From Nemertoderma westbladi (lineage: Eukaryota; Animalia; Xenacoelomorpha), in contig JAUCBJ010008549.1 of assembly GCA_032718475.1 (NCBI GenBank), forward strand, positions 5,161 to 69,160: a stretch of DNA of 64,000 bases. The letters are read 5' to 3'. Within the stretch, counting starts at the first letter, position 1. Every line of letters starts with the position of its first letter. This document shows, piece after piece, positions 1 through 64,000 of the stretch. The notes beneath the pieces were generated by a model. The model had not been told where the DNA came from, searched no databases, and saw only the letters and a list, made by a program, of their open reading frames with translations. A program made the translations under genes and the position numbers.

Positions 1-330
1 AACCTCGTTCCCAATTTATCAAACAAACCAATCACCCTGAAATCTAGTTTGCGGCGGGGTAGAAACTGCCAGATTCCAACCTTACTACGAAATTACAGAT
101 CAAACGTCCACAATCTGCACGAGAATAACTTGGTGGTGACTGGACCGCAACTTTTAAACTCCTTGCCAAAGGAAATACGAGACCTGACTGGCTGCAGTCT
201 GGAAATATTTAAACTAAAATTAGATACATATCTGAGCGACATTCCAGACCAACCGGGCTGCCGGGGTTACACAGCCTGCATGAGCGTCCAGTCGAACTCT
301 CTTTTAAGATTGAATTGTAATTAAAACAAT
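1..330 (+). mobile_element. 3' end of a CR1/L2-group LINE ORF2 (fragment)
   Basis: ORF 49..324 reads GPQLLNSLPKEIRD...SLEIFKLKLDTYLSDIPDQP, resembling the C-terminal tail of CR1-group ORF2 proteins. Confidence 0.7.
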
Positions 331-904
331 TTCAATCAACCTTGTTTTTTATCCGATATTTCTTTTTAAACAGAATTACAATCAATCAAATTAACATTTT
401 TAAAGTATAATATGTATTTTATTTTATTGTATTGTATATTTTATTTGGTGCGCTCGTCGAGCTCGTCGAGGGTCGCTCGCTCGTCGAAAAAATAGCACCA
501 AAAATGATTGTTGCATTGCCAGAAAATATTTTAAACAAGTTTTATCGTGATCGGCGAACTCGTAAATCCTTATACCATCATAATTGTAATTTTTGAATCT
601 AAAAAAAATAAGTTGGTTAGACAATACAATATTTTTGAGTGTCATATTCGTGATCAGCATCCCAGGATACCCCTAATGCCTTAAAATCAAGTTGATTTGG
701 TAATAATTTTTATTATAAAATTTCTGCTACTTGAATTATCGTGCCGCACATTGACACAATATCCAAAGTGCCATAAGCGACAAGGTACAACATTTTTCAG
801 TGTCATATTCATGATCAGCATCCCAAAAATATCTTATTGTCTTAAAGCAATTTGATTTTGAGGTGATTTTTCATTATCATATTTGCAGTAACTTACGATT
901 GGTA

Positions 905-1510
905 TACTGCATTGCATCTGTATTATACAGTATATATTACATATATATTAAGAATGCTGGGCCGGCTTGTCTACATAATTGCGCCTCCACAACTCCGTAT
1001 CACCCATGACATTTGCTAGATAATCCACATCTTCATTCTTCAAGTGTCTTTTAAGATGAGTCTCAAGAAAGTTATGGGCTGTCCACCTTTCCACCATGCT
1101 TATTCACTCCATAAGGGCGCCAAAGCACAAGATTGCACTGGCTGGTCATCACGGCGAAAGCAATATCCTGCAAAGCGGAGGCGGTTCCGTTCAAGTGTCA
1201 AGCTAGAGGAGACTAATGGAATACCTCCAAAGTTTATATAGTCTGATTTGAGATGTGTGCATTGTACTTGACCCGCACAATGAATCCTGCGCAGCATTCT
1301 TGTATAAGTGCCATCCAGAGATTTGTTATCCTCTGCAGTTAGTGCCTATCATGGACTCATGTAGAGCAATACTGGAACTACTTTCCATAAATAATCGAAC
1401 CTTAAGGTTCCGTTTTATTTTATGGGACTACCAAATCCTGGACAGACTATCTAACGCTGCCCATGCCTTCCCCTTACGTATCCGAAGGTGTTCACCTGGC
1501 TTTCTGATCC
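905..1510 (-). mobile_element. RTE-clade LINE family A, 5'-truncated decayed copy
   Basis: Minus-strand translation (MLRRIHC...LERNRLRFAGYCFRRDDQPV) is homologous to the copy at 13580-15225. Confidence 0.85.
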
Positions 1511-2206
1511 ATGCAGTTCTTGCTTTTTTCGTGCCCCAGGGGGCACATTCTAAATTACAAAAAGGTTTGACTCTTGCCGTCACTGTCAATAACAGAACTG
1601 TGGTCGTTTAAGTGAATCCGATCAGAGCGTACATGACCTTGTTGTTCTCTGACAGCCGCCGGCTAGTGAGAGGAAAGGTGGTGGTCAGCCATTGGGTGAA
1701 TTGGAATGATATATTATGTAATTTGAGACACACATAAGCTGCAAAAAAGTTAAAACTCTTGGTGCGTTTGTTTGCTTATTTGTTACCTTCTACAAATTAT
1801 GTGTGATACCTTACTTCAATCAGATTAAATCAAATATGTGCAAAAACTTAACTCAGAACATTGTTTAATTTATGGTATTTAATGTGTTTGTTTTATATTT
1901 GCTTTGGATTTGTGATACACATAATCTTCGAAAGTAAATAGCAAAATTATCGGGGTAGAGTGTTTGTTTATACTGTAGGCCCTATATAATTTCAGCGGAA
2001 TTAGTATGTTGGTACCGTACTTCAGACACACTAACAAAATATTATCAAACTCGTTTAGCGACACCGGATGTCTATAAAGACCTCCGCGATGCAATAAGTT
2101 CCTGCATATATTGTTATTCAAATATTTCTGTTATTAAAAATACTTTCTTTCGGGTTCGCCGGAATCACCTCTATCAACTCGTAACTCAGAAAAAAAACGG
2201 GATAAA

Positions 2207-2236
2207 ATGAAAAGTTTTTCTCCATTTTATTCCAAG
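2207..2236 (+). CDS. Exon 1 of a mucin-like, probably GPI-anchored protein gene (MKSFSPFYSK)
   Basis: ATG at 2207 and AAG|gtaagt donor at 2237. Phase 0 joins in frame to the exon at 5323, completing a signal peptide. Confidence 0.7.
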
Positions 2237-2396
2237 GTAAGTTTGTAGCAACAGTTTGGAATCTAAGTAGGCCTACATCAATAGATCATACATTATGTCA
2301 GTCGTAAAATATAACTATAACTTTCGGCGCAATCAATATTAACTTTGATATTGGGTCGAAGGTCCGAATGAGACGAAGGTCCGAATGGGACGAAGG

Positions 2397-2815
2397 AATG
2401 CTGGGCTCTAACTGCTGAGGACACCAAATCTCTGGATGGCACATTCACAAGAATGCTACGCCGGGTTCATTGTGTCAAGTACAATGCACACATCTCCAAC
2501 CAGACACTATATAACATTGGAGGTGTCTCATTGGTTCCCCCAAGCTTGACACTAGAACAAAATCGCCTCCGCTTTGCAGGACATTGCTTTCGGCGTGAGG
2601 ACGAGCCAGTGCATAATCTTGTACTTTGCCAGCCTCATGGAGTGAATAAGCATGGTGGACAGCCCATGACTTTCTTGAGACGCATCTTAAAGGACACTGG
2701 CCTTGAAGATGTGTATGATCTAGTAAATGTCATGGGTGATAGGGAGTTGTGGCGGCGCAATTCGGCACAGCATTCTTAAAAATGCAGCTGCAACGCAGCA
2801 TGCCGATTCTAGTAG
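2397..2815 (+). mobile_element. RTE-clade LINE family A, 3' fragment
   Basis: ORF 2453..2779 is near-identical to the C-terminus of 13623..14318; ends in a tagtag tail. Confidence 0.9.
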
Positions 2816-3344
2816 CGAGATTCTATGTTTAAATCGATTTTTCACCGTACTTTATCCAGTTAAACAGTTATCTAAAACCGTCAAATATTTAACTTATTCT
2901 ATCTTAATGACGTTGGTAATAAATTTAGGGAGTAGGCCCCGGGTAGGAATTTCTTCCAAAAATCCCGGTAACCAGTATTGTTATATGAAAATGTCTCCAC
3001 TCAATGAAGAAATGTTTCCAATAATTAATATACCTAACCTTAATACGAACGTTATTATAATACGCCTATTTATATGCGAATATACAGTAGGATAAGCTTC
3101 TACATCTACATATTTATTTAACCCTATTAGTAGCCTACCGCCTACCGGGCTATATAATTTTGTACAAATACAAATACCGGAGGTCAATTTTTACTCACTT
3201 ATACGACGATGCTATAAAATCACATTTTCATGTTTTCTGGGGCGCTGATCTTCCCCTGGCTCAACAAATCAGTAACAAATTTGTATGTCACAATTCACCC
3301 CCCCTTCGCCACGTAAATATTATCTTAGCATCATTCTTTGCCGG

Positions 3345-5030
3345 ACCTTCGTCTTGGTGATTCGGACCTCCGTCTCATTCAGACCTCCGTCCCATTCGGA
3401 CCTTCGTCCTGTTGTTTCGGAGTTTCGTCTTGGTGTTTCGGACCTTCGTCTTGGTGATTCGGACCTCCGTCCCATTCGGACCTTCGTCCCATTCGGACCT
3501 CCGTCTCATTCAGACCTTCGTCCTGTTGTTTCGGACTTTCGTCTTGGTGTTTCGGACCTTTGTCTTGGTGTTTCGGACCTCCGTCCCATTCGCACCTCCG
3601 TCCCATTCGCACCTCCGTCCCATTCGCACCTCCGTCCCATTCAAACCTCCGTCCCATTCGGACCTCCGTCCCATTCGGACCTACGTCCCATTCGCACCTC
3701 CGTCCCATTCGCACCTCCGTCCCATTCAGACCTCCGTCCCATTCGCACCTCCGTCCCATTCGCACCTCCGTCCCATTCGCACCTCCGTCCCATTCAGACC
3801 TCCGTCCCATTCGGACCTCCGTCCCATTCGGACCTCCGTCCCATTCGCACCTCCGTCCCATTCGGACCTCCGTCCCATTCGGACCTCCGTCCCATTCGGA
3901 CCTCCGTCCCATTCGCACCTCCGTCCCATTCGGACCTCCGTCCCATTCGGACCTCCGTCCCATTCGGACCTCCGTCCCATTCGCACCTCCGTCCCATTCG
4001 GACCTCCGTCCCATTCGGACCTCCGTCCCATTCGCACCTCCGTCCCATTCGCACCTCCGTCCCATTCGCACCTCCGTCCCATTCGCACCTCCGTCCCATT
4101 CGCACCTCCGTCCCATTCGCACCTCCGTCCCATTCAGACCTCCGTCCCATTCGGACCTCCGTCCCATTCGCACCTCCGTCCCATTCGGACCTCCGTCCCA
4201 TTCGGACCTCCGTCCCATTCGGACCTCCGTCCCATTCGCACCTCCGTCCCATTCGCACCTCCGTCCCATTCGCACCTCCGTCCCATTCGGACCTCCGTCC
4301 CATTCGGACCTCCGTCCCATTCGCACCTCCGTCCCATTCGCACCTCCGTCCCATTCGCACCTCCGTCCCATTCGCACCTCCGTCCCATTCGCACCTCCGT
4401 CCCATTCGCACCTCCGTCCCATTCAGACCTCCGTCCCATTCGGACCTCCGTCCCATTCGCACCTCCGTCCCATTCGGACCTCCGTCCCATTCGCACCTCC
4501 GTCCCATTCGCACCTCCGTCCCATTCGCACCTCCGTCCCATTCGGACCTCCGTCCCATTCGGACCTCCGTCCCATTCGCACCTCCGTCCCATTCGCACCT
4601 CCGTCCCATTCGCACCTCCGTCCCATTCGCACCTCCGTCCCATTCGCACCTCCGTCCCATTCGCACCTCCGTCCCATTCAGACCTCCGTCCCATTCGGAC
4701 CTCCGTCCCATTCGCACCTCCGTCCCATTCGCACCTCCGTCCCATTCGCACCTCCGTCCCATTCGCACCTCCGTCCCATTCGCACCTCCGTCCCATTCGG
4801 ACCTCCGTCCCATTCGCACCTCCGTCCCATTCGGACCTCCGTCCCATTCGGACCTCCGTCCCATTCGGACCTCCGTCCCATTCGCACCTCCGTCCCATTC
4901 GCACCTCCGTCCCATTCGCACCTTCGTCCCATTCGCACCTCCGTCCCATTCGCACCTCCGTCCCATTCGCACCTCCGTCCCATTCGCACCTCCGTCCCAT
5001 TCGGACCTTCGTCCCATTCGGACCTTCGTC
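3345..5030. repeat. 17-bp minisatellite (gacctccgtcccattcg / cacctccgtcccattcg), ~100 copies, intronic
   Basis: Direct tandem periodicity; left end degenerate; 2-3 inverted units at 2356-2396. Confidence 0.97.
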
Positions 5031-5322
5031 CTGGAACTTCCCGGTCCAGGCAAAATCCACATAAATATCAGGCTGATTATCTTCAATAAAATATACGATC
5101 GGTAACAATCATATTTAATTGATTTTCGCTAATGGTTTTGTTTCTAATGTCGAGTCTAGATTCCGATCTGGGTTTTATTCCAATAAGCAAATCACTCCAA
5201 TTTTTAATACCGCTAGAAACAGCTTATATTTATTAAAAAACTTTAAAAATTATTTATTAACAATTTATTTATCATTTACATTTCCTATATAGAGGTATTA
5301 AATTACTGTAACATTTTTTTAG

Positions 5323-5670
5323 ATTGTTATCATCTGTTTGGTTGGCTGCGTCGTTGTTCAAACTACGAAGGTTGCGGAGGCTGGTTCAACAAGTTCAACC
5401 AACGCAACATCGACGACGACTACAACCACCACATCACCGACGACGGTTACGGATGCTGAGACAACAAGTTCAACCAACGCACCCACCACACCAACGACGC
5501 CGGCTGGGACAACAGGCTCAGAAAACACGGATCCGACGGGGGCCAGTGACAAACCGCTTGAGACATCATCGGTGGAGGTCAGTGACGCATCAACCCAGGA
5601 TGGAGTCGAGGTCCCGGTTGCAAGCTGCCTGGCACTCATAGCTGCCATGGTACTCGCCAAGTATATGTAG
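5323..5670 (+). CDS. Exon 2 of a small Ser/Thr-rich mucin-like protein with hydrophobic C-terminus
   Basis: tttttttag acceptor at 5321-5322; IVIICLVGCVVVQ hydrophobic stretch, Thr-rich body with NAT sequon, C-terminal ASCLALIAAMVLAKYM*. Confidence 0.8.
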   Translation: MVIICLVGCVVVQTTKVAEAGSTSSTNATSTTTTTTTSPTTVTDAETTSSTNAPTTPTTPAGTTGSENTDPTGASDKPLETSSVEVSDASTQDGVEVPVASCLALIAAMVLAKYM

Positions 5671-7099
5671 AAACCATCCCAGCATAACGTGAGAATGAAG
5701 GATTTGTGTGAAATGCATCGAGATTTATTTGTTGGAAGAATTCACAAAAAAATTTACAAAAAAATTTTTTGAAATATTTAATTAGTAGTAGTTTCGGGAT
5801 AGGCCCGGCCCTTTATTCTCCGAAATATATACAGTAATATTACTAAAATTATTAATCAACTCCCAAATCACGTAATATGTAAGTTAATGGAAGGTAAATA
5901 CTCGCCGAATCAGACTGTCGCCGAAATAGCGATTGCTAATTTTTTACCTACATAATTAACATAATTTGTGCAATTATTATTTTTAATGCAAAGGCTCTTA
6001 TAGTGTAGGAAGGTCATCAAGTGCCCAAAATTTAATTATTTATAAATACGAAGGCATTCTGAAACGACCTTATTACCAGAATTTTAATAAATGCTTATGT
6101 TCAAAAATTATTTGAAAAAAAAACATTTTTTTGCAACATTGTTGACACATTTTGCCAATTTTTTTAACCAAAATTTGACACTTTATGACCTATGATTCCT
6201 CTACCACAAGCAAAATAAAAAAAAATTGGTAACATGAGGTGTTAAGCATCACCCAATCATCGTTCATGACAAATTTCAAGAAAGAAATTTCAAGAAACTT
6301 CATTAGAAACTTTTGAAAAGCCTATGCATTTTGAAATTAAAAATTTTACATTCTTCAGAAAACACATTTAATATTTATCGTTTAACATTTAATTTATTGT
6401 TTCTATAATACAGTAATATAAAACTTCCACATTATTATATATTGCATATATAAGCTATTATAATTTAGTAATGTGTTGGTGGGGGGTGGGGGGGGGGCTG
6501 GTGGTGTTTGTTCCGTTGGGGAGAAGAGGGGCGGGGGGGGGGGGGGGGGGTATCGTATATTCGAGATAACTTTAATACTTTTTTAACTCAATACTTTATT
6601 ATTTTTTCTATCATCTTTACACTATTCGAGATAAGGCTTGTTATATTTTATCACATTTGTTATTGGCCCACCAGGCTCACATCCAAACCAATTGTGTTTT
6701 GTTGTATGCAGAGCGAGAAAGGTAGATTATAGTGAGAGGCGAGAAGATAACTATAATTCGTTCATCGTGGATAGCAATTTATTTTTGAAATTTTTTGAAA
6801 AACTCGATTTTGACTTCTCACTTTTTATCTTGGATGGAATATTGGAATATTTTTCCAAATCAGGCGACCTTGAAAGCTGATGGATTATTGTTGTGAGGAA
6901 GTTAGTCGTACAGTTTGGATATAGAAGTTACCGCGAGTAGCAGAGCGAGTACAGTACAGTATGGTAGTAATGTATTGTAGACGTTTTCCTAAATAAGTTT
7001 TGTAAGGTACAGTAGTTGGTAAGTTATTAGTGGTGGAATTTCGTCGTAGGCCTACATCAGTAGTCCTACTTGGTGCTTGTAAAGTAAGTCCAGTAGAAG

Positions 7100-7385
7100 A
7101 ATAGAGAGAGATTTATAAATAGGGTTAGATGACGATTGGTAGTGATTGTAAGTAATGCATCGGAGTAATTTATTAGTTTTAATTTTAATTGGTTTTATAT
7201 GGGTACTACACCAAAGGAGAAATACCGTACAAAAGGTAAGGGTGTATTATTAGAGAGTTGTCTGAGAATATGTAGTGGAAATATATTATGACGTAGTTTG
7301 TAAAAAATGGCAGTTGATTTATATTTTTTTTTTTCAATATAGTCAATGTGATGTTTCCAATTTAAATTACTAGAAAGCCAGCAAG
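7100..7385 (-). mobile_element. Decayed CR1/L2-group (Crack/Daphne-like) LINE RT fragment
   Basis: SNLNWKHHIDYI...IFYKLRH.IFPLHILRQL parallels the fragment at 42587-43208. Confidence 0.7.
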
Positions 7386-8150
7386 CTGGCTGGAAGGAGC
7401 CCGGGGGAAGAATCCTAGCCAAGACTATTACAGATGAACTATGTCAGTCATCAGTAAGTAAACTAAACAATTATCTGAACTGCAAGGCGTGAGGCTAGCT
7501 GTCTTTTGGCTCGTCCCACATAATAAAAAATGAAACTTTGCTACCACTAACAAAAATATAATATGAATCAAATAATTTCATTATCAAGCACGTTTACAAG
7601 ACCTTAGAGATTGAGTTAGGTTAGGTTTGTCGGCTCTACCGACAAACCGTGCGAGACTATAAAAAAAAATACCAAAGCAGTGAGTTTTTTGATTCACCTG
7701 TCCCCTCTACTGTAGGAAACTGGCTGACAGAAAACGGACGCGCCCGACAAGTAAACCAATCTTGTAGGAACGTGAGGATGCTACTACCCGGGTTGCCTCT
7801 ACTGTACGTGTACCTTTCTAACCGCGTGTAAATAAGCGTGGAACTCAGACATAAACTCACTGTCCAGATTACTGAAAAGAAGGTTACGGTATAGGTTGCT
7901 AAATAACGTATGAGCAGCCTGCAGTTTATTGGTTTATTATACAAATTACTAATGTCCACCGCCAGGGCGCGCATAGCAAATTGAAGGAACAGTTTCGGGT
8001 GCGCGGTAGCTAGAGCTGGTGCTTTATCGTTGAGGTGAGATGGAACAAGTCAGTGAGTCTTACAGTATTTCAGTAGAGAAATTTGGGAGGGCAAACGTAT
8101 GAGTTTAACCTGGAATAAGTATATTTTCCGCATGTTTTCACCGCCCTTGG

Positions 8151-8343
8151 CGCCCATGTGAAGAATACCAGGATATCACTTTTCGGTCGACTTTTTATTG
8201 CAATTTTATATATGAAGATTTTTTTTAGATTCAGCCCTTCTGTAACCTGTATTTTTGGTTAAAACCTATGACATTCTTCACATGGGGGTAACTGCAAAAG
8301 TGAAATATAACAGGCAGAAAGTCTGGTATTCTTCACATGGGCC
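8151..8343. mobile_element. MITE with ~20-bp TIRs and 8-9 bp TSD
   Basis: gcccatgtgaagaataccag ... ctggtattcttcacatgggc, flanked on both sides by (c)gcccttgg. Confidence 0.85.
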
Positions 8344-8474
8344 GCCCTTGGAGTATAATTAAATCTAGAATCAAAGCGACATGTTGCTGTCAGCTGGTCA
8401 GGGGTCCATTATAAATTAATTAAATTCAAATAGATAAGGGTCTTCTCCAACGGTAAAAATAATTTTATTAAAAT

Positions 8475-8510
8475 AAGTGAGTACTTTCTAGAGGCCTTTC
8501 TTCAGACTCT
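8475..8510 (-). ncRNA. Degenerate minimal type-I hammerhead-like motif
   Basis: Reverse complement gagt-CTGAAGA-aaggcctcta-GAAA-gtac-TC-actt; palindromic stem III, weak stem II. Confidence 0.4.
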
Positions 8511-8759
8511 ATATAAACTGATAAACACTAAACCGAACTGTAAAAACACACTGCACAACCGCAAATACCAAAGTCACCGGTACCTCTAAAGTATGCATTA
8601 GGAATAAGGCACATAGTGGGGCGAGCACAAAATAGGTGGTACTGTACTATATAATTGTATACATTATTAGACGGGTATATATAGCGAAAATCATAAAAAT
8701 ATGTAGATACAAAGTTTTCTATCTATTTACACTATTATAAATCGGTGGTTTACAACATG

Positions 8760-10068
8760 ACATACCAACAAACTATCGTGGGATCTGTCTGCTTGTGGTA
8801 GCTGCCGAAATATACAATAAAATGATTTTATATAGGATTAGGCCTCACATAGAGAAACTACTGCGTAAGAGCCAAAACGGATTTCGACCAAGTAGATCAA
8901 CAATAGCTCAGATACTTGCACTACGGAGACTGATTGAAGGAATTAAGTCAAAGAATCTCCCCGCAGTCATGACTTTTGTGGACTTCAAGAAGGCATTCGA
9001 CTCCATCCATAGAGGTAAAATGCTTGAAATCCTAAGAGCTTATGGAATACCAGAAGTAATTGTTGCTGGCATTGGATTGTTATATTGTGACACAGAAGCG
9101 CAGGTACTCTCACCAGATGGTGATACTGAGTTTTTCTCAATCCTGGCTGGCGTACTGCAAGGTGACACATTAGCACCATTACTATTTGTAATTGTGCTGG
9201 ATTACGCAATGAGGACGGCCACAGAGGGTGAAGATCTGGTATTCACACTTCAAGAACGCAGAAGTAGTAGATATCCGGCAACTACAGTCACAGACACCGA
9301 CTTTGCGGATGACATCGCCCTGCTCTCTAATACGCTAGCAAATACACAGCTTCTACTAAATAAAGTGGAGAGGGCTGATAAGGAGGTTGGATTACATATA
9401 AATGCTACAAAGACCGAATTCATGACCTTTAATGTTGATGGAAACTTGACAACAATTGATAATAATCACCTAAGGAAGGTCGATGACTTCCAGTACCTTG
9501 GATCATGGATAGAGTGTAGCAAAAAGGACATAGAAGTTAGAAAAGCAAAGGCTTGGGTAGCTCTATCAAAAATGGATACCATCTGGAAATCAGATCTCTC
9601 CAGGCACCTGAAGACTAAGTTCTTTCTAGCCACAGTGGAAAGTGTAATTTTATACGGGGGTGAGACCTGGACACTGACTAAATCACTTGAACAACGAATT
9701 GCAATTGATGGTTGCTACACAAGACTACTAAGGGCAGCCCTAAACATCAGCTGGAGACAACACATGACAAATAATAAATGACAAAAATACCACCTGTATC
9801 AACCACCCTCCGTGAACGCAGATTAAGATTCAGTGGGCACTGCTGGCGAAGTAAAGACGAGGTCATACCAGATCTACTTCTCTGGCAACCAACTCATGGA
9901 AAGCGTAGTCGTGGACGACCGGCCATAACATATATACTGTAGATCAACTTGAAAGGGATACTGAACTTAGGAGAAACGAAATTGCGACAACTATGGAGAA
10001 TCGGGAAGCCTGGAAGGATCTCATTTCCACTGTCCGAGTTCACTCGACCTACAGTAGTAGTAGTAGTA
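8760..10068 (+). mobile_element. RTE-clade LINE family B, 5'-truncated, RT domain
   Basis: ORF 8795..9781 has QNGFRPSRST, FVDFKKAFDS, GVLQGDTLAP and DFADD; (agt)n tail at ~10053-10068. Confidence 0.93.
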
Positions 10069-10924
10069 GGTTTACAACTTAATAAATAGTATTAAATTTT
10101 ATTTACTAAAAATTTAAAAAAGTTGTCTGATACTGTTATGCAGGGTTGCCATGTAGACACCCACAGAAATTTTCAGGTTCGAGATTCTAATGAGGATAGT
10201 ATAAAGGGACGAGGTTAAGCAGGTGATCAACCAGCAACAGCTCCGCAACGACAGCAAACTACACGCATTATCACCAGAAGTAAATAATGACGGAATCCTA
10301 CTAATTAATAACCGAATCCTACTAATGAACTTCATGATACCAACCCGAAAACCAATCATAATTCCGCCGTGATCGCCGCTGGTTAACCCCAAATCATACG
10401 GGACTGCCATAAGACCATCACTTGGTGTGCATCTGCCTATTGTTATTAATTATCGTTGACGCTTTAAAAATTTATTATTTTGTCAATAATTTAAAAAAAA
10501 AAATTTTAAATATCAATCTTATTTGATTATTAAATTAATGAATGAAATGAAAATATAAATAAATAATCAACAATACCATTTTTTGGCTGTACTGGTATAA
10601 TACCAAGTTCCGGCTAACCCAATAAAGATTGCCAATTCAGCCATTGAATGAAACACGATTAGCGGTTAAAATGCTACTAACTGTAGTACTAGTCGTTCAA
10701 TCAAAAGGTCAAATTGGCTGAAACAAAATTTTTTCGAGTCACGGAAATGAGGTCCACAAAAGTTATCGATTAAAATTTTTAGTTCATCGTTTTTATGAAA
10801 ATCACTTATATTAATTAATATTTGGCCAAAATTTTAAAACTAATTTTCTGAGAAATTGGCTGTAATAACAGAAATATAACAATTCCAGCCGATAACTTTT
10901 AAAGAAATTCCGAAACCCTTTGTA

Positions 10925-11235
10925 CTACTACTACAACTACTAGGTTCGGAATGCTACATCGCAGCTGCATTATATATGTATTACATATATATTAAGAATG
11001 CTGTGCCGACTTGTCAACAAAATTGCGCCGCCACAACCCTCTATCACCCATGACATTTACTAAATCATCCGCATTTTCAATGCCAATGTCCTTTAAGATG
11101 CGTCTCAAGAAAGTCATTGGCTGTCCACCATGCTTATTCACTCCATGAGGCCTCCAAAGTACAAGATTATGCACTGGCTGGTCCACACGGCGAAAGCAAT
11201 GTCCTGCAAAGAGGAGGCGGCCTTGTTCTAGTGAA
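10925..11235 (-). mobile_element. RTE-clade LINE family A, short 3' fragment
   Basis: ORF 10992..11186 homology; (cta)n tail at ~10924-10942. Confidence 0.88.
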
Positions 11236-11239
11236 ACCC

Positions 11240-11600
11240 TTTCAAATGAGCTCGTTTTTTGGTTTCGCTGATTTAATTTCCGATGTCAGTTTAAATGTTT
11301 GGTAGAATCTAGTCTGTCTGGCTGTCGGTTGTCTGTCTGTTGGTGGACAGACCGTCATACGAAAAAACAATGATAACTCGAGAACTAAAAGAGGTGCAGC
11401 TAAACGGTTTTCATATTTAAAATTATGGTCAAGATTAATTTGCAATATGACCATGAGGGGTGGGGAGGGGTGGTACTCCCCACTTAACCCTAGAATGACT
11501 TGATCTTTGGATCGAGACACACAGATCTGCGCCATAGGGCACTATAGAGGGAACGAATAGAGGGATAAACATATGATAAAAGGTTATCATTTCAAAGATC
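11240..11600. mobile_element. Possible Helentron/HINE-like non-autonomous element remnant
   Basis: Degenerate (gtct)n microsatellite followed by gataactcgagaac; layout recalls DINE/HINE elements; ends not defined. Confidence 0.3.
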
Positions 11601-12043
11601 AGAAAAAAAACTACTAACAGAATACAAGAACGCCATAAGTTTTTATTAGCAATATTAATTAATATAGGATTCTATAAACAGGAATGCATTTATCACAAAC
11701 AGAACCGTAAATTCAATTATCAGAAAAGTGAATTATTATAGTTATAAAATTTCATTAAGTCTTCTTTCTATATTGTGGAGCACCAAAGTGGAATAAAATT
11801 TAATACAAAATAAAAATTATATCAATTAAATTTGATCACATTAATTCATCTCGCGTTAACAATGGCATATATACTGTAAAGCTGTATTCTACTTTCATAA
11901 ACAAAGTCAAATGTTGGCAATGTATTGCGAAACCATTAAAAGAGAGATAACCAAAACATCAAGCTTAACTCACCACTTCATGGCAAAACACAGTCAATTT
12001 CAATATCATTAACAATAAGTGATTGGCTACATCTGTCTGACCC

Positions 12044-12436
12044 CTACAAGTCCTCGATTATTTCCCCACTTGTATCTGTAAGTATCCCACTCTCATCCTC
12101 ACTGCTCTCCGCCGCCCCAGAGCTCTGTTCTGATTGGCTACTGCTATAATCCGCCTCTGGCCTATCATCAAGCAATTCCCATTGGGATTCTAGAAATTCC
12201 TCCAGCCCAGATATTTGATCCCTAGTTCGTCTCTGCCGCTCCTCTATCAGCTTCCCTTCCACCGCCAACCTCGCTTTCATTGTGACGTAATGGTTGTAAT
12301 CATCGAGTTGTGATTGGTTGAGCGGTTGACGCAGAGACAATGAGACTGTTTCGCTGCGAATGTCGATATCAGACTTGAGTTTTTTCGCGTCTAAATATTT
12401 CGTTAGTCGCATGTCCCGTTTAGTAATGAGATCCTC
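12044..12436 (-). CDS. Shroom: Shroom-family gene, last coding exon (C-terminal part of ASD2/SD2)
   Basis: cccttctctcag acceptor; EDLITKRD...DAKKLKSDIDIR...LDDYNHYVTMKARLAVE resembles ASD2 (DAKELKENLDRR, LADYEHFVKMKSAL). Confidence 0.85.
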   Translation of the reverse strand, partial: EDLITKRDMRLTKYLDAKKLKSDIDIRSETVSLSLRQPLNQSQLDDYNHYVTMKARLAVEGKLIEERQRRTRDQISGLEEFLESQWELLDDRPEADYSSSQSEQSSGAAESSEDESGILTDTSGEIIEDL

Positions 12437-12522
12437 CTGAGAGAAGGGAAATTAAACAATATTAAATAATATATTATTCCCCAATCTGACAATTGGGGAC
12501 CCGAAGACTCCTCTTTCGATAG

Positions 12523-15500
12523 CTGCTACCCGAGGGTAGGGGACGGGTGGTCGCTATTCCTATCTGCTAACCGAAGGTAGGGGTGCGTGCTACTCCTATC
12601 TGCTACCCGAAGGTAGGGATGGGCGCTACTCCTATCTGCTACCCGAAGGTAGGTGTGGGCGCTACTCATATCTGCTACCCGAAGGTAGGGGTGGCGGTAC
12701 TCCTATCTGCTACCCGAAGGTAGGGATGGGCGCTACTCCTATCTGCTACCCGAAGGTAGGGGTGGCGCTACTCTTATCTGCTACCCGAAGGTAGGGGTGG
12801 CGCTACTCCTATCTGCTACCCGAAGGTAGGGGTGGCGCTACTCCTATCTGCTACCCGAAGGTAGGGGTGGCGCTACTCCTATCTGCTAGCCGAAGGTAGG
12901 GGTGGGCGCTACTCCTATCTGCTACCCCAAGGTAGGGGTGGCGCTACTCCTATCTACTACCCGAAGGTAGGGGTGGACGCTACTCCTAATCTGCTACCCG
13001 AAGGTAAGGGTGGACGCTACTCCTATCTGCTACCCCAAGGTAGGGGTAGCGCTACTCCTGTCTGCTATCCGAAGGTAGGGATAGATGCTACTCCTATCTG
13101 CTACCCGAAGGTAAGGGTGGACGCTACTCCTATCTGCTACCCCAAGGTAGGGGTGGCGCTACTCCTATCTGCTACCCGAATGGTAGCGGTGGGGGCTACT
13201 CCTATCTGCAACCCGAGGGTAGGAGTGGGCGCTGCTCCTATCTGCTACCCCAAGGTAGGGGTGGCGCTACACCTATCTGCTACCCCAATGTAGGGGTGGG
13301 CGCTACTCCTATCTGCTACCCAAAGGTAGGGGTGGGCGCTACTCCTATCTGCTACCCGAAGGTAGGGGTGGGTGCTACTCCTATCTGCTACCCGAGGGTA
13401 GGGGTGGGTGCTACTCCTATCTGCTACCCGAAGGTAGGAGTGGGCGCTACTCCTATCTGCTACCCGAGGGTAGGGGTGGGTGCTACTCCTATCTGCTACC
13501 CGAAGGTAGGAGTGGGCGCTACTCCTATCTGCTAACCGAGGGTAGGAGTGGGCGCTGCTCCTATCTGCTACCCCAAGGTACTACTACTACTAGGATCGGC
13601 ATGCTGCATTGCAGCTGCATTTTTAAAAATGCTGTGCCGGCTTATCGACAAAATTGCACCGCCACAACACCGTATCACCCATGACATTTGCTAGATCATC
13701 CGCATCTTCAAGGCCAGTGTCCTTTAAGATGAGTCTCAAGAAAGTCATGGGCTGTCCACCATGCTTATTCACTCCATGAGGCTGCCAAAGTACAAGACAA
13801 TGCACTGGCTGATCCTCACGGCGAAAGCCATGTCCTGCAAAGCGGAGGCGATTTTGTTCTAGTGTCAAGCTTGGGGGAACCAATGAGACACCTCCAATGT
13901 TATATAGTGTCTGGTTGGAGATGTGTGCATTGTACTTGACACAATGAACCCGGCGTAGCATTCTTGTGAATTGGCCATCCAGAGATTTGGTGTCCTCAGC
14001 AGTTAGAGACCAGCATGGACTCCCATAGAGGAGTACTGGAACTACTGCTGCTCTAAATAATCGGGCCTTAAGTTTCAGATTAATTCTCGGTGAATTCCAA
14101 ATCCTGGAAAGCCTATTCAAGGCTGCCCATGCCTTTCCCTTACGTATTCGAAGGTCCTCACCTGACTTCCGGATCCATGATCCCAGGTAACAGAAGTCGT
14201 CCACATGCTCAAGCATACCATCTTTTGAGCTTATGCTCATCCGATCAGAGACTTGCTGAGGACTTTCAAAGTTAACTGTCAAAATTTTGGTCTTTCTGGA
14301 GTTAATAAAAAGCAGCATGTTCTAATGAGCTGAGGAGCTGTTGGGCTCCCTCTATATAGTGATTCTGAAAGTACTCCTAAGTCATCAGCAAAGTCTAGAT
14401 CAGTTAGGTACTTGGCAGGATTTCCTCGACTTCTGGAGCCAGTAGGTGGAGTTATCATCACCCCATCATCATTATGATGATCTAAGGACATGCGTAGAAC
14501 ATAGTCAACCACAATAATGAACAAGAATGGTGCAAGTGTGTCTCCATGGAGGACGCCCCATAACACTTCAAATGGTTCTGTGTCACCGTCAACAGTAGAC
14601 ACAAATGTTGTCGAACCATCGTATACTGATCTGATTGCTGCAAGTTGATTGATGAAAGTATGCTGAACATACGTGAGCGAGAGACTGAATCAAAGGCCTT
14701 GAAGAAGTCAACAAAGATAACAGCCAGATGCCCGTCTTTCTTTTTTGATAACTCTTCAATTATCCTTCTAAGTGCCAAAATGGGCTCCATGGTCCGGTCC
14801 CACGACCTTTACGGAACCCATTCTGATTTCCACGGAGCAGTCTCTCAATGGGATCCCTGATGCGATTTAATTGAATTCTATTGTATAGCTTTGCAGCAAT
14901 CGAGATCAATGAGATTCCCCGAAAAGAACCATAGAGTGTTAGGTTGCCCTTCTTGGGAACAGGCGCCAACTTATTTGTTTTCAATTCTTGTGGGACTCTT
15001 GTTGTACGGTACATGTCTACTATGATGGGATAGAAGAGCTTTAAACACTCAGGTATTTTAAATACCTCAGGGGGAACACCATCTACTCCACTGGCACGAT
15101 TGGTCTTAATGCTCTTTGCAGCAGCCTTCACTTCTGCAAAGGAGATATCGCCAATGGGAATATCTGGGAGTAAATACTCAGACACTTTTACTTCTATAAA
15201 GTTATCAGGCAATACCCTGTCATTATGGGCGATCATTATTACCCGAAGGTAAGGGTGGACGCTACTCCTATCGGCTACCCCAATGTAGAGGTGGGCGCTA
15301 CTCATATCTGCTACCCGAAGGTAGGGGTGGACGCTACTCCTATCTGCTACCCGAAGGTGGGGGTGGGCGCTACTCCTATCTGCTACCCGAAGGTGAAGGT
15401 CGGGGTGGGCGCTACTCCTTTCTGCTACCCGAAGTTAGGGGTTGGCGCTACTCCTCTGCTACCCGAGGGTAGGGATGGACGCTACTCCTATCTGCTACCC

Positions 15501-16425
15501 AAAGGTAGGGGTGGGCGCTACTCCTATCTGCTACCCGAAGGTGAAGGTCGGGGTGGGCGCTACTCCTTTCTGCTACCCGAAGTTAAGGGTGGGCGCTACT
15601 CCTTTCTGCTACCCGAAGGTAGGGGTTGGCGCTACTCCTATCTGCTACCCAAAGGTAGGGGTGGGTGCTACTCCTATCTGCTACCCAAAGGTAGGGGTGG
15701 GTGCTACTTCTATCTGCTACCCGAGGGTAAAGGTGGGCGCTACTCCTATCTGCTACCCAAAGGTAGGGGTGGGCGCTACTCCTATCTGCTACCCAAAGGT
15801 AGGGGTGGGTGCTACTTCTATCTGCTACCCGAGGGTAAAGGTGGGCGCTACTCCTATCTGCTACCCGAGGGTAAAGGTGGGCGCTACTCCTATCTGTTAC
15901 CCGAAGGTAGGGGTGGGCGCTACTCCTATCTGCTACCCGAAGGTAGGGGTGAGCGCTACTCCTATCTGCTACCCACCGAAGGTAGGGGTGGGTGCTACTC
16001 CTTTCTGCTACCCGAAGTTAAGGGTGGGCACTACTCCTATCTGCTACCCGAGGGTAGGGGTGGGTGCTACTCCTTATTTGCTACCCAAAGGTGAAGGTAG
16101 GGGTGGGCGCTACTCCTTTCTGCTACCCGAAGTTAAGGGTGGGCGCTACTCCTATCTGCTAAACGAGGGTAAAGGTGGGCGCTACTCCTATCTGCTACCC
16201 AAAGGTGAAGGTAGGGGTGGGCGCTACTCCTTTCTGCTACCCGAAGTTAAGGGTGGGCGCTACTCCTATCTGCTAAACGAGGGTAAAGGTGGGCGCTACT
16301 CCTATCTGTTACCCGAAGGTAGGGGTGGGCGCTACTCCTATCTGCTACCCCAAGGTAGGGGTGGGCGCTACTCCTATCTGCTACCCGAAGGTAGGGGTGG
16401 GCGCTACTCCTATATGCGGGCTACT
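12523..16425. repeat. 36-bp minisatellite (gctactcctatctgctacccgaaggtaggggtgggc), split by a LINE
   Basis: Tandem units at 12523-13580 and ~15225-16425. Confidence 0.95.
13580..15225 (-). mobile_element. RTE-clade LINE family A, longest copy, frameshifted RT
   Basis: Overlapping ORFs with QNGFRKGR, FVDFFKAFDS, GDTLAPFLF, LDFADD, YLGS; (tag)n tail; inserted in the 36-bp array. Confidence 0.93.
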
Positions 16426-16534
16426 CCAATCCCTTGTTTTGTTTAACTGGTACTCATTTTATCGACCCCAGTGGTGGATGAAAGGCTAAGTGGATCTGTC
16501 GGTTCCAACTGCACTCCCCAATACATTTACTAAC

Positions 16535-16684
16535 TCTGTCGTTTTCGGCCGCATTCCCCAATGCATTCTCAGTCCTCGCTAGCTGACTGCTGACCGATAG
16601 AACCAACTTCATTATCGTATCCAATTCGTTGATATAGTTGGTGTAACGAATGACGTCAGATGAAGGGCACAATTGCTTGACGAC
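16535..16684 (-). CDS. Shroom: Shroom-family exon 8 (ASD2 core)
   Basis: 150 bp, phase 0/0; VVKQLCPSSDVIRYTNYINELDTIMKLVLSVSSQLARTENAL resembles [42 protein letters not shown]. Confidence 0.88.
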
Positions 16685-16844
16685 CTGGAATATAGAATGT
16701 CCAGATTAATTGGTTTAAATATATAAGTTAATCACCAGAAGTAGAAAATGTTGTCAGTAGATATTCACAAAAGCACCACAAACTATAGAGCAAAATCAAT
16801 AGAGACAAATATGTTTCGCATACTCAATCTCCATCCATCGCAAA

Positions 16845-17240
16845 CACCTAAACTCTGGATGGCACTTACAAAATAATGCTACGCCGGGTTCATTGTGTCA
16901 AGTACAATGCACACATCTTCAACCAGACAATATACAACATTGGAGGTGTTCCATTAGTCTCCCCTAGCTTTACACTTGTGAATGGAACCGCCTCCGCTTT
17001 GCAGGACATTGCTTTCGTCGTGAGGACCAGCCAGTGCATAATCTTGTACTTTGGCAGCCTCATGGAGTGAATAAGCATGGTGGACAGCCCATGACTTTCT
17101 TGAGACGCATCTTAAAGGACACTGGCCTAGAAGATGCGGATAATCTCGCGAAAGTCATGGGGATAGTTGTTGTGGCGGCGCAATTTGTCAACAAGCCGGC
17201 ACAGCATTCTTATTGCAGCTGCAGTGCCGCATACTGATTA
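16845..17240 (+). mobile_element. RTE-clade LINE family A, 3' fragment
   Basis: ORFs 16876..17070 and 17034..17237 match family A. Confidence 0.88.
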
Positions 17241-17272
17241 TAGGTAGCATACATGTCCCTACATGTAAATTA

Positions 17273-17432
17273 GTTACCTTAGTAACACTCGCACCCAGCT
17301 GCTCGTTACCTTAGTAACACTCGCACCCAGCTGTTCGTTACCTTAGTAACACTCGCACCCAGCTGTTCGTTACCATAGTAACACTCGCACACAGCTGTTC
17401 GTTACCTTAGTAACACTCGCACCCAGCTGTTC
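17273..17432 (-). repeat. 5 x 32-bp tandem copy of the exon 7 end plus splice donor
   Basis: Unit gttaccttagtaacactcgcacccagctgttc at 17273, 17305, 17337, 17369 and 17401; the last copy overlaps the exon. Confidence 0.92.
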
Positions 17433-17589
17433 GTTTTCTTCAACTTCATCATCAATGTTTATCCTTTCCATCTCCAAACTCTTCAACCTCCCTTTCAATC
17501 TCTTCACAAGCTCCAGTTGTTTGCGCCGCAACGTTGCCTTACTAATTGCTGATTGGCTGGACTCCAATAAGACGGTTTCTATCGATATT
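17406..17589 (-). CDS. Shroom: Shroom-family exon 7 (start of ASD2)
   Basis: catacag acceptor, AAG|gtaacg donor, phase 2/0; KQLELVKRLKGRLKSLEMERINIDDEVEENEQLG resembles the first ASD2 helix. Confidence 0.85.
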
Positions 17590-17913
17590 CTGTATGGAGA
17601 CGATAAAAAAAATAATTTCAATATTTTTGAAACATAAAAAAACTTTATTTATTAATTCGATACATACAATAAGAGATCAGTTTGGGAATAATAGTAAAAT
17701 AGATTCAAGGTTAGTTTCAAGGTCAATCTCAAGATTTTTTGAGTTACTCGGCCAAAGTGAGTGCTACACAAAACCCGCCACAATTACTATTAACTTTAAG
17801 GAATTTGATCCAAATTTGCAATCCCGAAAAACGGGATCCCGAGAGTTGTAATCCCGGTCCCGATCCCGATCCCGGAGATCCCGAAAAGTCTGATCCCGTT
17901 TCAACAATATAGG

Positions 17914-20900
17914 TAGTACCAACCTTGGGGTATAGATCAGTGTGGGAGAACAAACCTTGGGATAGAGATCAGTGTGGGAGAACCAACCTTGGGAAAGAGA
18001 TCAGTTTGGGAGAACCAACCTTGGGATAGAGATACGTGTGGGAGAACCAACTTTGGGATATAGATCAGTGTGGGAGTACCAACCTTGGGATATAGATCAG
18101 TGAGGGAGAACCAACCTTGGGATATAGATCAGTTTGGGAGAACCACCCTTGGGATATAGATCAGTGTGGGAGAACCAACCTTGGAATAGAGATACGTGTG
18201 GGAGAACCAACTTTGGGATATAGATCAGTGTGGGAGTACCAACCTTGGGATAGAGATACGTGTGGGAGAACCAACTTTGGGATATAGATCAGTGTGGGAG
18301 TACCAACCTTGGGATATAGATCAGTGAGGGAGAACCAACCTTGGGATATAGATCAGTTTGGGAGAACCACCCTTGGGATATAGATCAGTGTGGGAGAACC
18401 AACCTTGGGATAGAGATCAGTGTGGGAGTACCAATCTTGGGATATAGATCAGTGTGGGAGAACCAACCTTGGGATAGAGATCAGTTTGGGAGTACCAACC
18501 TTGGGATAGAGATACGTGTGGGAGAACCAACCTTGGGATAGAGATCAGTGTGGGAGTACCAACATTGGGATATAGATCAGTGTGGGAGAACCAACCTTGG
18601 GATATAGATCAGTCTGGGAGAACCAACCTTGGGATATAGATCAGTGTGGGAGTACCAACCTTGGGATATAGATCAGTGTGGGAGAACCAACCTTGGGATA
18701 GAGATCAGTGTGGGAGTACCAACCTTGGGATAGAGATCAGTGTGGGAGAACCAACATTAGGATAGAGATACGTGTGGGAGAACCAACCTTGGGATAGAGA
18801 TCAGTGTGGGAGTACCAACCTTCGGATATAGATCAGTGTGGGAGAACCAACCTTGGGATAGAGATCAGTGTGGGAGTACTAACCTTGGGATAGAGATCAG
18901 TGTGGGAGAACCAACATTAGGATAGAGATACGTGTGGGAGAAACAACCTTGAGATATAGCTCAGTGAGGGAGAACCAACCTTGGGATAGAGATCAGTTTG
19001 GGAGTACCAACCTTGGGATAGAGATACGTGTGGGAGAACCAACCTTGGGATAGAGATCAGTGTGGGAGTACCAACCTTGGGATATAGATCAGTGTGGGAG
19101 AACCAACCTTGGGATATAGATCAGTGTGGGAGAACCAACCGTGGGATATAGATCAGTGTGGGAGTACCAACCTTGGGATATAGATCAGTGTGGGAGAACT
19201 AACCTTGGGATAGAGATCAGTGTGGGAGTACCAACCTTGGGATGGAGATCAGTGTGGGAGAACCAACATTAGGATAGAGATACGTGTGGGAGAACCAACC
19301 TTGGGATAGAGATCAGTGTGGGAGTACCAACCTTGGGATATAGATCAGTGTGGGAGAACCAACCTTGGGATAGAGATCAGTGTGGGAGTACCAACCTTGG
19401 GATAGAGATCAGTGTGGGAGAACCAACATTAGGATAGAGATACGTGTGGGAGAACCAACCTTGGGATAGAGATCAGTGTGGGAGTACCAACCTTGGGATA
19501 TAGATCAGTGTGGGAGTACCAACCTTGGGATATAGATCATTATGGGAGTACCAACCTTGGGATATAGATCAGTGTGGGAGTGCCAACCTTGGGATATAGA
19601 TTAGTGTGGGAGTACCAACCTTGGGATAGAGATCAGTGTGGGAGAACCAACCTTGGGATATAGATCAGTGTGGGAGTACCAACCTTGGGATATAGATCAG
19701 TGTGGGAGTATCAACCTTGGGATATAGATCAGTGTGGGAGAATCACCCTAGGGATAGAGATCAGTGTGGGAGTACCAACCTTGGGATAGAGATCAGTGTG
19801 GGAGAACCAACATTAGGATATAGATCAGTTTGGGAGTACCAACCAACCTTGGAATAGAGATACGTGTGGGAGAACCAACCTTGGGGTAGAGATCAGTGTG
19901 GGAGTACCAACGTTGGGATAGAGATACGTGTGGGAGAACCAACCTTGGGATAGAGATCAGTGTGGGAGTACCAACCTTGGGATAGAGATACGTGTGGGAG
20001 AACCAACTTTGGGATAGAGATACGTGTGGGAAAACCAACCTTGGGATAGAGATACGTGTGGGAGAACCAACTTTGGGAAATAGATCATTGTGGGAGTACC
20101 AACCTTGGGATATAGATCAGTGTGGGAGTACCAACCTTGGGATATAGATCAGTGTGGGAGTACCAACCTTGGGATATAGATTAGTGTGGGAGAACCAACA
20201 TTAGGATGGAGATCAGTTTGGGAGTACCAACCTTGGGATAGAGATACGTGTGGGAGTACCAACCTTGGGATATAGATCAGTGTGGGAGAACCAACTTTGG
20301 GATATAGATCATTGTGGGAGTACCAACCTTGGGATATAGATCATTGTGGGAGTACCAACCTTGGGATATAGATCAGTGTGGAGGAACCAACCTTGGGATA
20401 TAGATCAGTGAGGGAGAACTAACCTTGGGATAGAGATCAGTTTGGGAGAACCAACCTTGGGATAGAGATCAGTTTGGGAGAACCAACCTTGGGATAGAGA
20501 TCAGTGTGGGAGTACAAACCTTGGGATAGAGAACTGTTTGGGAGAACCAACCTTGGGATAGAGATCAGTTTGGGAGTACCAACCTTGGGATAGAGATACG
20601 TGTGGGAGAACCAACCTTGGGATAGAGATCAGTTTGGGAGAACCAACCTTGGGATCAAGATCAGTGTAGGAGAACCAATCTTGGGATATAGAACAGTGTG
20701 GGAGAACCAACCTTGGGATAGCGATCAGTGTGGGAGTACCAACCTTGGGATAGAGATCAGTGTGGGAGAACCAACATTAGGATAGAGATACGTGTGGGAG
20801 AACCAACCTTGGGATAGAGATCAGTGTGGGAGTACCAACCTTGGGATATAGATCAGTGTGGGAGAACCAACCTTGGGATAGAGAACTGTTTGGGAGAACC

Positions 20901-22647
20901 AACCTTGGGATAGAGATCAGTTTGGGAGTACCAACCTTGGGATAGAGATACGTGTGGGAGAACCAACCTTGGGATAGAGATCAGTTTGGGAGAACCAACC
21001 TTGGGATATAGATCAGTTTGGGAGAACCAACCTTGGGATAGAGATCAGTTTGTGAGAACCAACCTTGGGATAGAGATCAGTTTGGGAGAACCAACCTTGG
21101 GATATAGATCTGTGTAGGAGAACCAATCTTGGGATAGAGATCAGTTTGGGAGAACCAACTTGGGATATAGATCAGTGTAGGAGAACCAATCTTGGGATAG
21201 AGATCAGTTTGTGAGAACCAACCTTAGGATAGAGATCAGTTTGGGAGAACCAACCTTGGGATATAGATCAGTTTGTGAGAACCAACCTTGGGATAGAGAT
21301 CAGTGTGGGAGAACCAACATTAGGATAGAGATCAGTTTGGGAGTACCAACCTTGGGATAGAGATACGTGTGGGAGAACCAACCTTGGGATAGCGATACGT
21401 GTGGGAGAACCAACCTTGGGATAGAGATCAGTTTGGGAGAACCAACCTTGGGATATAGATCGGTTTGGGAGAACCAACCTTGGGATAGAGATCAGTTTGT
21501 GAGAACCAACCTTGGGATAGAGATCAGTTTGGGAGAACCAACCTTGGGATATAGATCAGTGTAGGAGAACCAATCTTGGGATAGAGATCAGTTTGGGAGA
21601 ACCAACTTGGGATATAGATCAGTGTAGGAGAACCAATCTTGGGATAGAGATCAGTTTGTGAGAACCAACCTTGGGATAGAGATCAGTTTGGGAGAACCAA
21701 CCTTGGGATATAGATCAGTTTGTGAGAACCAACCTTGGGATAGAGATCAGTTTGGGAGAACCAACCTTGGGATATAGATCAGTTTGTGAGAACCAACCTT
21801 GGGATAGAGATCAGTGTGGGAGAACCAACATTAGGATAGAGATCAGTTTGGGAGTACCAACCTTGGGATAGAGATACGTGTGGGAGAACCAACCTTGAGA
21901 TAGAGATCAGTTTGGGAGAACCAACTTGGGATAGAGATCAATTTGGGAGTACCAACATTAGGATAGAGATCAGTTTGGGAGTACCAACCTTGGGATAGAG
22001 ATACGTGTGGGAGAACCAACCTTGGGATAGAGATCAGTTTGTGAGAACCAACCTTGGGATAGAGATCAGTGTGGGAGAACCAACATTAGGATAGAGATCA
22101 GTTTGGGAGTACCAACCTTGGGATAGAGATACGTGTGGGAGAACCAACCTTGGGATAGAGATCAGTTTGGGAGAACCAATCTTGGGATAGAGATCAGTTT
22201 GTGAGAACCAACCTTGGGATAGAGATCAGTTTGGGAGAACCAACCTTGGGATATAGATCAGTTTGTGAGAACCAACCTTGGGATAGAGATCAGTGTGGGA
22301 GAACCAACATTAGGATAGAGATCAGTTTGGGAGTACCAACCTTGGGATAGAGATACGTGTGGGAGAACCAACCTTGGGATAAAGATCAGTGTGGGAGTAC
22401 CCACCTTGGGATATAGATCAGTGTGGGAGAACCAACCTTGGGATAGAGATCAGTGGGGGAGTACCAACCTTGGGATATAGATCAGTGTGGGAGAACCAAC
22501 ATTAGGATAGAGATCAGTTTGGGAGTACCAACCTTGGGATAGCGATACGTGTGGGAGAACCAACCGTGGGAAAGAGATCAGTTTGGGAGAACCAACCTTG
22601 GGATAGAGATCAGTTTGGGAGAACTAACCTTGGGATAGAGATCAGTT
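17914..22647. repeat. 32-bp minisatellite (gggagaaccaaccttgggatagagatcagtgt), ~148 copies
   Basis: Direct periodicity; the terminal unit overlaps the end and donor of exon 6. Confidence 0.97.
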
Positions 22648-22762
22648 TTGGATTCGGTTTATTTAAACTCCGTCTGGAACTTTTACGTCGCAGCAACGAT
22701 TTATCACTAATATCGGCGAAACCTTCGGTAAGAGATTCGGTTGTCTTTACTGGAAGTAGAAC
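22629..22762 (-). CDS. Shroom: Shroom-family exon 6
   Basis: ttttttaag acceptor, CCAAG|gttagt donor; 134 bp, phase 0/2, exactly bridging exons 5 and 7 (VLLPVKTTES...PNPKLISIP). Confidence 0.78.
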
Positions 22763-22871
22763 CTTAAAAAAAACAAATCGGGGAACTAAAATATGTAGGA
22801 AAACAAGAAGAACATTGAGTAGAGCTTTAATAAGAGGAAACAATACCTTGGTAGAAGCAGTGGGAAACATA

Positions 22872-24550
22872 TAATGTTACGTTATAACCAAAGTAAGGGT
22901 ACGTTTGGTTCTATGTAATGGTACGTTTGGAGCAATGTAAGGGTTCGTTTGGGTCTATGTAATGTTGCGTTTGGACCAAAGTAAGGGTTCGTTTGGGTCT
23001 ATGTAATGTTACGTTTGGACCAATGTAATGGTACGTCTCGGTCTTTGTAATGTTACGTTTGGAGCAATGTAAGGGTACGTTTGGGTCTATGAAATGTTAC
23101 GTTTGGAGCAATGTAAGGGTACGTTTCGGTCTATGTAATGTTGCGTTTGGACCAATGTAAGGGTACGTTTCGGTCTATGTAATGTTACGTTTGGACCAAT
23201 GTAATGGTACGTTTTGGTCTATGAAATGTTACGTTTGGACCAATGTAATGGTACGTCTCGGTCTTTGTAATGTTACGTTTGGAGCAATGTAAGGGTACGT
23301 TTGGGTCTATGTAATGATGCGTTGGGACCAATGTAAGGGTACGTTTGGGTCTATGTAATGTTGCGTTTGGACCAATGTAAGGGTACGTTTCGGTCTATGT
23401 AATGTTACGTTTGGACCAATGTAATGGTACGTTTTGGTCTATGTAATGTTGCGTTTGGACCAATGTAATGGTACGTCTCGGTCTATGTAATGTTGCGTTT
23501 GGACCAATGTAATGGTACGTTTCGGTCTATGTAATGTTGCGTTTGGACCAATGTAATGTTACGTTTGGACCAATGTAAGGTTACGTTTGGGTCTATTTCA
23601 TGTTGCGTTTGGACCGTAAGGGTACGTTTGGGTCTATATATGTAATGTTGCGTTTGGACCAAAGTAAGGGAACGTTTGGGTCTATGTAATGTTGCGTTTG
23701 GACCAATGTAATGGTGCGTTTCGGTCTATGTAATTTTGCGTTTGGACCAATGTAATGTTACGTTTGGACTAATGTAAGGTTACGTTTTGGTCTATTTCAT
23801 GTTGCGTTTGGACCGTAAGGGTACGTTTGGGTCTATGTATGTAATGTTGCGTTTGGACCAAAGTAAGGGAACGTTTGGGTCTATGTAATGTTGCGTTTGG
23901 ACCAATGTAATGGTGCGTTTCGGTCTATGTAATTTTGCGTTTGGACCAATGTAATGTTACGTTTGGACTAATGTAAGGTTACGTTTTGGTCTATTTCATG
24001 TTGCGTTTGGACCGTAAGGGTACGTTTGGGTCTATGTATGTAATGTTGCGTTTAGACCAAAGTAAGGGAACGTTTGGGTCTATGTAATGTTGCGTTTGGA
24101 CCAATGTAATGGTGCGTTTCGGTCTATGTAATTTTGCGTTTGGACCAATGTAATGTTACGTTTGGACTAATGTAAGGTTACGTTTTGGTCTATTTCATGT
24201 TGCGTTTGGACCGTAAGTGTACGTTTGGGTCTATATATATAATGTTACGTTTGTACCAAAGTAAGGGAACGTTTGGGTCTATGTAATGTTGCGTTTGGAC
24301 CAATGTAATGGTGCGTTTCGGTCTATGTAATTTTGCGTTTAGACCAATGTAATGTTACGTTTGGACTAATGTAAGGTTACGTTTTGGTCTATTTCATGTT
24401 GCGTTTGGACCGTAAGTGTACGTTTGGGTCTATATATGTAATGTTGCGTTTGGACCAATGTAAGGGTACGTTTGGGTCTATGTAATGATGCGTTTGGACC
24501 AATGTAATGGTACGTTTGGGTCTATGTAATGTTGCGTTACGTTATGTAAG
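22872..24550. repeat. 22-bp minisatellite with 44-bp dimer and 199-bp higher-order repeat
   Basis: gtaatgttgcgtttggaccaat alternates with gtaagggtacgtttgggtctat; marker ggaccgtaag at 23611, 23810, 24009, 24208 and 24407. Confidence 0.95.
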
Positions 24551-24621
24551 GGCACGAATGAGCGAAAGATGCGAGAGTAGGAATATTCAACTTCCATAAT
24601 ATATATAGTGACGTCACCAAC

Positions 24622-24894
24622 CTGGGACAAGGTGTTCGAAGCACAATTAGAAGCCACCAAGCGGCAGAGTTCATCCACGCGTCTATCCTCTTTGGTCTGC
24701 GACTTCTGCCTAATTATAACTTTCGGAGGAACAGCGCTTTCTGATTGGCTGTCCCAGTAGTTGTTGACACGATGTTGCGATTGGTTGGCTGTATCTGTAG
24801 TGTGTGTAGCAGTAGTATCAACTCTGTCTACCTGGGAACTATCGCTGCTACGATTGTGTGACGTCATACTAATGTTGTTACTAGCAACGGGTTT
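24622..24894 (-). CDS. Shroom: Shroom-family exon 5
   Basis: aatatag acceptor, CAG|gttggt donor; 273 bp, phase 0/0; open frame KPVASNNISMTSHN...SNTLSQ. Confidence 0.72.
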
Positions 24895-25104
24895 CTATAT
24901 TCAGGAAATAGTGATACATTAACAATTTAAACGTTATGTTATATATACAGCAAGTGGTTTTATATTTCATTGAAGATAAATATCGTTATGTACGATTACA
25001 GCTGATACATTCAATAGCGAAGTAAACTTTACTTTACTTTACAGCTTTGGAGGCGCAACTTTACAATGAAACAATTAATTTTAAACTTTACATTTCCTAT
25101 ACCG

Positions 25105-27970
25105 AAGCAGGACCTTATCGCCCCTGGAATTTTATCGCCCCCATAAATTGCATTTTTGTTGGGAACTTATCGCCCCTGGGACTTTATCGCCCCCGAGTCT
25201 TTATCGCCCCTGGTCCCGTATCGCCCCTGTCATTATATGCAGGATACTTTCCCCCAACTGTCTCATACTTCCTCTAAGTCACATGTTTTCCTGTAGTTAT
25301 AGTTTACATTTATATTTATACTCAAGTAGTTTCAGTTAGAGGAGGCCTACAATTAGAAATTATATTATTCATATTCAATTCATAGACTAAGCAGCAGCTT
25401 GATTTAGTATTAACCCTTTTTTTGCACTTGTTGCTTTTAAGCAACAGTTAATTATTAGTCTTATCTCATAGAAAAACCATCAATCAACCATTACTGCACC
25501 TTGCGGCTTATATCCTTTAGGAAACAGAGTGGAAGGGTTTACTGTGGAAGATCACCCATGGTGGTGAACAGGCATTCCTTTAGGAAACAGAGTGGAAGGA
25601 TTTACTGTGGAAGATCACCCATGGTGGTGAACTGAACATGCATTCTTTTAGGAAACAGAGTGGAAGGGTTTACTGTGGAAGATCACCCATGGTGATGAAC
25701 ACTAACAGGCATTCCTTTAAGAAACTGAGTGGAAGGGTTTACTGTGGAAGATCACCCTTGGTGGTGAACAAGCATTCTTTTAGGAAACAGAGTGGAATGG
25801 TTTACTGTGGAAGATCACCCATGGTGGAGAACAGGCATTCCTTTAGGAAACAGAGTGGAAGGGTTTACTGTGGAGGATCACCCATGGTGGTGAACAAGCA
25901 TTCCTTTAGGAAACAGAGCGGAAGGGTTTACTGTGGAAGATCGCCCATGGTGGTGAACAGGCATTCCTTTAGGAAACATAGTGGAAGGGTTTACTTCGGA
26001 AGATCACCCATTGTGGGGAACAGGCATTCCTTTAGGAAAAAGAGTGGAAGGGTTTACTGTGGAAGATCGCCCATGGTGGTGAACAGGCATTCCTTTAGGA
26101 AACATAGTGGAAGGGTTTACTTTGGAAGATCACCCATTGTGGGGAACAGGCATTCCTTTAGGAAAAAGAGTGGAAGGGTTTACCGTGGAAGATCAGCCAT
26201 GGTGATTAACACGAACAGGCATTCTTTTAGGAAACAGAGTGGAAGGGTTTATGTGGAAGAACACCCATGGTGGTGAACAGGCATTCCTTTAGGAAACAGA
26301 GTGGAAGGGTTTACTGTGGAAGATCACCCATAGTGATGAACACGAACAGGCATTCTTTTAGGAAACAGAGTGGAAGGGTTTATGTGGAAGAACACCCACG
26401 GTGGTGAACAGACATTCCTTTAGGAAACAGAGTGGAATGGTTTACTGTGGAAGATCACCCATGGTGGTGATTTGTGAACAAGCATTCCTTTAGGAAACAG
26501 AGCGGAAGGGTTTACTGTGAAAGATCACCCATGGTGATGAACACGAACAGGCATTCTTTTAGGAAACAGAGTGGAAGGGTTTATGTGGAAGAACACCCAT
26601 GGTGGTGAACAGGCATTCCTTTAGGAAACAGAGTGGAAGGGTTTACTGTGAAGATCACCCATGGTGATGAACACGAACAGGCATTCTTTTAGGAAACAGA
26701 GTGGAAGGGTTTATGTGGAAGAACACCCACGGTGGTGAACAAGCATTCCTTTAGGAAACAGAGCGGAAGGGTTTACTGTGGAAGATCACCCATGGTGGTG
26801 AACAGACATTCCTTTAGTAAACAGAGTGGAATGGTTTACTGTGGAAGATCACCCATGGTGGTGAACAGGCATTCCTTTATGAAACAGAGTGGAGGGTTTA
26901 CTGTGGAAGATCACCCATGGTGGTGAACAGACATTCCTTTAGTAAACAGAGTGGAATGGTTTACTGTGGGAGATCACCCATGGTGGTAAACTGGCATTCC
27001 TTTAGGAAACAGAGCGGAAGGGTTTACTGTGGAAGATCAACCATGGTGGTGAACAAGCATTCCTTTAGGAAAAATAGTGGAAGGGTTTACTGTGGAAGAT
27101 CACCCATGGTGATAAACACGAACAGGCATTCTTTTAGGAAACAGAGTGGAAGGGTTTATGTGGAAGAACACCCATGGTGGTGAACAGGCATTCCTTTGGG
27201 AAACAGAGTGGAAGATCACCCATGGTGATGAACACGAACAGGCATTCTTTTAGGAAACAGAGTGGAAGGGTTTATGTGGAAGAACACCCATGGTGGTGAA
27301 CAGGCATTCCTTTAGGAAACAGAGTGGAATGGTTTACTGTGGAAGATCACCCATGGTTGTGAACAAGCATTCCTGTAGGAAACAGAGCGGAAGGGTTTAC
27401 TGTGGAAGATCACCCATGGTGGTGAACAGGCATTCCTTTAGGAAACAGAGTGGAAGGGTTTACTTTGGAAGATCACCCATGGTGATGAACACGAACATGC
27501 ATTCTTTTAGGAAACAGAGTGGAACGGTTTATGTGGAAGAACACCCATGTTGGTGAACAAGCATTCCTTTAGGAAACAGAGCGGAAGGGTTTACTGTGGA
27601 AGATCACCCATGGTGGTGAACAGGCATTCTTTTAGAAAACAGAAAACAGATTGGAAGGGTTTATTGTGGAAGATCACCCAAGGACACAACGTGGTGATCA
27701 GGCATTCGTTTAGGAAGCAGAGTTGAATGGTTTAATTTGGAAGCTCAGCCTTGACGGCGTACAGGCATTCCCTAGCTTACTACGTTTATCTCCTTCAAAA
27801 TTCAGAAATTCATATTTGTCGCAGGGGCGATTAGTTACCAGGGGCGATAAAGACCCGGGGGCGATATGTTACCAGGGGCGATAAAGACCCGGGGGCGATA
27901 TGTTCCCAAGGGGCGATAAAGAACCATTTGAGGGGCGATAAGTTCCCAGGGGGCGATAAGGCCCTACACT
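25105..27970. mobile_element. Non-autonomous TIR element with inverted subterminal (ttatcgcccc) motifs enclosing a satellite
   Basis: Repeated ttatcgcccc at 25110-25230 and ggggcgata at 27823-27965, with similar outer ends in inverted orientation. Confidence 0.65.
25513..27770. repeat. 63-bp minisatellite, ~35 copies
   Basis: Unit cattcctttaggaaacagagtggaagggtttactgtggaagatcacccatggtggtgaacagg with +6/-1 variants. Confidence 0.95.
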
Positions 27971-28814
27971 CTACTATACTCTATACGCGTATCGCTTGTA
28001 CCCACCCACCCTACACTAACAATGTCAGTATTAAATAAATTAAACACCAACTTACAGCAAATTATATTTTTAATATTAAATATTTGTAGAATATATATAA
28101 TTGAATTGGTTTTGTTTAAAATATATTAAGATAAGAATTTAAGATTGTAGTTGATGTATATAATGGTAACTTATTGAATTAATTATTAAAATCAGGAACG
28201 AATTCAACAAAGAAACTATTTTATAACGTTTAATTTCTACGGCTCGATCGAGACATCCACGGCGAGTTGAATTAGTTGTAACAAATTAATAACATGGGCA
28301 CCGAATACAACCAAGTTGTGTGAGGCAATAAGTTGAGCCGTCGTTATACCGGGATGGGACACGGCCGGGTTACCAAAATTAAGTTTTTAATTACCGCGGT
28401 ACATTTGTACTAAATTATTTAGATATTATTTTATTACGATAATTCGATGTAAAGTTCGAATAAATTATTATAAATTCTCGCGGAACAACAAATAATATTT
28501 GAAACAATAAAACCCGATAAATTATTAACAACAAGGTTTATAGCGGCAGCTATTTATTGTTACAATAACTTAATTCTGTTGAGATTCGGCCGTATCGTTA
28601 ACTATAGATTCCTGGCGTATTGCCGGGAAACGGATATCAATAAATTAATTGAATATTTAATTATTCTGAGTAAATTGGAAGATTTTTCAAACAGAATTTC
28701 TAGTTTAAAATTGTAATTAATAATAAAGGAAGTTTATTATAGGTAAACTAAAACGCGTTTAACACTCCGTCACTAACTCGCTTTATTTGACTAAGAAATT
28801 AATTGAAATCTAAC

Positions 28815-29124
28815 CGGAATAAATCCCTCTGGTTGATTAGCGGTTGTTACAGGAACTGTAGAGACATCTACGTCGTTCGTTAATGTACCGCTAGATGGTG
28901 TCGCGGTACTGCTATCAGTTGTATCGTTTAGAGCAAAGGGATTGGCTACAGTTACATCGCTGTCGGGCTTCCGATTGGCTACAGCTGTTGCAGTAGTCGG
29001 GGATTGGGGCGGCGTACTCTTAGGGGCCCCTAGCGAGCCGGGGTAGAATCTTCTCTGGGCCGACGGACTCTTGGCCAGTTTGTATTGCATGTAGGTTCCG
29101 GCTTGCGGGGGCGGCGGGGGGAAC
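28815..29124 (-). CDS. Shroom: Shroom-family exon 4 (FPPPPP motif)
   Basis: attttag acceptor, CCG|gttaga donor; 310 bp, phase 2/0. Confidence 0.75.
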
Positions 29125-29762
29125 CTAAAATAACAATAAAATAATTTCTGAGACAAAACTTATAAATGTTAGAGTCGAATCGTCAACTACAACTTGTGCG
29201 TAAACTACAATTTACTGTAGTAAAGTAAAAGTAAAGAAAACTTATGTATTTTTATATTACAAAGAGGAAACCATTGAAAATATTAGGTAACGTTTACTTC
29301 TATTGTACTGTAAGGCCAGGGATAACCACCCAGAACTATACTCCCCAGAGGAAACTCCACTAGGGATCGAACCCACGACTTCCAAGGCAATGGATTGCGG
29401 TAATTCGTAACGGTAATGACATTTTATAAAATATAATAAAATAAAAAATGTCGTTAAAATCTAAGAGTCAAAATACTGTATATTGTAATTATAATGTTTC
29501 AGTTTCAGGAACCGGTGTTGTCTGTTCTGTTAGATTATTAGAGCCAGTATTTAACGTGTTTCAATAATAACAGGGGAGGGAGAGCTTGTGGGTGGATTCC
29601 CGATAATTTATTATAAAAATGTCACAAAGTTTTAATAATAAATATTATTACTGAATAAAAAACTATCTAATTCATTAATTAAATATTAGGGAAGAAAAAA
29701 ACTCACATGATTATAATAATATAGTTTATTGAAAATTAATAAAATATTTCAAAAGATTTAAT

Positions 29763-32024
29763 GGGTTGTTCTTACAAAAAGTGGCCAAAATTTTGAGAAA
29801 AAATTGTCAATTTTTTTTTGTCAAAACCATATAAATATATACATATTTCGAGAGCTCTCGATGAGGTGATTTCGAATACACTAGTGGGCCGTTTTTTTTA
29901 CTAAAGTCGTAAGGTTTTATTCGCGAAAAACTAATGTCCACAATGTAACATTTTGTCCCTGATGTAACGCTACTTGTTAGCCAATCAGCAGCCTTCATTT
30001 CACAAAACGCCCACAATCTAACTCGTTGTCTCGAATGTAACGCTACTTGTTAGCCAATCATTATCCAGGATTTGACATTTAAAATATATACCAGAAATTC
30101 AACAGTCACTTTAATGTCATGTACGGATTTATTTTATATTTATACGGGCTTTTTACGGATTTATTTATCGACCCAATGGCTAAAAATAATATTTTTCAAA
30201 TCAGCAAATTATTTAGTTTGTATTATTGTATACATACAATATGAATATACATACTATTGTAACACTAATTGTACAAAATAGTTAACGGAATCCTTAAAAC
30301 CATCACTAACGTAATCTCTAAGTCCTTCACGTGTAACTAAGTCCTTCACGTGTAACGCCATCACTAACTTAATCTCTAAGTCCTTCACGTGTAACGCCAT
30401 CCCATCACTAACGTAATCTCTAAGTCCTTCACGTGTAACTAAGTCCTTCACGTGTAACGCCATCACTAACTTAATCTCTAAGTCCTTCACGTGTAACGCC
30501 ATCACTAACTTAATCTCTAAGTCCTTCACGTGTAACGCCATCCCATCACTAACGTAATATCTAAGTCCTTCACGTGTAACTAAGTCCTTCACGTGTAACG
30601 CCATCACTAACTTAATCTCTAAGTCCTTCACGTGTAACGCCATCACTAACTTAATCTCTAAGTCCTTCATGTGTAACGCCATCACTAACTTAATCTCTAA
30701 GTCCTTCACGTGTAACGCCATCCCATCACTAACGTAATCTCTAAGTCCTTCACGTGTAACGCCATCACTAACTTAATCTCTAAGTCCTTCTAACTTAATC
30801 TCTAAGTCCTTCACGTGTAACGCCATCCCATCACTAACTTAATCTCTATGTCCTTCACGTGTAACACCATTACTAAATTCAATTGAGAAGTTCTTACCGG
30901 ACACAACACGCTTAATTCCGTTTGACAATTGTAATTGCATGACGATTAAGAAGTACTGTTTTAGAACCGAAATAAAGAAAGGTAAACAAACTCATGAGCT
31001 TTTCCTAAACCCTTTAGGTAGTTAGTACTAAGTAATACAGACTACAACAGATAATATTACTACTACAGTAGTTTATACTAAATACTGAAAACCAGAAACC
31101 ATCGACTATTGTTAATTTGACCCTGACTGCCTAATTTGTAAAAAGAAACGCCACTCGTACTGCTGTTCAGGCCCAACTACGTTACATGATGGACATGTCT
31201 CAAGTGTAACGCTATTGATTGTGACAGCGTTACATGCGTTACATGATGGACATTGAAGACATTTTTCATTAGCATGGCGTTGACTATCGTCTGTTTTGAA
31301 ACTATATTAAAATCAAATATGTGATTCGATAGATCTGCGATTGCTCTTTCATATGAGCCCTCAATGGTGTCGATATGATTAGTAAAGCAAAAGTTATCGC
31401 TTTTCAAAGTAGCGTTACATTGAGGACATTCCTAATGACGGTATTTTATGTAGATTTACGTTTTCGCACAATGCTCGAGTTCTAATGAACGAATTCTTAT
31501 AATTTTTTTACCTGCTGATAGCTAAATAAATCGCCGTTTAGAAATATCTCACTTGGAGATGTTGTGAATAAATATAAAAAAAACCATGTCATAAAAACGA
31601 GCGTTACATGGTGGACAAAATCCTAGTGACGGCGTAATTAATTGTTAGTAAATAGTAAATATATAAAATGTGAGTAGCTTCGGTTGAAAACCACCAATAG
31701 TATGTGAAAGAGCATTAAATTTGCTTTATTTTGATGTATGGTATGTGGAACCTTTGCATTCATTGCTTTAGCTCAGAAGCCAAATACTTAAAAATAATTC
31801 AATGTGACATTTCAAAAAACATGCATTTTCGATATTTGAAATGGTGTCATTCTCTAGGTTGTTAATGGAATTTGTTGAAAATTTGCTGAAATATGAGCAG
31901 ATTTCCGCTCTTCCGATTGGTATATAGGTTCATGGGGTTAAATCTGTGTTGTTTGGAAATATAACCGTGCGAATGCATGGACATTTTGACATAAAAGTTT
32001 GGCCACTTTTTGTGAGAACGACCC
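29763..32024. mobile_element. Non-autonomous DNA transposon (~30-bp TIRs) carrying a 39-bp array
   Basis: gggttgttcttacaaaaagtggccaaa vs tttggccactttttgtgagaacgaccc; internal tgtaacgc / gcgttaca motifs in opposite orientations. Confidence 0.72.
30300..30875. repeat. 39-bp minisatellite (ccatcactaacttaatctctaagtccttcacgtgtaacg)
   Basis: Direct tandem periodicity with subunit duplications. Confidence 0.93.
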
Positions 32025-32830
32025 TAAAATACCCATTTGTAATTAAATAAACAGCTAAACATTATTTGTGTCAACTTTTTACATTATTTAAGATTTCCGA
32101 ACACGAGAAAAATTCATTTAATAATAAAAAAAACTCAAAAACATAAAATAGTTTGAGAAAATTATATTTACAACTTATTTTACTGAAAAAAAAACCACAA
32201 ACAAATACATAAATATAAAAAATATATAATAAAACAAATATATAAAGTTTATAATAACTAACAAGTAAACTAAAGGCAATAAGTGGGTAGTTAAACCGAT
32301 AAAATAAACAACATCCGGAGTAATAGCTGACGGTATAGCTGGCATTCTCGGTGGATGGTGTTTATTCTACATTCCAGACAAAGCTAATTAGGCTGGAGTT
32401 GCCAAATATTCGCTAATTAGTCTCAGAATAAAGGCGATTAGGTGGAAACCAGATCGATACTGTACTGTAGTATATGTACATTGTACAGTTATAGTAGATA
32501 TACTGTATTTTGGTATAAATAAATATACAAGATCACAAGTTAATGGCCGCAGGGTCATATACTTACTGTACTAACAGCTGTACAATAGGGTCAGTCAGTG
32601 TTACCTTGTTTGCTACAGTAATTAATGAGTTGCATGAAATTTATTACACAAATAGTTTCACCTCCTTATAATAATAATATTAGACTTACTTAACTATCCC
32701 TGCTTAAATAAATCCAGAATCCAAATGTTTTTACTTATTATGACTTTAACTGAAACTTTATTACATTATTCAGTAACTTCCTAATCACCATTAAATAATT
32801 GTTTACAGAGTTGCTATGCGACTAACTAAC

Positions 32831-32988
32831 CCCAAAGTCCCGTCGTTTTCGATCAGGCCTCCAGCCCGTATGACGTCATCCAAGTCTGTGACTTGCAGTG
32901 AGTCAGCAGTGCCAACTGAATCCATTGATACACTGCCAGTTAGAAGGACGTCCGGTAGGTTAAAGTCATCATTACTTTCAGTTTCAAT
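32831..32988 (-). CDS. Shroom: Shroom-family exon 3 (not in the ORF track)
   Basis: aaatag acceptor, GG|gttagt donor; 158 bp, phase 0/2; open frame IETESNDDFNLPDVLL...IENDGTL. Confidence 0.68.
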
Positions 32989-35221
32989 CTATTTATAAAT
33001 TAATTAACAAAACAAATATGGTATTTAAATATTCGGATTCGAACCTAACAGATTTTAATAATATTATAAAGATAAGTACACCTTCAACGTAGATCCTACA
33101 TTGAACTAAAAATCTAATACGACCAAAAATATGAAATAATTATTTAGTAATATTGAATAGAAATAACCTGTGCCCAATAACCAATCCACTTCACGGTTAG
33201 ATAATAAAGAATATATTTTGCTTTATTCTGTTTTATTTTGTATTTAATTGTTTTAATATTAATTAATTAATATATAATTTCATTGATCTTTTCAGCGTTT
33301 TAATCTATTAATCACACATGGAATCCCTTTTTATGAAAAGGGGATTGCAGGGATCCATATATTGCACTTGAAATAAATATATACATCAGAAAACTTTTAT
33401 TACATTTACCGTTCGAAATATAAATTAATCCAAAACTTGACGGTACAGTACGGGTAAGTCATAAAATAAGAACCAATATCAAATATAAACCGCATTATAC
33501 TGTAATACTAACAATAGTAAAGTGACAGATTATGTCTCGATTCTGTGTGACAGATGTCAGCTAAGTCAACTTCCATAATAAAATCGATAAATTACTAAAC
33601 CAGTTATTGGTATAATAGCCTGGAGAAAGACCTATGCAGTGTGCCAGTGCAACGTATAAAGAGTTACACATTAACCGAGTGAATATTGTACATCATACAC
33701 CACGGACGCAATGGGTAATGTCGACAAAGGCAGACTAACAAATCACCTGACAAACAATACAATACACGTCTACTATATCTATGTCCATGCAGGCGCCATG
33801 ATGTTATACAGTAATGTAAGCCTAAGAATAGCACAACTACGCGAACTAACAATGAACAGACTGTTAGTACTGTAGTTAACTGCAGCTACGTAGATTTAAG
33901 GGGATGTTTTCTGGGCTGGCCGGTATCTATATTAATTAACTACTGTAGTACTGTACATACATGTAACGTAACGTGCGGTCATACGGTGCAGTAGTAAGAC
34001 CATGTCGCGTCCACAAACTTTTTGGAAATCAGATCAGAAGTGTGCCTGCTGTATCATACCTCAAAAGTGGGACTTTTGGGTCATTGGTCTGATTTTATGG
34101 TACAGTAGGGGATCCTGACTGAATAGGGTACCGTAGGGATATGGTGCACATAAACAATGAGCTACATTATGATTATGGTGTCACACCTCATTTCCAATCT
34201 AAACCCAGCACTACCCTGCAATCCCCTTTAAGAAGTTTAACATGTTGACAGAATGCATTCGAGGCCCCAGCACATCAATACGAGCCGGTCCCGGTAGTCG
34301 GCGCAGCGCAGAAATGTGCTACGCCGGGGCCAGCGGCCAGTATAAAATACAGCACAACTTAGCCATAGGGTGTATCGGTACTGTACAATCCCCACCTACA
34401 GTAGTTACGGTTCAATAGCAAGGCAGCGCCAGGGCCATGCCTTTATGCCTACCTACGGCCTAATCTACGAAATACATAGGCCTATATGATAACGGGTAGC
34501 AGCAGCAGGAGCACTGAGCAGTCGCCCATATCTGCCGGTAGCGGTAGCCCTACCATATAATTTATAACCGGTAGGCGAACATCAGAAGCAGAACATGGTA
34601 GGCCACTAACGATATTATACTGTAATTCTGTATTTATTAGGCCTACTGTAATATTACCGGTACTGTATTATTTATATGCCAATTATTATATGAGTCAAAG
34701 AATATATAAGGAATAAGTTACAGTATTCGAATTACATTCTGTATGGCAGTATGGTGAAACAGGTACATGTACCGGTACGCGGAACATGCTGTGCTGTGCT
34801 ACTGACTGTAAGATGAATGCTAACTATCTCAGTATCTGCATGTTACAACCTATGGATCCGTTATCAGATAAGTTACCTATCACATTAATATTATTCAAAT
34901 TTCCCTCTATTTACATTCTCTTTCTTTATTTGTTGATAGATTATTGTAAAAAAATTACCAACTTATTTTGAAAAACAGTGAAAATTTATAACCTCCACAA
35001 CCCTAACGCCTTAAATTAACTATTTAAGTGGTGGCAAAAAAGTAGACATTTTGTCGAGCGTTATTATATAAAAAAAAGCAAGTCAAAAACTGTTTCTTCT
35101 TGTCGCCACTATGACGTAGTTTTATTTATTGAAAGTCTCTTTTTGAAAAAAATAAATAAATAGGCCTATCTTCCATCGAAGCTTTTCGAAATAGTAAAAT
35201 ACCGATGTATATAGCGAAATA

Positions 35222-35750
35222 ACTACTACTACTAGGTCGAGCGAACTCGGACAGTGGAAATTAGATCCTTCCAGGCTTCCCGATTCTCCATAGTTGTCGC
35301 AATTTCGTTTCTCTCAAGTTCAGTATCCCTTTCAAGTTGATCTATTTATGTTATGGCCGGTCGTCCACGACTACGCTTTCCATGAGTTAGTTGCCAGAAA
35401 AAAAGATCTGGTATGACTTTGCCAGCAGTGCCCACAGAATCTTAATCTGCGTTCACGGAGGGTGGTTGATACAGGTGGTATTGTACCATAAAGCTCGGCG
35501 TTTGCCATGTGTTGTCTCCAGCTGATGTTTAGGGCTGCCCTTAGTAGTTTTGTGTAGCAACCATCAATTCGTTGTTCAAGTGATTTAGTCAGTGTCCAGG
35601 TCTCACCCCCGTATAAAAATACACTTTCCACTGTGGCTCGAAAGAACTTAGTCTTCAGGTGCCTGGAGAGATCTGATTTCCAGATGGTATCCATTTTTGA
35701 TAGAGTTACCCAAGCGTCTTTGCTTTCCTAACTTCTATGTCCTTTTTGTA
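35222..35750 (-). mobile_element. RTE-clade LINE family B, 3' fragment
   Basis: ORF 35371..35694 is near-identical to the C-terminus of 8795..9781; (tag)n tail. Confidence 0.9.
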
Positions 35751-36739
35751 TCTATCTCTGTCTACTGTATGTCTATGTCCAAGCGAAATATGTAGCACTA
35801 ATTATTTATTGCATGGTAAATAATGGGTAACAGTTCCAGCACTACATTTTTATAACATAAATCATTGTTACCTACCATGGAAACATTGCAGAGTTCTAGA
35901 ACAAAATATAAATATTATACAATATTCTAGAACATAAATAAAATAAAAACAATAATTTTCTAGAACATATACAGTAGCTAGTTATTTTTAAATTTTAAAA
36001 GTAATATAAATTTAAGAAAGTTATTCAAAAAAATTTTGGGGTGCAAAATGCTCAGAAGTCAAATTATTAAAAGAATATGCGATGCCAGAGCTTTGTGTGG
36101 GGAGTGGAGTGCATTAACTATTAAGATAAAGTCTCCGAAACAACTGACATACAGTATAATACTTATGAGGTTACAGATAAGAAAAGGAGAATTAAACGGA
36201 TTCCATGAGATATTAAAGGCCAACAAAAGCCAATACTGAGTGGACTAAATAAACTAATTAATTTAAAGCTGTTTTCAAAAACTCTAAAATAAATATTAAA
36301 TTTGTGTTCAAAAATTTATTTAAATATAAATATATATATTTTTTAATTTACTAGCTATTTTAATATTTAAAAAATTGCTATATATGTTCTAGAACATCAT
36401 ATTTATTATTTGATTTATGTTCTAAAATAGTATATAACACTATTATATTGTCGTACTGTAGAACTCTTCAACGCTACCATATTATTAACAATGATATAGT
36501 ATATTTTTAAAACATACTGTCAGTATGTTTTAAAAATATACCGTACTGTAGGACTATACGGAACTCTAGCCAAATAATGTAGAACATTATCACTATTATT
36601 ATAGTGATTATGTTCCACGTCTCATTTAACATGTAGGCCTTACAGTAATAATTGTAATACATACTGTACAGTAGTTTTATTTGTGAATGGAACATTATTT
36701 TCACGACGTTATTAATTTATTAGTTACAATTACAGTAGT

Positions 36740-37285
36740 ACACGAAGTGGGGACTTCGCGCAGCACGAAGTTGGCAGAGCCTTAGCGAATTGACACTGTT
36801 AGGGGGTAGGTCAATTTATGCAAATAGTCACGTTGGCCCTCTAGCGGCAGACTGGAGAACTGCAGATGGATTCGCCTCCTTTGAAAGTCACAGCTAATGG
36901 TCTAATACATATCTGCCAAGTTTCAGCTTAAACGGATTAAAAGCAAAGAAATGGGAGGGCATTTAATGTTTAGACATGTGGCCCTCTAGCGGGAGACCAT
37001 TGCACTGATGGTGTCTGAAAGTCTCTCAAAAATCTCAACTTTTGCTCATATTGATACCTACAAATTTTCAACTTGGCAGCTTTAAATCCGACAAAGTTAT
37101 TAGCATGTCAAAATCGTAACGACGACGACGACGACAACGACGACGACGACGACAACGACGACGACGACGACAACGACGACGACGACGACAACGACGACGA
37201 CGACAACTATTTGCATAAATTGACCCACCCCCTAACAGTGTCAATTCGCTAAGGCTCCGCCAACTTCGTGGCTCGCCCCACATCT
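36740..37285. mobile_element. Element with ~65-bp inverted repeats and internal (cga)n microsatellite
   Basis: 36764-36828 is the reverse complement of 37206-37270; (cga/caa)n at 37118-37206. Confidence 0.8.
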
Positions 37286-37723
37286 CAAGTTACAGTATGT
37301 GCATTATGAAATTTTGATAAACAGGAATTTTGTTTAAATAGTGCCTATTCTAGAACAAATTAATGTTTCTTTAATCTTAATTAAGTCACCATTATGTTAC
37401 TGTGTACCCCACACCCCCAAAAACATTCAAGAATAAGAAAAACTTGAACTTGAACTAATTGTTTGAAGAATAGGTCTTTCTACACCATAATAATACCAAA
37501 AACTCAATTTGCAATTTGTAATTTGCAAATGATTTTTACCATTTTATAAATTTTTTCTAGAATAAAATCAATGTTCGACAGTATGACGACTTCTTGCTGC
37601 CCGAACCCCACTCTTGCGTTAATATTGAGTGTAAAACATCCTGTATACATAGTAGGCCTACACTACTGTATAGTTAATATAAATATTCTATGGATGAAAC
37701 AAATACATTAGTTATATACTAAC

Positions 37724-37947
37724 CAATCGATTTAATCTCTCTCGATCTGTAGAACTCATGGAATCGCCTGTATCTACGCTGTGCCTCCACCGCTGCACCA
37801 CCGGTGCCCGAGACCCTTCGAAGGGACTCGTTTCCATGACAGTAGTGGCCCGTCTAGCTGGGTTATGGCTCCTACTAACCCAGCCTGGTGCTGCAGGGAT
37901 TCCTTTCTCTGGGATTGGCGGTGGCCCTTCAGGGAGTGGTAAACAAC
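37724..37947 (-). CDS. Shroom: Shroom-family exon 2
   Basis: catacag acceptor, TTG|gttagt donor; 224 bp, phase 1/0; GCLPLPEGPPPIPEK...DRERLNRL. Confidence 0.72.
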
Positions 37948-38862
37948 CTGTATGTACATGGTACATATTTACCTTATACAATTTCAATAACATACTGTAA
38001 TTAAATGCCATGCAGTCGGTCATTATTCATACTGTAATAATGAAAAAAGCTATTTATCGCGGAGCTACTGTATTTACACAAATATCGCACTTTCTCAATT
38101 ACAGTATTTACGCAACCCGATCTACAGTACAAGGGTTGAACATCCAAAATCTATTTCATTCCACACGAACTAGATTATATTTACATCGGAGCTATCATTT
38201 GATCTCATATCATATCATCTCTAAAAAATAGAACATAAAACAAATAAATCATTGCACTAACTGGCTATAATATTAGAACCATCTATGTTGAACAACCTAT
38301 GTAATTACAGTATAAAATTAAATCATAAAATTCAAAAAAAATTAATTCAATAAAATTCAATTAAATTACTAAATTAAAAATTATTAACAATAACAAATAC
38401 ATATACAGTAATACAAAATAATAGCTGCGGCATTGGTAGTAAAATTTCGTCATAATTTTAACTTATAATTTTTGTCACATTCTAGTAAATTTGTGTTTTT
38501 TATAAACTAAAATATTCAGCACGTCAGCCATGCAAATATTGAAAACATTTTTTTGGCAAACACCGAAAGCGCAATAAGTCGCAGGATATATAGTACTTTC
38601 GACCATGGGATGTCGCCAAACAATTGATTATTCTGTATCACAACAAACTTTATCGAAAAAGGAAAATCTTTCTTTCTTCTTCTCCTTTTACGATAATAAC
38701 TGCTGTATCGATTAATGCACCACCTACTGTACTGTACTGTACCTGTTGTAAATAATACAGTGCGTATTATTCACAACAGGTAAATAATACAGTGCATAAT
38801 AATAGTCGGCATATAGAAAAAATATAGTAGTCCTACGCCTGCTATAAAACATAATCACAAAC

Positions 38863-40285
38863 CTTTGTATGAGGGAGTTGGTGACGTCATTCCTGCAGCA
38901 TAAATTCCAATGTTCTCGTAAATATCTTCGCTGTCTAAGCGGTTAATATCTGCGAATTTAATTTCATTTTCGTTAAAAGTAACGATTTCATCTGGTGACA
39001 TCATCCTTACAGCTGTTTGTCTCGGTAAATTCCTTTTCGGAGTTTCGTCATTGTCAAGTTGTCTGAAATCGGTCATTCGAACATTGACTTCAGGTTCTCT
39101 CTCAACGAAGCGTTTTGATTGGTCGGATAGAGAAGTCCAACGCGTTTTGATGTTTTTAAACATTCCGTCTGAGGAATTTGGTCTTCTATCTGTTACCGAA
39201 GATTGTCTAAAATTGAGACTCTTAATATGAGTTGGATCCAAAGAACGTCTCGCACGGTTCAACCAATACCCATCTTCTGGTCTACCTAAAGTAGTGACGT
39301 CACTACTATAAATATCTTTAAAGCGACCAGCTGATTGGTCGGTAGATTCTTGTTTACTCTTAAGATCTCGCCAAGGGCGTGGTTTATTCTCCCTGGATAG
39401 CTGCCTACCAGGTAAGAATTTAGGCCCGCCAATCACATCCAAGGAAGCCGCTAACACATCGTCACTAATTGTGGATGCATTCATCCTATTGGTTACTGCC
39501 TCTCTAGTTCCAGCCAATAGGAATGGTTCAGATCTACGATGTTCGAAATGTTTCCTAACTTCCCCCACCCAAGGTCGCGGACTGGCTGACTTAAACTGCC
39601 TAACCTGTAAATGATCACCAATACTCGCGATATCATGTTTAGTTTTAATTAACTTATCAAATTTATTTTCTATATTTTCGTTACTTTTTATCCCGGAGTC
39701 ATTAAGAACTAAAATATCATTAGACAGTCTGTCGTTATTGTTTAAGGCTCTTATAATTCTATCATCTTCAACATCATCCTCATCTGTAACATCGTCATCA
39801 ACTGCTGATATTTTATTAAATTCATCATAATCTGTTGAAACTGGTGTATTTAAGGCGTATGCACTACGTCGCCGCAAGGCTGACCTGGAGAGAGCTAAAG
39901 GAACCTGAACTAATTTACCGTAATTAGGATCCATTAGAGCGCCATCTAACGTCGTGATGCTCTCCAGACTAGAGGATTTATGAATTCCTTGAACGTCCAC
40001 TCGATTTGTTTTATGTTTTAACATCGTTTGCGCGGGATTTTTAAAATTGAATGAGTCCCTATCCCCTAAAGCTATAGGATGTGGAGAAACCGGTCGTTTG
40101 TGTGGAGTTCTTGGTATCACATCAGGGTCCTTCGGTTGCGACGTTGTATCTGTATCAGCCAATAGGAGGGCGAGTTCTCGCTCCACGGCTTTTCGTGACG
40201 TTATTGTGCGTTGTGGGGGAACTGGTGCAGAGTTCCTGGTACTTCCGATAGATAGTGGTACTTTACTTTTACCCCCGGAAGCCAT
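38863..40285 (-). CDS. Shroom: Shroom-family first coding exon (474 aa, low complexity, likely disordered)
   Basis: Long ORF; AAAG|gtttgt donor in phase 1 matches exon 2. Possible acceptor ~20 nt upstream of the ATG. Link to the ASD2 exons is inferred from phase continuity. Confidence 0.72.
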
Positions 40286-40380
40286 GTAATATTATTTATT
40301 ATAACTGTAACTAATCAATAAAATAAAATTATTATTACGTACAGTATTCCAATAACAGAGTAGGACAAAACAAATGATTG

Positions 40381-40666
40381 GCCCATATTGTGAAGTAAAC
40401 TAGATTTATCTGTTATATTTCACTTTGCAGTTTACCCCCATGTGAAGAATACCCGTTTTTCACTAAAAACCCAGGTTAGAGAAGGGCTGAATTTAACCAA
40501 AACAATAAACAATTTTTAGTATCTAGGTAGACCTACTGGTTATAAAATAGAACTAAACCCAAAAAAAACACGAAAAAGGATAAATTAGAAAATACAAATT
40601 CTTCATTTAAAAATTCACTAAAATTTCAACCGAAAAAACTGAAAACCTGGTATTCTTCTTATGTGC
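40381..40666. mobile_element. Diverged inverted relative of the 8151-8343 MITE
   Basis: Shares cactttgcagtttacccccatgtgaagaat, gaagggctgaat and ctggtattcttc segments in reverse orientation. Confidence 0.65.
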
Positions 40667-41769
40667 GAGATTATCAGAGGGGTTTATAGACAACATTCGT
40701 TAGAGTTGTAAACATACAGTAGGCCTAGGGGATATACTGTATTATATATATTATGTAATTATATTATATGTAATATATATTATATACTGTGTTATCCTTT
40801 GTTAAAAGCTACAGTACGCTGAAATAATTCTTATATTTGTTTTTACTAATATTTACAATAGTAATAATAAAAATTGTTTAATTAACTACTGTATATTAAA
40901 AAGGCGCCTAAAGAAAGTCTTGGGGCTGTCTTCCGGTCATACTTGTTCTATGAGACCCACAAAAGCACAAGATTGTGCCCAGGCTCGGTCTTCATTAACT
41001 AAGCAATGTCCTGCGAGGTGGGGGCGGCTTTGACCCCCTTGCCCTCTCTGGAGCCAGTGACACAAATCCAAGGCAACACCCTTTGTTGGATATGTTAGAC
41101 TCCAATCCACCCCTACTGCAAACATTAAACTTTAATATAATTAATTAATAATAATTAAATAAAAATCCACTAAACTTATGGTTGTTGGTTATAGACCTAC
41201 ACTTACTAGGTACCAACTGTATAATTACAGAACGTTTGTTCTTGATATGTTCTTGATATATATTTTGCACTAACTGTACATAACATGCACTCAACATTAA
41301 TTTCCCTTTTAAGTTAGTATTATAATTAATTATCTGATTGAAAGGAATTTTAATGGGGAATAGGTATTTTACAGTCAACATAAACTCGTCTATATCCGCC
41401 AACACATAAAGATCAAAGGTCATATAATATGTGAAAAAATTATTAAGTTTAATTAATATAATTCCCACGATTTGTTGATGAGCTGATAAAATAAATTTTT
41501 AATCAAATAAATACAGCCGTCCATGAAAGCGTTTAACGTAGATAAAGTATAGTAAATCCTTGATTAAACTGATACATCTCGATAAATATATTCACAAACA
41601 TTCCTGGTGATATTAGATATTGGGGGCGGGTAATCTTGTCTCAATTAATATCTAGCCATCCCTCGCCAGGGGAAAATCGACGCAAATAACAGTTATATTA
41701 TACTGTAATAGGACAATATAATAATGCTCTCCATAGCAAAAAATATCAACCGATCCTATTGGGGCTCGA

Positions 41770-41813
41770 ACCCGGTACCTAGGTTTCAAACTTCCGGTTA
41801 TCATCAGCCGGGT
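41770..41813 (-). ncRNA. Minimal type-I hammerhead ribozyme (predicted GUA cleavage)
   Basis: acccgg-CTGATGA-taaccggaagttt-GAAA-cctagg-TA-ccgggt: 6-bp stem I, intact core, palindromic stem III. Confidence 0.75.
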
Positions 41814-42135
41814 GTGCGCACTGAGCTACCAGATATTTTTCGGTATGGAGAGCATTATCATATTGTCCTATTACATTATAATATACTTAATTCACCGTCA
41901 CTCACCCCACAACAATTAACTTATTATTATTAATTAACAGCCCGGGCCTGGCATATGGGGTTACAATGGTTTCTACGTACAACACTGTATAATAGTTATT
42001 CTTTGAGGCATGGTTGCCATTTCTGGCAGAGCACGGGAATAACGTTGTTATTTCCTTTGAGTGATGTGTTTGGCCTAAATATGATATCCCACTCCATAGC
42101 GAATTCTTCATCCGATCTGGTAGCTAAGTACACAC

Positions 42136-42179
42136 ACCCGGCTGATGATAACCGGAAGTTTGAAACCTAGCTACCGGGT
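42136..42179 (+). ncRNA. Second hammerhead copy with stem III mismatch
   Basis: Same sequence but cctagc instead of cctagg. Confidence 0.55.
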
Positions 42180-42310
42180 TCGAGCCCCAATAGGGCCGGT
42201 TGATATGTTTCGGGTTTCGTTATGGAGAGCACTATCATATTGTCGTATTACATTATAATATACTTAATTCACCGTCACTTACACCACAACAATTCACTTA
42301 TTATTAATAA

Positions 42311-43540
42311 CTACTACTACTACTAGGATCGGCATGCTGCATTGCAGCTGCATTTTTAAGAATGCTGCGCCGGCTTATCGACAAAATTGCACCGCCACAA
42401 CTCCCTATCACCCATGACATTTGCTAGATCATCCGCATCTTTAAGGCCAGTGTCCTTTAAGATGCGTCTCAAGAAAGTCATGGGCTGTCCACCATGTTTA
42501 TTCACTCCATGAGGCTGCCAAAGTACAAGATTATGCACTGGCTGGTCCTCACGGCGAAAGCAATGTCCTGCAAAGCGGAGGCGATTCAAATCAAATCAAA
42601 TCAGGTATATTTCCTTCTGATATCTCAAACTGCACATTTTAACAATTACATTAACAATTTAGTGAAAGAATGAAAGTGCGCTGCTGTAGCCGGACAATAG
42701 CAGAGCTAGTAAAGTCCAACTACAGCAGCTAGAGAAACCAGGGGTTGGGGAAAGTATGGGGGGTAGGGTGGGGGGGGGGGGTAGGGTGGGGGGGGGGGGG
42801 GGGTAAGGTGTGGGGGGGGGGGGTTGGGGCTATGGTTGGGGGGAGGGGATTTTTTATGAATAATTTGCCTATATGGCTAGTATTAGATATAATATTACTA
42901 TAATTGATATCGTGCATGAATAGGGCTGCTTGATGTTTATATAATAATTCAAGGGGCAAAATAGATAGAGATTTATATAGAGGTAGTGAGGAGGATGAGA
43001 GTGTGAAAAAGTTACGCAGCGGACGAATTTATTTATTTTGGTACGTAGAGGTTTAAGTATAGCGGGATAGGTGCTTCCCCATATGATTATACCATAGTTT
43101 ATATATGGATGTATAAGTGAAAAATAAAGTTGTCTGAGTATAATCAGTGGAAAAGAGTGCCTAAGTTTATAAAAGATGCCAATTGTTCTAGAAATTTTCG
43201 TTCTTTTTCGATTTTGTTCTAGTGTCAAGCTTGGGGAAACCAATGAGACACCTCCAATGTTATATAGTGTCTGGTTGGAGATGTGTGCATTGTACTTGAC
43301 ACAATGAACCCGGCGTAGCATTCTAGTGAATGTGCCATCCAGAGATTTGGTGTCCTCAGCAGTTAGAGCCCAGCATGGACTCCCATAGAGGAGTACTGGA
43401 ACTACTGCTGCTCTAAATAATCGGAGCTTAAGTTTCCGATTAATTCTCGGTGACTTCAAAATTCTGGAAAGCCTATTCAAGGCTGCCCATGCCTTTCCTT
43501 TACGTATTCGAAGGTCCTCACCTGACTTCCGGATCCATTT
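42311..43540 (-). mobile_element. RTE-clade LINE family A copy interrupted by another LINE
   Basis: 42311-42586 and 43209-43540 are contiguous in the 13580-15225 copy. Confidence 0.9.
42587..43208 (-). mobile_element. CR1/L2-group LINE 3' fragment nested in RTE, 5-bp duplication cgatt
   Basis: KISRTIGIFYKLRH...YFSLIHPYINYGIIIWGST; (gattt)n tail; cgatt at 42582-42586 and 43209-43213. Confidence 0.85.
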
Positions 43541-46500
43541 TGTAGTTTATAACACCAGACATGTCTGAAACGCAGGTAAGCAATAATAACTAACGCACGT
43601 AGGCCTTTGTCTAGATTGAGATATGACAACAGACACGTCATTGTAATTTGTAATCCTGGCCTCTCATTGGCTAGTAACTGGTGAAGCTATAATAATTAAA
43701 TTGATGAATGTGAATGAAAATGAAATTAAGATTGGTTCGACTATGAAGTTATCGGTATTATTAATAGTTAATATTGTTAATTCTCGCAATCTGGCCTCCC
43801 TGGTTACCCTGGGTTTGGACAAGAAAGGTCATCAGGAAAGGGACTCACAGAATTATTGGCGCCTATAACTGACGCTTGTGAGGCTTATGATTGCGTCCTG
43901 TAGTTCCACTGGCTTCTACAGTAGTGGCCGAACTTCCGCATTACTTATGTAATCCATAGTGGGGGTTGGGGGCGCTTTTTTTGACGAGTCAGCTCTCATG
44001 GCAAATACCGCACCCTGGTTTCCATTCCACAGGGAGGGTGTCGCAGTTGAGCCAGATATGGAGCCCATATCTACTCTGAAACACCTCACCCACCATAATT
44101 GGCTATGCATCTCATCTGCCGGGCCATGTCCTGTACACCTGCTGCCAGGTTTAGGAAGCAGTGGAGTGCACTCAAATTGGAGATGAGAGCACTCTACTCC
44201 TGACAAGCCATTGGTAGATCACCATCTGCCTGGCCAGGCCATATACATACATTAAGGACCAATGGCGTCCCTATCCCAGAACGAAGGTGGTCCTAATCAC
44301 AGAACCAGATTATGTCCTTAGTAAGAGGATCCAGTAAGCAACCGAGGGTGGACTCTCTATAGCCGAGGGGCACTTGTATAATAACTAATAATCACGAACC
44401 CCGTCCTCTTATAATATACACCTAACTCTGCAGTAGTCAGTAGTAGTAGTAGTAATAGTAGTTAGTAGTGGTAGTAAGTAGTTATAAAGGAGATGAGTTT
44501 AAACCAAAGTGATAAAGTAACATTATTATATAACATAACCATGTAGACAAAGTAGAATAAGATACGGATTCATAATTATTTTATCAAACTCATGTACTAC
44601 TTACTTCAATGTGCCAATTGTAACAATAATTAAACATATTATTCTGATTAATCTGCGTTTGGCCCCATAAAATATTATACTGCAAGTGTTTTATATCAAT
44701 AGATCCATGCGAGTAAACAAGAAGTGAAGTAAATGTTTATTATTATAGTTTTAGAAATTGAATGATATACCCAAGATAGTGAAATAAATAATTTACCAGA
44801 AATTGCCATTTGATCAGATGTATCAAAGCGGCGTCTTTAGTATAATACCGTAATAGTATCAATTCACTCTGTTATACAATGTAAATATACTAAATCTATT
44901 TATAAATATATTATGATCCCTACATTGTATATTTCTCCCACAGGTAGACAATGTAGTATGTTAAAACTTGATATAATTTAGTATTATGTATAACATATTA
45001 CAAATAAGACTGAGGCAGCTAAACTATATTGCAAAGAAATCAAATATTCTAAAGTAATATACTAGACCCTCCCTCCACCCTATAAATAGTATTCACCACC
45101 TACCCCACCCACCACCCTTATTACTATATAATAATGAAAGAATGTACTGGCGCTCCGGTCACTCCGTTCCCTCCGCTGGGGGGGTTAAGTTGTAGGTTTT
45201 GACACTATGCAAAATCCGAGCACAGAGTTAGAAGCGCATTGGATAGGCAAACATTTCTTGCAGTGAAAGTATTTCCATACCTATTATAGTTTTCGAGATA
45301 GTCAGACATGAGTAGCTAAAACTTGAATTTTTTTCGGTAAAGTCTGATTTCACCTGTACCTGTCATCCGAAATATGGATTGTTGTTACACATTTATTAGC
45401 GGGATGATAACTATCCCTAATGCTGGGCTACGGCCAAAAAAGTTATTTTGCCCTAGGGCAAAATAACCATGTTATTCCCTCTTAGTAGTGAAGTGTTTAT
45501 CGTGACACCACATACTGACATACAAACATAGGAACCGGTAATGCTGCTGTACTCGTCTTAGGTCTGTTGTGTGTCACATCAGGGATAAATCAGGTATTCA
45601 GACCACCAACTAGTTTTGTATTTCATGTTTCATTATTATTGGGCTGTGCTCCACTAGACAGCAAGGCCTATTTATGTCTCATTAATCACCTCATTGTCAT
45701 ACTCATACTGACGACTTATACTGACGACACTGACCTATGACTAAACTTTAAATTTCCACAGCAAATTAAGAGGTACCGGTACAGTAGGCCTACATGGTGT
45801 CACAGTCCAGAGTCGCACCGTACCAGGTCTGCAGCCTGCAGCCCTGCAGGTAGGTCTAGTTTGGCCTGTATTTATATTGGCTGCAAGGTACCGTACTACC
45901 TCGTACTGCTGCAGTGAGGCGTTTCTCCAGTTCCTTCCTCCTAAGTGTTAAAAAAAGATATCTAAGAATGACGTTTAAATACGTTCACCCCTTTCTGCCT
46001 TTTCCTTTTTAATACAGACATTGAAACGTTTTAATATTAAAGTAAAGTAAAAAAAAGTATTAACCGGTCTTCTAAGCCGAAGGTATGGTGTTCAAGCCCC
46101 AGAACAGCCAAATTTTTGCTAGCTTCCAGTTGTACTGTAGGCTAATGGCAACCTGTCATGAGTTAAGGAGTAAAGAATATGGTTAGATAACCAGAGTACT
46201 CGACCTTGGGAGTAGTGTGGTGCCTTCCCTGCGTTACAGATAATAGCCAAGAGAATGGAGCCTTTGGGTTGTTGCCTCGGGTGTTTCTTCTTACACGTTT
46301 GAATATAACTTTACTTTACTTTTATGCAGTTCTTAGCCAACACTATATTTTCTAGACCATACTTTGATATAGTGGAGCGGAGATAGGTGTTGGTCGACTC
46401 TAAGTGACATCCTTCTTTTAAAACTGGCATAACAACCTGTTACTATGGGAATATTAATGTTATTCTTATAATGTTACTACTTAGTTAGCTCAAATATAGC

Positions 46501-47368
46501 TCAAAATGTGGAGAAAAAGAAGTACCTACTTTTTTTCCCTAGGGAATAATAGTTAATCATACAGTAGGCATAGGATTGCATTGAACTTACTTTTCCCGGA
46601 GAATAATGTAAATGTGAAAATATTTTTCGTGGAATTTTTTAAACTTTATTACATGTGTTGAAAGAGCATCGAAATAGAAAATGTTTGTAGCTTTAAGATA
46701 TATATATATATAATATCATATACATATAATATATATTCTTAATAAACTTCATATATTCCAGAACCATTAAATTAATTAACATTTTCCTAAGTACTAAATA
46801 ATTATTTATACTAATAAATGTATTTAATGTGAACGATATACACCCCCCTTCTGTGGGTAGTGGATACATGACATGTCCACCAAAAATACTATTCAATTAA
46901 TTCAGCCAAATTAGTTATGTATCCAATTTGAAGTTTATGCAATGTTACTCATAGCGGCCAATGTAAGAAAATAGGAATTTTAGAATGTAAACCATTTAAA
47001 TAAGTTTGACATCAATATTCACTAACAAATTCAGGTGCTTTTTTGATGATCGAATCTTACGGCGATTGGATGAATTAAGCATAGAGCTATACAACACACA
47101 TGACACAGTAGGCCTAATGTTTTACCTTTGGAGCTTGGGTGTTATTATTCCCTTGGGTAAAATAACACCTATGCAATTAATGAATTAAAGTGAAACACAC
47201 CGAAATTTTCCAATGCCCTTGGGAAAAATTAATATAAACACCCCCAAAACTTTCCAAGCCCCATTTTGTAAACTCTTCCCCCAAACAATGCCCTTTTAGA
47301 ATCTGTAAATAGTTGTTAAGGGATAAAAATAATCGAAATGCATACCACAGTACATGTGTAACAACTTA

Positions 47369-47501
47369 CTTATTCCCCAGAAGTTAGTTATTTTCCCAGT
47401 TATTTAACCCTTGGGCAGGAACACCCTCGGGCTTCGCCCTCGGGTTGTTTCCTGCCCGCGGGTTAAATAACTGGGAAAATAACTAACTTCTGGGGAATAA
47501 G
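47369..47501. repeat. ~130-bp near-perfect palindrome
   Basis: cttattccccagaagttagttattttcccagttatttaaccc arms around a gggcttcgccc core. Confidence 0.9.
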
Positions 47502-47599
47502 CATAGTTATATATCGTTAGATGCGGGTCCACTAACTGTACATTCACATATTTTCAAGGAAAAAATTCGATCAAGGGTTTTCGAAATATTTTCGAATTA

Positions 47600-48900
47600 C
47601 CGGAAGCAGACTTTGGACGACCATATCTCCGGTACCGGTAGGCCTATTGTGTCGAAATTTTTTTTAATCTACTTAGAACACTCCAGTGAATGTTTTTTAG
47701 TTTGTAAGTTTTGCCCCAAAATGCTCAGAAGTAATTTCGATAAAACTGATCATTTCGCGATCATGATCTTTTGACCCCCTAGAATTGAACTTTTTTATGG
47801 TCAAATTTTGGCTACCCTCCCTAATTCGAGGGTGAGGAATCTTTTTGTAATGTTAAGTTTTTTCATACGGTGAACTCACAGGACTTGGTCTTCGAAATAA
47901 AACCGAAAACATGATCTTTCCTGATCATGGCCAGATCAAATCGCTTTTTGAAAATTTTGAAATGCTCAAAAGTTGCCCCTTCACCATAGAAGTCGATTCG
48001 TAAAAAAATAATCGGGGGTCTCAAACAAAGTTTTCGAGAAAATCGGGAAAAACAGAAAAACACGATCTTTTATGATCAGGAAGCTGATCTCGAGAACTGG
48101 TTGCCCGATCGAGCCAATTTTTTTTTTAATCAACTCAGAATAGACCACTGCACATTTCTTACAATGAATGTTTATTAGAAAAATGCTTAGATTCGATTTT
48201 AAATATACTGATCTTTTCGCGATCATGATCTTGAGTTTTGACCCACTAGACTTGAACTTTTTTATGCCCAAATTTTGGCTACCCCCCATAATTCGAGGGT
48301 GAGGAATCTTTTTGTGATGTTAAGTTTTTCCATACGGTGAACTCCCAGGACTTGGTCTTCGAAATAAAACAGAAAACACGATCTTTTCTGATCGCGGCCT
48401 GATCAAATCGATTTTTGAAAATTTCGAAATGCTCAAAAGTTGCCCCTTCATCATAGAAGTCGATTCGTAAAAAAAAATCGGGGGTCTCAAACAAAGTTTT
48501 CGAGAAAATGCGAAAAAACTAAAAAATCTGATCTTTAATGATCAGGTATCAGATCTCGAGAACCGGTTGTCCGATCGAGCAAATTTTTTTTTTAATCGAC
48601 TCAGGGCGGTGTTCTGAACGTTTCCTACAGTAATTGTTTATATCCAAAATGCTTAGCTACGATTTTACGAAGTCCGATCTTTGCGCGATCATGATCTTGC
48701 GTTTTGACCGGGAAGAATTCACTTTTTTTTTAAATATTTTAACGGGAATCATGACTAATGTGGGGTCGCTGAATCTTTTTGTAATGTTAAGTTTTTCGAT
48801 TGGAGCAAGCCTTGAGTGTCCGATCCCTGATCAAAACTGATCTTTGCTGATCACGGTCAAGATCTTGATCGGGCAACTTCAAACTCGAAGTTGTGAAGGT
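47600..48900. repeat. Diverged ~465-bp tandem repeat (~2.7 copies)
   Basis: aattcgagggtgaggaatctttttgt at ~47823 and ~48290; gatcatgatctt at ~47759, ~48221 and ~48687. Confidence 0.85.
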
Positions 48901-49262
48901 AAACCCATGCTGCCTATCGATTGGCGCCGGTCCCAACTCCGTAGCATTAGCCGTTTTGGCTGTAGCTCCATAGCAACGTGGTTGCTAGGGAAGCGGACTT
49001 TTTGACTCAAATTGGCCCTAGCCGGAGAACCGTAGACTTTTGAAACGTAATTTATATGGGAAAAAGTCTTCTAGATAAATTTTTTGGGGGGGGGGGGGGT
49101 CTAGGAACATCCTATTGTTCGTTTTCGCTTAGTTGCTGAGATCCTCTCGTCCCACAAATCCCAGGATTCTATAAAGGCATTCTGCTGGACTAGTTCCGTG
49201 GCCGGAATAGTGTTCGGTGTTCTGCGAACAGAGAACCTAATCGGTTTAGGGCCCTGACCGTC

Positions 49263-49697
49263 CAGGGACAGGATACGATACGATGCGATACGAAAATACG
49301 ATACGATACGAACGAATTTTTCATGATGTTTATATAAATTCAAATTATATTATATTTCTGTGGTCTTTTTATCATTATTTTACAGTTAATTACAATGTGT
49401 TTAACGATCCTCCTGTCTTACACATTTAATTGACCTAATAAAACAGTAAACTGTAACCTAATTTATTAACCAATTTTGAAAAATCCTAAATAAATAAGTG
49501 GTGTGATTTCTGGCTTTACTGTTAAAAACATTAATATTTACAAATAAAATAAGATACGAAAATACGATACGAAATACGACAAATATTTATTCGTTTTATA
49601 CGATACGAAGTAAATTTTTATAAAACGATACGAAATTCGATACGAATAAAAAATACTGCGATACGAAAATCCATTTTCGTATCGTATCCTGTTCTTG
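49263..49697. mobile_element. hAT-like MITE with (gatac)n subterminal repeats
   Basis: cagggacaggatacgatacga ... tcgtatcgtatcctgttcttg; related partial inverted copy at 61581-61915. Confidence 0.75.
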
Positions 49698-51571
49698 AAG
49701 GAATATTGATTGTTTCGGTATTAACGTATTTGGGAATAAATTTGAATTATTTAAAACGAATTTAATTACTAAACTTACTAAGCTATCTAACAGCTATTTA
49801 ACAACTGAGACCTCCCCCCCCCCCCCCCCCCCCCGAAGCAACTAAATCGAACGCCCACAACGCAACACTTCCCCCTAGTTCCCAGTAACTCAGTAATTCG
49901 TCTGCACCACCGCAACAAGACCGCTGCTATCTTGCAGCAGACCTTTCTAAAACTTATATGGACGAACATCACGTGTCCTATCCCCTGCAAGGTGGTGCTG
50001 GGCTTTGAAAATTCTCGTTCACTACCGAGATTGTTAAGTGCGCAATATATTTTAAGCCTGAACTGTAGCATACCTATGTATATGTATGTCAAAGGGTTCT
50101 GGTTTCTTCCGCACCAAGAGCCCAATAATGCCGCAGCAGCACAAACTCTACTAGCCTACTTCTGCAATAAATGTGCCTTCATAGAAGGCTATTGATTCCA
50201 GGTGATTGACATATCCTTAAATGAAAAGTTGTTGTCACTATTTAAAATTGACCTAAATCCAGCGTATTGCTTCACCGTTGTGCTGCACGTTGCATCATGC
50301 GTTAGTTGTGCTGCGAGGAGCTGATCACAATCTCGCCACGGTGACCTCTGAATGCCTCCCAAAAGAAACCTCTCAGTTTAATTCAGATTTGGATAGAAAA
50401 GTTGTGGAACCTACCCGCTACCCTGGCCCTATGGCTACAATTGAAAAATATATAAATTTTTTAAGAATTGCAATTATTATAAAAACATAATTATTTAGAC
50501 CAGTGATATTTAAAGTGAATTAAAATACTATTTTTCGGCTTCTAAGAGAACATTTCGCAGAGTGTAACTATCTGGTGTAAAATAGCTGAAACAACAGCGT
50601 AAAAGCAAATTAAATAAAGAATATTATAATATATATAGTGTGGGCTTTATATAATATATTATTATCTAAGTTAATAAAGAATACCAAAAAGTTCAATATA
50701 AATCTTCTCTCTAAATATATTATTGTAATTTTGAATTAAATAAACGAAATTTCCTACAAATAAAATAAAGTTTGTGAGTTTCCTTGTAGAAATTGAACTA
50801 ATCCAACTATACCGAACGCAATCCACCATTATTACACGCTAAATATAAAACACGCGAATATTTAATTAACTAACACCTTTACAGTTCAGTTGGACCAATT
50901 ATAGTTTCCAAGCAACCGTTGTAAACTTTCCTGTAATTAACCAATAAGTCTTTGTTAAACTATCACAGAGAGGCTACTGTGTCTACAGGGCCAATAAAAT
51001 TTATATAATTTAGATAATTTATTTAAACTGATAATATTTTATTATTATTATATATTACTCTATCAATTATTTATATTCAACTATTTTTAATAAATTTCAC
51101 CTAAAATATTTAAGAGTTTCATAAACGCACATTTTTCCTCGGCAATCATTTCGTAAATAACCAACTTTGGTAATAAAACTACATTCTCGAATATTTATTT
51201 TCAATCACTACGTTCGTTCGTGTAGCAAATAGCTTGGATCAGTACAATGTAAATTATTACTTTACACACACACACCCCCACGTATCGCATTACAGCGGTT
51301 TTCATTACGGGCGGTTTTTACTAAGAAATAACAATTCAAGGCGAAACTTATTCTATAAAATAAATAGAAAAATTAAATATTATCTTCTAGAAATCATTTG
51401 TAATAACCGCAGTAGAAAACCGCGGCAAGGAAAACAGGCTGGAGAAAGTTGAATAATAAAGTTGTTAGGAAAAGAAAGTTTGTTTTCATTAAACTGCGTA
51501 TGCCATCTAGAGTTACAGGGCAGTATCGCATGCTGCGATATAATTAGCGAGTTAACGACGGTAGATGGCGT

Positions 51572-51741
51572 CTAGTATTCGTCCTGATCAGGTGGAGGCG
51601 GGTCCTCGAATATCTCGAGTTCGTCTGGAGGAGCGAAACCGTCTTCGGTTGCGTAAAGTATATCCATAATTCGTTGGAAAGTCGTGTTAGTCTCGTGGTC
51701 CGGGGTCTCCTGTATCAGTAGCTCAATATCGCGGAGCTTAC
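51572..51741 (-). CDS. MAPRE: EB1/MAPRE microtubule plus-end protein, last exon (not in the ORF track)
   Basis: GKLRDIELLIQETPDHETNTTFQRIMDILYATEDGFAPPDELEIFEDPPPPDQDEY*, matching the EBH domain end and acidic EEY-like tail. Confidence 0.93.
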
Positions 51742-53055
51742 CTGGGGGAAATACATGGAGGTTTATTTACCTGGGGAAATATATGGAGGTTTATATACCT
51801 GGGGGAATACAGAGGAATTTATATACCTGGGAGAAATACAGGGAGGTTTATATACCTGGGAGAAATACAGGTAGGTTTATATACCTGGGGGAAATACAGG
51901 GAGGTTTATATACCTGGGAGAAATACAGGGAGGTTTATATACCTGGGGGAAATACATGGAGGTTTATATACCTGGGGGGAATACAGGGGAGTTTATATAC
52001 CTGGGAGAAATACAGGGAGGTTTATATACCTGGGAAAAATACAGGGAGGTTTATATACCTGGGAGAAATACTGGGAGGTTTATATACCTGGGAGAAATAC
52101 GGGGAGGTTTATATACCTGGGAGAAATACTGGGAGGTTTATATACCTGGGGGGAATACAGAGGAGTTTATATACCTGGGAGAAATACAGGGAGGTTTATA
52201 TACCTGGGAGAAATACAGGGAGGTTTATATACCTGGGAGAAATACTGGGAGGTTTATATACCTGGGGGAAATACAGAAGAGTTAATATACCTGGGGGAAA
52301 TAAAGGAGGTTTATATATACCTGGGGAAATCAGGGTGGTATATACCAGGAGAAATACAGGGGAGTTTATATACCTGGCACAAATACTGGGAGGTTTATAT
52401 ACCTGGGGGAAATACAGAAGAGTTAATATACCTGGGGAAAATAAAGGAGGTTTATATATACCTGGGGGAAATACAGGGGGTTTATATACCTGGGGGAATA
52501 TAAGGAGGTTTATTTCCCTGGGAGAAATACATGGAGGTTTATATACCTGAGGTGAATTATGGAGGTTTATATACATGGGGGATATACAGGGAGGGAGGAT
52601 ATATAGCTGGAGGAACTAACGGAAGGTTTATATAACTCAATTAGGGAAATAAATCAGGTTTATATATTGGGGGAAAATACAGGGAGGTTTATATAACTGG
52701 GGAAATAAAGCAGGTTTATATTCCTGGGGGAAATAAAGGAGGTTTATGTTCGTGGGTGAAATAAAGGGAAGTTTATATACCTGGGGGAAATAAAGGAGAT
52801 TTAAATTCCTGGGGGAAATAAAGGAGGTTTATGTTCCTTGGTGAAATAAAGGGAAGTTTATATACCTGGGGGAAATACAGGGAGGTTTATTTTCCTGGGG
52901 GAAATAAAGAGAAGTTTAAATACCTGGGGGAAATACAGGGAGGTTTAAATACGTGTGTGAAATAAAGAAGTTTATATACCTGGGGAAATACAGGGAGGTT
53001 TATATACGTGGGGGAGATACAGAGAGGTAAATTTATATACCCGGGAAAAATAAAG
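51740..53055. repeat. 29-bp minisatellite (acctgggagaaatacagggaggtttatat), ~45 copies, built on the EB1 splice acceptor
   Basis: Minus-strand unit atataaacctccctgtatttctcccag|gt; the terminal unit is the predicted acceptor. Confidence 0.95.
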
Positions 53056-53059
53056 TTTA

Positions 53060-53363
53060 CTGGTGTGCGCGCAAATCCCATCTATGCGAATGTGTCTTGT
53101 CTCAAATGTTAAATTATCAATTGAGATAAAGGATTCGGTTACAGAGGCAAGTTATTTATACCAAAACGATAAACGATAAAGTCAATAGAACAGGTTACAG
53201 CTCTACTTATGAGAGAATTCAGCAGATAGTTGTGTTGATTTTCCCAAGGAGAGGGATTAAATTTGACCACCCCCCCCCCCCCCCCCCCACCCCATCTATC
53301 ATTTTTTCATTCATTCATAATTAACGGCTCCCTAATTCGTAGGAATTAGGGAGCCGTTAATTA
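53060..53363 (+). mobile_element. Interspersed repeat ending in poly-C and a hairpin; related copy at 61130-61400
   Basis: Shared aaatcccatct, aatgttaaattat, ggttacag, aaagtcaata and poly-C; palindrome at 53318-53363. Confidence 0.55.
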
Positions 53364-53401
53364 ATGGAATTAATGTTGCGGATTGAGGTCGAGCGCGGCG
53401 T

Positions 53402-53896
53402 GATCATATTATATGTTGAGCCTCCAGGGTGCTGGAAGGAAGAACTGGGGTGAGGGTTTTGCCACGTATATTAATAAAAATATTTATGAATGTATAATAT
53501 TTGATTATTATATTTCCGATATTTATCATCACAGAAACTCAATGTAAAAATATCTGAATGTAATTTTGAACTGGACCGAACTAGACCGAATGAAAAACAA
53601 CCATCTGTGTACACGGAACACAAGTGGAGATACGAACTAGACCGAATGAAAAAGATTTATTTAAATAAATTAAAAAGATTATTTAAAGAGATTTAAAGAG
53701 ATTAAAGTGTTTATTTTTGTAAATTTACTTTGAATTTTATTTAATTTGGTTATTTTAATGTTTAATATATTCCGCTGAAGACACCCGAAACGGGCGAAAT
53801 GCGCATACGGACATAAACTCTATTAATATACGTGGCAAGACCCTCACCCCAGTTCTTCCCCCCAGCCCCCTGGAGGTTCAACATATAATGATGATC
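53402..53896. mobile_element. Penelope-like remnant: ~75-bp inverted repeats enclosing a hammerhead
   Basis: 53402-53475 is inverted at 53821-53896; hammerhead at 53768-53815. Confidence 0.65.
53768..53815 (+). ncRNA. Minimal type-I hammerhead ribozyme (predicted AUA cleavage)
   Basis: tattccg-CTGAAGA-cacccgaaacgggc-GAAA-tgcgca-TA-cggacata; palindromic stem III. Confidence 0.75.
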
Positions 53897-54539
53897 TTAT
53901 CGGAGAGGATAAGTCATTCCAGAATCTGACAAGTTTGCACACAGTTGACATTAGTCATTGTGTTTGTGAAAGTTATAAGGATAATGTTATGATTGGCCAG
54001 AATGTCTACAAAAGAAATCATAATAATTAATTTAAATGTTTTCTTAAGTTGTTGCATTACTTGGTTTCCTGAATATAAAATTAGTGGGAGCAAGGAGGGG
54101 GGGGGGGGGGGGGGGGGGTCAATAACTATGGTTTAATAGTTCAGAATTATAAAGGATGTCTATTACGACGTAGTCGTAGTGGTCTGGTTAAGTGTGATTC
54201 GTTCTCTTGGTTCTTGTGGTCGTATCGTAACTGCGAGTGAAGTATACCTTAACTTACCGGAAAAAAATTCCTTGAAAAAAGAATTTCCGAAAACTTACAT
54301 CGCTAAAGATTGATGAAGGAATTATTGCTTTACATGATTTTTATTGAATCTGAATTTCATTCAGTAAATTTATTAAATATATATGAATATCTATTTACAA
54401 AGAATATAAACAAATATTGAATTGGATTATTATATATGGAAATATTGAATTATTGAATATGATAAACATATTTTATCATATTCAATGATAAATATGTGAT
54501 GTTGCACTATCCTCTGGTGTAAATGATGCTCGTTCATAT

Positions 54540-54835
54540 GAGTTCAGCTCTAAAAAGTGCACCAGTCCCGCCTAAATCTCAGAAACGCAATCACTGGGTA
54601 TAATCATGATTGTTATGAAGAGACAAAGAAGCTGAATATTGCTTTCAACAAATGGAAGGGAAATGTCCCCCGAGTAACACGCGATGCGCGTAGTCAATAC
54701 AAGCGCCAATACAGTCAACTTATTCGGGAGAAAAGAGCTTCCTATTTTGCACAAAAAGAACCCAGTTTAATTGAGGAATGCGAAAATGACAAGATAAACT
54801 TCTGGAATATTCTGAGAGATCGATCCCAGTAGAAA
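54540..54835 (+). pseudogene. Decayed LINE ORF2 fragment (EN-RT linker-like)
   Basis: YKRQYSQLIREKRASY...NDKINFWNILR resembles the linker preceding LINE RT domains. Confidence 0.45.
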
Positions 54836-54885
54836 CCTGCAGCTGCAGCTTTTGTAATTATTTTAATCCAAGCGGCCAAACTTAC

Positions 54886-55013
54886 CGAAATAAAAGTCCC
54901 GCTCTTTCTCTAGACTATCGACTGTTACTTTGGTCTCTAACAGCTGGTTATTTAATTCCTCTATCTGGTTTTCCGTCGTTGTTTGGTTGGCCCGCGCCGC
55001 ACCCATGGGAGAC
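54886..55013 (-). CDS. MAPRE: EB1/MAPRE penultimate exon (coiled coil)
   Basis: ttttatag acceptor; QIEELNNQLLETKVTVDSLEKERDFYF G|gtaagt; phase 1 joins GKLRDIE. Confidence 0.93.
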
Positions 55014-55024
55014 CTATAAAATAG

Positions 55025-58000
55025 ACATTATACGACTACTTAAACATTATACGACTACTTAAACATTATACGACTACTTAAACATTATACGACTACTTAA
55101 ACATTATACGACTACTTAAACATTATACGACTACTTAAACATTATACGACTACTTAAACATTATACGACTACTTAAACATTATACGACTACTTAAACATT
55201 ATACGACTACTTAAACATTATACGACTACTTAAACATTATACGACTACTTAAACATTATACGACTACTTAAACATTATACGACTACTTAAACATTATACG
55301 ACTACTTAAACATTATACGACTACTTAAACATTTATACGACTACTTAAACATTATACGACTACTTAAACATTATACGACTACTTAAACATTATACGACTA
55401 CTTAAACATTATACGACTACTTAAACATTATACGACTACTTAAACATTATACGACTACTTAAACATTATACGACTACTTAAACATTATACGACTATACTT
55501 AAACATTTATACGACTACTTAAACATTACACGACTACTTAAACATTATACGACTACTTAAACATTATACGACTACTTAAACATTATACGACTACTTAAAC
55601 ATTTATACGACTATACTTAAACATTTATACGACTACTTAAACATTATACGACTACTTAAACATTATACGACTATTTAAACATTATACGACTACTTAAACA
55701 TTATACGACTACTTAAACATTATACGACTACTTAAACATTATACGACTACTTAAACATTACACGACTACTTAAACATTATACGACTACTTAAACATTATA
55801 CGACTACTTAAACATTTATACGACTACTTAAACATTATACGACTACTTAAACATTATACGACTACTTAAACATTATACGACTACTTAAACATTATATGAC
55901 TACTTAAACATTATACGACTACTTAAACATTTATACGACTACTTAAACATTATACGACTACTTAAACATTTATACGACTACTTAAACATTATACGACTAC
56001 TTAAACATTATATGACTACTTAAACATTATACGACTACTTAAACATTTATACGACTACTTAAACATTATACGACTACTTAAACATTTATACGACTACTTA
56101 AACATTATACGACTACTTAAACATTATACGACTACTTAAACATTATACGACTACTTAAACATTATACGACTACTTAAACATTATACGACTACTTAAACAT
56201 TATACGACTATACTTAAACATTTATACGACTACTTAAACATTATACGACTACTTAAACATTATACGACTACTTAAACATTATACGACTACTTAAACATTA
56301 TACGACTATACTTAAACATTTATACGACTACTTAAACATTATACGACTACTTAAACATTATACGACTACTTAAACATTATACGACTACTTAAACATTATA
56401 CGACTACTTAAACATTATACGACTATACTTAAACATTTATACGACTACTTAAACATTATACGACTACTTAAACATTATACGACTACTTAAACATTATACG
56501 ACTATACTTAAACATTTATACGACTACTTAAACATTACACGACTACTTAAACATTATACGACTACTTAAACATTATACGACTACTTAAACATTATACGAC
56601 TATACTTAAACATTTATACGACTACTTAAACATTATACGACTACTTAAACATTATACGACTACTTAAACATTATACGACTACTTAAACATTATACGACTA
56701 CTTAAACATTATACGACTATACTTAAACATTTATACGACTACTTAAACATTATACGACTACTTAAACATTATACGACTACTTAAACATTATACGACTATA
56801 CTTAAACATTTATACGACTACTTAAACATTATACGACTACTTAAACATTATACGACTACTTAAACATTATACGACTACTTAAACATTATACGACTACTTA
56901 AACATTATACGACTACTTAAACATTATACGACTACTTAAACATTATACGACTACTTAAACATTATACGACTACTTAAACATTATACGACTACTTAAACAT
57001 TATACGACTACTTAAACATTATACGACTATACTTAAACATTTATACGACTACTTAAACATTATACGACTACTTAAACATTATACGACTACTTAAACATTA
57101 TACGACTATACTTAAACATTTATACGACTACTTAAACATTATACGACTACTTAAACATTATACGACTACTTAAACATTATACGACTATACTTAAACATTT
57201 ATACGACTACTTAAACATTATACGACTACTTAAACATTATACGACTATACTTAAACATTTATACGACTACTTAAACATTATACGACTACTTAAACATTAT
57301 ACGACTACTTAAACATTATACGACTATACTTAAACATTTATACGACTACTTAAACATTATACGACTACTTAAACATTATACGACTACTTAAACATTTATA
57401 CGACTACTTAAACATTATACGACTATACTTAAACATTTATACGACTACTTAAACATTATACGACTACTTAAACATTATACGACTACTTAAACATTATACG
57501 ACTATACTTAAACATTATACGACTACTTAAACATTATACGACTACTTAAACATTATACGACTACTTAAACATTATACGACTACTTAAACATTATACGACT
57601 ACTTAAACATTATACGACTATACTTAAACATTTATACGACTACTTAAACATTATACGACTACTTAAACATTATACGACTATACTTAAACATTTATACGAC
57701 TACTTAAACATTATACGACTACTTAAACATTATACGACTACTTAAACATTATACGACTATACTTAAACATTTATACGACTACTTAAACATTATACGACTA
57801 CTTAAACATTATACGACTATACTTAAACATTTATACGACTACTTAAACATTATACGACTACTTAAACATTATACGACTACTTAAACATTATACGACTACT
57901 TAAACATTATACGACTACTTAAACATTATACGACTACTTAAACATTATACGACTATACTTAAACATTTATACGACTACTTAAACATTATACGACTACTTA

Positions 58001-61000
58001 AACATTATACGACTACTTAAACATTATACGACTACTTAAACATTATACGACTACTTAAACATTATACGACTACTTAAACATTATACGACTACTTAAACAT
58101 TATACGACTACTTAAACATTATACGACTACTTAAACATTATACGACTACTTAAACATTATACGACTACTTAAACATTATACGACTACTTAAACATTATAC
58201 GACTACTTAAACATTATACGACTACTTAAACATTATACGACTACTTAAACATTATACGACTACTTAAACATTATACGACTACTTAAACATTATACGACTA
58301 CTTAAACATTATACGACTACTTAAACATTATACGACTACTTAAACATTATACGACTACTTAAACATTATACGACTACTTAAACATTATACGACTACTTAA
58401 ACATTATACGACTACTTAAACATTATACGACTACTTAAACATTATACGACTACTTAAACATTATACGACTACTTAAACATTATACGACTACTTAAACATT
58501 ATACGACTACTTAAACATTATACGACTACTTAAACATTATACGACTACTTAAACATTATACGACTACTTAAACATTATACGACTACTTAAACATTATACG
58601 ACTACTTAAACATTATACGACTACTTAAACATTATACGACTACTTAAACATTATACGACTACTTAAACATTATACGACTACTTAAACATTATACGACTAC
58701 TTAAACATTATACGACTACTTAAACATTATACGACTACTTAAACATTATACGACTACTTAAACATTATACGACTACTTAAACATTATACGACTACTTAAA
58801 CATTATACGACTACTTAAACATTATACGACTACTTAAACATTATACGACTACTTAAACATTATACGACTACTTAAACATTATACGACTACTTAAACATTA
58901 TACGACTACTTAAACATTATACGACTACTTAAACATTATACGACTACTTAAACATTATACGACTACTTAAACATTATACGACTACTTAAACATTATACGA
59001 CTACTTAAACATTATACGACTACTTAAACATTATACGACTACTTAAACATTATACGACTACTTAAACATTATACGACTACTTAAACATTATACGACTACT
59101 TAAACATTATACGACTACTTAAACATTATACGACTACTTAAACATTATACGACTACTTAAACATTATACGACTACTTAAACATTATACGACTACTTAAAC
59201 ATTATACGACTACTTAAACATTATACGACTACTTAAACATTATACGACTACTTAAACATTATACGACTACTTAAACATTATACGACTACTTAAACATTAT
59301 ACGACTACTTAAACATTATACGACTACTTAAACATTATACGACTACTTAAACATTATACGACTACTTAAACATTATACGACTACTTAAACATTATACGAC
59401 TACTTAAACATTATACGACTACTTAAACATTATACGACTACTTAAACATTATACGACTACTTAAACATTATACGACTACTTAAACATTATACGACTACTT
59501 AAACATTATACGACTACTTAAACATTATACGACTACTTAAACATTACACGACTACTTAAACATTATACGACTACTTAAACATTATACGACTACTTAAACA
59601 TTATACGACTACTTAAACATTATACGACTACTTAAACATTATACGACTACTTAAACATTATACGACTACTTAAACATTATACGACTACTTAAACATTACA
59701 CGACTACTTAAACATTATACGACTACTTAAACATTATACGACTACTTAAACATTATACGACTACTTAAACATTATACGACTACTTAAACATTATACGACT
59801 ACTTAAACATTATACGACTACTTAAACATTATACGACTACTTAAACATTATACGACTACTTAAACATTATACGACTACTTAAACATTATACGACTACTTA
59901 AACATTATACGACTACTTAAACATTATACGACTACTTAAACATTATACGACTACTTAAACATTATACGACTACTTAAACATTATACGACTACTTAAACAT
60001 TATACGACTACTTAAACATTATACGACTACTTAAACATTATACGACTACTTAAACATTATACGACTACTTAAACATTATACGACTACTTAAACATTATAC
60101 GACTACTTAAACATTATACGACTACTTAAACATTATACGACTACTTAAACATTATACGACTACTTAAACATTATACGACTACTTAAACATTATACGACTA
60201 CTTAAACATTATACGACTACTTAAACATTATACGACTACTTAAACATTATACGACTACTTAAACATTATACGACTACTTAAACATTATACGACTACTTAA
60301 ACATTATACGACTACTTAAACATTATACGACTACTTAAACATTATACGACTACTTAAACATTATACGACTACTTAAACATTATACGACTACTTAAACATT
60401 ATACGACTACTTAAACATTATACGACTACTTAAACATTATACGACTATACTTAAACATTATACGACTACTTAAACATTATACGACTACTTAAACATTACA
60501 CGACTACTTAAACATTATACGACTACTTAAACATTATACGACTACTTAAACATTATACGACTACTTAAACATTATACGACTACTTAAACATTATACGACT
60601 ACTTAAACATTATACGACTACTTAAACATTATACGACTACTTAAACATTATACGACTACTTAAACATTATACGACTACTTAAACATTATACGACTACTTA
60701 AACATTATACGACTACTTAAACATTATACGACTACTTAAACATTATACGACTACTTAAACATTATACGACTACTTAAACATTACACGACTACTTAAACAT
60801 TATACGACTACTTAAACATTACACGACTACTTAAACATTATACGACTACTTAAACATTATACGACTACTTAAACATTATACGACTACTTAAACATTATAC
60901 GACTACTTAAACATTATACGACTACTTAAACATTATACGACTACTTAAACATTATACGACTACTTAAACATTATACGACTACTTAAACATTATACGACTA

Positions 61001-61083
61001 CTTAAACATTTATACGACTACTTAAACATTATACGACTACTTAAACATTACACGACTACTTAAACATTATACGACTACTTAAA
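55025..61083. repeat. 19-bp minisatellite (acattatacgactacttaa), ~6 kb, ~315 copies
   Basis: Highly homogeneous tandem array starting ~10 bp from the EB1 acceptor AG. Confidence 0.98.
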
Positions 61084-61429
61084 CAATTAAACTAACTTAT
61101 TATTTTAAGAGACACGGGGGGAATGTAACTGGACGGAAATCCCATCTCTGTTAATTAATATCCCGCCTCAATGTTAAATTATAAATTTAGGGCAAGGAGC
61201 AGGTTACAGTGACACGTTATTCTATCCAAAACAATTATTAACTAAAGTCAATATATCAGGTTACAGTTTATATTTGGGGGTAATCAGCTGTTATATACAC
61301 CGAATTTCCCTGAGACTGAGAAGGGTTAAATTTTATTGCGTCGAAACCCCCCCCCCCCCCCCCCCCCCCGGGCGCAATTACCTAATTACCGGTAATGTAA
61401 CTTTTTGAAGGCTTTGCAAAGTGCGCAAT

Positions 61430-61496
61430 GACGTCCAGGTGGGATCGAACTGATGACCTTCGGGTTGGCTGACCCTCTAACCATTCAGCTAGCGGC
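61430..61496 (-). mobile_element. tRNA-derived SINE head
   Basis: Reverse complement has A-box-like tagctgaatggtt and B-box-like agttcgatccc; no full cloverleaf. Confidence 0.55.
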
Positions 61497-61580
61497 TCAG
61501 CTATTATATCTTATACCTTCAGAAATTATATCTGATACCTTGTATGCAATTTACCTCCTCATGGCCTCCCTTCTGTTAAT

Positions 61581-61915
61581 CAAGGACAGGATACGATACG
61601 ATACGATACGATGCGAAAACGGATTGTCGTATTTCGTATCGCAGTATTTATTAGTATCGAATTTCGTATCGTATCAAAAAATTGACTTCGTATCGTATAA
61701 TACGAATAAATATTTTTCGTATTTTCCTTTCTAATTATTTTATAAATCATTAATATTTTAAACAGAGATAACCAAAGATAAACACAACATTATTAATTAC
61801 AATATTTTCTCAAAATTGTTGTATAAATTAGGTTACATTATTAGGTTAATCACATTGTAATTAACTGTAGAATAATGATTAAAAGACCAATGAAATATAA
61901 ATTGATGTTATATAA
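61581..61915. mobile_element. Partial copy of the (gatac)n hAT-like MITE
   Basis: Begins caaggacaggatacgatacg; collinear with the reverse complement of ~49330-49697. Confidence 0.7.
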
Positions 61916-62433
61916 TAAGGCATTCTAGTGAGAGAATAAAATAAATAAAACATATAGTTTTATTCTAGTACAGTATTCTATTCGTTTAACTCAGAACTCT
62001 GAAGTTTTTAATGTTATTCCATATCGGTAACATCAAATTCATAATTGTATCAATAAATGCAGTACCGGTAGTACAAGTTTCAGTTTTGGCGCTAAATGTG
62101 ACGCCAACGCCATCGCACATGGCAGTGGCGCCATTATTGGCAGGAAACTCGATGACGCTGGCAGCGCCATCGAGATATCTCCGAGATTCGCCATGAATTT
62201 TCTCTGATAACAATAGTTATATAGTTATAGTTAGTTCATTTATTGACAGTCAAAACAAAACAAAATTACAAAAAGCAAAAAAAGCACCATAAGGAGCAAG
62301 GCCATAATGTCCATCGCATTGTCGTACATAAACGACAAAGTAAGTAATTTACTTACGGTAGATATAAGTCTATGTATTTATGCTTGGAAATATAAACTAA
62401 CGATTTCCGCCCCACACAGTAATTCTAATCGAG

Positions 62434-62775
62434 CAGGGTTGCCACTATTATAGTTCAGTTTCAATTTTCCCTGACTTTTTGAAAATATTCCCTGACTGCA
62501 GGTAAATACAACATTTTTTATAGAATATAGTAAACTTTATATTATTGGCCGCTTTATTATATTCCAAACAATGTAACGAGGTAAGCGATTAGAGTGGACA
62601 CTGTCGATCTATATATACAGTGATGTGAGGAAATTTAATGACGAGCGAAGCGAGCAGAGAATATTTTACACATTTTCGCTTATATCAAATTCCCCGATTT
62701 GTCCCATTTTTACTAGAATTCCCTGACATTTCAAGAAAAAATAAAATTGACTATTCCAGGTTAGTGGCAACCCTG
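62434..62775. mobile_element. hAT-like MITE with 14-bp TIR and 5-bp TSD
   Basis: cagggttgccacta ... tagtggcaaccctg flanked by tcgag on both sides; internal ttccctgac motifs. Confidence 0.88.
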
Positions 62776-62788
62776 TCGAGGATACTTA

Positions 62789-62893
62789 GGGGGCGTTCAT
62801 AAAGTATGTCACGCACTAGGGGGGAGGGGGGGGGGGGGGGGGGGGAGGTCAAAAAACTGTAAAATTTGCGTGACATACTTTTTGAACGCCCCC
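62789..62893. mobile_element. PIF/Harbinger (Tourist-like) MITE
   Basis: gggggcgttcataaagtatgtcacgca ... tgcgtgacatactttttgaacgccccc with TTA TSD. Confidence 0.88.
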
Positions 62894-64000
62894 TTATAGG
62901 CACTATGAATAATAAATATATATAAATAAAAAATAACACCCCGCTTGTTTACTGTTGTTGTATCGGTATTAAAAAATATTTACTCTGGAGTTCCGAATAG
63001 TCGGGGTGGGTGGAAAATTTTTGAAAACTTAGGCCTATTTACTTAACTAACATACAGTATAGGCGTACAGGTACAGTAGTACCTACGGCTACCGATGGTA
63101 TACTCGGTACACGGTAGAGTTGAAACAGAGACTTGTCACTGTTCTCTGATCTCTGGATTCTCCGGGCTATTTTTTGGTCTCCGGATAGGTCTCTGGTTCC
63201 CGGGTATTGAAAACAGACATTTTACCCAGAGATCAGTGATTTTACAACTTAGAAATAGATATTTAAAAATAGATCCTGTACAACACAAAATGTGAAATGA
63301 AGATAATTTTTCACAAATTTTTTACAATTAATTATTTCTTTAATTTTTAACTATTTTACATAAACCGCTTCAACACAATTATATATTCACTTTTACACTA
63401 TTTCTAATAAAATGTACCGATAATCTTCTTATTAATTAATTTAAGGTGCGTTTAATTTTAAGTTAAATTAGCACCTAAAGAGGGTTCTTATTTAAGGGTA
63501 AAGGCGCTTAATTTGAGCACTCATAATGTTTAAAAGTGATAGAAAGGGCTGTTCTCCATTCAATTTGTTATAGGATAGATACGACCAAATGGAGAGAACG
63601 AGCGTAACGATGCTTGTAAATGGGGCGAGTAGAGCACTATACCTGTGCACTAAGTATTCGTAAATGACTAAGTTTATAGTATATTGAAATGTATATGATT
63701 TGAACAATTGTAAAATAAGTGCCTTTAATTAACAAAGTACCGGTACCTATGGCGCAAAACAAAATTATGTAACATATTATTAACAACAACAAAATAAGAA
63801 CGAATTAATAAACAAATAACCAAATTAATATTAATTAAGCCCCCCAAACTGTACGCGCGCTTATTTTCTTACAATGGGTAAGGGTTGGAATGGGTTGGAT
63901 TTACTTTGCAGTAATTGAACCATAAAAAATAGTTCTAAGGCCGTATGTACCTGTTTGTGTTATAGGGGAGTAATCAAATTGTAAGTACAAAAATAAACAA

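What the first reader, a model, noticed from the sequence alone, without database searches (positions are those of the whole stretch)
17273..61083. Recurrent pattern: unrelated intronic minisatellites seeded from the host genes' own splice junctions
Seen: three unrelated arrays contain the exon-intron boundary in their repeat unit (17273-17432 donor, 17914-22647 donor, 51740-53055 acceptor). A fourth (55025-61083) starts ~10 bp from an acceptor AG. Two more (36-bp, 22-bp) fill introns to within ~70-110 bp of both flanking exons. Inference: a lineage-specific process amplifies 19-36 nt segments at splice boundaries into kb-scale arrays, inflating introns and requiring the spliceosome to ignore or use many decoy sites. 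Tandem duplication of AG|GT segments is a known model for intron gain; the density here in two neighbouring genes is what stands out.
Basis: partly seen in the sequence, partly recalled or inferred. Interest (0 to 1): 0.85.

Follow-up and report, generated by a model that had tools for sequence, protein, structure and literature searches.

The report
Mirage minisatellites in Shroom and EB1
In two neighbouring genes of an invertebrate animal, three exon edges with their splice signal have been copied head-to-tail 5 to 148 times into the intron, yet the assembled RNA joins at the copy next to the exon; this repeat type is already known from lancelets and a human gene, is likely a tolerated by-product, and sits on exon edges more often than random placement predicts, for a reason still unknown.

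Summary
Real, but a known kind. The window holds a Shroom gene and the 3' end of EB1/MAPRE, both on the minus strand. Three unrelated arrays carry a splice site in their unit: 32 bp x5 and 32 bp x148 (donors) and 29 bp x45 (acceptor), which is 3 of 19 splice sites. Spliced contigs confirm all three junctions at the exon-adjacent copy. Every decoy tested would give a premature stop, and decoy signals are not purged.

Edge placement exceeds chance: P about 0.001-0.002 on today's sequence, but only 0.01-0.05 if stripped short introns are the null.

The title overreaches. Only 3 of 9 arrays straddle a junction. The 19-bp array stops 9 nt before the AG, the 36-bp array likely grew from a dispersed repeat, and three arrays far from exons were omitted.

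These match the amphioxus 'mirages' and the human F7 VNTR, so they are not lineage-specific. No intron gain is shown. The scan has noted the same pattern elsewhere in this genome and in at least 24 genomes (unchecked notes). What draws duplications to exon edges remains open.

The parts
12044..40285 (-). Shroom (ASD2-domain) gene model, 9 exons: 40285-38863, 37947-37724, 32988-32831, 29124-28815, 24894-24622, 22762-22629, 17589-17406, 16684-16535, 12436-12044
   Evidence: Open 1082-codon frame, all GT-AG. ASD2 hits on the last three exons. Junctions e6-e7, e7-e8 and e8-e9 confirmed by RNA-like contigs. Exons 1-5 are model only.
17273..17435 (-). Mirage array A: 32 bp x5, unit = last 27 nt of Shroom exon 7 + first 5 intron nt; true donor in the first copy (last exon base 17406)
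   Evidence: X5 loose end at 17404 joins exon 8, and RNA depth is 0 over 17270-17369. All 4 decoys give an early stop.
17918..22646 (-). Mirage array B: 32 bp x148, unit = last 20 nt of Shroom exon 6 + first 12 intron nt; true donor in the first copy (last exon base 22629)
   Evidence: X5 loose end behind 17591 reads into unique exon 6 sequence. All 134 decoys scored give a stop at codon 846 or earlier.
51739..53050 (-). Mirage array C: 29 bp x45, unit = last 26 intron nt (pyrimidine tract + AG) + first 3 nt of the last EB1 exon; true acceptor in the last copy (first exon base 51741)
   Evidence: X4 and X5 loose ends join 54886 to 51741. Copies are more degenerate away from the exon.
51572..55013 (-). 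Last two coding exons of EB1/MAPRE (55013-54886, 51741-51572); upstream exons lie outside the window
   Evidence: Pfam EB1, 476 homologues, tblastn colinearity, RNA-like contigs. The upstream loose end is not found in the window.
55025..61085 (-). 19 bp x315 intronic array ending 9 nt before the EB1 acceptor AG; covers the likely branch-point zone, contains no junction
   Evidence: Acceptor at 55013 confirmed by an X5 loose end. The branch-point position is inferred.
22872..24538 (.). 22/44-bp array filling Shroom intron 5 (192 nt of non-array sequence left); not junction-containing
12545..16417 (.). 36-bp array in Shroom intron 8, split by a LINE fragment (13581-15239) with a ~12-nt target-site-like repeat; likely grown from a dispersed repeat, not from a junction
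   Evidence: DNA depth 37,000-57,000 at 16420-16469 against 13-24 in the neighbouring unique sequence.
3342..5034 (.). 17-bp array with an inverted copy of its unit at 2360-2392 (control: not at a junction)
25513..27771 (.). 63-bp array between inverted repeats at about 25109-25229 and 27822-27965 (control: not at a junction)
30300..30876 (.). ~39-bp compound array in Shroom intron 3, with short inverted flanks (control: not at a junction)

Best explanation
Three short segments that include a splice site are each repeated head-to-tail into the intron while the RNA contigs join at the exon-adjacent copy, so these are 'mirage' minisatellites, likely neutral by-products of ordinary local duplication that survive because splice-site choice is likely positional. 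Steps: (1, inferred) a 19-36 nt segment is duplicated at 3-4 nt of microhomology. (2, inferred) Copies wholly inside an exon are purged, while copies straddling an edge leave the exon intact and push the spare copy into the intron. (3, shown at contig level) The first donor and the last acceptor are used. For donors this is likely the upstream-first rule shown for human F7; for the acceptor it is likely exon definition (inferred). (4, shown) Decoy signals stay intact, so the array can grow by slippage or unequal exchange (mode inferred). (5, partly shown) The excess at exon edges likely combines originally short introns with a modest real bias of seeding near exons.
For: Junctions confirmed at the exon-adjacent copy in X5 (all three) and X4 (EB1). 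In array A two decoys match the true donor over the whole 32-nt unit plus the next base, so local sequence cannot explain the choice. GT is kept in 135 of 148 copies of array B, and the GT columns vary 0.05 and 0.02, like most other columns. All 4 + 134 donor decoys give early stops. Of 34 acceptor decoys, 32 stop before the normal end (29 at once), and the other 2 run on in array sequence. Units are unrelated to each other. Array-bearing introns are short once arrays and repeats are stripped: 192, 328 (about 80 of it single-copy by depth) and 183 nt. Published precedent with normal splicing: PMC3087553 section 16; PMC1557585 abstract and discussion. Microhomology of 3-4 nt at array edges was read by eye.
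Against: Short introns do not fully absorb the excess: the worst-case null still gives P 0.013-0.046. About 9 kb of non-array sequence in Shroom introns 1-4 holds no host-seeded array. Contigs drop rare forms and the loose-end tables were cut (128 and 392 rows not shown), so low-level decoy use is not excluded. In array B the true donor has A at +4 (4 of 148 copies) while most decoys have G, which could reflect selection for weaker decoys. No orthologous intron without an array was available (no relative above 41% identity for the ASD2 exon), so ancestral intron length is inferred.
Confidence: 0.6

Rival explanations
1. A real targeting mechanism seeds duplications at exon edges (for example transcription- or spliceosome-linked breaks, or nucleosome-linker exposure, repaired by microhomology-mediated copying), and this bias, not short introns, is the main cause of the pattern.
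For: P 0.001-0.002 for 3 straddles among 9 arrays and about 0.001 or less for 4 within 12 nt; still 0.013-0.046 in the worst case. All five host-seeded arrays lie within about 110 nt of an exon. All nine arrays lie inside modelled transcription units, none in roughly 17 kb between the models. Unchecked scan notes report the same excess in this and other genomes.
Against: One window, chosen for the pattern. The excess vanishes if introns were 300 nt or shorter at seeding. No hairpin, G4 or GC signature separates the 3 amplified junctions from the 16 others. Unit ends do not coincide with splice sites, so an RNA-circle or lariat template is unlikely. The stretches counted as intergenic may be introns of unmodelled 5' exons.
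Confidence: 0.25
2. The decoys are used. The AG|GT copies in the EB1 array act as recursive splice points, or error-rescue points that regenerate a donor, and array length tunes unproductive splicing of Shroom and EB1.
For: Most decoy acceptors in array C are followed at once by GT: 29 of 33 listed, and 21 of about 23 exon-proximal units keep pyrimidine tract + AG + GT. An unchecked note on an NF-kB intron in this genome proposes stepwise removal.
Against: No decoy junction among the listed RNA loose ends, and zero RNA depth over array A decoys. The GT after the AG is simply the first exon bases copied, and 6 of 10 modelled exons here start with GT. Signals decay with distance in array C (8 against 21 intact per half). 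The intron is only 3.1 kb.
Confidence: 0.1
3. The arrays created these introns by tandem duplication of an AG|GT segment (Rogers model).
For: The EB1 intron start and the next exon start share 5 nt (ambiguity). The model is proposed for mirages in PMC3087553.
Against: Each array holds only one end of its intron. The other splice site is in unrelated sequence, with no unit copy there.
Confidence: 0.03
4. The arrays are assembly artefacts, or the exon borders are wrong.
For: No listed contig spans a whole stretch, and copy numbers could not be checked.
Against: 63 distinct unit types among 143 full-length units in array B. A LINE is nested in the 36-bp array. DNA contigs of X1 and X2 run from unique flanks into array edges (X1 may be the source sample). 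RNA-like contigs confirm the borders.
Confidence: 0.02

Closest known systems
Amphioxus 'mirage' minisatellites (Adh3, globins BflGb6 and BflGb9, troponin C, PGBD5). Seen: PMC3087553 section 16 in full; PMC3902484 passages. The original Adh3 paper (Canestro et al. 2002, PMC117041) was not held and is known only as cited there.
   Same: Locus-specific tandem repeats spanning a 5' or 3' exon-intron boundary; units of 10-160 bp; spare AG/GT signals; normal splicing; mechanism of origin called unclear.
   Different: Copy number here reaches 148 (4.7 kb) against 2-7 in the globin and PGBD5 cases read. The animal is not shown to be a lancelet (EB1 last exon at most about 72% identical to any listed protein). 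Length polymorphism and somatic instability are not shown here.
Human F7 IVS7 37-bp VNTR. Seen: PMC1557585 abstract and discussion.
   Same: The first unit spans the exon-intron donor; downstream pseudo-donors are identical and silent; only the most upstream is used.
   Different: 5-9 copies at one locus. Here two donor arrays and one acceptor array lie in adjacent genes, and the upstream-first rule does not explain the acceptor array, where the last copy is used.
Intron gain by tandem duplication of AG|GT segments (Rogers model). Seen: passages in PMC2812944 and PMC3087553.
   Same: Short internal tandem repeats at exon-intron boundaries carrying splice signals.
   Different: Here the arrays extend existing introns from one end; no new intron bounded by two copies is seen.

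Membership tests
mirage minisatellite | Tandem repeat whose unit spans a true exon-intron boundary | tested here: met
   Three arrays; boundaries confirmed by spliced contigs. Array C includes only 3 exon nt.
mirage minisatellite | Unit length within the published 10-160 bp | tested here: met
   29-32 bp; range from PMC3087553 section 16.
mirage minisatellite | Many copies keep AG or GT splice signals | tested here: met
   5 of 5 and 135 of 148 keep GT; 33 decoy acceptors with a pyrimidine tract.
mirage minisatellite | Regular splicing uses the exon-adjacent copy | tested here: met
   Contig-level only (X5 for all three, X4 for EB1); rare forms are not visible.
mirage minisatellite | Locus-specific, mutually unrelated units | tested here: met
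   No blastn-short hit outside the own array for 8 of 9 arrays within the window; the rest of the genome was not available.
mirage minisatellite | Length polymorphism between haplotypes | tested here: inconclusive
   DNA depth over array A is 180-674 against about 24 (X1) and 45-229 against 13-26 (X2), but summed contig depth is not a copy number.
mirage minisatellite | Somatic length instability | not testable with these tools
   Needs single-molecule or per-tissue long reads.
intron gain by AG|GT tandem duplication | Both intron ends are copies of one duplicated segment | tested here: not met
   The opposite splice site of each intron has no unit copy.
intron gain by AG|GT tandem duplication | Intron absent from orthologous genes of relatives | not testable with these tools
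   No close relative or eukaryote genome context available.
recursive splice sites | AG|GT points joined to the upstream donor in nascent RNA | tested here: inconclusive
   Motif present in array C; no such junction among the listed contig ends, but no raw or nascent reads were available.

The most novel reading that the evidence does not exclude
Exon edges are mutational hot spots for short tandem duplication in many invertebrate genomes through a transcription- or splicing-coupled process, making splice-site satellites a major and unmeasured driver of intron growth. Acceptor arrays whose unit ends in AG|GT are tolerated at large size because a wrong splice regenerates a donor and is re-spliced.
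Probability: 0.25. Interest if true: 0.7.

Novelty: new member of a known kind. Interest (0 to 1): 0.35.

Why it matters
The loci are natural tests of splice-site choice: one donor picked from 148, and the last acceptor picked from about 34, where every tested error would truncate or derail the Shroom ASD2 domain or the EB1 tail. The origin of mirages was left unexplained in the papers read, and eight literature searches returned no genome-wide test of their enrichment. The library lacks most subscription papers, and supplements were not read. A genome where half of the intron length in two genes is tandem array makes that test feasible. As a single locus it adds examples, not a new mechanism.

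Tried and rejected
- Whole-genome test: no genome is held for this window.
- Run search with Shroom exon 1: no RNA holder listed, and X4/X5 held next to none of its words. This is no evidence on expression, but it leaves the 5' part of the model unverified.
- X6 laid nothing on the EB1 stretch; X3 was never laid.
- Hairpin, G4 or high-GC seed hypothesis: fold z-scores of the 9 seed windows lie between -1.2 and +1.0, and the 3 amplified junctions do not differ from the 16 others. Rejected.
- Purging of decoy GT: not seen.
- Copy-number difference from contig depth: inconclusive.
- Polarity in array B is not relied on, because the reference unit was taken next to the exon.
- A possible relic of the array B unit at 17671-17690 was not significant in blastn-short.
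- Identifying the animal: no close protein relative. best about 72%; none; at most 41%; one search gave only SnAC look-alikes, set aside against Pfam ASD2 at E 2.9e-15.
- Weak Pfam hits (Cro, LRAT, mucin, Tir and others, E above 0.001) were treated as chance or low-complexity.
- PMC117041 was not held.
- Scan look-ups 'near' and an eight-word query found nothing.
Full report
What is there. Tandem Repeats Finder lists nine arrays longer than 100 bp with units of 17-63 bp, counting the split 36-bp array once. No genome is held for the window, so all statistics are within the window. Six-frame reading gave two minus-strand genes. A nine-exon Shroom model (40285-12044) is open for 1082 codons with GT-AG introns in consistent phase. 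Its last three exons hit Pfam ASD2 at profile positions 105-152, 155-201 and 210-288, and the two EB1 exons hit the EB1 motif at 1-9 and 11-41. EB1 homologues align colinearly across the junction. No close relative was found, so the animal is unidentified.

RNA check. The run search listed six coded runs, none on record as RNA. When laid, X4 and X5 behave as spliced RNA. On 53000-55045, an X5 contig covers 54881-55013 with no difference, and in both runs the loose end continues in the last EB1 exon. This fixes the junction 54886 to 51741, the last AG of the 29-bp array. On 16420-17915, X5 loose ends give 16535 to 12436, 17406 to 16684 and 22629 to 17589; the last reads into unique exon 6 sequence, so the first copy's donor is used. 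RNA depth is zero over the decoys of the five-copy array. Nine of 19 modelled splice sites are thus confirmed, including all three inside repeat units. Shroom exons 1-5 remain a model. Contigs hide rare forms, and 128 and 392 loose-end rows were not shown.

Which arrays are junction-seeded. Junction-spanning 14-mers recur 143, 6 and 32 times at three sites and at most 4 times at the other 16. Units hold 27+5, 20+12 and 3+26 exon+intron nt. In the acceptor array the three exon bases are also the microhomology at the array edge (by eye). The 19-bp array stops 9 nt short of the AG. The 22-bp and 36-bp arrays lie 83-117 nt from exons. The 36-bp array is interrupted by a LINE fragment with an RT hit and a ~12-nt target-site-like repeat and abuts a repeat of very high DNA depth, so it likely grew from a dispersed element. 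The 17-, 63- and ~39-bp arrays have inverted flanks and lie 0.3-2 kb from exons. The units are unrelated to each other. Arrays make up 20,624 of 40,209 intron bases.

More than chance? With arrays collapsed and wholly exonic seeds excluded, three or more straddles among nine arrays has P 0.0010 (whole window) or 0.0016 (genic); for the five host-seeded arrays it is 0.0002-0.0008 (5000 trials each). These nulls include two junctions of a third, unverified gene model. However, the array-bearing introns are short once repeats are stripped (192, 328 and 183 nt; depth shows about 245 nt of the 328 is high-copy). Conditioning on those introns gives P 0.013-0.046 (stripped lengths estimated by me). 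Uniform ancestral introns of 300 nt or less give P 0.04-0.7. The excess is probably real, but its size depends on how long the introns were when the arrays started. The window was also selected for the pattern.

How it likely works. Decoys are not weakened as a rule. GT survives in 135 of 148 copies and in 5 of 5, and two copies of the short array match the true donor throughout. Use of a decoy would be harmful: all 4 + 134 donor decoys give early stops; of 34 acceptor decoys, 32 stop early and 2 run on in array sequence. Choice must therefore be positional. For donors this fits the upstream-first rule shown by mutagenesis at human F7 (PMC1557585, discussion read). For the acceptor array the last copy wins, which I infer is exon definition; this is untested. 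Copies are more intact next to the exon (21 against 8 per half; Spearman P 0.0008), which suggests growth at the exon end, not purging. One hint runs the other way: the true donor of the long array has A at +4, as do only 4 of 148 copies. No hairpin, G4 or GC signature marks the seeds. Most decoy acceptors are followed by GT (29 of 33), so a wrong splice would regenerate a donor. Rescue by re-splicing is possible but unshown.

Comparison with what is known. Tandem repeats spanning exon-intron boundaries are named 'mirages' in amphioxus Adh3, globins, troponin C and PGBD5, with normal splicing and an unexplained origin (PMC3087553 section 16 read; PMC3902484 passages; the Adh3 paper was not held). 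Human F7 has the same donor arrangement. PMC2812944 (passages) covers intron gain from internal repeats. PMC10078293 (passages) covers repeats that shift splicing and gave no test of junction-spanning arrays in the passages seen. Five defining features of mirages were met, length polymorphism was inconclusive, and somatic instability was not testable. The Rogers intron-gain feature was not met. Eight searches found no genome-wide enrichment test; supplements were not read and subscription papers are mostly missing. The scan's own unchecked notes report the pattern widely in this genome (62 of 79 notes fit the words) and in at least 24 genomes (148 findings). I treat these as leads, not support, but with the papers they remove the 'lineage-specific' claim.

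Verdict. A real, RNA-confirmed, dense example of a known repeat kind. The open question is why duplications collect at exon edges. Interest 0.35.

Noticed in passing
window 13581-15239: RT-bearing LINE fragment inserted into the 36-bp array with a ~12-nt target-site-like repeat, so the array predates the insertion. Related fragments recur at about ten places in the window, and a longer RT frame lies at 8741-9778.
   Followed up: partly
window 2360-5060, 25109-27965, 29940-31430: Three minisatellites sit between inverted repeats (17-, 63- and ~39-bp units), like foldback or MITE-type elements carrying internal arrays.
   Followed up: partly
window 54881-54885 and 51737-51741: The EB1 intron start and the following exon start share 5 nt, so the spliced junction itself looks like a strong donor; 6 of 10 modelled exons begin with GT.
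   Followed up: partly
window 38863-40285: The modelled first Shroom exon (1.4 kb) is preceded by an acceptor-like AG, and its words were not held by the two RNA-like runs that cover the 3' exons deeply; it may belong to an alternative isoform or follow further 5' exons.
   Followed up: no
window 2208-2237 and 5323-5670 (+): Possible small two-exon gene for a Thr/Ser-rich protein with hydrophobic stretches at both ends (weak mucin hit, E 0.0019); unverified.
   Followed up: no
Shroom and EB1 donors: Five of the nine modelled donors have T then A at +3/+4, an unusual donor preference compared with the vertebrate consensus (consensus recalled).
   Followed up: no
window 17671-17690: Possible relic of the 32-bp array B unit, cut off from the array by about 230 nt of high-copy repeat; not significant in blastn-short.
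   Followed up: partly
window 47769-48797 and 36764-37270: A 467-bp two-copy tandem repeat inside a repeated element, and an inverted-repeat element carrying an ACG microsatellite.
   Followed up: no
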